DNA from: an uncultured Desulfobacter sp.
GTDB lineage: Bacteria; Desulfobacterota; Desulfobacteria; Desulfobacterales; Desulfobacteraceae
Direction of reading: 5' to 3'
Length of the DNA stretch: 64,000 bases
NCBI GenBank assembly: GCA_963665095.1
Contig: OY762069.1
Location: 4,352,001 to 4,416,000, forward strand
The notes beneath the pieces are model-generated. The model was given only the letters and a program-made list of their open reading frames with translations. It searched no databases and was not told the DNA's origin. Position 1 is the first letter of the stretch. Every line of letters begins with the position of its first letter. The translations under genes were made by a program, and so were the position numbers. Of the stretch, positions 1 through 64,000 are shown piece by piece.

Positions 1-576
1 CAGGGCCAGCAGGGAGGTTAATGACCGAATGCCTGAACAGGCGTCCACAACCTCCAGGGAGGTGTTGGCCAGGTGAAGAATATTGCCTTCCCTAAACACC
101 GGGATGCCGATCATGCTGATTGTTTCCGATGAGATCCGGGCGGCAAACAGCTGAAGGGGGAAAGCGATTCTATTCCAGATAATGGCTGGAATGGGGATCA
201 TCATGATCAGATAGCACAACGGCACAGCAAGTTCTTTGAGCATGGCCACCCCAAAGCTGAAGGCAATGATGCCGGCCAGGGTAATGATCATGGATGTCCG
301 CATCAAGAACAGCTCTGCACCGAGGTTCCCGGCCATATATACCATGATGCCAAAAACAATAATAAAGATGCCGTATATTGAGGGGCGGCATTCAATCTGT
401 CGAAGGTGATTCTGTCTGTACCAGACCATATAGGCAGCCACAAATGGAATTAAGAACCCGTGGGAAAAATTGGGATCTATGGTCCAGTCGGCAATTAAAT
501 CTGCCAGGGTTGTCCAATACAGAATGAGAAAAGCACCTGTAATTAAAACGAGTTGAATTATCAGCGTTGGTTTCAT
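1..576 (-). CDS. Exosortase (EpsH/XrtA family), 5' part; runs off the window edge
   Basis: Not in the ORF track. Manual translation from ATG at 576: MKPTLIIQLVLITGAFLILYWTTLADLIADWTIDPNFSHGFLIPFVAAY...REGNILHLANTSLEVVDACSGIRSLTSLLAL. Shows the exosortase SHGxLIP and catalytic ACSG motifs; adjacent to epsI. Confidence 0.92.
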   Translation of the reverse strand, partial: MKPTLIIQLVLITGAFLILYWTTLADLIADWTIDPNFSHGFLIPFVAAYMVWYRQNHLRQIECRPSIYGIFIIVFGIMVYMAGNLGAELFLMRTSMIITLAGIIAFSFGVAMLKELAVPLCYLIMMIPIPAIIWNRIAFPLQLFAARISSETISMIGIPVFREGNILHLANTSLEVVDACSGIRSLTSLLAL

Positions 577-600
577 AAGTGGATAGAAATTTAAAAGGGG

Positions 601-1236
601 TCAGTCCGGGATATGCTGTTTAAGAATGGGATAAATCTCGCCGGCAAACTCTTTCAAAATATTATCCGCATCTTTTTCATTCGTTATCACCGGTGTGATA
701 AGGCGAACAAAAGAGCCATCCGTACGGTTTTTCATGATTGAATCCAGCACCAGCCAGATTTTCTGCATATATTCAGAGCAGATGATCCTGCCTCGAGACT
801 GGAACCAGTAATATACCACCTGCTTTTGCCCGCCTTTGGCCAGCAGCAGCCTTGCTATTTTAACTGGCGTTTTATTTTGGGGCGGATCAATGGGGACAAT
901 TGAGCTGTGTACAATATTCCACCCGGCACCAGGCATGCAGTTTTTAGGAGAATGGATCAGATCGCCTTTGCTCTGGCTCTGATAAAACCCCACATAAAGG
1001 TTAACAGATTGACGGGGGCCTTTATGGAAATCGGCCATAATATAATCTTCAACACCCAGGATATTATAAACCCTTTCATCCATCTCACTGGTTGTACCTT
1101 GCCAGGGACCGACCTCAAGGGGAAACAAACTAAAGGAACGGTTTGGTTTGATGCGCTCTGAGTGCGAAAACAGCGCCGTCATACCAGTGGCTGCAAGTAG
1201 CATAAAGACAATAATCAGGGTATGTTTTAACGACAA
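601..1236 (-). CDS. epsI: Exosortase-associated EpsI protein
   Basis: 211 aa; N-terminal TM; VNLYVGFY..Q, IHSPKNCMPGAGW and RTDGSFVRL motifs; next to the exosortase. Confidence 0.88.
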   Translation of the reverse strand: MSLKHTLIIVFMLLAATGMTALFSHSERIKPNRSFSLFPLEVGPWQGTTSEMDERVYNILGVEDYIMADFHKGPRQSVNLYVGFYQSQSKGDLIHSPKNCMPGAGWNIVHSSIVPIDPPQNKTPVKIARLLLAKGGQKQVVYYWFQSRGRIICSEYMQKIWLVLDSIMKNRTDGSFVRLITPVITNEKDADNILKEFAGEIYPILKQHIPD

Positions 1237-1262
1237 GCTTAACTTAGTCCTGTTTGTTTAAA

Positions 1263-2696
1263 TCAAAAAATTTCTTTCTCAAGCGATGATCTGCTCGGCT
1301 CTTTATCCGGTCGTATGGGTTTTTCCGGTATCAACCGGACAAAAACAGTAACTGTATTTTCTTCGTAATCGTGTCTTAGGGCATCATCGGTTTTAAAATC
1401 AACATGACTCACATTGGCTCTCACCTGCAGCCATTTTAAAGGGCTCCATGTCAGGCCGCCGCCTACTTCAAAGGTATCGTCCTGTCGATCCACATCCTCC
1501 TCTTTAAAATCCTGAAGCTTGTAAGATGCAAACAGGCTCGAGGACAAGCGCTTTGCAATCATGTAGTTCAAGGAAAAACCTGCCTGGTAATTAATGGTGT
1601 ATCCCAGGCTTGCCGCCTCATCATCAGACTCCTCATATGAGCTGCTTCCAGTGATGGACAAAGACCCTTTTCGACTGAAATTAAATACTTTGTATGCGTT
1701 AATATCAAAAAACGGCTCTTCTGAGTCCTCGTTTGTGTCGTCGTCCCATCTATCGAAAAGAACGCCGGCACCCAGTGAAATACCGGAATCTTCCGTTATG
1801 TCCCAGTCGAAACCGATGGATGGATGATAAATAACATGATCCCCGTCTTCGCGCTCAGATAAATAGTGACGATATTTGATATACCCGTCCAGATGTTTTG
1901 TAAATTGCCTTATGTACCGTATATCCCCGGCATAGGTTTCGTAATCATTGGTGGAAAGGGTATCGAATTTTTTATTTGTATACTCCAGATTTGTTTCCAC
2001 AGCATCCAGGCGGGTAAACCAGTAAGTCAAAAAAGCTGTGGGCTCATAGCTTTCATACTCATCTGCATCTGAATCTTTATACCTGATAGTTTCGTAGGAA
2101 CAATCTGCGCCCATACTGCTTTTAGCACCAAAGGTTTTCCGTATGGCAACGTTACCGTTATGAACCGTATTTTCCTTGTATTCACCGGTTCTGAGCTGCT
2201 CAGTAAAGCTGTTGGAATAATCATAAGCAAGGGATGTGTTAACGGTCTTTGTCAACTGGCTGTCCACCGATGCATTTGCAGAATGCTCCCATGAATCCCC
2301 GTCATGGTTGCCGTCATGGCCGTCATAGACAATATCGGCCTTGGCTGTGGTGTGTTTTGTTGCCTGGATTGTTCCAGAAAGGCTGCCGTTCTGATCCAGA
2401 CTATCCCTGTCACTCAAATTTTTATAATCATTATATTCCGGATTATAGTTCAGATAGATTTGACTTCTTTTGCTTAAAAAGCCAATTGAAAAGCCGAGCT
2501 CATATGTGGTCACCCACTCCTCTTCATCCTCGACCCCTTCTCCAGTCTGAAAATAATTATCCTTATATTCTTCCGTCACCGTGAGCGTAGGTGTAAGCTG
2601 GGTGACCATTCCGGCAGATGCAACGGACGCCGGCATAAACAAGCACAATAAAAAAGTCATTAGCCTGTTACATGCTTTTTGCCAAAACGGTTTCAT
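1263..2696 (-). CDS. Outer-membrane beta-barrel protein of the PEP-CTERM/EPS system (TIGR03016-like)
   Basis: 477 aa; signal peptide; alternating aromatic beta-strand pattern; position in the locus. Confidence 0.7.
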   Translation of the reverse strand: MKPFWQKACNRLMTFLLCLFMPASVASAGMVTQLTPTLTVTEEYKDNYFQTGEGVEDEEEWVTTYELGFSIGFLSKRSQIYLNYNPEYNDYKNLSDRDSLDQNGSLSGTIQATKHTTAKADIVYDGHDGNHDGDSWEHSANASVDSQLTKTVNTSLAYDYSNSFTEQLRTGEYKENTVHNGNVAIRKTFGAKSSMGADCSYETIRYKDSDADEYESYEPTAFLTYWFTRLDAVETNLEYTNKKFDTLSTNDYETYAGDIRYIRQFTKHLDGYIKYRHYLSEREDGDHVIYHPSIGFDWDITEDSGISLGAGVLFDRWDDDTNEDSEEPFFDINAYKVFNFSRKGSLSITGSSSYEESDDEAASLGYTINYQAGFSLNYMIAKRLSSSLFASYKLQDFKEEDVDRQDDTFEVGGGLTWSPLKWLQVRANVSHVDFKTDDALRHDYEENTVTVFVRLIPEKPIRPDKEPSRSSLEKEIF

Positions 2697-2724
2697 ATCC
2701 CCCCCCTGATTAATTGAACAGCTG

Positions 2725-3330
2725 TTACGGAACGATAATAATATCGTCTGCCTTAAGCTGAATATCTTTTTCCAGTTTGCCTTTGGTGATATCTTTATAA
2801 TCGATTTTAATCATCTGTTCTTTTCCATTGTCCCTGCGGAAAAGAATAATCTCATCTTTGGAGGCCCATTCGGTAAATCCCTTGGCCAGGGCAAATGCCT
2901 GGACAACTGTCAGCTTTTTTACCAGGGGATATTCCCCAACCATCTGGACTTCACCAAGAATGTAATACCTCTGGCTACCCGGGCTGGCCAGAGTAACGGT
3001 AACTGTAGGGGCTTCTACAAACTCGGAAAGCCTTTTCTGGATCTCTTCTTTCAACTCCATTGTGGTCCGGCCGGACGCCTGTATATCATCCAGCAACGGA
3101 ATGGTAATCTTTCCATCATTCCGGACAAACACTTTTTCAAAGGAGAGATCCTCTTCTTTCCAGGTGGTTACCTGCAAGACATCCCCGACACCAATTTTAT
3201 AATCTTGTTTATAATCTGGGCTACCTTTGGTAGAAGAATCTGCGGCCGCCGCAGCGCCGGTCAAACCTGAAAAAAAGGCAAAACCCAGCAAAAAAGAAAT
3301 AACCAATTTGACCATATTATTTTTAAACAT
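2725..3330 (-). CDS. Polysaccharide export protein (Wza/Poly_export + SLBB)
   Basis: YKIGVGDVLQV, VRNDGKITIPLL and GEVQMVG motifs; start placed at ATG 3330 (GGGGGCGGAG RBS). Confidence 0.88.
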   Translation of the reverse strand: MFKNNMVKLVISFLLGFAFFSGLTGAAAAADSSTKGSPDYKQDYKIGVGDVLQVTTWKEEDLSFEKVFVRNDGKITIPLLDDIQASGRTTMELKEEIQKRLSEFVEAPTVTVTLASPGSQRYYILGEVQMVGEYPLVKKLTVVQAFALAKGFTEWASKDEIILFRRDNGKEQMIKIDYKDITKGKLEKDIQLKADDIIIVP

Positions 3331-3440
3331 AGCTCCGCCCCCTCGATTACATCGACTAATCCGGATAAAGATTTGTTTATACTTCAAAGCGTTCCTGAAT
3401 TTACCAAATCCGATCAGACCGGGTACTAAATCGGTCTGGC

Positions 3441-4835
3441 TTATCTTGCACCTTTGCCGAAAAGAACTGTTTTAACAGTTTTTAAAAGCACTACCATATC
3501 CAGAGCAAAGGACATATTCTTAATGTAAAAAAGATCGTAATTGAGTTTTTCCACGGCATCTTCAACGGTTGCACCATAATCATAACAGACCTGTGCCCAC
3601 CCTGTAAGTCCCGGTTTTACATTGAACCGCTGGTTGTAAAAAGGAATCTGTTTCTCAAGCTGATCTGTGAAATATTTACGTTCCGGGCGAGGCCCCACAA
3701 GGCTCATGGTTCCCATAAGAACCTCCCATAACTGGGGCAGTTCGTCAATCCTGTATTTCCTTATAATCCGGCCCACCCGTGTAATGCGGTTATCATTGTC
3801 TCCTGCCCATACCGGCCCTGTAAGCTTTTCCGCGTCCTGCACCATGGAACGAAATTTATGCATCATATACTCTTTGTTACTCCGGCCCACCCGGTCCTGG
3901 GCAAAAAGGACCGGCCCTTTTGAATCAATCTTGATCAGCACCACCACGACCAGCAGCAAAGGAGACAGCAGGGTAAGAAGAATTGAAGCCAGAACAATAT
4001 CCTGCAACCGCTTCAGCACGGTTTTAAGCCAGGATTTTTGAAAACCGCTGGAAAAGATAAGCCAGGAAGGCTCAATTTCCCTGACCAGGACCTTTCCTGT
4101 CAGCATTTCAAAAAAGGAGCTTCCGGTTATCACATCAACGCCTTTGGTCCTGCACTGAATTAGCTCCTGGGAGGGGAACCGCCCTCTTTTTTCCTTAAGC
4201 GCCACAATGATTTTATCTATGTTATATGCATCACAAAGCTCCGAAAGAGTGTTACTCTTTTCACGAATAAGGATATCTTCAGGCAAAATACTTTCGAATT
4301 CCGAATCAGGACAATCTGGCAAAACAGCGCATACTGTATACCCGCAGTCAATGGTCTTGACGATGTTGGTATATATATCCATGGCCAGCTTGCTGGCACC
4401 AAGAATAATGACACGCTGATTAAACATGCCCTTACGGAGTATGTGAAGATATCCGAGTCGCCAGAAAACAATAAAGACTATTAAAAATATAATACTTATT
4501 ACGTAAATTTTTTGATCTATAATGACCAGCGGAAACAAGAAATAGACACCGGCTAAAAAAATGGATGCCACGCCAAGGGCCTGAAGAAGGCGAATCATGA
4601 TTTCCGGAATATTTGAAACAACATCAAAATCGTACAGATCATTGTAATACAGACAGGTTTGAAGAATAATAGTAACAAAAGTAATTCTTAAAACCAGCAT
4701 GAAATCAAACCAATATGAATTGGAAAATGTAACAAGAGCCGTTGAAAAGAGAAAGCAGCTGAAAATCACCCATCCTTCAACAAGAAAAAAGAGCATGTTT
4801 CTGATAGGGAAATATTGGCGCAAAATGCTGAGCAT
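3441..4835 (-). CDS. Priming glycosyltransferase, PEP-CTERM/XrtA system (TIGR03013-like)
   Basis: KFRSM, RIDELPQL, MSLVGPRPER and KPGLTGWAQV bacterial sugar transferase motifs; N-terminal TMs. Confidence 0.92.
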   Translation of the reverse strand: MLSILRQYFPIRNMLFFLVEGWVIFSCFLFSTALVTFSNSYWFDFMLVLRITFVTIILQTCLYYNDLYDFDVVSNIPEIMIRLLQALGVASIFLAGVYFLFPLVIIDQKIYVISIIFLIVFIVFWRLGYLHILRKGMFNQRVIILGASKLAMDIYTNIVKTIDCGYTVCAVLPDCPDSEFESILPEDILIREKSNTLSELCDAYNIDKIIVALKEKRGRFPSQELIQCRTKGVDVITGSSFFEMLTGKVLVREIEPSWLIFSSGFQKSWLKTVLKRLQDIVLASILLTLLSPLLLVVVVLIKIDSKGPVLFAQDRVGRSNKEYMMHKFRSMVQDAEKLTGPVWAGDNDNRITRVGRIIRKYRIDELPQLWEVLMGTMSLVGPRPERKYFTDQLEKQIPFYNQRFNVKPGLTGWAQVCYDYGATVEDAVEKLNYDLFYIKNMSFALDMVVLLKTVKTVLFGKGAR

Positions 4836-4860
4836 TTTCAGAAAACCCCTCTTTTAAAAA

Positions 4861-5715
4861 TCACCGTCGCTGTTGATGCCCATATCCATAACCAGTTTTA
4901 TGATACCCATACCCATAGCCAACGCTTTTTCTTGAATAATTAGTAACCACGCCTAACACTTTTTCCCGGCCGTAGATTTCCAGGATATCCGCCACTTCCT
5001 TAATCCGTGTTTTTCCCTGGCGAACAACAAGAATAATCCCGTCTACAAACCTGGCAATGGCATTGGTCTCTGAGGTCAGATAAGGCGGCGGGGTATCAAT
5101 AATGATATACCTGTCACTATACCGGAGCTTGACCTCATGGAGCAGACGGCGCATCTGATCTGAAGAGAGAAGTTCGGACGGATTGGATGGAATCTGCCCG
5201 GCCGTTAAAACAGTCAGCTTGTTGATGTGCGTTTTTTTGAGGACATCGAACAGCGGCATGGTATTTGAGAGATAATCACTTAAGCCTTCCTCATTCCCGC
5301 CAAACCCAAAAAAAGTATGAATGGTGGGGGCCCTTAAATCGCAGTCCATGAGCAGAACATATTCATCTATGCTCTGGGCAATGCTCACAGCAAGATTGGC
5401 CGCCACAAAAGACTTCCCCTCATGGGGGGAAGCACTGGTCACCATGATGGTTTTTGGAGGCTCTCCATGTTCCGGGAACAGGATATTGTTTTTCAAAAGG
5501 CGAAATTGTTCCGAAGCCGGCGAATGGGGTTTTGTCGCTGTGATCAGTTCAGGCCTCGGCCTTTGGGATCGGGATACCGCGGCGTCCCCTGATCCGTTGG
5601 AAGCCGTGTTGTCAGCCTTATCCTGGTCGTTGCCGCCATCCTTTACCGATGCAACCCCGCTTCCTTGTATGTCTGTATTTCCCGCTTTTTCCAGTGCGCT
5701 GAATATTTTTCCCAA
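4861..5715 (-). CDS. EPS tyrosine autokinase (CpsD/CapB, XrtA-associated)
   Basis: Walker A TSASPHEGKS, DCDLR, IIIDTPP; C-terminal Tyr cluster GYGYGYHKTGYGYG. Confidence 0.9.
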   Translation of the reverse strand: MGKIFSALEKAGNTDIQGSGVASVKDGGNDQDKADNTASNGSGDAAVSRSQRPRPELITATKPHSPASEQFRLLKNNILFPEHGEPPKTIMVTSASPHEGKSFVAANLAVSIAQSIDEYVLLMDCDLRAPTIHTFFGFGGNEEGLSDYLSNTMPLFDVLKKTHINKLTVLTAGQIPSNPSELLSSDQMRRLLHEVKLRYSDRYIIIDTPPPYLTSETNAIARFVDGIILVVRQGKTRIKEVADILEIYGREKVLGVVTNYSRKSVGYGYGYHKTGYGYGHQQRR

Positions 5716-5735
5716 AATCCTATATCCTAAAGGTA

Positions 5736-7373
5736 TTACAAGTTAAGGGTCGTTTTAATAAAATTGATTGTTCTGTCCAGACCTTTATGGTTCAGTATGG
5801 CAAAGAATGCCAGAAACACCCCCCCATAACAACAACAGCTGGCAAACATGGCCCGCTCGACACGCTTCTTCATCCTGTCCCCGGGCTTTTCCAGAGAGGG
5901 AATTGATGCCAGAATAGGCAAATCTAAAAGGGTTTCGATTTGATCATCTCTCTGGATAACAGAAAAATTTATAAACTCTTTCAAAAAAATAATACCGGCA
6001 CCGATTCCAAGCCCGCCAGCCACGGACATCAAAAACATCAATTTAACATTAGGAGAAATAGGCTTTTCAGGTAACCGGGCATGATCAAGGATCCTGAACT
6101 GCTCCCCTTTTTGCTTTTTCTCCATATTCACAGAGAGCTCCGCCTCAAGCTTTCTGTCCAGAAGCGAATTATAAATACCCTGTATATTACCATAATCTCG
6201 CTTAAGAGACTGCATCTCCAGTTCGCGCTTTGGCGTATCTTCAACGCGTTGCTGATAGACTTTCATCTGATCCTGCAGCCTGGCAATCTCAGATTGAAGC
6301 ATATTTACCTCCACTGCAAGTTGCGCACGCTGGGCTTTCATGGGCGCGGAGGCATCCTTTGAGATATCTGGTGGGTCAGCCTTGGCAGATTGAACTTCAG
6401 GTGGATTTAGCTCAGTCTCAGCCATTTTAGTTTTTAATTTCTCAATTGTTTTTTTTACTTTTTTAACATCCGGGTGCTTATCCGTATACCGGAGTAACAG
6501 TTGGTCGTACTTTGCCTGGGCAACCTCAAGGGCAGCTTTGTCTTCTGAACCACCCAAGCCTTCATCAAAACTTGAAGAATCATCCCCCCCTGACCCAAGA
6601 CCGTCAGCAACGTCAGAAGAGGTTCTGGCCATCTGGGAAATTTGAGTATCAAGGGAAGCAATGGAATTATTAAGATCGCGCAAAGTAGCTGCTTTGTCGG
6701 TAAGTTCCCTTTGCATACGATCCAATGTTCGAAGATTTGTTTCAAGTTCATCAGGCAGGCCGCCAAGGTACTTAGCCCTGAACGCTGCAAGTTTCTGTTC
6801 TCTTTCCTCAAGGCGGTTCTTGGTTTTCTCAAGCTCGGCATCCAGGAATTCGCTGGTACCGATGGCCTGGGCTTCCCTGACCTTCAGGTTCTCATCCATG
6901 AAATAAGAGGCCAGGGTGTTGGCAATTCGCATGACCCGCTGGGGTTCACTGCCACTAAAGGAGATGGAAAAGGCTTCCGCCCCATGCCGGGATCTTTCAA
7001 TTCTCACCTTAATTCGCTTCCTCAATTCTGCAATCTTATCTTCCAGATACATACTGGCAGTGTCCTCATATAAACCGAACTGCTCAATGATCTGCTCAAG
7101 ATTGCTCCGGCTTAATATCTGCTGTGAAATGGTACTGATCCGCTCACCAATACTGGAGGAGACAACAGATCTGACATAATTTGTGGGCACCCGCTGGGGC
7201 TGAACAAGGATCAACGTACTGGCTTCATAGGTCTTTTTCGCCGTCAACGTAATCCCAAGCCCTATGGTTAAAGTGATGCACAAAGGAACAATTAGAAACC
7301 AGCGTCCCCGTAGAAGGACATCAATAATATACTCGGGTTTAATCTGGGTTGGTGCCTGAAACGGATCTGCCAT
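5736..7373 (-). CDS. Polysaccharide chain-length determinant (Wzz/GumC, XrtA system)
   Basis: Two TM regions flanking a coiled coil; YTDKHPDV and ILDHARLPEKPISP motifs. Confidence 0.9.
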   Translation of the reverse strand: MADPFQAPTQIKPEYIIDVLLRGRWFLIVPLCITLTIGLGITLTAKKTYEASTLILVQPQRVPTNYVRSVVSSSIGERISTISQQILSRSNLEQIIEQFGLYEDTASMYLEDKIAELRKRIKVRIERSRHGAEAFSISFSGSEPQRVMRIANTLASYFMDENLKVREAQAIGTSEFLDAELEKTKNRLEEREQKLAAFRAKYLGGLPDELETNLRTLDRMQRELTDKAATLRDLNNSIASLDTQISQMARTSSDVADGLGSGGDDSSSFDEGLGGSEDKAALEVAQAKYDQLLLRYTDKHPDVKKVKKTIEKLKTKMAETELNPPEVQSAKADPPDISKDASAPMKAQRAQLAVEVNMLQSEIARLQDQMKVYQQRVEDTPKRELEMQSLKRDYGNIQGIYNSLLDRKLEAELSVNMEKKQKGEQFRILDHARLPEKPISPNVKLMFLMSVAGGLGIGAGIIFLKEFINFSVIQRDDQIETLLDLPILASIPSLEKPGDRMKKRVERAMFASCCCYGGVFLAFFAILNHKGLDRTINFIKTTLNL

Positions 7374-7528
7374 ATTTTTCCCTGAATAAAATTCTGAAAC
7401 AATTTTTATCTAAAAACAGAAAATTAATACTTATCAGCTCTTGTTTTTTTGTCAATGGTTAAAAAACGCAAAAAGTACATTTAATGCTGGTTTAACAATA
7501 ATATTGGGAATCCGATCTGAGTGAATCT

Positions 7529-7564
7529 AAACAGGCTGTGCCTGATTTCAAGCACAGCCTGTTT
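7529..7564. terminator. Probable intrinsic terminator after the PEP-CTERM gene
   Basis: 13-bp inverted repeat AAACAGGCTGTGC-N10-GCACAGCCTGTTT, ~35 nt past the stop. Confidence 0.65.
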
Positions 7565-7598
7565 TCTTTTCCTGAGAAGATAAAAGAGGGGGGGGGGG

Positions 7599-8531
7599 TT
7601 AGCTTTTTTTCTGCAGTTGCTGACGCCGACGCTCAAAGAATCCGGCTCCCAAGAGCCCAAGCCCTAGTAAAAAGAAGGTAGCTGGTTCTGGGATTTGAGA
7701 CGTCTCATAGTCAATAGTGGATGCTGTGTAAAGGACATCATTGCCACAACTCATCTGCCAGTGCATCTGGGCATAATCGCTGTTGGCAAAAAGGCTTTGC
7801 AAATCGGTATCCAGAGAGGCCAGAGAAATGGCAAGTTCAAGGGTGTATGTGCCATTATCATAGCTAAATCCATATGAACCCCAATCCGTAGATCCTGAAT
7901 TTCCATAAGATCTGCAGGAATTCCAAGAATTTGACAGCGTTGCAACTGCGCTATCTGAATTTTCTGAATCAGCACTGTATACCAAGCCTGTGTTGGTAAA
8001 ATTATAGCTATTATCCGTATATTCTTTACTAAGATTACCCCAATAAAAATCCAGACCGGTCAGCTTGTCGCAACGATTAAAATTAAAACTCAGAGCAAGA
8101 TTAGACGCCTCGTTAAGCGCTGTTACAGACTCAGGAGTAGCACTATCCCCAAGCTGGAATATAAAGTCGCCGGTATTGATTCTATTGGCTCCTGATTGAG
8201 TAAAATCATAGGTTGTCTGCAAACCGATATAAAGGTAACCGTCATTAATATAAAGGCCTAAATTTTGTGCATCATAACCGCTCCCCGAATTTCCTCCATA
8301 CTCCACATGGGTGTTTCCTCTGGAATTAAGAAACGGGTTTATATTATTATGAGGTGGATTAGAAGTAACTCTGGTTGACAGCCCAGTCTGCCACTCTTGC
8401 GACCCAGAGTAATAATACATAACGCCATCCATAGAACTCGTAGAAGGCGCAGCCAAAGCCGGTCCACAAAAGAAACAGGAAAAAGATAACATTATACAGG
8501 CAAAACTTCCAAAAATTGATTTCATGATCAC
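7599..8531 (-). CDS. PEP-CTERM surface protein
   Basis: Signal peptide; Ser/Asn/Gly-rich; C-terminal IPEPATFFLLGLGLLGAGFFERRR sorting signal. Confidence 0.92.
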   Translation of the reverse strand: MIMKSIFGSFACIMLSFSCFFCGPALAAPSTSSMDGVMYYYSGSQEWQTGLSTRVTSNPPHNNINPFLNSRGNTHVEYGGNSGSGYDAQNLGLYINDGYLYIGLQTTYDFTQSGANRINTGDFIFQLGDSATPESVTALNEASNLALSFNFNRCDKLTGLDFYWGNLSKEYTDNSYNFTNTGLVYSADSENSDSAVATLSNSWNSCRSYGNSGSTDWGSYGFSYDNGTYTLELAISLASLDTDLQSLFANSDYAQMHWQMSCGNDVLYTASTIDYETSQIPEPATFFLLGLGLLGAGFFERRRQQLQKKS

Positions 8532-8580
8532 ATATCCTTATATAAATGAATAAACTGTCACAAACGTGAAATATTCAACT

Positions 8581-8596
8581 TGCAATCATAGTGCCA
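8581..8596 (-). promoter_or_regulatory. Sigma-54 (-24/-12) promoter of the PEP-CTERM gene
   Basis: Minus strand reads TGGCAC-TATGA-TTGCA, an exact match to TGGCAC-N5-TTGCW, ~50 nt upstream of the start. Confidence 0.85.
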
Positions 8597-8800
8597 TAGA
8601 TCGATTTAAATCATACAAAACGAGCATTTTTTATTAATTACCCAGTATTTTTGATCTTTCCTTAGCACCAAAGAACGCTTTGGTGCTAAAATTTTCTGAA
8701 ACAGTAGACCTCTCACAAAGAGATATGGTTATAAAAGCCATAACACTATGAAAAAAAAGTAATAGCCCTGGAATAATTTTACCATAATCATCAAACAGAT

Positions 8801-11149
8801 TTAATTCAGCATCTGCCTGGCAGTCTCCGCATCCTTAAATTCAGGATCAAGCTCAAGAGCTTTTTTCAGATATCTCCTTGCCTTTTCAAACTCCCTGTTC
8901 CTATATAAGGCCATTCCGTAGTGAAACCAGGCAAGCGCACTGTCCGACTTTATTTTCAGACTCTCTTCAAACTCCGACAGAGCATTGAGATAATTACCCT
9001 TTTGATAATATATCCAGCCCAGTGTATCCATGACATCTGCATTTTTTGGAGCCTTTTCACGGGCTTTTGTAGCATAAAGCAGGGCCTCATCTGTGCCACC
9101 CTTCTTTTCCGACAAAATAAAAGCAAGGTTGTTAGCAGCGTCCACATGATCCGGCGTCTCACCCAGAACCTTTCGATAATATATTTCGGCTTTCTCTATG
9201 TTTCCTTTCTGGTGGTGAATTGTTCCTATGGCAAACAGAGCAGGAACATATCTTGGATTAATGGACTCAACTTCTTTCAATAATTCAAGCCCCATTTTAT
9301 AGTCGCGACGGCCTAAATATACCGCAGCCATATGCATACGCGGCATAATATATTTTGGATTCATATCAGCCGATTTGACAAAATGTTCAAAGGCTTTCTC
9401 TGCCTGGCCGCTGGCCATAAAGACCTCACCCTTCAAATTGGCAAAAAACGCGGCAGAATCATCAGGCGCCTTGACTGACATAGCGTTAATTGTTTCAAGG
9501 GCCATATCGAATTGTTTTTGGACTATAAAAATATTAGTCATCAGCTTGATTAAACCGGGTTTGCTCTGATTCGGCATTATATCAAAGGCTTCCCGATAAT
9601 ATTCCAGAGCCTGGTCATACTCCCTGTTGTTTTCATGCAGCTTTCCCAATCTAACATAAGCAGGGAAATAGTCGGGCCTGTCTTTGATAATGGCCATAAG
9701 GATCTGCCTGGCAGCGTCAATATCACCTTCTATAAGTTTGAGACCTGACATCAGAGACATGGTTTTAATATCTGTCGGTGCCAGCCCTAAAATATCATTC
9801 ATCTGCTTCCTGGCTTCAATAACATTTCCCTCAAGCAGATAAATTTCTAACAGCTTGCGTCTGGCCTCCAGGTGCCGGGGGTTAATTGTGACGACAGCCA
9901 GAAGATTGGTTTTAACCTGGTCCTTTTCAAACGCAGCCGGATCATCCAGCATTCCGGCTGCGGCACGGAAAATTTTTTGTTCCGGCCGATCAGAAGCACC
10001 CCTTGCCTCTATGCATTCAGCCCTATAGTAATATGCTTGCGCATTAACTTTATCCTGTGCCACAACCTGATCAAACAGATCAAGTGCCCCACTGAAATCT
10101 CCCTTAGCCATAAGCACCCGACCTTTCTGGAACAGGGCACCTACATATTCATTATCCGCTGTCAGTGCTTTTTCAATAAACGTGCTTGCTTCTTCCACCC
10201 GGTTAAAATGGAGAAACACTTGAGCCAGATTGGTTAGTACCTGTGGGGAGTCCGGCTTTTTCGCCATTGCGTTTTTCATGGTAATAACAGCCTTGCTCTC
10301 CTGGTTCATTCTGGTATAGAACTCCGCCAGATTCATCAAAGATCCGACGTTTCCGGGGTCGATATCCACTGCCTTTTGAAAATATGTCTCGGCCTTGTCA
10401 AATTGACGGCAGCTCTGGTAAAACATTGCCATGTCCGAATTTTTCTCTATTTTTGAACCAGGCGTCTCAAGCACGCTTTTTAACAACGTTTCGGCATCGT
10501 CCCATTTTTTCTGGGCAATATAAAGGCGGACCAGGCCCATATATGCAGTTCGAGATTCGCTATCGGCATTAATTGCATGTTTGTATGCCTGCTCAGCTTT
10601 TCCAGGGTTGTTATTCTGAATATATAATGAAGCCAGAGAAATATAGGTTTTAATATTTTTATCGTCTATATTGGCCGCCTTTTCCAGGGTCTCAATAGCA
10701 GCCTTGATATCCCTCTCTTTCACCTGGATGCCGGAAAGGATGTGATGCGCTGAAACCGAATCAGGAGAGACTTTTAACGCATTTGTAATATCATGTCTTG
10801 CCTCCAACAGGGCTCCTGTCTGCATATGTATCTGGGCAAGACGAAGGTAGGCAAGTATACTGTCTGGATCGGCCTTAGCAGCCAAATTATAATATCTAAC
10901 GGCATTGCTGATTTCTTTGTTGAGGACATACGCCTCGGCAAGCTCGAACAGAATCCCACCGTTATTCGGATCCAGATTCACGGCATTTCTGTATTCAATG
11001 ATAGCAGTCTGTACTTTTCGCTGGGCCAGGAACTTACGCGCACTTTCCACATGTCCCTGGGCCAGTTTTTGATCATTATCTGCACACCCAATCATGAGTA
11101 TTAAAAAACAGCCTGAAATTAACCGAAACAAGGGGCTGTATCGAGACAT
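8801..11149 (-). CDS. TPR-repeat lipoprotein, PrsT-like
   Basis: 782 aa; lipobox-like LMIGC; many TPR repeats; PEP-CTERM locus context. Confidence 0.8.
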   Translation of the reverse strand: MSRYSPLFRLISGCFLILMIGCADNDQKLAQGHVESARKFLAQRKVQTAIIEYRNAVNLDPNNGGILFELAEAYVLNKEISNAVRYYNLAAKADPDSILAYLRLAQIHMQTGALLEARHDITNALKVSPDSVSAHHILSGIQVKERDIKAAIETLEKAANIDDKNIKTYISLASLYIQNNNPGKAEQAYKHAINADSESRTAYMGLVRLYIAQKKWDDAETLLKSVLETPGSKIEKNSDMAMFYQSCRQFDKAETYFQKAVDIDPGNVGSLMNLAEFYTRMNQESKAVITMKNAMAKKPDSPQVLTNLAQVFLHFNRVEEASTFIEKALTADNEYVGALFQKGRVLMAKGDFSGALDLFDQVVAQDKVNAQAYYYRAECIEARGASDRPEQKIFRAAAGMLDDPAAFEKDQVKTNLLAVVTINPRHLEARRKLLEIYLLEGNVIEARKQMNDILGLAPTDIKTMSLMSGLKLIEGDIDAARQILMAIIKDRPDYFPAYVRLGKLHENNREYDQALEYYREAFDIMPNQSKPGLIKLMTNIFIVQKQFDMALETINAMSVKAPDDSAAFFANLKGEVFMASGQAEKAFEHFVKSADMNPKYIMPRMHMAAVYLGRRDYKMGLELLKEVESINPRYVPALFAIGTIHHQKGNIEKAEIYYRKVLGETPDHVDAANNLAFILSEKKGGTDEALLYATKAREKAPKNADVMDTLGWIYYQKGNYLNALSEFEESLKIKSDSALAWFHYGMALYRNREFEKARRYLKKALELDPEFKDAETARQMLN

Positions 11150-11210
11150 TTAAACATCCTTTCGCAACTATCTTGAATTCATTTTTGACTGGAAGCCTAT
11201 ATACCTTTTT

Positions 11211-12440
11211 TTATTCAGAAAGGCCATTAATTTTAACTCGGTAAAGGGGATCTCCCACAAGGACCTGCTTCCATGAGAGGTATGGCAGACTGACCAAATA
11301 AGATTCCGCCAGCGTCAGTCTTTCCTTAATCAGAAAATCGAAAAAAATTTCAGGAAGAGGGAAGGACTGAACATAGGGTTCGCCTACGGGACCAATGGTT
11401 GCAGCAACGCCTTTATCCAGCATTTTTTTGCACCAGACGTTGCTTGATTTACTTTTAAGGGTCGCACATTCCGAACTTGCGATATGATATCCCACTGACC
11501 CTTTTTCCCAGGTAAAGGCGTCCACGTAATTGGCCAGGCTGTACCACCCGCAGTAAAGAGCTGTGTTCGGGCAATCCCCGGGCTGGAACAGCTCCTGTTT
11601 GTCATCCAGCACCACGTTAAGCCCGACTTTTTTCAGCCGGCCCGCTGCGTTATGGATGGATTTATCATAGAGTCCGTATCCGGACACTTTCTTTTTTCCC
11701 GGGTCTTTCCATCTTGCGTCAAAATATGCAGTCCCGGACAGGCCTTTATTTTCAGCCTCCATGCTGTCATTAACGATTCTTTTAACAATATCCGGGGCTG
11801 CGCCGTCCAGCCGGCTGACCATGATTACCTCAGCCTTGTCAATGGCTGTCTTTTGTGACTGCCACGGCAAAAAAAAGGGATTGGGCAACCAGAAATTAAG
11901 ATTGTAATCTTTTTTCTTTACAAGCATTAACTCAGAGTCCAGTGACGCTGCTTTATCTGTGGTAGTTTTCAGCTGACTGATTCTTTTATTCACCCGGTCA
12001 AGCTGCTTTTTATCATCCTCAGACAACTGCCCGTTTTTCTCTTCAAGGTCGTTAAACTTTTTTTTCTCAGCCTCCAGGCGGTCCATTTGTGCCTGTTCGC
12101 TTTTTGTCATACCGGGAGGGGAAATTTTTAACGGCATGCCGTATATGGTAACTATGGCATTAATCTTTCTGTTTTTTTCCAGAGCTCTTCTGACCGGGGG
12201 CACTATCTTTTTGACATAATCCTCACGCGAACAGCCCTCCTTATCTGTGACAAACACCAGTTGTAAATTTTCTTTGGGAATGCCTCTTTTTTTCATGTAC
12301 CAGGCAGCAAGCCCCTTACTGCTTCCTGCATTTCGGTTTGCAAGGACAAGCACTTCATCCGGAGATAAGGCAAACGCCGGCAGGATTGAAAAAATAAACA
12401 CTAAAATCAGGGCCGAAAAAAAATTAACCCACAAACGCAT
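11211..12440 (-). CDS. TIGR03790-family protein (PEP-CTERM-associated)
   Basis: Signal peptide then ALSPDEVLVLAN; ASLDSEL, MVSRLDG, GPVGEPY and C-terminal VGDPLY. Confidence 0.8.
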   Translation of the reverse strand: MRLWVNFFSALILVFIFSILPAFALSPDEVLVLANRNAGSSKGLAAWYMKKRGIPKENLQLVFVTDKEGCSREDYVKKIVPPVRRALEKNRKINAIVTIYGMPLKISPPGMTKSEQAQMDRLEAEKKKFNDLEEKNGQLSEDDKKQLDRVNKRISQLKTTTDKAASLDSELMLVKKKDYNLNFWLPNPFFLPWQSQKTAIDKAEVIMVSRLDGAAPDIVKRIVNDSMEAENKGLSGTAYFDARWKDPGKKKVSGYGLYDKSIHNAAGRLKKVGLNVVLDDKQELFQPGDCPNTALYCGWYSLANYVDAFTWEKGSVGYHIASSECATLKSKSSNVWCKKMLDKGVAATIGPVGEPYVQSFPLPEIFFDFLIKERLTLAESYLVSLPYLSWKQVLVGDPLYRVKINGLSE

Positions 12441-13477
12441 TATGTCTCCCCCTGCCTGTTCAGGTGGTTCATATACCAGAGGGCCGCTTCATCCAGTCCG
12501 TCCTGAACTGAGTAATGAGGGCTGTATCCCAAAAGCTTCCTGGCTTTTGAGATGTCTGCCAGGGAGTGGCGGACATCGCCGGGCCTGAAATCCCTGTGTT
12601 CGGGGACGGCACCGGCCCGGTCTGGGAGCGTGGCCGCCACCCTGTCACGGATCATGCCAAAAAGCTGGTTCAGGGTGGTGCGCTGTCCAAAGGCAACATT
12701 ATATATATGGTCTGCCGCCTCTTCCCCGGCAGTGGCCGCAAGCAGGTTTGCCTGGACGCAATTGTCAATAAAACAGAAATCCCGACTGGTCTCACCGTCA
12801 CCATTTATATATACGGTATTTTTGCGGATCAATGCGCCAAACCACAGTGGAATTACCGCAGCATAGGCACCATTGGGGTCCTGCCGGCGGCCAAATACGT
12901 TGAAATACCGAAGCCCGATACTTTTAAACCCGTAGGTGGCGGAAAAAACTTTTGCGTACAGCTCATTTACCAGCTTTGTCACAGCATATGGAGACAGGGG
13001 ATTGCCGATTTTATCTTCCTGTTTGGGAAGATCCGGGTGATCCCCATAGGTAGAACTTGAGGCGGCATAGACAAATCGTTTCACCCCGGCATCCCGGGCT
13101 GCCGTCAGCATGTTTAAAAACCCGGTTATATTGTTTTCATTGGTGGTCAACGGATCGGCAACAGACCGGGGAACGGAGCCCAGGGCGGCCTGATGCAGGA
13201 CATAATCCTGGTTTTTGCAGGTCATCACGCAGGTATCGGCATTGGTGATATCCCCTTCAATAAAGGAAAAATTCTGCCATGCATCAGCGCCAACCGCCTC
13301 TTTGACCTGGTCCAGATTGTGCTGAAACCCCGTTGAAAAATTATCCAGTCCGGTCACTTTCTGCCCGAGATCAAGCAAGGTTTCCAGAAGGTTTGAACCA
13401 ATGAAACCGGCACACCCGGTAACCAGCCATGCCCGGGGGCTTTTTTTCAACGCCTCAATTGTTTGGGAATATTTCAT
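12440..13477 (-). CDS. UDP-N-acetylglucosamine(uronate) 4-epimerase (WbpP/TviC-like SDR)
   Basis: [28 protein letters not shown] and LRYFNVFG motifs. Confidence 0.9.
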
Positions 13478-13510
13478 CTTAATAGAGTTCTCCTTAAAAA
13501 GCTGAGCTAA

Positions 13511-14230
13511 TTACCACAGTTCCCAGTGGCCGGAATAATAGACATAAAGAGCCAGACCGATATTGGTTGTCCCATGGGCAATGATGCAGGAGATCAGATC
13601 TTTTCTCCATATCCACAAAAAAACCATCAACGCCCCATAAGCAATGGCCGCCGGCCACTCACCAACCAGATGGCCGGCGGCAAATATAACCGTTGAAATA
13701 ATCACCGCATACGAGGTCCACTGGCCTGGTGCCACATCAAAGATACTGGCATCATCCAGGGCCGCAGAAAAGGGCTTTACCGTTCCTTTCCTGCGCAAAA
13801 GATCCCACTGCAGGGCAACCCGGAAAACAAATCCGCGCATGAACAGCTCTTCAAACACCGGCACCACAAAACCGGCTGTCACCAGTCTGAGGGTAAACGC
13901 TGTGTTGGACCACGGTTCGCTCTCTTCCGGCGTCGTAAAAGGGGCATACAGTCCGCACCAGACTACCAGGCCGATGATGCCGAAAACAATGCCCCACAAA
14001 CTGGAAACCCATCTGTTTTTCGGACCGGTTAATGGAACGTACCATTTCCAGGCCCAGAACAAAAGCCCGGGCACAATGACCAGCTTCATGATATAAATCA
14101 TTTCCTCCGGCAGCTTGTTGTGCAACACTGAAGAAAGGGCGACATAAGCAAAATAGGGCGCTATATAGGGGATAAGCAGATCCATATTTTTCCACTGTTC
14201 CCGGGATGAAGCTGTGCCGGATGCGTTCAC
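13511..14230 (-). CDS. CAAX/CPBP intramembrane protease, PEP-CTERM-associated
   Basis: Multi-TM; EELFMRG, FAAGH and CIIAHGTTN motifs; GTG start with AGGA RBS. Confidence 0.85.
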   Translation of the reverse strand: MNASGTASSREQWKNMDLLIPYIAPYFAYVALSSVLHNKLPEEMIYIMKLVIVPGLLFWAWKWYVPLTGPKNRWVSSLWGIVFGIIGLVVWCGLYAPFTTPEESEPWSNTAFTLRLVTAGFVVPVFEELFMRGFVFRVALQWDLLRRKGTVKPFSAALDDASIFDVAPGQWTSYAVIISTVIFAAGHLVGEWPAAIAYGALMVFLWIWRKDLISCIIAHGTTNIGLALYVYYSGHWELW

Positions 14231-14422
14231 AGGAATTCCTTTTTATGGCCTGAGTGAAAACCAAACAGATAAACTAAAGTTAGAATTTATATTTCTTTTT
14301 TACTGCAAATCAAGGAAAAATCCCTTGAAGATTAATAAAGAAATGTTAGGTTAGTGCCCTGCAATAATTTAAAATGCTGTATACCACAAGAGCGGGGTCC
14401 AGCACCAGGAGAGATAGGCAAA

Positions 14423-15373
14423 ATGTTTTTTCAGGCAGGTATCACCGTATTCAACGCCATTTTTCAACTGTTCCTCATTGCCTTTATTGCTGTGATCTGC
14501 GTTAGAGCCGAACTGGTCTCTGCCCCTCAGATCAAGGCGTTGTCCGGTGTGACGGTGAACATTTTTCTGCCCTGCATGATCATGGCAAAAACAGTGACCA
14601 GTTTTCACCCCGGGCAGCTGCATTTCTGGTGGACCCTGCCTCTGTCGGGCATCGCCATTGTAATAAGCGGATTGATTTTCAGCGCTCTGCTGTTCCGGTT
14701 CAATGCAGAAAAAAAACACTTTATGGTCCTGGCAGGCATGCAGAACGCCTTATATATTGTTCTGCCCATCGGCCACCTTCTGTTTCCGGATCAGTTTGAC
14801 CTGTTTGCCCTTTATTGTTTCCTTCTGGTGCTGGGCCTGAACCCCATTATGTGGAGCCTGGGCAAAGTCATGCTGGCCAAAGAGGCGCCCGTCCGGCTCA
14901 ATTTAAAAAGTATAATCACCCCGCCGTTGAGCGCTATTTTTATCTCGGTTGCACTGGTGCTTTTTCACCTGGCGCCCATGATCCCCCGGCCGGTTATTGC
15001 GGCCATGGATCTTCTTGGCGGCGCCACCATCCCCTTAGCGGTCTTCATACTTGGCGGAACCATCGGGGCCATCTCTTTTAAGGACTTACCCTGCATGAAA
15101 GATATCATCACAGTTGCCGTTGTAAAATTTATCCTTGTGCCCGGATGTACCTTTGCCGTGCTCGGCTTTTCAGGGCACTGCACTGCCAGTCCGCTTATCT
15201 GCAGCATGCTTATGATTCAGGCATCGTCACCGCCGGCGACCAACCTGGCGCTTATCGCAGAGAACTACGGCGGAGATACCCGGGCGGTCTCTTCCATGAT
15301 GCTGGTGCAATACCTGATTGCCATTGTCATGATGCCTGCATGGATTGCCTTGTGGCAGTATTATAAGTCTTGA
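14423..15373 (+). CDS. AEC (auxin efflux carrier) family transporter
   Basis: About 10 TMs; NIFLPC, ATIPLAVFILG and PPATN motifs; start placed at ATG 14423. Confidence 0.82.
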   Translation: MFFQAGITVFNAIFQLFLIAFIAVICVRAELVSAPQIKALSGVTVNIFLPCMIMAKTVTSFHPGQLHFWWTLPLSGIAIVISGLIFSALLFRFNAEKKHFMVLAGMQNALYIVLPIGHLLFPDQFDLFALYCFLLVLGLNPIMWSLGKVMLAKEAPVRLNLKSIITPPLSAIFISVALVLFHLAPMIPRPVIAAMDLLGGATIPLAVFILGGTIGAISFKDLPCMKDIITVAVVKFILVPGCTFAVLGFSGHCTASPLICSMLMIQASSPPATNLALIAENYGGDTRAVSSMMLVQYLIAIVMMPAWIALWQYYKS

Positions 15374-15579
15374 CCTGCCCTGTCAGGTATGGGATATAAG
15401 AATTTTTAAAAAAGCAATAGATTGCTTATTTATTAGCTAAAACAGATTTACCCATTGAATATTCTTCAATATAAGAAGGCGGTTTGCCAGATTCTTTACA
15501 AGCCCGCTCTTTTGTTATATTGTTCAAACGTTTATATATTGGGATTAAATCCGCTTCTCATTACCATTCAACGAGGTGA

Positions 15580-19098
<3,519 letters not shown>

Positions 19099-19101
<3 letters not shown>

Positions 19102-19252
19102 TGTTTGAACGAAAAGTCACCCACCTGCGGCGTTGCTGCACAAAGCTGCAATCCTCACGTACTTTAGTACGCTCCGGTTGCAGCTTTGCTTGCGCCTTGC
19201 ATCTGGGCAACTTTTCGTCCAAACACCCCAAACGGGGTTTTCGTTCAGACTA
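19099..19252. repeat. Structured dispersed repeat/MITE, copy A
   Basis: TAGTGTTTGAACGAAAA...TTTTCGTTCAGACTA; core homologous to the copies at 28.9, 29.8, 37.9 and 43.6 kb; overlaps the PFOR TAG stop. Confidence 0.9.
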
Positions 19253-19306
19253 TCGATAACAGACCGCCGGTTTTCCGGCAGTCGCTCTCACCGACATGAC
19301 AGATAT

Positions 19307-19346
19307 AAAGGGGTGGTGCATGGTTGCACTACCCCTTTTATTTTTT
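19307..19346 (+). terminator. Intrinsic terminator of PFOR
   Basis: AAAGGGGTGGTGCA-TGGT-TGCACTACCCCTTT followed by a T run. Confidence 0.75.
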
Positions 19347-19446
19347 GTGAAAAGGCCTGCAACGGCGAGATTAACTGCTTGATCCGAAAGTTTGCTCATG
19401 TTAAACTTTTTTTCATTTTATTAAAAAACCAGCAGGAAAAACGCCG

Positions 19447-20055
19447 ATGCCCCCACGCATGGAAGTCAAAGTCAAAGAGGAAGTGGCCGCCCTGAATCTG
19501 GGTAACAAAATCAGAAACCTTCGGAAACAAAGGGCGCTGACCCTTCAGGAGGTTTCGGAGTTGACAGGGCTTTCCAAACCGTTGCTCTCCCAGATTGAAA
19601 ATAATATTGCGGCCCCTCCCATTGCCACCCTGATTAAAATTTCCACAGCTTTAGGGGTAAAAATCTCCCACTTTTTCCAGGACCAGAACATGGATGACCG
19701 TATCGTGGTGGTCAGACAAGAGGACAGGTACAGTGTTAAAAAACTGTTCCACCACAAGGAAGAATCCCAGGTGGGGTACCGGTGGGAATCCCTGGCCTAT
19801 CCCATGGTGGGGAAACAGATGGAGCCCTTTGTTGTAGAGATCCAGCCCCGGGAGGAGGAAGACCTGCTGTATAACGACCACCAGGGAGAAGAGTTTCATT
19901 TTATTCTGGACGGCATTGTGGAATTCCGGACTGCTGACCAGATTCACCGTCTTAATAAGGGAGACAGCCTTTATTTTGACTCCAGCATCCCCCATGCCCT
20001 TCGGGGAATCGACGGCAGGGCCACCTCCCTGATCGTAATTTTTACCCCGAAATAG
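19447..20055 (+). CDS. XRE HTH + cupin transcriptional regulator
   Basis: IRNLRKQRALTLQEVSELTGLSKPLLSQIE; cupin HQGEEF...GDSLYFDSSIPH. Confidence 0.9.
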   Translation: MPPRMEVKVKEEVAALNLGNKIRNLRKQRALTLQEVSELTGLSKPLLSQIENNIAAPPIATLIKISTALGVKISHFFQDQNMDDRIVVVRQEDRYSVKKLFHHKEESQVGYRWESLAYPMVGKQMEPFVVEIQPREEEDLLYNDHQGEEFHFILDGIVEFRTADQIHRLNKGDSLYFDSSIPHALRGIDGRATSLIVIFTPK

Positions 20056-20075
20056 TCCCCAACCAGAGCAAAAAC

Positions 20076-21782
20076 ATGAAAAAATATATTTTACTCATTA
20101 TTTCCGCATGCATTATTTTGCCCTATGTGGCTGCAGCACAATCAGATCCATCCCAGGCACTGCCCGGGGAGATTATGGAAACCCAGGCATCAGAGGCCCC
20201 GGAACAACAGGTAAATACAACCGGCATTCCCCAAAATACCATTGAAATGCTCAAATCCATTGTCCGACTGAAAAACACCTTAAGACAGCGTATGGATGAA
20301 AAAAAGCTGGCCATGGACAGAGCCGGTTCCGAAACCGAAAAAAAATATCTGGAAGCAGAACTGGCTAACCTGGATAAGCAGATGGCAGACGCTGTCTCAG
20401 ATTTTGAACAGATTGCCACAGGCGTGGACACCGGCTTGTTTATTGCCAAAAAAAATGAGCGGTTTGACTGGAAAGAGGAAGTTCTTTCCCTGGCCGAACC
20501 CGGTATTATGGAGCTTAAACGCCTCACTGTCAAAGCCAGGCACAAATCAAAACTAAATGATGAGCTGGACAGTTACGAAGAACTGCTTCCCGTGGCAGTT
20601 AAGGCCAGAGCCCGCATTGAGGACCTGGTTTCCCGGGCTGAAGACCCGGTTCTGGTATCATCTTTAAAAGACCTTTTGCCTGAATACAAAGGGATTGAAA
20701 GTCAGATCAAAAACAAGGCAGACCTGATCCGCATGCAGCTTAACGAAATTAAGCGGGAAGAGGCATCAGTCATAGACAGCACCCAGAGCTCTGTTAAAAA
20801 ATTTTTCAAGACACGGGGGCTGTATCTGGTTTTTGCCGTTCTGGCCTGCTTTGGCGTGGTACTGATCCTCAAATTTCTCTACCAGAGCCTGATCCGTCTT
20901 GTTCCCGGATACAAGCTTGCATACAGGCCGTTCCATATTCGATTGCTGGAGCTGATGTATCGGCTCATGATGCTTATACTGACCGTACTGGCAGTTATTG
21001 CGGTTTTTTATCTTGTTGAGGACTGGGTCCTGCTCTCGTTGGCCATTATCTTCATCATGGGAGTGGTCTGGGCTGCCAAGCACACCCTTCCGGTGTATAT
21101 GGAGCAAAGTCGGCTGATGCTCAACATCGGGCCCGTCAGAGAAGGCGAACGAATGATTTACCAGGGTGTGCCCTGGCTGGTTAAGCATATCAATTTCTAT
21201 TCCCTGCTGGAAAATCCCACCCTTGGGATTACCCTCAGGGTACCCATTTCAGAGCTGATGGATAAAACATCCAGGTCATTTCATCCTGACGAACCCTGGT
21301 TTCCGTGCCGGAAAAATGACTGGGTGATCCTGTCTGACGGCACAAGGGGCGGCGTGACCCAGATGACCCATGACACCGTGGAACTGGTTTTAAGGGGGGG
21401 CGCAAAAAAAACATATCAGACAGCAGACTTTCTGGGCATGAATCCCTTGAACCTGTCAGTGAACTTCAGGCTGAAGGTGCCTTTCGGCATTGGTTACGGG
21501 CACCAGAAAGATGCCACAACGGCTATACCGGACCTGTTGTCCGCCTTTATCCGGGAACAGATTGAAAAAGAAGGATATGCCGAAGAACTGCTCAACCTGC
21601 GGGTGGAATTTGCCGAAGCCGGGGCGTCATCTTTGGATCTTGTGGTGATCGCAGATTTCAAAGGCAGTCAGGCGCCCATATACAACCGTTTGAATCGCAG
21701 CATTCAAAGATGGTGTGTGGATGCCGCGACCCGTCACGGCTGGGATATTCCCTTTCCACAGGTTACGGTCCATCAGGCCTGA
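20076..21782 (+). CDS. MscS-family mechanosensitive channel protein with periplasmic coiled coil
   Basis: Signal peptide, coiled coil, three TMs, C-terminal GWDIPFPQ motif. Confidence 0.7.
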   Translation: MKKYILLIISACIILPYVAAAQSDPSQALPGEIMETQASEAPEQQVNTTGIPQNTIEMLKSIVRLKNTLRQRMDEKKLAMDRAGSETEKKYLEAELANLDKQMADAVSDFEQIATGVDTGLFIAKKNERFDWKEEVLSLAEPGIMELKRLTVKARHKSKLNDELDSYEELLPVAVKARARIEDLVSRAEDPVLVSSLKDLLPEYKGIESQIKNKADLIRMQLNEIKREEASVIDSTQSSVKKFFKTRGLYLVFAVLACFGVVLILKFLYQSLIRLVPGYKLAYRPFHIRLLELMYRLMMLILTVLAVIAVFYLVEDWVLLSLAIIFIMGVVWAAKHTLPVYMEQSRLMLNIGPVREGERMIYQGVPWLVKHINFYSLLENPTLGITLRVPISELMDKTSRSFHPDEPWFPCRKNDWVILSDGTRGGVTQMTHDTVELVLRGGAKKTYQTADFLGMNPLNLSVNFRLKVPFGIGYGHQKDATTAIPDLLSAFIREQIEKEGYAEELLNLRVEFAEAGASSLDLVVIADFKGSQAPIYNRLNRSIQRWCVDAATRHGWDIPFPQVTVHQA

Positions 21783-22243
21783 TCCGGCTCAACGCTCTGG
21801 ATCATGTCAGAAATTTTGTCAACATGGGCCATCTCCTCCCGGACGATCCTGTTCAGCCCCTGTTTAACGGTTTCCGATTCTACAAAGGCTTCCAGAAACT
21901 GGTAAAACAGGATCGTGTCTTTTTCAAACATAAGGAAGATCCTGAGCATCTGGACCGGTGTGGAGACAGTGGAAAAATCCACGTCGTTCAGGGAAAGAGA
22001 GTTCTCTCCCATCATCTCCTTTAAAACACCGGGAAGCTGGACTGTCAGATCGCCGTCACTTGCAGACAGATTTTTTTTCTGCTGCAGAAACCACCGCCGG
22101 TGGCGATCTTCCTCATCCGCCATCCACTCAAGAAGCTCAGCCGCTGCTTTGCTCTTTACCGAATCAAGTGCGTTAAGATAAGTGACCCGGCCATTTTCTT
22201 CCATTTTTGCCGCAATATCAAACAGGTCGTTGAGGGTAAACAT
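21773..22243 (-). CDS. Ferritin/rubrerythrin-like di-iron protein
   Basis: MEENG..Y, EEDRH, EKDTILFY and EEMAH motifs. Confidence 0.8.
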   Translation of the reverse strand: MFTLNDLFDIAAKMEENGRVTYLNALDSVKSKAAAELLEWMADEEDRHRRWFLQQKKNLSASDGDLTVQLPGVLKEMMGENSLSLNDVDFSTVSTPVQMLRIFLMFEKDTILFYQFLEAFVESETVKQGLNRIVREEMAHVDKISDMIQSVEPDQA

Positions 22244-22454
22244 AAAAATTTCCTTTCTTTATTCCGGGTCATACCATATCGAATTTCAGCGTAAAAGGCT
22301 ACCAACAAGCTGTTTTAAAAGGTTGATCTTGATTTATCACCTCAAAACCCCTATACATTTTATAGAATGTTTAAACACGGGTTTTCATTCAGACACGATA
22401 TAACATACCGAATAGTGAGATGATCATTCATAAGCCGTTATGGCATGATCCGTT

Positions 22455-24620
22455 ATGGAAAATATTTTTGACAAAATAAAAAAATCCGGCCCCCTTCCCC
22501 AACTGCCCCAGGTCATGGTCCAGCTGATCCGGGCCTGCGGCAGTGACAGTACCAATGTTGATGAGCTGACAAGAATTATCTCTTCAGATGCCGGACTGAC
22601 AACCAGGCTGATTTCAATCATGTCATCGGCGTATCTGAACCTTGCCTCAAAACAGGTCGACACCATAAAATCCGCAGTCATGTATCTCGGGCTGGATACC
22701 ATCCGGAATATCGCTATCAGTTCCTCAGCCATGCAGTTTTTCAGCACGCCCCAAAAGGCTGCCGGGTTCGACCTCGACCGGTTCTGGTACCAGTCCTACA
22801 AATGCGCGGTACTGGCCCAGCAGATCGCCATTGAGGAAAACCAGGTCAATCCGGATGAATTTTTTCTGGCAGGACTGCTCCATGATATCGGCAGCCTTGT
22901 ACTCATGAATACCTTTCCCAAAGAGTATGAATCGGTTTTAAAAGACATTCACCAGGGAAAAGATCTATTTGAAGCGCAAACAAAAGTTTTCAATATTGAC
23001 AGCCCCAGGGTCAGTGCCTGGCTGTTTAATCAGTGGCACCTGAACCCGGTCACCTCTGATTCGGTCCAGTTCTTAAACCAGCCCCTTGAACGGATTCAGG
23101 AAGAGCTGCCCCATGTGAAAATCCTTTACATGGCAAGGACCATGGCCAGTGCTCAAAACGCGGACCACGCCTCTGTTCCCTTTGAAACAATGCTGACGCT
23201 GACGGATCTGCCTGAATTTCGTCTGGAAAAAATAGTTTCCCAGGCAGAAAAAGAGGTCCGGAAAATGGCAGGCAGCCTGAGCCTGAATTTAAACAAAAGC
23301 AGCAACGCAGACGCCGGCTTGAATCAGAATCAGGAAGACGATGCGCTTCTGGCCGGCGGGATTAAGGATTTTTCCCTGTTTTTTGGCACGCTTGACAGTC
23401 TGCTCAAGGCCAGGGATCTGACGGCTGTACTGGAGACTGTTCACCGGGGCCTGGAGATCATTTTTAATATTCCCCGGATCTTTTTCTTTCTCATGGACAA
23501 AGATAAGGATCTTTTGACAGGCGCCTGTATCAAAGAGGACCGCTACCACAACATAGTCAGAAGCATGGCCCTTGCCATGGACAGCCGGGCCAGCCTGGTG
23601 GTAAAGGCCGTATACACCTGCACCGTCCAGTCCAGTACCGGCCGTAATGACCTTGCCGTCCCTGATACACAGATTCTGCGTTTCCTTGAGACCCCTGCTT
23701 TCTACGCCATCCCCATTGCAGGGCGTGACCGGAGCCTGGGCGCCATTGTACTGGGCGTGGACAGCACAATGGCCAGAACACTGGACGAGAACAAGGGGAT
23801 TGTGGACCTGTTCTCCAGGCAGACCGGCATCTGCCTGGAGAATATTGACTTTCACCAGGCGTATGCCAGAGATCTGAATGATAAAAAAATGGAGGCCTAT
23901 GCCTCCCTCACAGACAAGGTCGTTCACGAAATCAACAACCCCATTGCCATTATCCGAAATTACCTGGAGTCCCTAAAACTCAAGCTGCCGGACAAGCACC
24001 CGGCCCAGGAGGAACTCATGGTGGTGGGAGAAGAGATGATCCGGGTATCATCACTGCTGGAAGGGCTGACCTCATTTTCAAAGCCCAAGATCGGGGGACT
24101 TGAAACCATTGACCTCAATCAGGTATGCCGGCGCGTGCTGGAGGTGTTGAAAAAATCCATGCTCCTGCCCAGACAGATTCAGATACAGGCCGACCTGGAT
24201 CCGGACATATCGTCTGCCGTTATGGACAGCAACGGATTAAAACAGGTGATTATCAACCTGGTTAAAAACGCTGCGGAAGCCCTGGGAAAAGGAGGGGAAA
24301 TTGTGTTTACAACCCGGCTTCTGCCAGGCTCCACAAAAGTACTTATAGACAAAAAAAAGAAAATTCCGGGATTTGTACAAATTACCATAAAGGACAATGG
24401 TCCGGGAATCCCTGCAAAGATCAGGGAGCGGCTTTTCGAGCCCTACAACTCCGGCAAGGAGAGCAGCACAAACTCAGGCTTAGGCCTTGCCATTGTTCAC
24501 TCCATTGTCAAAGAAATGCAGGGGCGCATTACCTGCGACAGCCGGCAGGGGCAAGGTACCTCTTTTACCGTTCTTCTTCCTCTGGCCCCTGGCAGCGTTC
24601 GCACCAGCCCCCGAAGATGA
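22455..24620 (+). CDS. HDOD-GAF-histidine kinase
   Basis: LPQLP..., AGLLHDIG (HDOD); HEINNP H-box; NLVKNA, DNGPG and GLGL boxes. Confidence 0.88.
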   Translation: MENIFDKIKKSGPLPQLPQVMVQLIRACGSDSTNVDELTRIISSDAGLTTRLISIMSSAYLNLASKQVDTIKSAVMYLGLDTIRNIAISSSAMQFFSTPQKAAGFDLDRFWYQSYKCAVLAQQIAIEENQVNPDEFFLAGLLHDIGSLVLMNTFPKEYESVLKDIHQGKDLFEAQTKVFNIDSPRVSAWLFNQWHLNPVTSDSVQFLNQPLERIQEELPHVKILYMARTMASAQNADHASVPFETMLTLTDLPEFRLEKIVSQAEKEVRKMAGSLSLNLNKSSNADAGLNQNQEDDALLAGGIKDFSLFFGTLDSLLKARDLTAVLETVHRGLEIIFNIPRIFFFLMDKDKDLLTGACIKEDRYHNIVRSMALAMDSRASLVVKAVYTCTVQSSTGRNDLAVPDTQILRFLETPAFYAIPIAGRDRSLGAIVLGVDSTMARTLDENKGIVDLFSRQTGICLENIDFHQAYARDLNDKKMEAYASLTDKVVHEINNPIAIIRNYLESLKLKLPDKHPAQEELMVVGEEMIRVSSLLEGLTSFSKPKIGGLETIDLNQVCRRVLEVLKKSMLLPRQIQIQADLDPDISSAVMDSNGLKQVIINLVKNAAEALGKGGEIVFTTRLLPGSTKVLIDKKKKIPGFVQITIKDNGPGIPAKIRERLFEPYNSGKESSTNSGLGLAIVHSIVKEMQGRITCDSRQGQGTSFTVLLPLAPGSVRTSPRR

Positions 24621-24630
24621 GGTCAAACGC

Positions 24631-25638
24631 ATGATAAAAAGCGGAGAAATTATGATTGAACAAGGCCTGGTTACGCCTGGTAACGTAGACATGGCCCTGT
24701 CCATCCAGAAAAAAAACAGAGATAAATCTGTTGACGGCCGTACCCTTTTTCTGGGTATGATCCTGTGTAAACTCAATCTGATCACACCTGTGGAAAACTA
24801 TTATGTGCTGAAAAAGCATGATAAACTTGTCTCCATTATTACACGGCTGTCTGAAAAAAGAATTGTTTCCGACACACGGCTCAAAGAGATCAGGGCTGAA
24901 GCTGAAAACCAGACGATTCCTTTCATCTCCCACCTTCTTGAAAAACAGGTATTGTCAAAGGCCCAGCTCCAGGAGGTCCTTTTTGAGCTGTTTGGTATTC
25001 CTTCAAGATCTGTCTCCGACATTGCCTTTGATGAGCTGAACAAAAAACAGCTGGCCGCCATCATAGACCGGGAACAGGCCCTAAAATACGGACTGATTCC
25101 TCTACAGCTCTCCGGCAACACCTTAACCATAGGCATTACGGACCCCGATGGCCTGATTTTTATACGCAACCTGGACCAGCGCTTTCCCCAGTACAGATTT
25201 TATCCGGTATTTATCCCCTATCCCGGTTTTAAATGGTTTTATCCCATCCTCTACCCCGGGGACCAGGCCATTGCAAAAAAACCGGCAGGGTTCTCCCCCC
25301 CTGAAAAAAAGGAAGTCAAAGACAAAACAAAAGAATCCGCCAGCGTTGAACCCGTGCCTGAAACCATCCGTGACCCACGAATGGAAATGCATGCAGTGGC
25401 ACGGCTGTTCAAACAATATGAACGGCTGCGTCTTGGGCATGACAGCCAGAACAACCATGAGGCGTACAGCCAGCGCATGACCCAGTTCGCAGACTTTATC
25501 TGTGACAGTTATGACGAAATAACCCGCCAGTACGGTTGCCGCAGCATTCAGTTTTTTGCCCATAAAAAGGACGGCAGGACCATGGTGATGGCCAAGCCTG
25601 CCGATGGAAGTCAAAAGGGAAAGGACAGATTCATATGA
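24631..25638 (+). CDS. Stand-alone MshEN/GspE N-terminal domain protein (no ATPase)
   Basis: KSGEIMIEQGLVT...ALSIQ, FLGMIL, and ALKYGLIPL...LTIGITDP; ATG 24631 after a GAGG RBS. Confidence 0.7.
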   Translation: MIKSGEIMIEQGLVTPGNVDMALSIQKKNRDKSVDGRTLFLGMILCKLNLITPVENYYVLKKHDKLVSIITRLSEKRIVSDTRLKEIRAEAENQTIPFISHLLEKQVLSKAQLQEVLFELFGIPSRSVSDIAFDELNKKQLAAIIDREQALKYGLIPLQLSGNTLTIGITDPDGLIFIRNLDQRFPQYRFYPVFIPYPGFKWFYPILYPGDQAIAKKPAGFSPPEKKEVKDKTKESASVEPVPETIRDPRMEMHAVARLFKQYERLRLGHDSQNNHEAYSQRMTQFADFICDSYDEITRQYGCRSIQFFAHKKDGRTMVMAKPADGSQKGKDRFI

Positions 25639-26852
25639 CAAAGGTGCTTACCATTGCTTCGGGAAAAGGCGGGGCCGGAAAAACCAGTATCAGCCTGAAC
25701 CTGTCTCTGGCCCTGGCAAGTATAGGCTACCGGGTCTGCCTGTTTGATGCCGACCTGGGCCTTGCCAATGTAAATATTCTCACCGGATTTTATCCGGAGC
25801 ATGGCCTGGCAGAGGTGCTGGAAGGCAGTCACACCCTGTCGGACATCATGATCCGCAATTTCAACGGCATTGATATTATTCCGGGAAGTTCCGGTGTTGA
25901 AAAACTGGCCGATCTGACCAGCTCAGAAGCCGGGGGATTAATCCACGCGTTTCTGGATCTTCCCGATTATGACTACTTTATTCTGGACACCTCTGCAGGT
26001 ATTTCGTCGCAGGTTCTCTCCTTTTGCCGGGCATCCCAGGAAATGGTCCTGGTGGTCACGCCGGAGCCGACATCCCTGACCGATGCCTATTCCCTGCTCA
26101 AGGTACTGTCAAAAAAGGGTGCCATGCCCAGAATCCGGGTAGTGGTCAATCAGGTTCGCAAGGCAGATGAGGCCAGGAGATCCTATGCAAAACTTAAAAA
26201 AACTGCGGGACGTTTTTTGTCTGTGGACCTGGCACCCCTTGGCATTGTGGCCCGGGACCCCAATGTCTCCAATGCCGTTATCACCCAGGTGCCCTTCCTT
26301 ATACAGTATCCGGATACCCAGGCTTCCAGGTGTATCCGCTCCCTGGTTCTCAAGCTGATCAAGGCCCCGGGCCAGGATATGCCCATTGAAGCGTTCTGGG
26401 ACCAGTGCCTGGAGCTGTTAGGCGGGAAGCCGCCCCAGATTCAGGCAAAGGGGCAAAATATGCCATTTCCCGGAGCCAATGAAAAGGAAGATGCAGACCG
26501 AACCGCTGATAAAGTCAGCCAGCCCAGCGCTGTAACTGCAGCGGAGAATACCGGCGAGGCAACCGCACGCAGGCTGTCTGAAATCGAAGAAAAACTGGAC
26601 CGGCTGCTGCAGGAAATGGCAGATCTGAAGAAGATGGTCAGCAAACCGGAACAGCTGCGCCAGGAGCCGGAGCAGGTCACATCACAGCCGGAAATGCAGC
26701 CCTCACAGCCGGATCAGCCCCTTGATCCGTTTTTCCCAACGCCTGAGGTGCCGTCACCGGAGCCGGCACCCCTGGTTCATGATCAGATTCATGATCCCAA
26801 TGAACCGGAACCGGTAGCCCTGGATTTTGAGGCCTGGCTCGCTGCGCAATAA
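25635..26852 (+). CDS. FlhG/FleN-like MinD/ParA ATPase with C-terminal extension
   Basis: SGKGGAGKT, DADLGLANV, DTSAGIS and TPEPTSLTDAY; ATGA overlap with the upstream gene. Confidence 0.85.
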   Translation: MTKVLTIASGKGGAGKTSISLNLSLALASIGYRVCLFDADLGLANVNILTGFYPEHGLAEVLEGSHTLSDIMIRNFNGIDIIPGSSGVEKLADLTSSEAGGLIHAFLDLPDYDYFILDTSAGISSQVLSFCRASQEMVLVVTPEPTSLTDAYSLLKVLSKKGAMPRIRVVVNQVRKADEARRSYAKLKKTAGRFLSVDLAPLGIVARDPNVSNAVITQVPFLIQYPDTQASRCIRSLVLKLIKAPGQDMPIEAFWDQCLELLGGKPPQIQAKGQNMPFPGANEKEDADRTADKVSQPSAVTAAENTGEATARRLSEIEEKLDRLLQEMADLKKMVSKPEQLRQEPEQVTSQPEMQPSQPDQPLDPFFPTPEVPSPEPAPLVHDQIHDPNEPEPVALDFEAWLAAQ

Positions 26853-26854
26853 AT

Positions 26855-28018
26855 TTAAAGGCCAAGTACCCTTAAACAGCTATCCATCTCCTGCCGGTCA
26901 CCTGTGCGCTTCCCCGGATCGTCTGACAGTTTGACGGTGGCAGATCCTTCCATGTCGGGCTCAGGCCGGGCCCAGGCCAGCTTTATCACAATATTTAAGG
27001 CTGGCGTGCCCACATCATTGGTCAGATGCGTACCAATGCCGTAGGAATCCTTTACCTTCCCCCTGCATAAATTATGTATGTCAATCGCCCTGTCCGTATC
27101 CAGACCGTTTGAAAACACGATGACTTTGGCAGCCGGATCAATCCCTTTTTCCCGGTAATGGGCAGTGATATTCCGGATAAAACGTTCAGGGTCTCCGGAA
27201 TCATGGCGGACACCGGAAAATTTTTCAGCCCGCTCTTTGCTGAAAGCATCAAGGAAAACCCCGGTGGTAAAGGTGTCAGTCAGGGCAATGCCCAGTACAT
27301 CCGGATACACCGTCAGCCAGGCATCCATGGCAGCGGCATTGGCTCTGTGATAATCGGTCAGTGCGGCATGGAACATGATCCACTCATGGGCCAGGGTACC
27401 CACCGGTGCAATGTTATATACGCGTGCGAAATGGACATTGGAGGTCCCGGCCATCCGGTGTTCATCCAGCGCCAGGATATCTTCAAGCAGCCGTGCCTGA
27501 TTGGCAAAGGAAAATCTGCGCCGGGTGCCGAACTCCGAAAACGTCAGGCCGGCATCGGACATCTTCCGGGCTTTGGCCTGGTTTCGTGCCTTTATCTCCT
27601 GTCCGGATAAAATCTTTGGGGACGTCAGCTCATAATAGGTCTCACATATCGCCGCCATCAAAGGCACTTCCCACAAAATGGTCCGGCACCAGGGGCCGTC
27701 AATTTTTACGGAAAGGGTCTTCCCCTGCTGAACAATCTGTACCTGCCCCGGATCATACCGGTATGCATACAGGTATTCCAGGTATTCTGGCATAAAATAT
27801 GGGCAGGTGGATTCAAGCCATGACTTTTCATCCCGGGTCAGGCATAAGTCCGCCATAAGCGCCACCCGGTTTTTTAAAACTCTTGCAAAGCCTTCAGGAA
27901 AAGAGGTTTTGCCCCGGTTGGTGAATTCATACTGCACCCGGGCGTCAGGATAAAGCCGGCACACAGCCTGCTGCATGGTAAACTTATATAAATCATTGTC
28001 TAATATGCTCTCAATCAT
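26855..28018 (-). CDS. pncB: Nicotinate phosphoribosyltransferase
   Basis: SILDNDLYKFTMQQA, EFGTRRR, GTLAHEW, RHDSGDP and KLSDDPGK. Confidence 0.95.
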   Translation of the reverse strand: MIESILDNDLYKFTMQQAVCRLYPDARVQYEFTNRGKTSFPEGFARVLKNRVALMADLCLTRDEKSWLESTCPYFMPEYLEYLYAYRYDPGQVQIVQQGKTLSVKIDGPWCRTILWEVPLMAAICETYYELTSPKILSGQEIKARNQAKARKMSDAGLTFSEFGTRRRFSFANQARLLEDILALDEHRMAGTSNVHFARVYNIAPVGTLAHEWIMFHAALTDYHRANAAAMDAWLTVYPDVLGIALTDTFTTGVFLDAFSKERAEKFSGVRHDSGDPERFIRNITAHYREKGIDPAAKVIVFSNGLDTDRAIDIHNLCRGKVKDSYGIGTHLTNDVGTPALNIVIKLAWARPEPDMEGSATVKLSDDPGKRTGDRQEMDSCLRVLGL

Positions 28019-28204
28019 AGTGGGTATAATATATTCAGATCCGATTTTTGTATATGAATAATGGCGCTAATTTTTTTACACTTGCAACACAGAAAAACTG
28101 GTTTTAAGTTAGACAGAATTTTTACCGGCAGATTTAATATGTTTATCCGCCAACACCAGCCAGGCATTTGGGAACAATGCCTGTGGCAAGGAATATATAC
28201 CCGC

Positions 28205-28831
28205 ATGCAGATTGATAAAAAACAGGATCAGACCGCAGTGATCGTCGTGGATATTCAGGGCGATTTTACCCAGGCTTACCAGGGCAGCCTGGCAGTTGAG
28301 GGCACCGGCCAGGCATACCTTGATGCAGCAGAGGCAGGGACCAGACACTTAAAAACGCTGGGATATCCCATCTATGCCACCCAGGACTGGCACCCGGCCA
28401 CACATGTCTCCTTTTTCTCCAACCACAAAGACACCAATCCCCTTGACCTCATTGAAATTGACGGCAGAACCCAGGTGCTTTGGCCCTCCCACTGTGTCCA
28501 GAACGCCCCGAATGCAGAACTCCTGCTGGACAAAACCCTTTTTGACGCCATCATAAAAAAAGGCCAGGACCCGGCATATGACTCCTATTCCGGCTTTTTT
28601 GACGACGGGAAAAAACCCACAGGTCTTGAGGATATACTGAAGGAAAAAGGGATAACCAACCTGATCATTTATGGCCTTGCAACGGATTATTGCGTCAAAG
28701 CCACAGCAATGGATGCACGAAGCTTAGGATTTGAAGTGACATTAATCGAAGAATTGTGCCGGGGCGTTGCACCAGACACCACCCAGACAGCAATAAAAGA
28801 AATGAAAGCAGCCGGCGTAACAATTTCCTGA
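28205..28831 (+). CDS. pncA: Nicotinamidase/pyrazinamidase
   Basis: VVDIQGDF, TQDWHP, LWPSHCVQ and GLATDYCV; start placed at ATG 28205. Confidence 0.92.
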   Translation: MQIDKKQDQTAVIVVDIQGDFTQAYQGSLAVEGTGQAYLDAAEAGTRHLKTLGYPIYATQDWHPATHVSFFSNHKDTNPLDLIEIDGRTQVLWPSHCVQNAPNAELLLDKTLFDAIIKKGQDPAYDSYSGFFDDGKKPTGLEDILKEKGITNLIIYGLATDYCVKATAMDARSLGFEVTLIEELCRGVAPDTTQTAIKEMKAAGVTIS

Positions 28832-28903
28832 TCCCGGACTGAACTATGACATAGCCCTCCCGACGCTCAGATTTTTTTGCATATTAAATTGTTACGTTAT
28901 GGT

Positions 28904-29046
28904 GTGTTTGGATAAAAACTTGCCCAGATGCAAGGCGCAAGCAAAGCTGAGACCGGAGCGTACTTTAGTACGTGAGGCCCGATTATATGATTTGGCAGCT
29001 TTGTGCAGCAACGCCGCAGGTGGGTAAGTTTTTATTCAAACACTTA
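28904..29046. repeat. Structured dispersed repeat/MITE, copy B
   Basis: GTGTTTGGATAAAAACTTGCCCAGATGCAAGGCGCAA...GGGTAAGTTTTTATTCAAACAC; abuts the TAA of the gene at 29044. Confidence 0.9.
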
Positions 29047-29595
29047 TTTGAAGCTTCTGGCGAACAGGTCTTCCAGGGCAGCGGCCGCATCCTCAGTAAG
29101 ATTACGCGTACCCGTTCCCGCAAAGGTCTTATGATGAATCACCGGCGTAACCATCTGCCAGTCATTACCCACCCAGGAAAACCAGGCCTTTCTGTCCTGT
29201 TCATACACAAACACAGGCCGGTTGAACAGCTTGCCCAGCTCCACGCCCCACCCGGTACCGCCTTTAACGGTTTTATCCGGCAGAATCCAGCCCACGGCAA
29301 ACACCTGGTATCCATTATTCACCATATGAAAAATGGATTGGATGACCTTTCTGATTTTGTTGCCTTTGGAAAAGGATCTTCCCAGACGGGTAGAAACAAT
29401 ATCCATTGAGATATTCCCCTTTTCAAGGGCCTCCTGATTCAGGACGGTAACCCCGGTATCCCTGTCAATGGTATGGCCCTCAAAAGAAAAATTAACCTCC
29501 TTGACCCCATACTTTTCCGCAAGTTTTCCAAACTCAGCTTCGGCACCTCTGTGTCCCCCGCTGTAAAGTGTAAACTGGGACGGATCATTATTCAT
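29044..29595 (-). CDS. Hypothetical protein, SLOG/MoCo-carrier-like Rossmannoid fold
   Basis: LYSGGHRGAE and KGGTGWGVE motifs resemble SLOG-family glycine motifs; ATG 29595 with AGGAG RBS. Confidence 0.6.
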   Translation of the reverse strand: MNNDPSQFTLYSGGHRGAEAEFGKLAEKYGVKEVNFSFEGHTIDRDTGVTVLNQEALEKGNISMDIVSTRLGRSFSKGNKIRKVIQSIFHMVNNGYQVFAVGWILPDKTVKGGTGWGVELGKLFNRPVFVYEQDRKAWFSWVGNDWQMVTPVIHHKTFAGTGTRNLTEDAAAALEDLFARSFK

Positions 29596-29761
29596 CTTAT
29601 TCACTCCTTTAAATTAAATGGTCACCAACTTAAAAAACCTTTTATAGATTCTTATGCTTAATTGAATGTGGCTCTGATAGAAAATTGACGCTTCATCGTA
29701 TTAAAAAGATCTAAAATAAGCAAGTTCCAACACGTGTCAAGGCAGGGATAATAATTAATTC

Positions 29762-29976
29762 GTGTTTGGACAGCTCCAGCTCCACAGAGAAACCCCGTGT
29801 TTGGTGCTTGGTGTTTGGACAAAAAGTTGCCCAGATGCAAGGCGCAAGCAAAGCTGCAACCTTAAGCGTACTTCAGTACGTGAGGCCCGATTATATGATT
29901 TGGCAGCTTTGTGCAGCAACGCCGCAAGTAAATGATTTTTTGAGCTGAAGCTCCTCTTCGAGCCGTTCAAACACTA
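29762..29976. repeat. Structured dispersed repeat/MITE, copy C (with internal insertions)
   Basis: Same core as A, B and D; ends GTTCAAACACTA; overlaps the TAG of the restored diguanylate cyclase frame. Confidence 0.85.
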
Positions 29977-30977
29977 ATTATCTGTCAGAAAACTGGTCGA
30001 TTTAAAGCAATTACGGCCTGAATCCTTTGCCCGGTAAAGCGCTTCATCAGCAGCCTTGATAAGCACGGTGGGAAGGGTGTTCTGGGCCGGAACCATGTGG
30101 CCACCCCCACACTGATGGTAACATGGTCGGCAGTGCGGGATGACTCATGGGGAACATCCAGATCCGAAACTGCATCCAGCATTCGAACAGCAATGTTTTC
30201 CCCTCCCGAAACATTGGTATCCGGCAGAATCGCCCCAAACTCTTCCCCTCCGTAACGTGCGATGTTGTCCACATCCCGCAGAATGGATTTTCCCAGCGCC
30301 CTTGCTACCCTTCTGAGACAGTCGTCCCCGGCGACATGACCGTAGGTGTCATTAAAGGCTTTAAAGTGATCAATATCAGCGATAATCAGGGTTACAGGGG
30401 TCTTCTGACGCAATCCCCGTTGCCACTCCCTGTCCATGGCTTCATCAAAAAACCGCCGGTTCAGAAGACCGGTCAATCCGTCCTGGGAAGAGAGCTGGAC
30501 AAGCAGATCATTAGACTTCTCAAGTTCCTGCTTTACCGCTTCCAACTCAGCAACTTTGGCATCCAGTTCCTTTGTTTTCTGTTCAAGCAGGCAGCGCTGA
30601 AGATGAAGCTCAAGAAAAATCTTTACCTTGGATGTCAGCACATCCGGGGCAATGGGTTTAAACAGATAATCCACGGCACCGGAGCCGTATCCCCTGAACA
30701 CATGGGCGTCCTCTTTATTTGCAGCGGTGATAAAAATAATGGGAATGTTTTTGGTCCGGCTGTTGCCGCGAAGCAGGGTGGCGGTCTCATAACCGTCCAT
30801 CTCCGGCATCTGAACATCCAAAAGAATCAGGGCAAATTCATAATCAAGGTTTTTTTCCAGGGCTTCCTGTCCGGAACCTGCCCGGATAATATCCAGTTCA
30901 GGAGACTCAAGCAGCTGCTCAAGGGATAAAAGATTCTCCGGCCGGTCATCAACGATCAGAATACAGGGGTTTGCCAT
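29974..30977 (-). pseudogene. REC-GGDEF diguanylate cyclase with a 1-bp frameshift near 30097 (pseudogene or sequencing error)
   Basis: REC plus RYGGEEF; after SVGVAT the conserved tail MVPAQNTLPTVLIKAADEALYRAKDSGRN lies in another frame and ends at TAG 29974. Confidence 0.8.
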
Positions 30978-31134
30978 TTACACCTACTTTTCTTTTGCCG
31001 CTGCCGCTGGCAGACAGTGTATCATTTTCATAGCCCGGAACACATGTATCGATGAATTTTGTTAAGGATTCTTTTACCCTGAGCCCGGATGGTTTGTAAA
31101 GTATTGAATAAAAAACCTGTTTCAAAGCTGCCTG

Positions 31135-34100
31135 TCAGGTATACAGCCATACCTTGAGCATGGATAACAGCTTATCCGTATCAATGGGTTTGGCCAGATA
31201 ATCGCTGGCCCCCGCATCAATACATTTATCCCGGTCTCCCTTCATAGCCTTGGCCGTCAAGGCAATTATCGGCAGTTCCTCATGGGTTTTGCGGATCTCT
31301 TTCATGGCCTGGTACCCGTCCATTTTAGGCATCATAATATCCATCAGAACAATATCAATCTCCTGGCGGGCCAGCACCTTTTCAACACCCTCCTCCCCAT
31401 CCCTGGCAATGATAATTTTCATGTTTTTATCTTCAAGTACAGAGGAGAGGGCAAATACATTCCTCATATCGTCATCCACCAGCAGCACTGTTTTATCTGT
31501 CAGAACGTTATTGCCTGGATGGGCCTTTTTCATCACGTTATGCTTTTCTTTAGGCAGATCCGCCTCCACCCGGTGGAGAAACAGGGCAGATTCTTCAATC
31601 AGACGCTCCGGTGAACGAACACCTTTAAGAATAATGCTGTCCGTGTATTTTCGAAGCTGTCTGTCCTCGTCCCGGGTCAGTTCCCTGCCCGTATAAATAA
31701 TTATCGGCAACTCCTTACAGAACGGCTCTTTTCTGATTCGGCCGAGCAGTTCAAACCCGGACATGTCATCCAGGCCGAGATCCAGAATCATACAGTCAAA
31801 CCGGTGTGCGGCCAGCTGCTCACAGGCACTGGCCCCGGTGGTGGCAATATCAACGTCAATGTCTTTTCCGGCAATCAGTTCGCGGATGCTTTTTGCCTGG
31901 GTTTTATCATCTTCCACTATCAGCAGCCGGCGAACGGGGCGGGTGATAATATTTTCAATTTTTTTAAAGGTCTCCTCCACCTTTTCAATGGTGACCGGCT
32001 TGGCCAGAAATCCAACGGCCCCCCGTTTCATGGCTGTCATGGAGCTGTCGTCCGCTGCTGACATGAAATGCACCGGAATATGACTAAGCTTGGGATTCTT
32101 TTTCAGACGATCCAGAACCTGCCAGCCGTCTATGCCGGGCAGTCCGATATCCAGAATAATACCGCTGGGCTTGTAAAAATCAGCAAAGTGGAGGCCGGTT
32201 TCCCCGGTTTCAGCCACCAGGCATTTAAACCCGCGCTCCCTTGCAAAATCTCTCATGATTTTGGCAGAACCGGAATCATCTTCTATAATGAGCAGGCTTT
32301 TGTCCTCAGCCGTTATCTTTTTCCTGTCATCATCCACAAAACGTTTTTCCGGGCTGATTGTGCCGGGCAGGTCCTCCAGCTTTTCGCCGGGGGCAGCCTT
32401 TGGCGCTTTCCCGGGAGAAGGAGGAGTTTTGCAATCTTCTTTATCCGAAACCTCAGGCAGGGATGAATCCATCAGACGTTCCGGTATCACCAGGGTAAAA
32501 ACAGCGCCCTTTCCCGGCTCACTGTCAAGGGTGATAAATCCGCCCAGAAGCCGGGCAAGCTGTCTGGAGATTGTCAGTCCCAGCCCGGTGCCGCCGTATT
32601 TTCTGCTGGTGCTGCCGTCAGCCTGCTGAAAGGCTTCGAAAATGGTTGCCTGTTTATCTTTCGGGATGCCAATGCCTGAGTCTTTCACTGAAAATGCCAC
32701 AGCCTGTGCCCCATCTAAGTCATGGGCCTGGCACACCCCTTGTTCGGGCCGGGCAATAGACAGGGAGACACCACCTTTTTCTGTAAACTTAAACCCGTTG
32801 GTCAAAAAATTTCTTAATATCTGCTGCAGCCTGAGATTATCAGTGAACACGGTTTCAGGGAGGTCTTTATCCACCGAGATCTCAAATCCCACACCCTTTT
32901 CCCGGGCCAGGGTTTTAAACATCCGTTCAAGATCCGCTGTCATGGCGGAAATCACCACCTCTTCAGGCATCAGCTCCACCTTGCCGGCCTCCACCTTGGA
33001 CAGATCCAGGATTTCATTGATAAGGGTCAAAAGATCCTTGCCTGAAGAGTTGATCGCCTCTGCACACTCCACCTGTTTGGCGGAGAGCCTGGCTTCTTTG
33101 TTTGCAGAGAGCATCTGGGACAGAATCAGAATACTGTTCAGCGGGGTGCGCAGTTCATGGGACATATTGGCCAGAAACTGGGATTTGTATCTGCCGGCAC
33201 GCTCAAGCTCTTCAGCTTTTGCTTCAATTGCCTGCTGGGCCTCCAGCAGGTCAATATTTTTTTTCTGAATATCTTCCTTCTGCTCTTCCAGGGCCTGGGT
33301 CTGTTCCTCAAGCTCGGCGTTGGTCTTCTGAAGGTTTTGTTCTGAATCCCTCAAGGCCGAGGTCTGCTCTTCCAGCTCTTCATTCAGCGCTTTGAGTTCT
33401 TCCTTCTGGGCCTGGAGTTTTGATTCAGACGACCGCAGCGCATCCGTCTGCGCTTCCAGGGCACTGTTTTTCTCCACCAGCTCATTTTGATGGGCCCTGG
33501 CACTTTCAAGCAGGGCATTAATGGTCTGGCGGTTCCCGGCGGCCTTCAAAAGGATGGCCATCTTTTCCATGATCTGGTCAATAAATTCTTTTTCCACGTC
33601 AGTGAACGGCTTTTGGGAACCAAGCAGAAACGCCCCGACCACCTCTTCTTCAAACACCAGGGGAACAGCCAGATATGCGGCAGCGGACTTCTCACCGGCA
33701 CCGTAACTGATCCGGGGCAGATCATCTTCTGCCTCATTAAAAATCATAATTCTGCGGTCGGCAACTGCCTGTCCCACCAGTCCCTGGCCCGGTTTAAGCG
33801 TGCTGAAACGATTGTCCCGATCCCAAAAGGCGTAAGAAGCGTATGCGTTGAAAGCCCCATTGTCATATACGTAAAATATCCCCAGTTCCGCCCCTAAATG
33901 CTCGCATACAAAAGAGATAAAATGCCGGCCCAGTTCGCGGGCATCCAGGTCCCCGCGCAGCACCTGGTCCAACCCCTCCTTTCCCTGCTTCAGCCAGTCA
34001 GCCTGACTCAGGCTGCCGGCCATGCGGTTCAGGGCGCCTGCAAGCTTTCCAAGCTCATCCCGTTGCCGGATTTTCATAATGGCGTCGTATTTTCCCTGGG

Positions 34101-35205
34101 TGATGGCCTGGGCAAAGGCCACAGCTTTGATAATAGGCCCTACAATATTTTTTGAAAGAGCAAAGGAGAACAGCCCGATCCCTGCAATAAGCAAAATGGA
34201 GATGGACAGGGTTTTCCCAACAATTATTCGAATACTGTCCTCAATCTCATATTTGTCTATCTTTGAAATCAGATACCAGTTCATCCCCTTGATATCCAGT
34301 TTGTTAAACACTGCCAGAACAGGATTGCCTAAAGAATCCGTATAAAAGCCGGAACCTCCGTTAAATCCCCGTTCAACTGCATCTTTCCAATAGCCAAGTG
34401 CCTGGTCCAGGCTGCGCCCCAAAACAGCCTCCTGCCTGTTCCGGGAACTCAGATTGCTCCTGAACTCAAACTGATCTGTGGAGACATCATAGTGAAGAAG
34501 ATAGGACTCGCCGGTTTCTCCCATGCCCGCCCGGGATTGCATGAACCCGTCGATAAAGGCATCGGTCAGCTTGATGATGACTGCAGCAATAATACGCCCC
34601 TCTTCGTCAATAACCGGTTCTCCCAGAAATGCGGTCTCCCTCTCCCGGTCCGGCTCAAAGGGGGAAAAATCTGTAACAGCCTCCTTTCCTGTCCCCACAA
34701 CGGTTTTATAAATCTGAAACAGATGGGTATCAGCCCAGGTTGATTGCCCAAGCTGCTGCCCGATAATATCTCTGTTTTCAAGAGAGTAGAGAATCCGGGC
34801 ATTTCCCCTGCCCACAATCAGGATATCCGCACATCCAAAGGCATGGGCAAACCGCTGCAGCTGATTTGTGTTTTCATGAATAAATTTTTCGTAAAGATTG
34901 TCTACCCCGCCCGAGGACGATGCCTTATTATCATGGTAAATGGCAAGATCCCGGCTGGCCGTCAATATCTGACTTGATGCCGCCAGCTGCTTGAGGTTGA
35001 GCAGCCGCTGCCTGAATACAGATTCAACATGACTGGTTCTGATTTCCTGAATGGCGGCCATCTGATCAAAGGATTTGTCCATCATGGCATCGGTGGCAAG
35101 AATAAATCCATAATACCCGGTAATAACCAGGGGCAGAATCCCGGTGAGAACAAAGCCTATAACCAGCTTTGGACGAATGGCAAGATTATTCAGTTTTGAC
35201 AGCAT
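31135..35205 (-). CDS. Hybrid sensor kinase (Cache-HAMP-GAF-HisKA-HATPase-3xREC)
   Basis: Two TMs; RDELGKLA HAMP; FLANMSHELRTPLN; GGTGLGL; three receiver domains; ATG 35205 with AGGAG RBS. Confidence 0.9.
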   Translation of the reverse strand: MLSKLNNLAIRPKLVIGFVLTGILPLVITGYYGFILATDAMMDKSFDQMAAIQEIRTSHVESVFRQRLLNLKQLAASSQILTASRDLAIYHDNKASSSGGVDNLYEKFIHENTNQLQRFAHAFGCADILIVGRGNARILYSLENRDIIGQQLGQSTWADTHLFQIYKTVVGTGKEAVTDFSPFEPDRERETAFLGEPVIDEEGRIIAAVIIKLTDAFIDGFMQSRAGMGETGESYLLHYDVSTDQFEFRSNLSSRNRQEAVLGRSLDQALGYWKDAVERGFNGGSGFYTDSLGNPVLAVFNKLDIKGMNWYLISKIDKYEIEDSIRIIVGKTLSISILLIAGIGLFSFALSKNIVGPIIKAVAFAQAITQGKYDAIMKIRQRDELGKLAGALNRMAGSLSQADWLKQGKEGLDQVLRGDLDARELGRHFISFVCEHLGAELGIFYVYDNGAFNAYASYAFWDRDNRFSTLKPGQGLVGQAVADRRIMIFNEAEDDLPRISYGAGEKSAAAYLAVPLVFEEEVVGAFLLGSQKPFTDVEKEFIDQIMEKMAILLKAAGNRQTINALLESARAHQNELVEKNSALEAQTDALRSSESKLQAQKEELKALNEELEEQTSALRDSEQNLQKTNAELEEQTQALEEQKEDIQKKNIDLLEAQQAIEAKAEELERAGRYKSQFLANMSHELRTPLNSILILSQMLSANKEARLSAKQVECAEAINSSGKDLLTLINEILDLSKVEAGKVELMPEEVVISAMTADLERMFKTLAREKGVGFEISVDKDLPETVFTDNLRLQQILRNFLTNGFKFTEKGGVSLSIARPEQGVCQAHDLDGAQAVAFSVKDSGIGIPKDKQATIFEAFQQADGSTSRKYGGTGLGLTISRQLARLLGGFITLDSEPGKGAVFTLVIPERLMDSSLPEVSDKEDCKTPPSPGKAPKAAPGEKLEDLPGTISPEKRFVDDDRKKITAEDKSLLIIEDDSGSAKIMRDFARERGFKCLVAETGETGLHFADFYKPSGIILDIGLPGIDGWQVLDRLKKNPKLSHIPVHFMSAADDSSMTAMKRGAVGFLAKPVTIEKVEETFKKIENIITRPVRRLLIVEDDKTQAKSIRELIAGKDIDVDIATTGASACEQLAAHRFDCMILDLGLDDMSGFELLGRIRKEPFCKELPIIIYTGRELTRDEDRQLRKYTDSIILKGVRSPERLIEESALFLHRVEADLPKEKHNVMKKAHPGNNVLTDKTVLLVDDDMRNVFALSSVLEDKNMKIIIARDGEEGVEKVLARQEIDIVLMDIMMPKMDGYQAMKEIRKTHEELPIIALTAKAMKGDRDKCIDAGASDYLAKPIDTDKLLSMLKVWLYT

Positions 35206-35417
35206 GAACAGCTCCTTTTCAGAGTTCAATTTGCGCACCGACGAAGATCACAACATTACCTTTGGCTGGAACATATCACAATATTTTCCGTTAATTCAAT
35301 GATGACGGGCAGGCTTTTAATTAAAAAATTCCTGGTGTGGATTGCGAAATAAAATGATTTGTCAGACAGGTAGTCCCAAACGCCGGGGTAACGTTATGAT
35401 AACTGCGGATAAAATAT

Positions 35418-37574
35418 CTATAGGTTCTTTGATGGAGACCCGTTTTGCAACCTGTTGGCAAAATCGGAAAACTCCAGAGAGGTCATGGGTCTGGCATACA
35501 AAAATCCCTGGCACAGGGTGCTGCGCTCTGATTCGAGGAACTGGTGCTGATCTTCATTTTCAACCCCTTCGGCAATAACGTCGAGCCCAAGGGTTTCGCC
35601 CAGCTTTAAAATGGCACGGGCAATGGCGGCATCATTACAGTCTGTGGCAAGATCCCGGATAAAGGAGCGGTCCAGTTTCAGTTTGGTGACCGGCAGGTAT
35701 TTCAGATAGGCCAGGGATGAATACCCGGTGCCAAAATCGTCGATGGCAATGCCAAACCCCATATCCCGAAGCTCTTTAAGCTGGTTTACCGCCCTCCGGC
35801 TCTCCTCGATGACAAAACTTTCTGTCAGTTCCAGAGTGATCCGCTCTGCCGGACATCCTGTGACTTCAAGGATATGCTTTGCCGCCTCGACAAATTCACC
35901 CTGCACGATCTGCTTGCCCGACACATTAACGGAGATAAAGGTCAGTTTGCTGCCGGAATCAAGCCACGCTTTCATCTGTTTGCAGGCCGTATACAGCACC
36001 CATTCCCCCAGGGTGTGAATCAAATCGTTTTCCTCGGCAATGGGTATAAATTTTTCAGGTGGTACAAACCCTTTTTCCTTATGCTGCCAGCGGACCAGGG
36101 CCTCTGCACCGATGCACTGACGGGTTCCGGTATGAACCACCGGCTGGTAATACAGTTCCAGCCCTTCCTGCTCTATGGACTGCCGGAGGTCTGACTGGAG
36201 CGCCATGCGCTCCTGAACCGATCTGGACATCTCCTCCTTGTAAAACCGAAACTGGTTGCGGCCGAACTCCTTGGATCGGTACATGGCCACGTCTGCATTT
36301 TTAACCAGGGTATCAACATCTGTTCCATCCCCCGGGTACAGAGCAATGCCTACACTGGCAGATAAATACATACCTTTTTCACCCACCTTGACCGGCTCAG
36401 CCAGCACCCCTACGATTTTCTGTGCGGCGGTTTTCACAGAATGAACTGTGTTCATATTTTCCAGCAGAAGCATGAATTCGTCACCACCCAGCCGGGAGAG
36501 GGTATCACTCTTCCTGACACACCTTTTCAGTTTTTTCGCCACCTCGCACAGGAGTTCATCTCCCACCGGGTGGCCATAGGAGTCATTGACCTGTTTAAAA
36601 TTGTCCAGATCAACGAACAGTACCGCTATAATCGTGTTCTGACGTTCGGCAATTTTTATCGCGTGGGAGAGCCGTTCCCTGAACATGGATCTGTTGGGCA
36701 GCCCGGTGAGCATATCATAATGGGCCAGATAATTGATCCGGTCCTGGGATTTCTTCTGGTCAGTGAGGTCATACAGAATGGCAATATACCGTTCTATTTC
36801 CCCCTTATCATTGTAAAGACAGCTGATGCTGAGCCATACCGGAATAATTCCTCCGTCTTTATGGCGCTCCCAGATTTCACCCTGCCACCGGCCGGTGGTA
36901 TCTATGGCCTGCCAGAGCTGCTCATAAAATGCCGTATCATGATGACCGGCTCTGAACATGTGCCCGCCTTTTCCGACAACATCCTCACTGGTGTATCCCA
37001 GGATCTTTTCAAAGGCCTGGTTCGCTTTCAGGATGGTCTTATCCGGTGACATAATAAGAATCCCGTCCTGGGAATTCGCAAACATGCTGCTGGCCAGCCG
37101 AAAATCTTCTTCATCCGTCTTCCACCCGGAGAGATCCCGAATATGAAATAGATAATAGTGCGGGGTGTTGTCGGCCAGATCCCTGACCAATGTTATGATA
37201 TTCTCCACCCAGACGGCGTTATTGTTATTTTTGACGTAACGAATTTCCACAGTGACGGTGTCAGGCTCCCCTTTTTTCAATTGGTCCAGACTATTATTCA
37301 AGATATCCAGATCATCGGGAAAAATGATCGATCCCAGCGGGCTGGACAGAAGCGCGTCTCTTGAATGCCCTGTAATTCCCAAAAAGGTGCGATTCACTTC
37401 CAGCCACCTGCCGTCTGTTGACACCAGAGCGTTCCCAATGGCCCCATTGGACATGGTTCTCTGACGTCCGCCGTTGCTCTCTTTTTGCCCGGTTAAAGCG
37501 TCAGGTCCGTCTGCGCGGCCGGCATCACTTTTGTCGTTTTGTTCCATCTTTTCAGAAGACATAGGTATGGCCAT
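35418..37574 (-). CDS. PAS-PAS-GGDEF-EAL c-di-GMP enzyme
   Basis: RLGGDEF with RxxD-like RKSD; EALVRW; DDFGTGYSSL; AEGVE. Confidence 0.93.
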   Translation of the reverse strand: MAIPMSSEKMEQNDKSDAGRADGPDALTGQKESNGGRQRTMSNGAIGNALVSTDGRWLEVNRTFLGITGHSRDALLSSPLGSIIFPDDLDILNNSLDQLKKGEPDTVTVEIRYVKNNNNAVWVENIITLVRDLADNTPHYYLFHIRDLSGWKTDEEDFRLASSMFANSQDGILIMSPDKTILKANQAFEKILGYTSEDVVGKGGHMFRAGHHDTAFYEQLWQAIDTTGRWQGEIWERHKDGGIIPVWLSISCLYNDKGEIERYIAILYDLTDQKKSQDRINYLAHYDMLTGLPNRSMFRERLSHAIKIAERQNTIIAVLFVDLDNFKQVNDSYGHPVGDELLCEVAKKLKRCVRKSDTLSRLGGDEFMLLLENMNTVHSVKTAAQKIVGVLAEPVKVGEKGMYLSASVGIALYPGDGTDVDTLVKNADVAMYRSKEFGRNQFRFYKEEMSRSVQERMALQSDLRQSIEQEGLELYYQPVVHTGTRQCIGAEALVRWQHKEKGFVPPEKFIPIAEENDLIHTLGEWVLYTACKQMKAWLDSGSKLTFISVNVSGKQIVQGEFVEAAKHILEVTGCPAERITLELTESFVIEESRRAVNQLKELRDMGFGIAIDDFGTGYSSLAYLKYLPVTKLKLDRSFIRDLATDCNDAAIARAILKLGETLGLDVIAEGVENEDQHQFLESERSTLCQGFLYARPMTSLEFSDFANRLQNGSPSKNL

Positions 37575-37925
37575 TTTAGGAAGGGTTAATTTTTGGGACG
37601 ACTGTGGGAATCAACCTGACAGAACACAACATAAATAAAGCATTAGAATACAAACCTGTTCTTCTGCCGCCACACTGTCCGGAAAAAATTCACTTAAAAT
37701 TTTAACCGGCAAACACAGAAATACATTTAAACTATTTACAATTAGAGATGAAAAACCGCTGCTTTGTCAACTAAAATTATCACATGCCATAGATTTGAAC
37801 TTGATTGATCTTTTCTTTCCCCAATTTAAAAAAACCTTTCTTAGGAGGTGGCCACCCGGGAAGATCTAACTTAAAACTTAGATTACAAATATAACTCATC
37901 ATGATAGAGTGTACAGATAAGTAAT

Positions 37926-38081
37926 TAGTGCCTGAACAAAAAACCCGTGTTTGGTGTTTGGACGCAAAGTTGCCCAGATGCAAGGCGCAAGCAAAGCTGC
38001 AACCGGAGCGTACTTCAGTACGTGAGGATTGCAGCTTTGTGCAGCAACGCCGCAGATGGGTGACTTTGCGTTCAAACACTA
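37926..38081. repeat. Structured dispersed repeat/MITE, copy D
   Basis: TAGTGCCTGAACAAAA...CTTTGCGTTCAAACACTA; near reverse complement of copy A; 40 nt upstream of the dikinase start. Confidence 0.9.
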
Positions 38082-38121
38082 ATTAAACCGCTTCAAATCA
38101 TTAAGAGAGGATCTGTTTTAA

Positions 38122-41100
38122 GTGAAATCCAAAGCCCTTGAAGTCAACCTTTCCGATACTCGGGCAGACGTTGCCATTGATGAACGGTACCAGCTGCTTG
38201 TCTCCTTTTTTAAAGGGTATGTAGGTATTGTCAACCGGCTGGAAACCTTTCTAAAGGAGCTGTCCCACCCCTACCGGAACTGGGGATTTATTGTCAGTGA
38301 AGCCCGGCACTTCTCCCTGCACTATTTTCACCTGTACAGCACCGAAACAGACGGGCGCCGTGCCCTGGAACTGTTCTGCGATATTTTTACCGCAGCGTTT
38401 GAATCTGTGAATGACCCTGAAATTAAGACCAATGCGGCAGATAACCTCATGCTGGTTTTGCATACCATTGCAAAGGCCGGAGAAGACGGTTTAACTGTGT
38501 TTAAACCGACAATGATCAAGGAGGTAGAAAGGATCTGCCGGTTTGAGGATCCTGATTTTTTCTATTTTGTCTGCGCCTATTACCAGCCCGACAGCCTGGT
38601 AAAACAGATGGCGGCAAAAGAAGTTTCTCTGACAGATAAAGAACTGCTGCCCTGCCTGAACACCTTTTTAATTCGCTATTTTGACACCTCTTTCTCCTTC
38701 TGGCTTGCCCAGGACGATCCGTTAGCGTGGATGAAAGATAATATCAATGACTGGCGCTTAAGTTCAGACATGCTGGCACTTTTAGACCAGGTTTCCCACA
38801 CCCGGATCAGTAACCAGCAGCAACAGCTGGAACAGATCAGGGCCCTGCCGGATGACGCAAAAAAAACCACTGCCCTGACAGCGCTTACCGGTCACAGGGA
38901 GTTTATTAAAAAATTCAGAGATATGCCCCGGCAGATTCTCAATCTGGCCCGGAAACAGACCTCAGGGAAGTTTTTTAAACTGACTTTTCTGTTTTACATT
39001 ATCCATGCTCCGGGACTCTCCATTATCCACAGGGAAGCGCTGGGGGATATCCACCGGACACTGATCACGCTGATCGGTGAACAGGATTATAAAAAAGATA
39101 TGGCCATTGTGGACCAGACCTTTGCCCTTCTCAAGGAGCATAAGGGACGGTATCCGGCCACCGTACTGGAAGTGATCCATAAAATCGGGGATGCTGTTTA
39201 CAATACCGATGAAATTGAATCCATCAACCACTTCATTGACCGGTCCGTGGACCATGGTTTCCAGTTTCCCGATATCCGGGGGACAGGAGAGGACTGGCAG
39301 ATCAAGTGCAATGTGGCCCATGTCAAAAATATCCGGGTCTTTCTCACCCTGGTGGGCAGGCACCCCAAAAAGTCCAAGCGCCTGCTCTCCGCTCTGATAA
39401 CCTCCCTTGCCGTGGGGGGCGTGTTCATCCGGGATACGGACCTGTTTCCACGGGATATTACCCGGTTCTTAAATGCAGATATTGCCCCGGTATATAACCT
39501 GGTTAAACAGCTGGCACGCCTTCTGCCGGCATTCTTTAATGAAATCGGCGCAGAAGGTGAGCTCAGGGATATTTCCACCCGGCTGGATGAGTCTGTATTC
39601 CGCCGGGACAAGCTGATCCATTTTCTTCGCAAGCAGTGCCATGTGGAAAGTTCCTCCAGGATTGTCGAATTTATCCGGGAGGTAATGATGTTCTGGAAAA
39701 CCCTGGATAAATCACCCCTTAAGCCGTACCTGCCGCCGTCAATTTATAATGCCACAGAAACCCGCGGCCGTTACATTGACGGCCCTCATGCTGTTTTCCA
39801 GGCCCTGGCCTACCGCAAGCTCGAAACCCCGGCAGATTTCCTGGCTGCATCCAGAGCAGACATCGACCAGATCATTGACAAGGTGGACAGTGCAGACGAC
39901 CTTGACAAGGAAAGGGCAAAACTGATCATCCGCTTCCACGCGCTTCTCAACGAGAAATACGGCATCGACAACCTGGATCTTGGCACCTATATCAAAGCCC
40001 ATATGGGCCAGGGCCTGCCCGACCCCAAAGATGTTATCCATGCCCTGGCAGAACCGGAGCTGGAAACCCGCATCGGAGGCCTTCTGGCCTATATGAACGA
40101 ACTCAAACAGATTATTTTATCCAAAGAGCAGTTTATGGTAAATGAATCCATCTACCACAAACGCCATATTGCCGTGGATATTCCATCCATGTACGGGTCT
40201 TACAGTGAGGCCAAATTTGATGCGCTAGGCATGACCTTAAGAATTGAAAGCGTGGTTAACGTCATGTTTGAAGACCTGATCAACAGCATTGACCTGCGGC
40301 TGATCACCAAGCCCACCTTTGTAAGGATCTTCTCCATATTAAAGCTGTTCCGCCAGGCCCTTGCCCTGGACGGCATTGTGTCCAACAAGCTGGATATCCA
40401 GATGGACTTTTTAAAATACGCCATCAACATCACCACCTGCTCCTTTACCCAGTATCTGGACATATTCAAGGGCTTTACAAGGGCTGTGGCAGACGCGGTG
40501 AACGATCACTTCAACAACCTGCACTCTTTAAACCTTGTCAACCTGGACAGCCGCATCGGCAGGGAAAATATCCTCGAAAAATTCCTGCCTGACGGATACA
40601 ATCCGGCAAAAACAGCCGCAGCCAATACCCCCGCATCCCGGAAAATGGCAAAAAAAATGGACCAGCGGGTGGCGGATATTTTTTTCAGGGACCGCATTGT
40701 CACATCCCTGGGACTTCAGCAGCTGGATGTATTCTTACATAAAATTTTGAATACACTGTTCCGCCAGTCCGAACGCCTCAGCCAGGATGAATTGTCCGCA
40801 CTTCTTAACTACGACCCCAAGGCAGCCGTCTCCACCATTGACGCCAGAGAGCTGTTCAGCCACAACATCATTTACCTGGGCAACAAGGGCTTGAACCTGA
40901 TCAAGCTCAAACAGATGGGAATCAAGGTGCCCAACGGGTTTATCATCACCACCGAGGTATTTAAATGTCTGGACCTCATTGACTCGTATATTCCGGCATC
41001 CGTGAACTTCCGCCAGCTTGTCTCCCATATGATTGAACAGCTTGAAGCAGTGGAAGGCGCCAAATTCGGCGATCCTGAGAATCCGCTGCTGCTGTCGGTA

Positions 41101-42351
41101 CGATCAGGCTCGTCCATCTCCCAGCCTGGTATGCTGGACTCTTTTTTAAATGTGGGCATCAACGAACAGATTGCCGCACGCATGGCCGAGACCAGCGGCA
41201 ACCCCTGGTTTGCCTGGGATTCCTACCGCAGGTTCATTCAGGCCTACGGCATGGTATTCGGTATCCAGAGAGACCGGTTTGACGCAATTATCAAGTCGTT
41301 CAAGGACAGGGCTGACATCCGGTTCAAGCGGTATTTTACAGGCGATCAGATGCGGGATGTGGCCATGGCCTACAAACAGCTGCTGGTGGATGAAGGCATT
41401 GAACTGATTGAAAATCCCATGGATCAGCTATTTTTATCCATTAAAAAAGTGTTTGCATCCTGGAACTCAAAACGGGCCATAAACTACAGAAAGATCATGG
41501 GAATCTCCCATGACTGGGGCACGGCAGTCACGGTGCAGGCCATGGTATTCGGAAACCGCTGCCGGGAATCCGGATCCGGAGTTATCTTCACCCACAGCCC
41601 CAAACTGCCCGGAGACACCATCCGGCTCTGGGGAGATTTTACCATTGGCAATCAGGGGGAAGATGTGGTATCGGGTTTGGTAAAAACCCTGCCCATTTCA
41701 GAACTTCAACGGGAACTGGAAGGCAGGGATGTAAAAATCAGCCTGGAAGAACGGTTTCCACAAGTGTATGAACAGTTGAAAACCATTGTCCAGCAGCTGA
41801 TCTACGATGGAGGCTGGAATCCCCAGGAGATGGAATTTACCTTCCAGGGACAGGCCCCCGAAGATGTATTTATTCTTCAGGCAAGAGATCTGTCTTTACG
41901 AGACAGAAAAAAAATCAAGCGGTTTGACGCTGCCCCCGACAGACTTGAAAAGGCCTGCCTGGGCCAGGGCATAGGGGTTTCCGGCGGCGCCATGAGCGGC
42001 AGAATCGTGTTCACCCTGGAAGAGATCGACGGATTCAGGCGACAGGATCCTGACGCCAAGCTTATCCTGCTTCGAAATGATACAGTGCCTGACGACATTC
42101 TCGAGATTGATGCGGCTGACGGTATTTTAACGGCCCGGGGAGGGCTTACTTCCCATGCGGCTGTGGTGGCATACAATCTTGATAAAACCTGTGTGGTCGG
42201 GTGCAAAAATCTGATCTGCAACGAAGAGGCAGGGATTTGCGAACTAAACGATGTAACAATGAACACAGGGGATTTCATCAGCATTGACGGACACAAAGGT
42301 CTTGTCTATCAGGGGCAGATGAAAATCAGTGACCATTTAACCTCAATTTGA
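38122..42351 (+). CDS. PPDK-like protein: ~900-aa N-terminal domain, ATP-grasp and phospho-His domain; no PEP/pyruvate TIM barrel
   Basis: LGNKG.NL, PLLLSVRSG, QAMVFGN, QGEDVVSG and GGLTSHAAVVA; protein ends right after ISIDGHKGLVYQG. Confidence 0.88.
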   Translation: MKSKALEVNLSDTRADVAIDERYQLLVSFFKGYVGIVNRLETFLKELSHPYRNWGFIVSEARHFSLHYFHLYSTETDGRRALELFCDIFTAAFESVNDPEIKTNAADNLMLVLHTIAKAGEDGLTVFKPTMIKEVERICRFEDPDFFYFVCAYYQPDSLVKQMAAKEVSLTDKELLPCLNTFLIRYFDTSFSFWLAQDDPLAWMKDNINDWRLSSDMLALLDQVSHTRISNQQQQLEQIRALPDDAKKTTALTALTGHREFIKKFRDMPRQILNLARKQTSGKFFKLTFLFYIIHAPGLSIIHREALGDIHRTLITLIGEQDYKKDMAIVDQTFALLKEHKGRYPATVLEVIHKIGDAVYNTDEIESINHFIDRSVDHGFQFPDIRGTGEDWQIKCNVAHVKNIRVFLTLVGRHPKKSKRLLSALITSLAVGGVFIRDTDLFPRDITRFLNADIAPVYNLVKQLARLLPAFFNEIGAEGELRDISTRLDESVFRRDKLIHFLRKQCHVESSSRIVEFIREVMMFWKTLDKSPLKPYLPPSIYNATETRGRYIDGPHAVFQALAYRKLETPADFLAASRADIDQIIDKVDSADDLDKERAKLIIRFHALLNEKYGIDNLDLGTYIKAHMGQGLPDPKDVIHALAEPELETRIGGLLAYMNELKQIILSKEQFMVNESIYHKRHIAVDIPSMYGSYSEAKFDALGMTLRIESVVNVMFEDLINSIDLRLITKPTFVRIFSILKLFRQALALDGIVSNKLDIQMDFLKYAINITTCSFTQYLDIFKGFTRAVADAVNDHFNNLHSLNLVNLDSRIGRENILEKFLPDGYNPAKTAAANTPASRKMAKKMDQRVADIFFRDRIVTSLGLQQLDVFLHKILNTLFRQSERLSQDELSALLNYDPKAAVSTIDARELFSHNIIYLGNKGLNLIKLKQMGIKVPNGFIITTEVFKCLDLIDSYIPASVNFRQLVSHMIEQLEAVEGAKFGDPENPLLLSVRSGSSISQPGMLDSFLNVGINEQIAARMAETSGNPWFAWDSYRRFIQAYGMVFGIQRDRFDAIIKSFKDRADIRFKRYFTGDQMRDVAMAYKQLLVDEGIELIENPMDQLFLSIKKVFASWNSKRAINYRKIMGISHDWGTAVTVQAMVFGNRCRESGSGVIFTHSPKLPGDTIRLWGDFTIGNQGEDVVSGLVKTLPISELQRELEGRDVKISLEERFPQVYEQLKTIVQQLIYDGGWNPQEMEFTFQGQAPEDVFILQARDLSLRDRKKIKRFDAAPDRLEKACLGQGIGVSGGAMSGRIVFTLEEIDGFRRQDPDAKLILLRNDTVPDDILEIDAADGILTARGGLTSHAAVVAYNLDKTCVVGCKNLICNEEAGICELNDVTMNTGDFISIDGHKGLVYQGQMKISDHLTSI

Positions 42352-42365
42352 AAGAAGGCAAAGAT

Positions 42366-43616
42366 ATGAGTAGTGACGCATCAAAGATCCTGGGCATTAA
42401 CGGACTTGGAAGAATTGGCAAACTGACCTTATGGCATCATGCCGGCAGAAAATTCTTTGATGAAATCGTCATCAACGTGGGCAGGGAAGTGGGAACCGGT
42501 ATGGACGATCTAATCCACTATATCGAACGGGACTCCTCCTATGGCCGCCTTGACGCATTTCTGCACGGATTTCAGGCCGAACCGGTGATCACAGATATTG
42601 ATCCTGACAGTGGCACGCTGAAAGTAAACGGGGTCAATATTAAAATTCTTCGGCAGCACCGTAACCCAAAGGATATTGAATGGGCACAGAACGGTGTGGA
42701 GCTTGTGGTGGACACAACGGGTCAGTTTCTGGACCCCAACCTCGGGGCCGAAGACCCCAAAGGCGCCATCCGGGGCCATCTGGAAGCCGGTGCCAGAAAA
42801 GTGGTTGCATCCGCCCCCTTTAAGATGAAACAGGGGGCCATGATGCCGGACGATGCCGTCACCACGGTTATGGGCATCAATGACAAGGATTATGACCCGG
42901 TCCGGCACTGTCTGATTTCCAATGCATCCTGCACCACCACCTGTCTGTCGCATATGGTCAAGCCGCTGCTGGATGCCTTTGGCCCGGAACGGGTTTTATC
43001 AGCCTCCATGGCCACGGTGCATGCGGCCACAGGATCCCAGCAGGTGCTGGACCGGCTGCCCAAGACCGGAAAAACAGATTTAAGAAAAAACCGGTCTATC
43101 ATGAATAACATTATTCTGACCACCACAGGTGCAGCCAAGGCATTGCAGCTGGTGATTCCTGAAATGGCAAGCATCGGATTCATTGCAGAGTCCGTTCGTA
43201 TTCCCACCTCCACAGGATCTTTGATCATTCTGGTCATTAATCTGCAGGAGGAGCTGGACAAACCGCCGGTGCGAAGGGAGCTGATCAACCAGATCTACCA
43301 GGACACCGCCAAAAGACAGACCAACGGCTACCTGGTCTTCACCAACAAACAGAATGTGTCATCGGACATCATCGGCACCCCCAGGGCCGCAGCGGTCATT
43401 GAAGGCCATGAAACCCATACCCGGACCGCATCCATTTCCATTAATCTTGGGCAGGTGCAGGGAATTGATAAAACGGTTCTTGAAAGCATTAAGGATCATG
43501 TGGGTTCCATCCAGGTAACCCAGGCGGTTATTTACGGCTGGTATGACAATGAGATGGCATCCTATGTGAATATGCTTGGCGACAGGACAGTAACAATCGC
43601 AGAATCCATGGACTAA
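42366..43616 (+). CDS. Atypical glyceraldehyde-3-phosphate dehydrogenase family protein
   Basis: GINGLGRIG, SNASCTTTCL, VHAATGSQ and GWYDNE; ~416 aa with insertions; start placed at ATG 42366. Confidence 0.85.
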   Translation: MSSDASKILGINGLGRIGKLTLWHHAGRKFFDEIVINVGREVGTGMDDLIHYIERDSSYGRLDAFLHGFQAEPVITDIDPDSGTLKVNGVNIKILRQHRNPKDIEWAQNGVELVVDTTGQFLDPNLGAEDPKGAIRGHLEAGARKVVASAPFKMKQGAMMPDDAVTTVMGINDKDYDPVRHCLISNASCTTTCLSHMVKPLLDAFGPERVLSASMATVHAATGSQQVLDRLPKTGKTDLRKNRSIMNNIILTTTGAAKALQLVIPEMASIGFIAESVRIPTSTGSLIILVINLQEELDKPPVRRELINQIYQDTAKRQTNGYLVFTNKQNVSSDIIGTPRAAAVIEGHETHTRTASISINLGQVQGIDKTVLESIKDHVGSIQVTQAVIYGWYDNEMASYVNMLGDRTVTIAESMD

Positions 43617-43742
43617 GTTTTTGGGCGAAAACTTACCCACCTGCGGCGTTGCTGCGGGAGTTTGTAATCCTCACAACCTGAAGGCTGCTCCGGTTACAAA
43701 CTCCCTTGCGCCTTGCATCTGGGCAAGTTTTCGCCCAAAAAC
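43617..43742. repeat. Structured dispersed repeat/MITE, copy E (divergent, covarying stems)
   Basis: GTTTTTGGGCGAAAACTTACCCAC...TGGGCAAGTTTTCGCCCAAAAAC, directly after the GAPDH-like TAA. Confidence 0.85.
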
Positions 43743-43745
43743 CTC

Positions 43746-43856
43746 AATATTGATGGTCCCGTAAAAATCGAAAAAGACGAAACTGCTATTAATAAAGTCA
43801 GTAGGTTGTATTAAAAAATTTGCTAAAATCGAACTTTTTACGAGTGCATCAATATT
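43746..43856. mobile_element. Second MITE-like element (99 bp) with imperfect TIRs and AATATT flanks
   Basis: aatatt-GATGGTCCCGTAAAAA...TTTTTACGAGTGCATC-aatatt. Confidence 0.6.
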
Positions 43857-43941
43857 GGTGTCTTCGTTTTTTCGTGGTGGGACCTTGTCTTTTTTATTCA
43901 AGATGCTCTGCGGATGTTCCTGAATCGTCCTGCCAAAGAGG

Positions 43942-45531
43942 TTATGCCCGGACAGCCTCGAATTCATCCATGGGCTCCTCAACCGGCTCATCTGCATATT
44001 TTTCGCGAACTTCAAGAATTTGATTCCTTACCTTGAATGCGGCCTCCACCAGATGGGGATCAAAAATTTTACCACGGCTTGCTATTAGATAATCAAAAAC
44101 TTTATCCATGGGCCAGGCAGGTTTGTAAACCCTGTGACTGGCCAGGGCGTCAAGAATGTCTGCCAGACAGGTAAGTCTTCCGGCAAGGGGGATCTGAACG
44201 CCTTTCAGCCCCTGGGGGTATCCGGTGCCGTCCCAGCGTTCATGGTGGGTATGTGCAATGGTCGCAGCCATGGTTAGAAGTCTGCGCTTTGAGGTTGAAA
44301 GAATTTTATGCCCGATTGACGTATGTGATTTCATGATTCCGAATTCCTCAGGTGTCAACCGTCCGGGTTTAAGCAGGATGGCGTCGGGAATGGCAATTTT
44401 CCCCACATCATGCATGGGCGCTGCACACTTGATCTGTTCCACTTCTCTGGCGTCGTATCCTGCGGCCCGGCCGATCATACCGATATATTCAGCCACCCGG
44501 ATCACATGGTATGCGGTTTCCTTGGACCGGTTCTCCACCAGCTCTCCCAAAAGAAGAATAATTTCCTGCTGGGTCTCCTTAATCTCCTGATTCAGGTAAC
44601 GATTGTCAAAGGCAATGCCAACATTTCTGCTGAAAATTTCCAGCAACTGCTGGTATTCATGGGACATATCCTTATCGCACCCTTCAAGATAAAAAAGGTG
44701 ATGCCTGTTCTGCTGGGTTGGGAAGTATCCCACATAGCTGTCTTCAAAATGCAGGCTTCTTTTTTCTTCAACCACCTGTTCGAAACGTTCTTTGAGTTCA
44801 GGCGTCAACTGGATTTTCTTTTGGCCCTGGCCTTCCTGACCGAATTTACCGGTTCCGGCAATAAGTTCGTATTCTCCGGCAGAATCCTGGGCCAGGGTAC
44901 ACCCTTCATTGCGGACATACATGGAATTTTTGTGCTTAAAAAGAGCCGCGATCTGGGTGAGAACCCCCTGTGCCAGCTGCTTGATGGATGGTTCTTTAAA
45001 CAATCCACCTGAGGCTTCAACAATATGCCGGAGGCCTTCCCGGTTTTTTTCTATGGCCTGCATATCCCTGTATGAGCGAATGGCAGTATATACCGTCGTA
45101 AAAAGCTTTTGTGCCGTGAGATCTGTTTTCTGCTTATAATCGTTAATATCGTAATCCACAATCACATTTCGTTCAGGCGCCTGCCCGGGCTGGCCGGTGC
45201 GAAGGATGATTCTGAGCATGCTGTTATTCAGGTCTTCCCTGATCAGTTTCACCAGCTCAAGTCCGGCATGATCTGACTCCATAACCACATCTAAAAGCAT
45301 AACTGCGGCATCTTCATGAATTTTTATCAGATCAATGGCCTCCTGGGCCGTATATGCTGAAATAAACTCCAGTCCGGCACCTTCAAAATCAAAATCGTCC
45401 AGCACCAGCCGGGTTGCTGTGTGAATATCAGGCTCATCGTCAACGATGATAAGTTTCCACGATTTTTTATCTGACTGGGATTCCGGAGCATCACCGTCCT
45501 CAGGGTCAAAAACCAGTAAGCCTTCTTCCAT
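43942..45531 (-). CDS. REC-DUF3369-HD-GYP c-di-GMP phosphodiesterase
   Basis: REC (LLDVVME, RTGQPG); MHDVGKI and HHERWDGTGYP. Confidence 0.9.
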   Translation of the reverse strand: MEEGLLVFDPEDGDAPESQSDKKSWKLIIVDDEPDIHTATRLVLDDFDFEGAGLEFISAYTAQEAIDLIKIHEDAAVMLLDVVMESDHAGLELVKLIREDLNNSMLRIILRTGQPGQAPERNVIVDYDINDYKQKTDLTAQKLFTTVYTAIRSYRDMQAIEKNREGLRHIVEASGGLFKEPSIKQLAQGVLTQIAALFKHKNSMYVRNEGCTLAQDSAGEYELIAGTGKFGQEGQGQKKIQLTPELKERFEQVVEEKRSLHFEDSYVGYFPTQQNRHHLFYLEGCDKDMSHEYQQLLEIFSRNVGIAFDNRYLNQEIKETQQEIILLLGELVENRSKETAYHVIRVAEYIGMIGRAAGYDAREVEQIKCAAPMHDVGKIAIPDAILLKPGRLTPEEFGIMKSHTSIGHKILSTSKRRLLTMAATIAHTHHERWDGTGYPQGLKGVQIPLAGRLTCLADILDALASHRVYKPAWPMDKVFDYLIASRGKIFDPHLVEAAFKVRNQILEVREKYADEPVEEPMDEFEAVRA

Positions 45532-45969
45532 ATATTATATAACTCCGCAAAAAATTCGTGTGGTCTACGTTTTTCAATGCGTGTCATAGCCCTCGGATAT
45601 ACCGCAGGACAACACATCGCATTTGCCTGTCAATAATTACATGGGGAATTACATTCCTGCGCCTTTTTATTCAAATTTCAATTTAAAAATGAGGCGATTA
45701 TTCTGCGAGGCGATATTTTGAATGTAAGCCACCAGACTGCAAATTGTCAAGGCGATAACAAAATTCCCAGCACCTTTTGATATATATCAAACGGCAGAAA
45801 CAAAGCCCGGCACCAGCTTTACAGTGACATGGACCTGGCAACTGATCCTGGTATTGTCCAATGACACATGATACTTTTTATTAATGACAGGAATGCTGGC
45901 ATTTGACAACAAATCTAAACGGTTGTACATATATTTTCATTTTAGGGTGGGAGGAGACAGACTTTTTCC

Positions 45970-47121
45970 ATGGGCATCCAGCAACAATCCATTTTAAAAA
46001 AGTGTACATGCCTTTTTGGCATCGCTGTCAGCCTGGTGATTTGCATTTTTTGGAGTTTTACCCCCGGGCTTTCTGCAAATGAAAGTCGTAAAGTTAGAAT
46101 AGCTGTCTTGAACTTTGAAGCTGCTGGGGCAAAAGCTCGAACCGGAGAATGGGCCGCGGCCTGTACTGAATGGATGCAGTCATACTTAGTGGCAACCAGC
46201 CGTTTTGACATTGTTGAAAGAGTTCAAATTCAAAAAATAATTGCAGAACAGGCTTTGGGCCAATCCGGCCGGATTGACCCTGAAACTGCCGCAAAAACCG
46301 GTAAATTGCTGGGTGTTGATATAATGCTGATAGGGCGTCTGATTCCGTTAGGTACTGAAATTGAAGTGGTGGTTCGCCTTGTGGACGTTCATACCGGTAT
46401 CATTTTTGATTCTTTTTATTCTCAGGTAGAAAATCCAATGGCGCTTAAAGGCACTTTAAATGATATCGCCTCATCCATCTCCTTCCGGCATAACGAACTG
46501 GACACTGACGGCAGGATCAAAAAATGGCGTTATGCTACCTCCTTTTCAAATGAAAACATCACTATTGATTTCTGGACACCGTCCTATGGCAAGGGGATGT
46601 CATCTGAGGAAATAGATAATATCAAAGTCGAGATAGCAAAGAATGCACTTCACATCAATGGCTGCTTTCATCCGGCAAAAAGGCCGAAACGGTATTTCAG
46701 CTATGAACTGCCGGCTGAAAACTACGCTGAAATGAAAATCCGCTTTCGGCTCAAAGAAATTAAGGGCAACATCTCCATTTGCCAGGGGAATGAGTGGGGA
46801 GAAGGAAGAGACAGCTACGAATTGATGTGCATGTGGTTCAATCAAGAGCTTGGAGAAATCTCTATTATACATAAACCCACCGGTGCTGAGGAGGAGACAG
46901 AGTCCCCTATCAATTTATCTTTAGCGCCCGGTATGCGTTATGAAATTTCTCTGCAACAAACGGAGATAGAAACCCTCTTTTACTTCGGGGAAACGCTTAT
47001 CGCATCCCGCAAGCACAATCAGACCCCTGCAGACAAATTAAACGGCAATTTCTATTTGTTAATTATTCCGGAAGGGACAAAATCTTTTCATCTGGTCATT
47101 GACGAGTTGCTTTTACGGTGA
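45970..47121 (+). CDS. Exported CsgG/FlgO-like domain protein
   Basis: Signal/TM; RIAVLNFE...FDIVER.QIQKIIAEQ...GKLLGVD; beta-rich C-terminal domain. Confidence 0.65.
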   Translation: MGIQQQSILKKCTCLFGIAVSLVICIFWSFTPGLSANESRKVRIAVLNFEAAGAKARTGEWAAACTEWMQSYLVATSRFDIVERVQIQKIIAEQALGQSGRIDPETAAKTGKLLGVDIMLIGRLIPLGTEIEVVVRLVDVHTGIIFDSFYSQVENPMALKGTLNDIASSISFRHNELDTDGRIKKWRYATSFSNENITIDFWTPSYGKGMSSEEIDNIKVEIAKNALHINGCFHPAKRPKRYFSYELPAENYAEMKIRFRLKEIKGNISICQGNEWGEGRDSYELMCMWFNQELGEISIIHKPTGAEEETESPINLSLAPGMRYEISLQQTEIETLFYFGETLIASRKHNQTPADKLNGNFYLLIIPEGTKSFHLVIDELLLR

Positions 47122-47277
47122 GGTTGTCGCATTAATCTCTACCCTTTTGTTCTTTAAAAAAGACCGCTTGTCCACCGTTTTAGGATAAAATCAAAGGCTG
47201 ACCATGCACTTTTGCTAAGATACCTTCTTTCTGAAACTGAACAGATCGAATTGCCATCGCACCTGTTTTTGACCCGG

Positions 47278-49005
47278 CTAAATACCTTCAAGTGCCTGTT
47301 TCAACGCATTGATGGAAAAGGGCTTGGACAGGGCTGCAGAAAATCCGTAGACAGCGTAGTTCTCCATGACATTGTCATTGGAATATCCTGAGGCAACAAT
47401 TCCCTTGATACCCGGATTCAGCGCCACCAGTTTTTCCATGGTCTCTTCACCACCCATGCCATGCTTGACCTCAAGGTCAAGGATCACTTTCCCAATAATT
47501 TTTCCTTCCACAAGGCATGCCTGATATTTTTCCACGGCTTCTTCTCCAGAACGGGCCGATACGGGCTCATAGCCAAGCTGGCGAAGGATTTTTTCTGTAA
47601 TTTGGAGAATCATGACATCGTCGTCCATAAACAGAACATGAGGTTTTTGTATCTCTGCCTGGGCAGGTCTTCCCCTCCCGGGTGCTGCCTCTTTGGGCCG
47701 TGGGGTCTCTTTGGGCAGGTCCTTTGGAAATATTGGCAGAATGATATCCACGGTTGTTCCCTGGCCCTGGGTGGAACGAATTTGAATGTTACCCTGGTGA
47801 TTCTTCACAATGGCCCAGGCAATGGACAGCCCCAGACCGGTTCCCCTGCTGGCACCTTTGGGTTTGGTGGAAAAATAGGGATCAAACACTTTCTCCAGAT
47901 TTTCAGCGCTGATGCCTCTGCCATGATCTGTGACCGAAATGGCAATCATGCCTTTCCTGCCGGAAAACGGCCGGGCAAAAATCTTTACAGGCTCAGGGTC
48001 ATCCATGGCTTCCCAGGCATTGATAATAACGTTCTTCAGTGCCTCCTTGAGCTGATCACTGTCAGCTTCAATAACAGGCGGCAATTCCCGGATCTCAAGA
48101 TGGTGGGGGATCTCCTGTATCCTTGTGAGCGCTTCCAGAGCCTCTTTTAAAAACCCTGTCAGATCTATATGGGATTTAATACCCACAGTACCGGCACTCG
48201 AAAAAATAACAAACTTTGACGCCAGATTTTTTGCCTGGAGAACGGACTGTTCGGCATCATCCAGATATTCCTTGATGGATTCGCTGCCAGTGGACATCTG
48301 GGCCAGATTGATATTGCCCAGAGTAATGGAAAGGGTATTGTTAAAATCGTGGGCAATACCGCCGGCCAGCGTACCAATAGCTTCAAGCTTCTGAGCGCGG
48401 ATCAGGCGTTTTTTGGTCCTGTCCAATTCTTTCTCCGCCCGTTTTTTTTCTATGGCTGCAGCAATGGTATCTGATACAAAATTAAGCAGCTCAACATGGC
48501 CTTGATTGTATTTAACCGGGTTTGTATAGCTTTTTACCGCCATAACCCCAAGGACTTCTGTTTTAACCATCAGTGGAATACCCAGCCAGTTTTTTGGCAG
48601 CCGCCCCCGGACCCGGCCTTTTGCACCCAGTTCGATAAGCTGCTGTTCATCCAGCAGCAAAGGTGCTTTTTTTATAATGACATCACCTGTTAATGTAGGC
48701 TTTTCATCAAATCTGTAAACCCACTTCGGGGAGAGATCTGCCTCCTGATCCCGCCGAAACACATATTCAATGGCTTTTTTGTCCCGGTGGTACAGGGCAA
48801 TAAAAAAATTGGAGATGTCCATAAGGCCGGATACGCGCCGATAGATGGACGAATACAGATCTTCAAGGGATTCACATGTGTTCAGATCAGAGGCAATATA
48901 GAAAAGCGTTTTATTGATCAGTTCAGCCCGCCGGGCTCTTTGAACAGAATTCTCCAGTCTTTTGATCTGTTGCTCAAGCATTTCATAACTGGGTTTGTCA
49001 CTCAT
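47278..49005 (-). CDS. GAF hybrid histidine kinase (GAF-HisKA-HATPase-REC)
   Basis: WLGIPL GAF; LAGGIAHDFNN; GTGLGL; C-terminal REC. Confidence 0.9.
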   Translation of the reverse strand: MSDKPSYEMLEQQIKRLENSVQRARRAELINKTLFYIASDLNTCESLEDLYSSIYRRVSGLMDISNFFIALYHRDKKAIEYVFRRDQEADLSPKWVYRFDEKPTLTGDVIIKKAPLLLDEQQLIELGAKGRVRGRLPKNWLGIPLMVKTEVLGVMAVKSYTNPVKYNQGHVELLNFVSDTIAAAIEKKRAEKELDRTKKRLIRAQKLEAIGTLAGGIAHDFNNTLSITLGNINLAQMSTGSESIKEYLDDAEQSVLQAKNLASKFVIFSSAGTVGIKSHIDLTGFLKEALEALTRIQEIPHHLEIRELPPVIEADSDQLKEALKNVIINAWEAMDDPEPVKIFARPFSGRKGMIAISVTDHGRGISAENLEKVFDPYFSTKPKGASRGTGLGLSIAWAIVKNHQGNIQIRSTQGQGTTVDIILPIFPKDLPKETPRPKEAAPGRGRPAQAEIQKPHVLFMDDDVMILQITEKILRQLGYEPVSARSGEEAVEKYQACLVEGKIIGKVILDLEVKHGMGGEETMEKLVALNPGIKGIVASGYSNDNVMENYAVYGFSAALSKPFSINALKQALEGI

Positions 49006-49237
49006 TGTGCTTTACCTGTAAATTCAATCTGTTTAGCCCGGATACTTTATCAAACTATTGGGATAGTATATAGAGAAAATTCTAAAAAAACACAAATGAC
49101 ACAGAAAATTCAAACCATTTTAAATAAAATCCAAATTTTGCAACCTGCATTATTGGTTGACTAACGCTTTGAATTTAATCTATATATACCGTTTGTATAT
49201 TTTTTAAGATTAAAACAATAAGCATAAAGATATTAAA

Positions 49238-50500
49238 ATGCAGACTATACGCGGGTTCAGAGATATTTTGCCTGAGCAGATAGGGCTTTGGCAGAAAGTG
49301 GAAAAAGAGGCGGCAAATCTGTTTGAATCATTCGGGTACAGGGAGATCCGGATCCCCATCCTGGAAAAAACCGAACTGTTTGCCCGAAGCATCGGGGATA
49401 CCACCGATATTGTTGAAAAAGAAATGTATACCTTTGAGGACAGAAAAGGCGATATGCTCACCCTCCGTCCCGAGGCCACAGCGTCTATTTGCAGGGCATA
49501 TATCCAGCATAAAATATATGCCGGCGATCCCATGCAGAAATTTTTTCTGACAGGCCCCATGTTCCGCCGGGAGCGCCCGCAAAAAGGAAGATACCGTCAG
49601 TTTTATCAGATTGATGCAGAGGTTTTCGGGGTTGAATCTCCTTATATCGACAGTGAACTGATTTTTCTTCTAAATACTCTTTTCAGCCGCCTGGGACTTA
49701 AAGACCTTTCCGCCCATGTAAACAGCCTTGGCTGTCCAGTGTGCCGGCCTGCTTTTCAGGAGGCCCTGCTTGATTTTCTTGGTGAACGGAAAGCCTCATT
49801 GTGTGAGAACTGCAAGCGGCGAATGGATAAAAATCCCTTGCGGATACTGGACTGCAAAATGGAAACATGCAGACAGGTTCTTGAAGGGGCACCAGCTACG
49901 GTGGACCACCTGTGCCAGGCGTGTACCGACCATTTTGACACTGTAAAAGCCAGTCTGGAAAAACTTGGGGTGGATTTTATGGTGGATAACAGCCTGGTCA
50001 GGGGGCTTGACTACTACACCCGTACGGCCTGGGAGGTTCAGACAACAAGCCTGGGTGCGCAGTCTGCTGTTGCCGGAGGGGGACGATACGACCGTCTGGT
50101 GGAAGAACTGGGGGGACCGCCAACGCCTGCCATCGGGTTTGCCATCGGGTTTGACCGCCTGGTGGAAGTGATGGAACAGCTTGGAGACGATACCTCCGAA
50201 AAGGGGCCGGATATTTTTATTGTCAGTCTCGGACCAGAGGCCCAGGATTACGCCTTTCACTGTTCCTGCAGGCTGAATGATATGGGCATCCGGACAGAGG
50301 CGGACTTTCGCGGAAAAAGCATGAAAGCGCTGATGAAACGGGCAGACAAGCTTGGTGCATCCTATGTTCTGATAGCCGGAGATAACGAGCTTGCAGAAAA
50401 AAAGGTGGTGTTGCGCAATATGGCAACAAAGGAACAGACAGAAATAGGCCTGGAAACCCTGATGGAAGACCTGCCCAAATTAATAACAGTTGCGGGCTGA
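49238..50500 (+). CDS. hisS: Histidyl-tRNA synthetase
   Basis: LRPEATA, RERPQKGRYRQF, LVRGLDYY and GGGRYD. Confidence 0.97.
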   Translation: MQTIRGFRDILPEQIGLWQKVEKEAANLFESFGYREIRIPILEKTELFARSIGDTTDIVEKEMYTFEDRKGDMLTLRPEATASICRAYIQHKIYAGDPMQKFFLTGPMFRRERPQKGRYRQFYQIDAEVFGVESPYIDSELIFLLNTLFSRLGLKDLSAHVNSLGCPVCRPAFQEALLDFLGERKASLCENCKRRMDKNPLRILDCKMETCRQVLEGAPATVDHLCQACTDHFDTVKASLEKLGVDFMVDNSLVRGLDYYTRTAWEVQTTSLGAQSAVAGGGRYDRLVEELGGPPTPAIGFAIGFDRLVEVMEQLGDDTSEKGPDIFIVSLGPEAQDYAFHCSCRLNDMGIRTEADFRGKSMKALMKRADKLGASYVLIAGDNELAEKKVVLRNMATKEQTEIGLETLMEDLPKLITVAG

Positions 50501-50604
50501 TCTGATTTTGCTCCCAGATTCACCCCATAAACAGAACATGAAAGAGATCCGGAAGGGTTCGGACTCTTTCATATAAAAACTAAAATGGAGTTTAAGGAAA
50601 TAAA

Positions 50605-52392
50605 GTGACGGATTTACTTGGAGATATGAAACGGACACACTCCTGCATTGAATTAAATGATACCCACATTGGCCAGGAAGTTGTCCTCATGGGCTGGGTT
50701 CAGCACCGCCGGGACCACGGCGGGGTTATTTTTGTGGACCTTCGGGACCGGGAAGGCATTACCCAGGTTGTATTTGATCCGTCGGTATCCCAGGCTGTTC
50801 ATCAGAAAGCCCAGGACATTAGAAGCGAATATGTTCTGGGGGTCAGAGGCAAGGTGGCAGGGCGGCCTGCAGATATGGTCAACCCCAAAATGACCACTGG
50901 TGCCATTGAGATTCTTGTGGAAGAACTTCGAATTTTTTCCATAGCCAAGACCCCGCCCTTTCAGATCGAAGACCGGGTGGATGCCTCAGAGCTTATCCGG
51001 TTGCAGTACCGGTATCTGGATTTAAGGCGCACCCAGCTGAAAAACAACATTCTGGCCCGGCATAAAACCACCATGACCGTAAGAAATTACCTGGATGACA
51101 AAGGATTCGTGGATATTGAAACCCCGTTTCTGACCAAAAGCACCCCTGAAGGAGCCAGGGACTATCTGGTACCCTCCCGGGTCAACCAGGGAGATTTTTA
51201 TGCCCTGCCCCAGTCTCCCCAGCTTTTCAAACAGCTTTTGATGATCTCCGGCTTTGACCGGTACTATCAGATTGTGAAGTGCTTCAGGGACGAGGATCTG
51301 CGGGCGGACCGTCAGCCTGAGTTCACCCAGATCGATATGGAGCTCTCCTTTGTGGATGAAAAGACCGTGATGGAGATTACAGAAGGTCTGATTAAATCCA
51401 TATTCAAGAATGTACTGAACCTGGATTTCACAGAACCCTTTCCCAGCATGACCTGGGCCGAGGCCATGGACCGGTTCGGCATTGACCGCCCGGATTTGCG
51501 GTTTGACCTGGAGCTCAAAAATGTCTCCGACATTGTGGCCAATGCCGACTTCAAGGTGTTTGCCTCTGTAGTAAAAAAAGGGGGCCTGGTCAAGGCCATC
51601 AATGCCAAGGGCTGTGCCGAGTTTACCCGCAGAGAAATTGATGAACTCACCGAATTTGCAGCCGTTTACAGAGCCAAAGGTCTTGCCTGGATAAAAATCA
51701 AGGAAGACCAGTGGCAGTCCCCCATTGCCAAGTTTTTCTCCGATGATGAAAAACAGGCCCTTATAGAGCGCCTGGACCTTGAGCCCGGAGATATTGTCTT
51801 TTTTGTGGCGGACCAGCCCAAAGTCACCAATGAAGCCCTGGGTCAGCTGAGAAATGAACTGGCACGCAGGCTGGGGCTTATTGATGAAAATGAGTTTAAA
51901 TTTACCTGGATTACCCACTTTCCCATGTTTGAATATGATGAAACAGAAAAACGCTACCAGGCACTTCATCATCCGTTTACGGCTCCCATGGAAGAGGACC
52001 TTGAGAAACTGGAGACAGATCCCCTCGCAGTTAACTCCAGGGCCTATGACCTGGTTCTTAACGGCATTGAGATTGGTGGCGGCAGCATCCGTATCCACGA
52101 CAGCGCGCTTCAGGAACGGGTACTTAAATGCCTGGGAATCGGTGAAAAGGAGGCAAAGGAAAAATTTGGATTTCTGCTGGATGCGTTAAGTTTCGGGGCA
52201 CCTCCCCATGGCGGCCTGGCGTTCGGCCTGGACAGGCTGGTCATGCTGCTGTGCCGTGAGGACTCCATCCGTAACGTGATTGCCTTTCCCAAAACCCAGA
52301 AAGCCACCTGCCTGATGACCGGTGCACCGTCTAAGGCTGCCCCGGGCCAGCTCCAGGAACTGGCTATTAAAACGCTTAAAGTGGTGGAATAA
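50605..52392 (+). CDS. aspS: Aspartyl-tRNA synthetase
   Basis: RDHGGVIFVDLRD, PQSPQLFKQ, FRDEDLRADRQPEFTQ and PPHGGLAFGLDR. Confidence 0.97.
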   Translation: MTDLLGDMKRTHSCIELNDTHIGQEVVLMGWVQHRRDHGGVIFVDLRDREGITQVVFDPSVSQAVHQKAQDIRSEYVLGVRGKVAGRPADMVNPKMTTGAIEILVEELRIFSIAKTPPFQIEDRVDASELIRLQYRYLDLRRTQLKNNILARHKTTMTVRNYLDDKGFVDIETPFLTKSTPEGARDYLVPSRVNQGDFYALPQSPQLFKQLLMISGFDRYYQIVKCFRDEDLRADRQPEFTQIDMELSFVDEKTVMEITEGLIKSIFKNVLNLDFTEPFPSMTWAEAMDRFGIDRPDLRFDLELKNVSDIVANADFKVFASVVKKGGLVKAINAKGCAEFTRREIDELTEFAAVYRAKGLAWIKIKEDQWQSPIAKFFSDDEKQALIERLDLEPGDIVFFVADQPKVTNEALGQLRNELARRLGLIDENEFKFTWITHFPMFEYDETEKRYQALHHPFTAPMEEDLEKLETDPLAVNSRAYDLVLNGIEIGGGSIRIHDSALQERVLKCLGIGEKEAKEKFGFLLDALSFGAPPHGGLAFGLDRLVMLLCREDSIRNVIAFPKTQKATCLMTGAPSKAAPGQLQELAIKTLKVVE

Positions 52393-52423
52393 GTTGTAAT
52401 TAATACATCGTCGTACCGTATAT

Positions 52424-52469
52424 AAAAAAAGCCCGGAGGCCATATTTCTTCTTCCGGGCTTTTATTTTT
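52424..52469. terminator. Bidirectional terminator between aspS and minE
   Basis: AAAAGCCCGGA...TCCGGGCTTTT with A and T flanks. Confidence 0.7.
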
Positions 52470-52496
52470 AAGGTATAGCTGAAATATATTTACGTT

Positions 52497-52763
52497 CTAA
52501 GTCCGCTTTCTTTTTACGTGGAGAATCGGCGTATTAAACACCAGGGCAGATACCTGGTTGTCATTTTTTACTTTAAGCTCCAAAGCGTCTTTATCAATTT
52601 CAAAATATTTTGATATCACATTCACGATATCTGTCTGAAGGTCAGTCAGCGTTGTATCGTTCACCTCAAGCTTGTCATAGATCAAAGAAAATTGAAGGCG
52701 CTTTTTTGCTTCGTCACTACTTCTTTTGTTGCCGGTGAACCGTCTCAAAAATTCTTGCAGCAT
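52497..52763 (-). CDS. minE: Cell division topological specificity factor MinE
   Basis: SSDEAKKRLQ...DIVNVISKY; downstream of minD. Confidence 0.9.
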   Translation of the reverse strand: MLQEFLRRFTGNKRSSDEAKKRLQFSLIYDKLEVNDTTLTDLQTDIVNVISKYFEIDKDALELKVKNDNQVSALVFNTPILHVKRKRT

Positions 52764-52773
52764 TCAACTCTCC

Positions 52774-53571
52774 TTATTTTAACCCAAATGTTTTGCTCAG
52801 TTTGCTCCAAACGCTGGTCTTCTGGGCAGGCACCTCAATGGGGAGATCTGTTTCTCCATTCAGGCGCTTGGCAATTCTTCGAAAAGCCTGCCCGGCACGG
52901 GAATCATTCTGGAGCACCAAAGGGGTTCCGGTATTGGATGAGATCAGCACCTTTTCATCCATGGGCACAAGGCCAGCCAGTTCAATGGACAATATGTCAA
53001 GCACATCTTCATGGCTGAGCATTTCACCACGCTCTACACGGGCCGGTTCGATCCGGTTGACAATGAGCTTGGGTTCCAGAGACCGTGCATATAAAAGGCC
53101 GATGACCCGGTCTGCGTCTCTGACTGCTGAGACATCCGGGGTGCAGACCACAAGGGCTTCGCTGGCACCGACAATTGAGTTCTCAAACCCTCTTTCAATC
53201 CCGGCCGGAGAGTCCATGATCACATAATCAAATTTTTTGCGGAGTTCCTTGGCAACCCGTTCAACACCGGCCGGTGTCAGCACATCTTTATTATCACTCT
53301 GGGAAGCAGGGATTAAAAAAAGATTGTCAATACGTCTGTCCCTGATGGCGGCCTGATCGATTCTGCATTTGCCCTGGACCACATCCACGATGTTGAAAAC
53401 AATCCGGTTTTCCAGACCCATGACCACGTCAAGGTTTCGCAGGCCGATATCCATGTCCACAATGGCAACCCTCTTGCCTTCAAGGGCAAGGGCGGCACCT
53501 ATGGAGGAAGTTGCCGTTGTTTTGCCCACTCCGCCCTTTCCAGATGTTACGACAATGATTTTTCCTTCCAA
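52774..53571 (-). CDS. minD: Septum site-determining ATPase MinD
   Basis: TSGKGGVGKTT, GLRNLD, DSPAGIERGF, C-terminal amphipathic helix; TTG 53571 with GAGGTG RBS. Confidence 0.95.
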   Translation of the reverse strand: MEGKIIVVTSGKGGVGKTTATSSIGAALALEGKRVAIVDMDIGLRNLDVVMGLENRIVFNIVDVVQGKCRIDQAAIRDRRIDNLFLIPASQSDNKDVLTPAGVERVAKELRKKFDYVIMDSPAGIERGFENSIVGASEALVVCTPDVSAVRDADRVIGLLYARSLEPKLIVNRIEPARVERGEMLSHEDVLDILSIELAGLVPMDEKVLISSNTGTPLVLQNDSRAGQAFRRIAKRLNGETDLPIEVPAQKTSVWSKLSKTFGLK

Positions 53572-53610
53572 ATTACACCTCAACTCAATATTTATGGTTG
53601 TGTTTACTTC

Positions 53611-54300
53611 TTAAATAACTTCCGGCCAGGGCATCCTCTTAAACGGATTTGCCTTCATGTAATTTTTTACCACAATGTTGCCCTGCTCTATACAGGCGAA
53701 TTCAGGGCCAACAGCCCCTGCTTCTCCACTCCCGGCTGCTGTGACAGAACCAATTTTTACCAGATTGGGATTAAATGCCAGAGAAAAAATAATGGCATCC
53801 TCATTTTCAGGAAAGCCGGCATGAACTTTTCCGGCCAGAGTGCCCAGCACGATAATATCTCCGCCTGCAGTCAGTTCCGCACCGGGATTCACGTCCCCCG
53901 TGATCACCAGGTGTTTTCTGGCATTGATTTTCTGGCCTGACCTCACCCGCCCCCTGAGCATAAGCACATCACTTTTATGTTGATTCCAACCCTTGGATAA
54001 ATCCCTTTGCCTGATCCGTTCTGTGGGCATGGAACGTTTTTTGGGGGAGGTTGCAATCCTGCCAAGCTCAAAATTGGTTTCCAGATAAGCTTTAATTCTG
54101 GCAATCAGATCTTCCTGACCATTGGCATCACCGGTATCAAGCGTTATATCTGCATTAATGGTCAGATGCTTGAGTTTTTTCAATAATCTGTCAATTTCAG
54201 CGATGATCTCCGCTTCCGGATGAGAAGGGTCTATGGTAATCCACAGCCCGCCGCCGGCGCCTTTGAGTTTGACAGGAGCGGTGTTATCAAAATTTATCAT
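53611..54300 (-). CDS. minC: Septum site-determining protein MinC
   Basis: VRSGQ, GDVNPGAE and G.VHAG beta-helix motifs. Confidence 0.9.
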   Translation of the reverse strand: MINFDNTAPVKLKGAGGGLWITIDPSHPEAEIIAEIDRLLKKLKHLTINADITLDTGDANGQEDLIARIKAYLETNFELGRIATSPKKRSMPTERIRQRDLSKGWNQHKSDVLMLRGRVRSGQKINARKHLVITGDVNPGAELTAGGDIIVLGTLAGKVHAGFPENEDAIIFSLAFNPNLVKIGSVTAAGSGEAGAVGPEFACIEQGNIVVKNYMKANPFKRMPWPEVI

Positions 54301-54479
54301 CAGATTCCATCAGCAAATTGAAATTTATCCGTATATCATATCTGTCTGCCTGAAAAAAAGCGTTTCAAAATATGGACCTTATGGATGTTTTCGAGACTAT
54401 AGAAAATCAGGAAAAATGTGTCAAGGAATGATACTTTTCTTAAGGAGGCATGCAGAGGCACATGCCTTTGATCAGCCTG

Positions 54480-55631
54480 TCAGCCAAGAATCTCCCGTAA
54501 TTTATGAGAAAAATCAACCACAGAATAGGGTTTGAGAATATAGCCCTTACAGCCTTGTTTGAGCATTTCCTGGGCATTTTCATCAATGGCATATCCTGTG
54601 GAAAGCAGCACTTTAATATCAGAATTTAGCTTTTTTAAGGCCAGAAAAGTATCAAGGCCGTTCATTTCAGGCATGATCATATCCAGAACCACGACGCTTA
54701 TTTCGTTTTGTTTTTCCGTATATATTTCAAGCGCCTGTTTACCGGATGCCGCTGTGAATACAGTGTAACCCAGTGCCTTGCATATGGTTTTCCCGACATT
54801 GAGAATCCGTTCTTCATCATCCACGAGAAGAACAGATTCATGACCGAGCATTAACTTGTCCTGTGCCGAAGGCATATCGTCCATATGGAGGCTTTTTTCG
54901 GCCAGGGGCAGAATAATGGAAAAAGAAGACCCTACACCAGGAGAGCTCCAGACATCAATAACCCCACCATGGTGCTTGACAATATTTTTTGCAAAGGTCA
55001 GCCCCAGCCCTTTTTTTTCCGGAAATTTTTTGTGGTTATGGGAGTAAAACGGTCTGAATATCTGCTCCAGGGTGGTGCTGTCCATGCCGATGCCGGTATC
55101 GGTAATGGAAATCTTGCAAAAAAATCCGGAAGGCAGGCCATAGGCATCAGCTGTTCCGTTTACAATGGATGCGGCCTGTGTATTCACAGACAATTTGCCA
55201 CCATTTGGCATGGCCTGCAAGCCGTTTTCAACAATGACTGCCACAACCTGCTGAATTTTATCAGGGTCCCCTTTTATGATCAACGGCTTGGCATCAAGAT
55301 TGACGTCCAGAATAACCCGCTGCCCTTTCAGGTCAAGGTTCTCCATGGCAGACCGCACCAGCCTGTTGGCATCCATTCTGGCCATGTAAACTTCATCCGC
55401 CATGGCAAAGCCCAGTAACTGGCTGGCCAGATCTGACCCTTTGTCGATACAGGAAAGGATTTCCGTTACATGGCCGTAAAGGGGGTCGGTGGGATGAATA
55501 TTACTGAGCATCAATGATGCATGCCCTTTAATGGCAGTTAAAAGATTGTTGACATCATGGGCAATGCCATTGGCCAGTGCCTCTACGGCGTCTGTTTTGT
55601 CAAACTGGGTTCCGGTGGTAATATGTTCCAT
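54480..55631 (-). CDS. Hybrid histidine kinase (HisKA-HATPase-REC) without an input domain
   Basis: GIAHDVNNLL begins ~20 aa from the start; DTGIG; GLGL; REC. Confidence 0.82.
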   Translation of the reverse strand: MEHITTGTQFDKTDAVEALANGIAHDVNNLLTAIKGHASLMLSNIHPTDPLYGHVTEILSCIDKGSDLASQLLGFAMADEVYMARMDANRLVRSAMENLDLKGQRVILDVNLDAKPLIIKGDPDKIQQVVAVIVENGLQAMPNGGKLSVNTQAASIVNGTADAYGLPSGFFCKISITDTGIGMDSTTLEQIFRPFYSHNHKKFPEKKGLGLTFAKNIVKHHGGVIDVWSSPGVGSSFSIILPLAEKSLHMDDMPSAQDKLMLGHESVLLVDDEERILNVGKTICKALGYTVFTAASGKQALEIYTEKQNEISVVVLDMIMPEMNGLDTFLALKKLNSDIKVLLSTGYAIDENAQEMLKQGCKGYILKPYSVVDFSHKLREILG

Positions 55632-55662
55632 TGGGTCATTATCCTGGCATTATGTCTTAAGC

Positions 55663-56313
55663 CTATTCCAGGGAGATAATACCTTCAAGAATGGCATATT
55701 TGGTCAAGCCTGCCACTGAAAAAATATTGAGTTTTTTCATAATATTTCTTCGGTGGGTTTCAACAGTTTTAATACTGACAGACAGTGTTTCTGCAATGTC
55801 CCGGGTTTTTTTCCCTTCTGCTATCAGTTGAAGGACTTCACGTTCCTTACGGGAAATTTTATTAGACTTGGGCGGGGAATCCCATCTGCCTAGTTGCCTG
55901 CCCTTATCGTCTGCATACATTCTGGCAATGGCGGGCGTCAGATAAAAATTGGTACGCAGAACCTCCTGAATGGCATCATAAATTTCTTCAAAGGCGGACT
56001 GTTTAAGAACATAGCCGGATGCTCCTGATGCAAACATGCTATCAATAATCTGTTTGCTTGAGTGCATGGACAGGGCAATAACCCGGGTGTGCGGGACCTC
56101 TTCTCTGATTTTGGCCGTGGCGTCCACTCCGTTGAGGTCAGGCATGGCAATATCCATCATTACAATATCCGGCTCAAGACGAATCGCCTTTTCAACGGCC
56201 TCCCTGCCGTTCTTTGCAATATCCATAACTTTGATGCCTTTTTTTTCCAGAAGGGTTTTTAAGCCTTCCCGGATTATGGCATGGTCGTCTGCTATAATGA
56301 CTTTTAATTGCAT
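55663..56313 (-). CDS. NarL/LuxR-family response regulator
   Basis: ADDH, MDIAMP, and HTH REREVLQLIAEG-like KEREVLQLIAEG...TVETHR. Confidence 0.92.
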   Translation of the reverse strand: MQLKVIIADDHAIIREGLKTLLEKKGIKVMDIAKNGREAVEKAIRLEPDIVMMDIAMPDLNGVDATAKIREEVPHTRVIALSMHSSKQIIDSMFASGASGYVLKQSAFEEIYDAIQEVLRTNFYLTPAIARMYADDKGRQLGRWDSPPKSNKISRKEREVLQLIAEGKKTRDIAETLSVSIKTVETHRRNIMKKLNIFSVAGLTKYAILEGIISLE

Positions 56314-56571
56314 AAGGGTTCCAAAAAATAATCTATGGAAGTCTATATTGAAGGCAGGTGAAAATCAAATATAAATTAAAGATTTCTTGACACAGGGCAG
56401 TTTTTTGCGGTAATCAAGCCGACTACACCATTACTTTCCATAGAAACAATAATAGACGCCTACTCATTCCCGGGGAAATAGCCGTGTCCTGAGGGTGGGT
56501 AGCTGTTTAAATTTTTTTCTGGTCAACTGTGAGTTGGGAAGACCCGGTGGGACAAGAACACAACAATGGAT

Positions 56572-56599
56572 AGGTCGCAGTTGACACTGCGACCTTTTT
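56572..56599 (+). terminator. Intrinsic terminator upstream of aroB
   Basis: AGGTCGCAG-TTGACA-CTGCGACCT-TTTT. Confidence 0.65.
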
Positions 56600-56715
56600 G
56601 TTTGCCCAAGTATAGGAATGTTGATAAAAAATTGCAGGAGGAAATACAATGCTGATTGTAAAGGCGATAAAGAACACCACCGCCATCCACTTCTTATTCT
56701 TAAGGATATGGAATT

Positions 56716-57753
56716 ATGATAAAACAATTTACTGTTAAAGGCCGGCAGAAACAATCTGATATTTATGTGGGAGAGACCCTCTCCCGGGTGGAAAACTACC
56801 TGACGGACCAAAGTGCCTGTGTGATTGTTACCGACGAAAATATATATAAACTTTACGGCCGGCTTTTTCCCAATGTGCCGGTTATCACCATCGGTATCGG
56901 GGAAAATATCAAAACCCTTGCAACAGTGGAATATATTTTACGGGAACTGATCCGGACCGGATGCGACCGTTCAAGTTTTCTTTTAGCCATTGGCGGGGGC
57001 ATTGTCTGTGATATCGCCGGATTTGCAGCTTCTGTATTTTTAAGGGGTATCCGCTTTGGTTTTGTCTCCACCTCTCTGCTTTCCCAGGTGGATGCCAGCG
57101 TCGGAGGAAAAAACGGCGTGAACCTGGATGCTTTTAAGAATATGGTGGGTGTTTTTAACCAGCCGGAATTCGTTATATGTGACATTGAAATGCTGGCGAC
57201 CCTGCCTGAAAAGGAAATTTCCAACGGCCTTGCTGAGATTGTCAAACATGGACTGATCAAAGATCTGGCCCTGCTGGAATTTGTTGAACAAAATCAGAAA
57301 AAAGCTCTAACTCTGGACAGGGAAACCGTTTTCAGAATGGTGGCGGATTCAGTGGCAATAAAATCCCGAGTGGTTCAGGAAGATGAACGGGAAGCCGGGG
57401 AACGCCGCAAGCTTAATTTCGGACATACCATCGGTCATGCCATTGAAAAGCTTAACCCCTGCGGCCATGGCCGTGCCGTTGCCGCAGGCATGGTGGCGGC
57501 TGCCAGATTTTCACAGCATAAAGGCTACATCGGACAAGAGGATGTAAACCGGATCATTTCTCTACTCTCAGGTCTTCATCTGCCGGTAACCATTGAGGCT
57601 TCTTCAGCCCGGCTTATTGAAGCGGCATCCAGGGACAAAAAGAAACAGGGTGAGAATCTGTTCTTTGTTTTTCTTGAGAGGTTAGGTCAGGCAAAGGTAG
57701 ATAAAATCAGTTATAAAGAGTTGAACACATTTATTCATGACAACCTGGAATGA
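56716..57753 (+). CDS. aroB: 3-dehydroquinate synthase
   Basis: GGGIVCD, QVDASVGGKNG, GLAEIVKH and LNFGHTIGHA. Confidence 0.95.
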   Translation: MIKQFTVKGRQKQSDIYVGETLSRVENYLTDQSACVIVTDENIYKLYGRLFPNVPVITIGIGENIKTLATVEYILRELIRTGCDRSSFLLAIGGGIVCDIAGFAASVFLRGIRFGFVSTSLLSQVDASVGGKNGVNLDAFKNMVGVFNQPEFVICDIEMLATLPEKEISNGLAEIVKHGLIKDLALLEFVEQNQKKALTLDRETVFRMVADSVAIKSRVVQEDEREAGERRKLNFGHTIGHAIEKLNPCGHGRAVAAGMVAAARFSQHKGYIGQEDVNRIISLLSGLHLPVTIEASSARLIEAASRDKKKQGENLFFVFLERLGQAKVDKISYKELNTFIHDNLE

Positions 57754-57769
57754 ATCTGTATTTTTTTAA

Positions 57770-57809
57770 TTGACAGATTTAATTAAATAGGATTTAATCC
57801 TATTTAATT
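57770..57809 (+). promoter_or_regulatory. Sigma-70 promoter overlapped by a putative PerR/Fur operator
   Basis: TTGACA (57770)-N17-TTTAAT; perfect 14-1-14 palindrome AATTAAATAGGATT-T-AATCCTATTTAATT at 57781-57809. Confidence 0.75.
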
Positions 57810-57832
57810 TTAATAACCAAATAAGGTTCCGC

Positions 57833-58264
57833 TTGGATAAATTTTACGAAAAGTGCAGGGAAAACCATTTAAAAATCACCCCTCAGCGGGCGGCGGTGTA
57901 TAAGGCGTTGACCCGGTCGCTTTCTCATCCCTGTGCTGAACAGATTCACAGAGAGGTTAGAAAGAAATTTCCGAATATCAGTCTGGACACTGTGAACAGG
58001 ACCCTTTTGACTTTTGCCGGGGCAAAAATGATTGATATTGTGGAGGGACATGGGGACCCCAGGCGCTTTGATCCGAACCAGGAAACCCACCACCATTTTT
58101 ATTGTTTGTCCTGCCATGGTATTTTTGATTTTAAGGCAGATATTCTGGATGAACTCGAACTTCCTGCTCAGATAGAGGAAAAATTCCAGATTACAGGCAG
58201 GCGCATCTGCCTGACAGGCTATTGTGAAAGCTGTCTGATCAAGATGGCCGTCAGCAACAGTTGA
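57833..58264 (+). CDS. perR: Fur-family peroxide regulator PerR
   Basis: ITPQR, SHPCAE, HHHFYCLSC and GYCESC; heads rbr-trxA-trxB. Confidence 0.8.
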   Translation: MDKFYEKCRENHLKITPQRAAVYKALTRSLSHPCAEQIHREVRKKFPNISLDTVNRTLLTFAGAKMIDIVEGHGDPRRFDPNQETHHHFYCLSCHGIFDFKADILDELELPAQIEEKFQITGRRICLTGYCESCLIKMAVSNS

Positions 58265-58368
58265 TCAAACATGCGGCAAATGTCCGCATACTGATAGTGC
58301 CCATTCATTAATCGACAGCAGTCGGGTGGGCTATTAACGTGACTTAGGAAAATAAGGAGATTTAAATT

Positions 58369-58944
58369 ATGGCAAGTCTGAAAGGCACCAAAACCGAAAA
58401 GAACCTGCTCACCGCTTTTGCCGGTGAATCCCAGGCAAGAATGCGCTATACCTATTTTGCAAGCCAGGCCAAAAAAGATGGCTATGTGCAGATTTCTGCA
58501 GTTTTTGCTGAAACTGCAGAGCAGGAAAAAGAACACGCCAAACGCTTTTTTAAATTCCTTGAGGGTGGAGAAATAGAAATTACAGGCACTTTTCCTGCCG
58601 GCGTCATCGGTACTACCCTGGAAAACCTGAAGGCATCTGCTGCCGGAGAAAATGAAGAGTGGTCTCAGATGTATCCTGAATTTGCCGCCGTGGCCAGGGA
58701 AGAGGGATTTGATGCTATTGCCATGGTCTTTGACATGGTGAGTGTGGCAGAAAAACAGCATGAAAAAAGGTACAATGATCTGGCTGCAAATATTGAAGCC
58801 GGCACGGTTTTCAAAAAAGAGGCCCCTGTTACCTGGCGCTGCCGGAATTGCGGTTATCTCCACGATGGTGTTGAAGCCCCTGAAATGTGTCCTGCATGTG
58901 CCCATCCTCAGGCCCATTTTGAAGTTCTCGGGGAAAACTGGTAG
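58369..58944 (+). CDS. rbr: Rubrerythrin
   Basis: AFAGESQA, EKEHA; C-terminal CRNC...CPAC. Confidence 0.95.
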   Translation: MASLKGTKTEKNLLTAFAGESQARMRYTYFASQAKKDGYVQISAVFAETAEQEKEHAKRFFKFLEGGEIEITGTFPAGVIGTTLENLKASAAGENEEWSQMYPEFAAVAREEGFDAIAMVFDMVSVAEKQHEKRYNDLAANIEAGTVFKKEAPVTWRCRNCGYLHDGVEAPEMCPACAHPQAHFEVLGENW

Positions 58945-59017
58945 ATAGGTAAAAATTGACAAAGCCCGATTATGAACTTATAGTTACGGCAATTTTAACC
59001 TGAAACAGGAAGACATT

Positions 59018-59344
59018 ATGGCTGAAAATATTATTGATCTCAATGACGAAGATTTTGACGAACTGCTCAAAACATCAGACAAACCGGTTATGGTTGATTT
59101 CTGGGCACCCTGGTGCGGTCCCTGCAAAGCCATTGGTCCGACAGTCGAAGCATTGTCAGCAGAGTACGGGGATAAGATGAGTTTTGCCAAAGTGAATGTG
59201 GACGATAATCCCATAAGCCCCTCCAAGCACAATGTTCAGGCCATTCCCACCCTCATTTTTTTTAAAGACGGCAAGGTAGTGGAACAGATTACCGGCATGG
59301 TTGCAAAAGAAAAACTTGAAGAGGCCATTAAAAGCGTTCTTTAA
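59018..59344 (+). CDS. trxA: Thioredoxin
   Basis: WAPWCGPCK. Confidence 0.96.
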   Translation: MAENIIDLNDEDFDELLKTSDKPVMVDFWAPWCGPCKAIGPTVEALSAEYGDKMSFAKVNVDDNPISPSKHNVQAIPTLIFFKDGKVVEQITGMVAKEKLEEAIKSVL

Positions 59345-59355
59345 GGAGGCCGTCA

Positions 59356-60270
59356 ATGAGCGTGTATGATCTTGTAATCATTGGGGCCGGGCCTGCAGGC
59401 CTGACCGCAGGGCTTTATGCAGCCCGGGCCCGGATGAATGTTTTATTGCTTGAAAAGGCTGCGCCCGGCGGGCAGATTCTTGTCACAGACTGGATTGAGA
59501 ACTATCCCGGTTTTCCTGAAGGCATTTCCGGCTATGATCTGGCTGAAAAGATAAAGAAGCAGGCCCTTGACCTTGGGTTGACAATCGAAACCGCAGAGGT
59601 TCAGGGCCTGGATTTTTCTGCAGATATCAAAGAGATTCTTCTCAAAGATAGACGCATAAAAGCCAAATCCCTGATCATTGCCTCCGGTGCATCTCCCCGT
59701 AAGCCGGGGGTTGGCGAGGAACGATTCATGGGCAAGGGCGTCTCCTTTTGCGCCACCTGCGATGGGCCCTTTTTCCGGGATAAAACCCTTGTGGCCATTG
59801 GCGGGGGGGACACTGCTGTGCAGGAGTCCATTTTCCTCACAAGGTTTGCCAAAAAAGTATACGTGGTCCACCGCAGAGATGAGCTTCGGGCCACTAAAAT
59901 CCTCCAGGAACGGGCCTTTTCCAATGACAAAATTGAATTTATCTGGGATTCTGTTCCCACAGGGATGGATGGATTTTTTGGTGTCGAAAAGGTCAACATC
60001 AAGAATGTAAAAACTGGTGAAGAGTCTGTAATAAAAGCAGAAGGCTGTTTCATATGGATCGGTATTCTGCCAAACACCGAGTTTCTCAATGGTGCGGTTA
60101 AAACAGATGATTCAGGGTTTATTCTCGTAGACCAGAAAATGCAGACCAGTGTACCCGGTGTGTTTGCTGCCGGAGATGTCAGGGATACGCCGCTGAGACA
60201 GGTGGCAACGGCTGTGGGAGATGGCGCGGTGGCGGCCGTCAGTGCTGAGCATTATGTCGAAAGCCTATAA
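59356..60270 (+). CDS. trxB: Thioredoxin reductase
   Basis: GAGPAG, CATCDG, GGGDTA, HRRD and FAAGD. Confidence 0.96.
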   Translation: MSVYDLVIIGAGPAGLTAGLYAARARMNVLLLEKAAPGGQILVTDWIENYPGFPEGISGYDLAEKIKKQALDLGLTIETAEVQGLDFSADIKEILLKDRRIKAKSLIIASGASPRKPGVGEERFMGKGVSFCATCDGPFFRDKTLVAIGGGDTAVQESIFLTRFAKKVYVVHRRDELRATKILQERAFSNDKIEFIWDSVPTGMDGFFGVEKVNIKNVKTGEESVIKAEGCFIWIGILPNTEFLNGAVKTDDSGFILVDQKMQTSVPGVFAAGDVRDTPLRQVATAVGDGAVAAVSAEHYVESL

Positions 60271-60937
60271 ATTGCGAATAATTATTTTCTCATGCCTTGT
60301 CTGTATTCTGGCATCAGGTTGTTCCTCACATAAAGAGCCCCATGAGATAAATAAAACAGCCCAGCAACTGGCTGCTGAGGGTGCTGCGGCCTTTATGAAC
60401 GAGGATTATAAGGATGCAATCCAGGCCTATTCAGACCTGAAAGACTGGTACAGTTTCAGCAAGTACGTCATTTTGGCTGAACTGAAGATCGCCGATGCTC
60501 ATTTTCATCTGGAAGAGTATCCAGAAGCCATTGAAGCATATAAACATTTTGAAGAGATGCATCCGAAAAATGACGCCGTTCCCTATGTCATTAATCAGAT
60601 CGGCACGTGCTGGTTTAAGCAGATAGATACCATCGACAGGGAGGCGGAGCCAGCCCAAAATGCCATGGTACAGTTTGAAAGACTGATCAAGCAATTTCCT
60701 GACCATGAACTGAGTCAGGATGCGCTTGCGCATATCGACGTCTGCATCGACAATATTGCCGGACATGAACTCTATGTCGCCAATTTCTATTTTAAGACTA
60801 AAAAATATCAGGCAGCCTTAAATCGTTACCAGTACATAGTGGAAAATTATGCAGGCACGGATCAAAGTCAGATTGCCCTAAGCAAAATACCCAAAGTGAC
60901 GGAAAAGATAAAAGAGACTGAAGCGGATGAAAAATAA
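60254..60937 (+). CDS. bamD: Outer membrane protein assembly factor BamD
   Basis: Lipobox LASGC; TPR; HELYVANFY; start placed at ATG 60254. Confidence 0.88.
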   Translation: MSKAYKLRIIIFSCLVCILASGCSSHKEPHEINKTAQQLAAEGAAAFMNEDYKDAIQAYSDLKDWYSFSKYVILAELKIADAHFHLEEYPEAIEAYKHFEEMHPKNDAVPYVINQIGTCWFKQIDTIDREAEPAQNAMVQFERLIKQFPDHELSQDALAHIDVCIDNIAGHELYVANFYFKTKKYQAALNRYQYIVENYAGTDQSQIALSKIPKVTEKIKETEADEK

Positions 60938-61026
60938 AAAACCAATTTCTTCTTTACATCAATTTGAAATTGTTGTATTCATCCCGGGTTATTATTTTGA
61001 TAAAGTGATTTGTTAGGAGTATAAAA

Positions 61027-61221
61027 ATGTCAAAAGAATGTGCAATTTGCGGAAAAAAACCAATGGTCGGCAACAACGTCAGCCATGCCCATAACCTGAA
61101 TAAAAGACGTTTTAATCCCAACCTTCAAAGAGTCCGTGCGGTTATTAAGCCTGGATGTGTCAGAAAGATTGATGTATGCACATCCTGCATTAAGGCGGGA
61201 AAAGTAACCAAAGCTTCCTAA
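61027..61221 (+). CDS. rpmB: 50S ribosomal protein L28 (CxxC form)
   Basis: [32 protein letters not shown]. Confidence 0.96.
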
Positions 61222-61296
61222 GGAAATCAAAAAGGCAAAACCAGCATCGCACTATTTATAGTATTGCCGTAAGTGTTTTGTTTTTTTAAATGTTAT

Positions 61297-61330
61297 AAAT
61301 TCCGGCATGTGTGAACATGCCGGAATTTTG
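61297..61330. terminator. Terminator hairpin between the convergent rpmB and PIN-PhoH genes
   Basis: AAATTCCGGCATGT-GTGA-ACATGCCGGAATTT. Confidence 0.7.
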
Positions 61331-61375
61331 TTGTTGCAATCATTTGTTGTTGCAATCAGGGGCAGTACACTACCA

Positions 61376-62695
61376 CTACAGAATCTTTGAAGCCAATTCC
61401 GCCAGTTCCGAACGTTCTCCTTTTTCAAGATTAATGTGGGCGTAAAGATTCTGGCCTTTCATCTTTTCAATGATGTACGCAAGACCGTTGGTCTGGGTGT
61501 CCAGATAGGGATGGTCTATCTGGAAGATATCCCCGGTAAAAACAATTTTCGTACCTTCTCCCGCCCTGGTGATAATGGTTTTCACCTCGTGGGGGGTCAG
61601 GTTCTGGGCTTCGTCCACAATAAAGAATACCCGCACAATGGAACGTCCCCTGATATATGAAATGGGGGTGATGACAATTTTTTCCTCTTCAATCAGCTCT
61701 TTAATGTTTTTCCCGTTTGACCCGTTTTCATTGAAGTGATTCTGGATGACTGAAAGGTTGTCGTACAGGGGCTGCATATACGGATCCAGCTTAGAGGCCA
61801 CGTCACCGGGCAGAAAGCCTAAATCCTTGTTGCTTAAGGGGACCACGGGTCTGGCAATAAAAATCTGACGGTAAAATTGTTTTTTGGCGAGGGCTGCAGC
61901 CAGTGCCAGAAGCGTTTTGCCTGTGCCGGCTTTACCGGAAATGGTGACAAGAGAGATATCAGGATTAAGCATGGCATTGAGCGCAAACGTCTGTTCAGAA
62001 TTCCGCGGCTTAATACCATAACAGATTCTGGGCTGAATCAGCTTCACGGTCTGACTGGTGCCGTCAAAAAAGGCCAGCGCAGATTTGGACCCATTTTTCA
62101 GAATCACGTTTTCATTGGCATAAAACTCAAGATTCTCTCCAAGATTTTCCGTATCAGCTTCATAAGGCTTCTGATAAAGCGTATCCAGCACTTCTGAATG
62201 AACATTGTCCACCACCTTCATGCCTGTATACATGTCTGAAATATTTTCAACGTACTGGGAGTTATAGTTATCTGTTTTCAGGCCAATGGACCGGGCTTTA
62301 AGGCGAAGATTCACATCCTTGGTTACAAAAATGACATTTTTAAAATCATTTTTTTTGGCAATGGCATAGGCGATATTTAGAATTCTGATATCCGGGGTGA
62401 TCTCATTAAAATTAGCTTTTATAATCGGGTCCAGCGCTGTATCCAGGCGAATGGCAATGCTGCCCTGTCCATTGTCAAAGGGCACACCGCCATTAAGCAT
62501 CTTATCACTGGACAAGGCGTCCAGGCTTCTTAAAAAATCCCGGGCGTTACAGTTGATGACATTATTTCCTTTTTTGAATTTATCCAGTTCTTCAATAACG
62601 GTGATCGGAATATAAATGTCATTGTCTTTGAATTGATGAATGCATCCACTGTCATGGAGGATGACGTTTGTGTCCAGGACAAAAATTTTTTTCAT
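61376..62695 (-). CDS. PIN-PhoH fusion (PhoH2/YlaK-like RNase-helicase)
   Basis: N-terminal PIN FVLDTNVILH; GKAGTGKT, GFLPGD, YIRGRS and DEAQN. Confidence 0.92.
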   Translation of the reverse strand: MKKIFVLDTNVILHDSGCIHQFKDNDIYIPITVIEELDKFKKGNNVINCNARDFLRSLDALSSDKMLNGGVPFDNGQGSIAIRLDTALDPIIKANFNEITPDIRILNIAYAIAKKNDFKNVIFVTKDVNLRLKARSIGLKTDNYNSQYVENISDMYTGMKVVDNVHSEVLDTLYQKPYEADTENLGENLEFYANENVILKNGSKSALAFFDGTSQTVKLIQPRICYGIKPRNSEQTFALNAMLNPDISLVTISGKAGTGKTLLALAAALAKKQFYRQIFIARPVVPLSNKDLGFLPGDVASKLDPYMQPLYDNLSVIQNHFNENGSNGKNIKELIEEEKIVITPISYIRGRSIVRVFFIVDEAQNLTPHEVKTIITRAGEGTKIVFTGDIFQIDHPYLDTQTNGLAYIIEKMKGQNLYAHINLEKGERSELAELASKIL

Positions 62696-62986
62696 ACAGG
62701 TCTCCGAATAAAAAGGCAGGTGTTAAACTCACCATGGGGAAATATTTTTTTCAGTGTTGTCTTAACGGCGTGGGAAGAGGATACCGGACCTTTCTTTTCC
62801 GGTCTTCTGGCGGGGGCTGGTAAATGTGACACTTTTACCATAGGCTGTCCAGGCTAAGGGGTTGGCATTCAGCCGGTTTCTGGATTATCCGAAAATTTAG
62901 ACCCGGCCGCATTAAACATAAATAATCTTTTCTTTGTTGTACACCATATTATTAAAAAATTTGGTTAGAATATGATGAAACTGTGA

Positions 62987-64000
62987 TTATTCTGCTGTTA
63001 TCACCCGTGTCACATCGTTGACGGTCTTTACCCGGCGAAGTTCAGACATCACTTTTTTCAGCTGCCTTGAACTTTCCACCATAATGGTAAAGTAAAAGAC
63101 CCCGATGCCTTCTTCACTGGTTTCCGTGTGGGCATTTAAGATGTTGATCCCGGCTTTGGAAATAACAGCTGCAATGTCAGCCAGCAACCCGTGGCGATCA
63201 TCGGTGCGGATGCGGATGGAGGCGGGATATGATTCTGAAATATTGCTGGCCCACTGGACATCGATCTTGCGTTCACTGCTCATTTTAAGAACATTGATGC
63301 AGTTTTTTCGATGGATGGTAACGCCCTGACCCCGTGTGATATAGCCGGTTATAGGGTCGCCTGGAAGGGGGTTGCAGCACTTGGAAAACTTAACCAGGAT
63401 GTCATTGAGCCCCTTGACGATAACCCCGGTGTTGCGCTTTTCAGATGCACGTGCACCTGGTTTTTCAATAATGGTATCCTCTGGCTCTTCCGCCCCTTTG
63501 TCCAGGTCCGGCACGGCCCGGTTCAGCACCTGCAGAGCTGTAAGCTTACCAAATCCCACATGGGCGATCAGATCATCAACCCCTTTAAACCCGTATGAGT
63601 CCGCAACTTTACCAACGGCCCCGGATTTCACCAGGGCATTAAAGTTCTGGTTTTTCTTTCTAAATGTTTTTTCACACATTTCCCGGCCAAGGGAGTAGCT
63701 GCGCTCTTTTTCCCTGGCATTGATGTAAGCCCTGATCTTGGTCTTTGCCTTGACGGTTTTGACAAAATTAAGCCAGTCACGGCTGGGTTGATGCCCTTTG
63801 GTGGTGATAATTTCAATGGTGTCACCGGAGCGCAGCTCATGGGACAAAGGCACCAGCTTGCCGTTGACCCGGGCGCCGGTACATTGTGCACCGACCTCGG
63901 TGTGGATCCGATAGGCAAAGTCCACTGGCGTGGCTTTTTTAGGCAGGGTTTTTATCTCTCCTGCCGGTGTGAACACATAAATTTCATCCGGGTAAAGATC
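62987..64000 (-). CDS. relA: RelA/SpoT (p)ppGpp synthetase/hydrolase, C-terminal part (TGS-ZFD-ACT); 5' end outside the window
   Basis: FTPAG..., ATPVDFAYRIHTEVG, CCNPLPGD, HRKNC and ACT domain. Confidence 0.93.
   Translation of the reverse strand, partial: DLYPDEIYVFTPAGEIKTLPKKATPVDFAYRIHTEVGAQCTGARVNGKLVPLSHELRSGDTIEIITTKGHQPSRDWLNFVKTVKAKTKIRAYINAREKERSYSLGREMCEKTFRKKNQNFNALVKSGAVGKVADSYGFKGVDDLIAHVGFGKLTALQVLNRAVPDLDKGAEEPEDTIIEKPGARASEKRNTGVIVKGLNDILVKFSKCCNPLPGDPITGYITRGQGVTIHRKNCINVLKMSSERKIDVQWASNISESYPASIRIRTDDRHGLLADIAAVISKAGINILNAHTETSEEGIGVFYFTIMVESSRQLKKVMSELRRVKTVNDVTRVITAE

Follow-up and report, generated by a model that had tools for sequence, protein, structure and literature searches.

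A dispersed Desulfobacter repeat with ISNCY-type ends and an ERIC-like rod, probably a MITE moved in trans

Five repeats in a 64,000-nucleotide stretch of DNA from an uncultured Desulfobacter sp. (the window) belong to a dispersed family that, judged by its sequence, is a MITE rather than a stand-alone RNA gene. Our favoured reading, held with moderate confidence, is that of a gene-less, TA-flanked element with ISNCY ends, likely moved in trans, whose cargo is an ERIC-type rod with its predicted best fold opposite to the mRNA strand and likely a hairpin of single-stranded DNA. An ERIC-type core is here flanked by ends that fit an identifiable transposase, which makes mobilisation directly testable and bears on the movement of ERIC-type repeats and the conservation of their centre.

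The five copies and their genomic family

The preliminary description had placed five copies, A to E, in the window, and a check of the sequence confirms their positions; a covariance-model scan of the window gave no sixth full copy, but the term five-copy family does not hold beyond it, as the genome carries about 80 to 100 copies. The stem sequences quoted for copies A, B, D and E were all found, GATGCAAGGCGCAA, GCAGCAACGCCGCA and TGAGG, claimed as invariant, are present in 5/5 copies, and CCGGAG is indeed kept in every copy except C. Copy D (37926-38081, plus strand) is a full 156-bp MITE with TA at each end, located between divergent genes and 40 nt upstream of a pyruvate phosphate dikinase-like gene. 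Its leader (37926-37953) carries TAGTGCCTGAAC-AAAA-CCC, which corresponds to the terminal repeat at the 3' end of ISNCY (NF033593) elements, and TAGTGTTTGAACG, as read inwards from the right end of the copy, fits their 5' terminal repeat. The 127-nt rod between them (37954-38080) consists of motif block I (37971-37990, pairing with 38041-38062), motif block II (38001-38009, pairing with 38022-38030) and a variable apex (38014-38017). Copy A (19099-19252, minus strand) is likewise a full MITE of 154 bp, with its rod at 19100-19226 and its leader and terminal repeat at 19227-19252; the pyruvate:ferredoxin oxidoreductase gene ends in the TAG at 19099-19101, whose TA was the insertion target, and the terminator-like hairpin of that gene falls downstream of the copy. 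Copy B (28904-29046, plus strand; 101 bits with the covariance model) is leaderless and belongs to a 141-nt subfamily with an additional CCCGATTATATGATTTGG segment, and the stop of a minus-strand ORF (29044-29604) adjoins its right end. Copy C (29762-29976, plus strand; 57 bits with the same model) is a composite with an intact core at 29811-29952 and its right arm swapped for a GAGCTGAAGCTCCTCTTCGAGCC hairpin module, 8 nt from the stop of a REC-GGDEF gene. Copy E (43616-43742, minus strand) is a leaderless rod adjoining the GAPDH stop codon, and relative to the consensus of the family 11 of its pairs are compensated, none is broken and the loops are unchanged. The site of copy A is unoccupied in 21/21 relatives, and those of copies D and E lack a copy in 5/5 relatives each. 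At 22369-22398 on the minus strand a left terminal repeat survives alone as a relic, with no rod attached.

In the whole Desulfobacter genome we find 98 loci, 78 of them strong (>45 bits), dispersed beside housekeeping genes in both orientations (53 plus, 45 minus), a distribution on which integron attC sites were rejected. The main forms measure 127-156 bp, full young copies being 148-156 bp, and the element contains no transposase gene. A recognisable leader is retained in 26 of the 78 strong copies; these start with TAGTGCCTGAACGAAAA and finish with TTTTCGTTCAAACACTA as terminal inverted repeats, and 14 of the 26 have TA at each end. That TA is a target duplication is seen at a site filled in genome G010, where G005 and G016 have a single TA. 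Among orthologous flanks, 11/58 (6 sites) are filled in the present genome (G000) too, and family-level matches of 118 and 128 bits occur in named Desulfobacter genomes; a strict family pattern gave no match in viral contigs. Among the joints listed for contigs of four near-identical sequencing runs, none excises an entire copy. Deletions within copies, running between short repeats, are frequent. Rods that bear a leader (n=13) are 96.5% identical to their nearest neighbours, those without it (n=36) 84.6%, the latter with 217 compensated versus 111 broken pairs, and the 127-base core appears to stay intact long after insertion.

Terminal repeats and a cognate transposon

The ISNCY NF033593 elements, with an IS5/IS1182-like DDE transposase, have the terminal repeats at either end in common with the MITE, as well as AT-rich targets flanked by TA. 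Two loci, L450 and L416, are 1.88-kb elements with the ends TAGTGTTTGAACGG(G/A)AAC and TAGTGTCTGAACGAAAACACC, and the 519-aa protein of L450 reaches 441 bits with NF033593, above its cut-off of 325; its relatives are found in 26 of 151 family genomes, five of those 26 being among the 24 genus genomes. Ends of the form TAGTG-YY-TGA-(A/C)-CG occur at many retrieved NF033593 loci, for example TAGTGTCTGAACGAAAACCCC at L505, and elements with matching ends were found in metagenome loci as well as in family and genus genomes. The MITE differs from them in that it has no transposase gene and carries a hairpin cargo. Since the ERIC-type core is absent from the autonomous elements (12 loci checked), it is dispensable for ISNCY movement, and the MITE is therefore not a simple internal deletion derivative. 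Judged by these ends, an ISNCY-family transposase likely mobilised the MITE in trans. In the present genome tblastn and an NF033593 profile search gave no NF033593 transposase. Other partners were likewise sought and rejected: pairing of end motifs in this genome yielded none, its 23 PF01609 matches all have other ends, PF05598 and PF13358 gave no match, and a long-repeat self-BLAST revealed no autonomous partner among the matches listed. Furthermore, 44 loci of IS630 (PF13358) and IS5 (PF13586) type in 25 genus genomes had no matching ends, and the ends of IS1182-type elements (PF13751) fit other MITEs of the superfamily, not the Desulfobacter family.

The preliminary description had also considered an HUH or RAYT substrate, and a REP/REPIN-like hairpin acted on by an HUH nuclease (RAYT or IS200/IS605) would accord with a strand-specific hairpin with bulges, with the five Y1 genes of the genome and with short copies devoid of the left terminal repeat. 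It is however hardly tenable, since the ends, together with the TA duplication, match DDE-type insertion sequences of the ISNCY group, since the Y1 genes are flanked by their own, different hairpins with no family repeat flanking any of the five, and since 140 ORFs flanking 80 cross-phylum loci included no Pfam family >2x among the best 25 of 148 families, although one transposase may be concealed among the others. One IS200 copy is inserted within a family-2 end.

The rod, its covariation and its change in place

The proposed fold into one rod on the strand of copy D holds for copies A, B, D and E, with predicted energies of -66 to -82 kcal/mol (z -7.9 to -12.1), but not for copy C, where the 136 nt folded (29810-29945) give z -0.84 and no full rod, the outer stem being missing because the right arm is replaced by the GAGCTGAAGCTCCTCTTCGAGCC module. 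In the four folding copies the D strand is 10-15 kcal/mol more stable than the other strand, which is likewise well folded (z -6.6 to -9.8), and with the 127-nt rod it is the better fold in 47/49 copies, both as RNA and as DNA. The covariation noted among the copies is borne out by 42 genomic copies, in which 95.1% of cells are paired and 32/51 pairs have changed on both sides, with a covariation score of 0.379 compared with 0.162 after shuffling and at most 0.079 for slid partners. A conserved tandem GA/GA loop had also been suspected, but we reject it for the Desulfobacter family, as GA/GA, which copy D does have, is the minority form (10/125 rods) and GA/GG is found in 78. Transversion mismatches are as frequent as G-U (60 and 83 cells), and the pairing constraint is therefore loose.

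Compensated changes do arise in place at orthologous sites. In 19 pairs of orthologous copies from the sister species G016 and G005, 36 base pairs have changed on both sides where 11.3 were expected, and 29 of these are still paired. Between the same genomes the motif blocks differ at 65/1123 positions (5.8%), the variable stems and apex at 122/948 (12.9%) and the upstream DNA at 176/1120, the apex being the most variable part (14.5%). Arm-to-arm copying accounts for part of the covariation; it is seen directly in copy L305, which has turned into a perfect outer palindrome, and inverted repeats in proteobacteria are corrected by template switching according to the accessible text of PMC5941160. 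The remaining covariation is likely due to selection on a one-strand fold. The slower change of the motif blocks could also be attributed to ectopic conversion among copies, several orthologous copies being nearer to a paralogue than to their own orthologue. Strong covariation in dispersed palindromes should thus be read with caution, since it can stem partly from arm-to-arm copying.

It may furthermore be argued that the family is nothing but passive, functionless MITE remnants, with covariation by template switching, motif blocks homogenised by ectopic conversion and loops kept by the purging of long perfect palindromes. The palindrome of L305, the copies resembling paralogues and the frequent internal deletions would agree with this, but such a history does not predict that G-U exceeds A-C on one of the strands, and the established, transcription-linked mutation bias towards C-to-T on the non-template strand would presumably act in the opposite direction; nor does it explain why one motif order recurs with unrelated transposon ends in different phyla. 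We therefore regard it as very improbable, and the suggestion that a fold specific to one strand, in which motif blocks are conserved, goes beyond a passive perfect palindrome is supported by the covariation, strand and divergence data alike.

The orientation of the copies relative to host genes is strongly skewed, since by crude ORF calls the genes at stop-adjacent copies read the A-C strand in 51 cases and the G-U strand in 4. That genes are read through the less-favoured strand speaks against a role of the favoured one as an mRNA structure, and it should be mentioned as a general caution that the best-folding strand of such repeats is not necessarily the mRNA strand. A function in host mRNA might instead reside in an interrupted stem-loop of the A-C strand, which as part of the 3'-UTR would tune transcript stability, and the other strand would fold better as a by-product. 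This would suit the reading of the A-C strand in 51/55 stop-adjacent copies, the location of copy A between a stop codon and a terminator-like hairpin, the good folding of that strand in copies A, B, D and E and the conservation of the motif blocks in place, and such a role is reported for ERIC in Yersinia; the accessible text of PMC2229807 describes RNase E effects of ERIC that depend on orientation. At Watson-Crick columns, however, G-U outnumbers A-C by 57:24 in G000 and by 90:21 in G016 and G005 together (cells that are not independent events), so that changes keeping the pairing of the mRNA strand are the rarer ones, the reverse of selection for an mRNA helix; counted in place only, the excess is 23:11 (p 0.058). 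In addition the insertion is missing at the orthologous genes of most relatives, and we find a role in host mRNA unlikely.

Transcription of the G-U strand into a small structured antisense RNA, acting in trans or as a mobility intermediate, would make sense of the strong strand-specific fold with its covariation and of a core conserved across phyla. We nonetheless consider it quite improbable, since the terminal repeats and TA duplication are those of a DNA transposon, the apex varies most and copy sites turn over between species. Rfam at the gathering threshold gave no match in the window (best E 5.9 around copy D), and a sigma-70 and terminator scan around copy D gave no promoter-like site inside it and no terminator-like site near it. 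The stand-alone ncRNA initially envisaged is likewise disfavoured by the terminal inverted repeats, the TA duplication, the empty sites in relatives and the fact that genes read the worse-folding strand.

We thus return to the ISNCY-ended MITE, whose history may be pictured as follows. The transposase would recognise both ends and insert the element at AT-rich TA sites, often at stop codons, where insertion would restore a TAG stop; the left terminal repeat would then decay, and most copies would therefore be immobile. Template switching would copy one arm onto the opposite arm, giving double substitutions in place, and selection or a fold-dependent repair bias would preserve the G-T wobbles of one strand together with its purine-rich loops. 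The working form at this last stage would tentatively be a protein-bound, extruded DNA hairpin, preferred since the G-U strand is the template strand in read-through. The orientation bias may in turn arise because the G-U strand in mRNA would form an unbroken helix of about 19 bp, an RNase III-sized target, versus about 9 bp for the A-C strand; the median lengths of the longest outer helix are 19 and 9 bp, respectively, and an RNase III gene is present in the genome. A sister family with symmetric ends has a weak orientation bias (7/15 vs 3/17). The replication strand shows no bias (34 vs 44 copies), leaving a lagging-strand hairpin without support.

Likeness to ERIC and other repeats

Whereas the repeat was at first not assignable to any named family, its core can be tied by resemblance to ERIC. 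Like the ERIC, IRU or RU-1 elements of Enterobacteriaceae and Vibrionaceae it has TA ends, forms a long rod and is often found 3' of genes; their size of about 127 nt is matched by the 127-nt rod, not by the full young copies of 148-156 bp. The ERIC consensus (PMC2759123, Table 1a) and the Desulfobacter rod have three motif blocks in common, namely GCAAGGCG(G)CAAG, GGAGC-TAC-N4-GTA-GTGA and GCAGC(C)AACGC, which follow one another in identical order with almost identical spacing. A covariance model built from the copies of this genome only scored 9/16 ERIC-type loci at 21-42 bits, full length and on the motif strand, whereas control hairpins did not exceed 18.8 bits; the ERIC loci had, however, been chosen by the inner motif, and that block is therefore common by selection. 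The motif strand is the better fold in the six ERIC-type copies folded. At the nhmmer level the family HMM has no similarity to 23 ERIC-type loci (best E 0.84), and the outer motifs are out of register in a plain MAFFT alignment but in register with the covariance model. The two differ in terminal repeats and stem sequences, the ERIC primer sequences being absent from the Desulfobacter element, as well as in host phylum and in that a cognate transposase is identifiable for the latter. Literature searches, with a minority of subscription papers covered, turned up neither an account of the Desulfobacter family nor one of ERIC-like cores beyond Gammaproteobacteria, and no cognate ISNCY transposase or in-place constraint for such cores.

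The rod core recurs, with its motif order, spacing and fold, in MITEs with unrelated ends in many phyla, and core and transposon shell therefore have separate histories. A wider notion, which we think possible but lean against, is that ERIC represents a single branch of a structured, strand-specific module that is pan-bacterial, carried in unrelated MITE shells (ISNCY, IS1182-type, TWA-duplicating) and selected past immobility because its folded anti-mRNA strand is read by a conserved factor, cellular or element-encoded. If so, the Desulfobacter family, with its identified transposase and with orthologous copies in different species, would offer a tractable model for the function of the ERIC core.

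Among other repeats, RUP (IS630-Spn1) and Correia/NEMIS are, in the accessible text of PMC2229807, likewise short and non-coding with terminal repeats, TA duplication and a long stem-loop, and their mobilisation in trans is inferred from shared ends; they differ in transposase family, and that text describes no core common to MITEs with unrelated ends. The bcr1 repeat of the Bacillus cereus group (PMC3184786, as far as accessible) is similarly dispersed at non-conserved positions with compensatory base changes, but forms a two-armed cruciform with 5-bp direct repeats in contrast to the single rod and TA duplication in Desulfobacter. Palindromic multicopy intergenic elements of related anaerobic bacteria include the multicopy sequences of Geobacter and the Chunjie MITE, the latter being different in that its direct repeats measure 9 bp and its terminal repeats 21 bp. 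According to the accessible parts of PMC2700814 and PMC2996986, one class of the Geobacter sequences resembles sequences found in many other genomes, and it is likened here by description only. Supplement files 1-12 of PMC2700814, in which alignments may be images, gave no match, and a related element may be present in the Figure S6 alignment of that paper.

Fold and covariation of the repeat copies

The five repeats A-E of the window lie where the preliminary description had placed them (19099-19252, 28904-29046, 29762-29976, 37926-38081 and 43617-43742), and the linkers that it quoted as invariant are indeed found in the sequence. The single long rod proposed for the orientation of copy D (the D strand) is formed by A, B, D and E, with -66 to -82 kcal/mol and z of -7.9 to -12.1, the opposite strand of these four folding 10-15 kcal/mol worse, but C has no outer stem over the stretch folded. 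Covarying stems are borne out by 42 copies (three of the window's own and 39 of the 40 that were fetched), in which 95.1% of the cells are paired and 32 of 51 pairs have changed on both sides, a level matched by no shuffle in a control that ignores relatedness. The preferred folding strand is likewise recovered in 47/49 copies with RNA and DNA parameters alike, and each of the five wobbles in the consensus is a G-U pair when read on the D strand, hence called the G-U strand, its opposite being the A-C strand. With the three terminal pairs and three family-variant columns excluded, G-U imperfections at Watson-Crick columns exceed A-C, as had been claimed, by 57:24 in 49 rods of the source genome and by 90:21 in 76 rods of the related genomes G016 and G005, transversion mismatches being about as frequent as G-U (60 and 83, respectively). 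The tandem G.A motif, suggested as a conserved feature, did not hold up, since GA/GA is found in only 10 of 125 rods, and scanning Rfam for the element gave no match.

Anatomy, distribution and candidate mobiliser

The source genome is a single contig of 6.9 Mb, here called C1, in which the window occupies positions 4352001-4416000. A BLAST search of the source genome with the element gave 112 clusters and an iterated HMM 98 element loci, 78 of them above 45 bits. The element was found in 16 of 18 sampled genomes of the same genus, family-level copies occurring also in named Desulfobacter genomes, and gave weak matches in 2 of 12 further genera of the same order. Young copies consist of a TA, a leader of 21-28 nt starting GTGCCTGAACGAAAA, the 127-nt rod and another TA. 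One copy in the related genome G010 occupies a site where G005 and G016 show a single TA, and sites D and E are each empty in 5/5 and site A in 21/21 relatives, whose genes share only about 80% identity with those of the source genome. The leader is retained in 13 of 49 standard-length rods, whose nearest neighbours are at 96.5% identity; the other 36 are at background for it in an ungapped test (with gapped remnants in some), have nearest neighbours averaging 84.6% identity and hold 217 compensated vs 111 broken pairs. Deletion derivatives of about 75 nt lacking the apical half occur in the source genome at C1 3959785, 4260354, 5145503 and elsewhere, several joined at a common TGCAA and with outer stems compensated on their own, and a divergent AT-rich rod at 5919751-5919878, scoring 53 bits with the model, was missed by the HMM.

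An autonomous partner was sought in the source genome and not found there. A leader-motif scan of metagenomes gave at least 125 stretches, and among the 132 matches listed the strict core follows in 20 and other DNA, often different hairpins, in 112. Two matches are elements of 1.88 kb; their 5' end corresponds to the right end of the repeat element, their 3' end to the repeat element's leader. The 519-aa protein of the fetched locus L450 is an ISNCY transposase (NF033593, 441 bits) with relatives in 26 of 151 genomes of the family and the same type of ends at many of their fetched loci; the core motifs are absent from 12/12 autonomous loci checked. Because the ends are shared, the ISNCY enzyme would move the element, an argument also used for RUP and IS630 in PMC2229807. 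The element is very probably a MITE, and with these ends in view an HUH substrate is hardly credible.

The same ISNCY-type ends surround a different GGCTCGAAGAGG hairpin at C1 770303, 1892827, 4643946 and 5254192, and one 48-bp shell with such ends in the source genome has no cargo. L421:2500-2646 and 16 similar loci carry a sister MITE of 145 bp, in which the ISNCY ends are nearly symmetric and the core has diverged (25-44 bits). At C1 4097821-4098153 a RAYT-like Y1 gene carries its own flanking inverted repeat GGGGTCAGAGTAAAAT.

Evolution in place and orientation

Copies fetched for 40 of 57 matches in G016 and 40 of 43 in G005 gave 19 orthologous pairs, whose flanks share 89-99% identity. 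Among their 171 stem differences 36 pairs have changed on both sides, as against 11.3 expected if independent, and 29 of these are still paired. Divergence is 5.8% in the motif blocks (defined from the source genome), 12.9% in variable stems and apex and 15.7% in upstream DNA. Six of the sites are filled in the source genome too, and at one site the left junction is common to three species and the stems have turned over. One orthologous copy is now a perfect outer palindrome, a signature of arm-to-arm copying, which PMC5941160 supports for proteobacterial inverted repeats, and several copies resemble a paralogue more closely than their orthologue, so that ectopic conversion may contribute to the in-place pattern. 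A passive remnant seems quite improbable. The best reading as a whole is probably an ISNCY-mobilised MITE with an ERIC-type cargo under one-strand constraint: the transposase would mobilise the MITE, and arm-to-arm copying together with the constraint would maintain the cargo.

By crude ORF-based gene calls a stop codon lies at the right end of 51-52 of 78 copies and at the left end of 4, and the read-through mRNA is therefore the A-C strand. The bias is 13:1 in leader-bearing and 38:3 in leaderless copies; 66 cross-phylum elements have it in the same direction and weaker (47/63 vs 30/63), the sister family shows 7/15 vs 3/17, and copies in the source genome have no replication-strand bias. 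On the G-U strand the longest outer helix without interruption measures 19 bp in the median, compared with 9 bp on the read-through strand; an RNase III gene is present in the source genome, and we infer that the bias reflects avoidance of RNase III cleavage. An mRNA-stability element would have the A-C strand, that of the read-through mRNA and the poorer fold, as its working form and is unlikely; a small RNA would come from the better-folding G-U strand, opposite to that mRNA, and is improbable. Within the mobilised-cargo reading, a hairpin formed by the template strand of the DNA is tentatively put forward as the most likely working form.

ERIC-type likeness and the wider superfamily

ERIC-type loci were picked out by an inner-core motif of ERIC. 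Three motif blocks are common to these copies and the rod, in the same order and spacing, and a model from copies of the source genome alone gives 21-42 bits to 9 of the 16 loci; the other 7 score below 18.8 bits, the maximum that control hairpins in 100 kb reach with the same model. As sequence-only similarity between rod and ERIC-type loci is absent, we can conclude that the element is ERIC-like in build and no ERIC member by sequence. ERIC primers and consensus are given in PMC6905247 and PMC2759123. MITEs, TA targeting and ERIC are already known, as are compensatory changes in dispersed repeats from bcr1 (PMC3184786); the locus adds the cognate transposase, a constraint acting in place at orthologous sites, and an ERIC comparison with controls. 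A literature search gave no description of the family; the Geobacter papers PMC2700814 and PMC2996986 describe multicopy elements, and excerpts of PMC10969869 mention no Desulfo- taxon.

A second MITE family of the source genome (C1 418279, 656193, 768584, 1324883, 2364707, 3229814 and 3376775) has the same core motifs, GGAC...GTCC ends and a 3-bp TWA (TAA/TTA) duplication, and a third core variant is also present; the core-motif search of the reversed genome as control gave none. The core pattern was found in at least 123 stretches of GTDB genomes, the 80 titles listed including NC10, Rokubacteria, Nitrospirae, Acidobacteria, Bacteroidales, Firmicutes, Gammaproteobacteria, Kuenenia and Chlamydiae. 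The stems of these cross-phylum cores vary freely, the motif strand folds better in 119/124 as RNA and 113/124 as DNA among the matches listed, and the ends of some elements match IS1182-type elements. Within the phylum the model matches at least 16 of 100 other genomes (34 candidates per genome scored). At C1 1324129-1324996 an IS200-type element is inserted in the end of a second-family copy, with a deleted copy of the element under study on its other side.

Near the copies of the window, four of four sequencing runs have an extra G behind position 30096, where the assembly has probably slipped by one base; the position is close to the 3' terminus of the minus-strand REC-GGDEF gene (29985-30977). 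A 1409-aa protein at 38122-42351, conserved in the genus and adjoining a long GAPDH, is pyruvate phosphate dikinase-like only in its C-terminal third, below the family cut-off.
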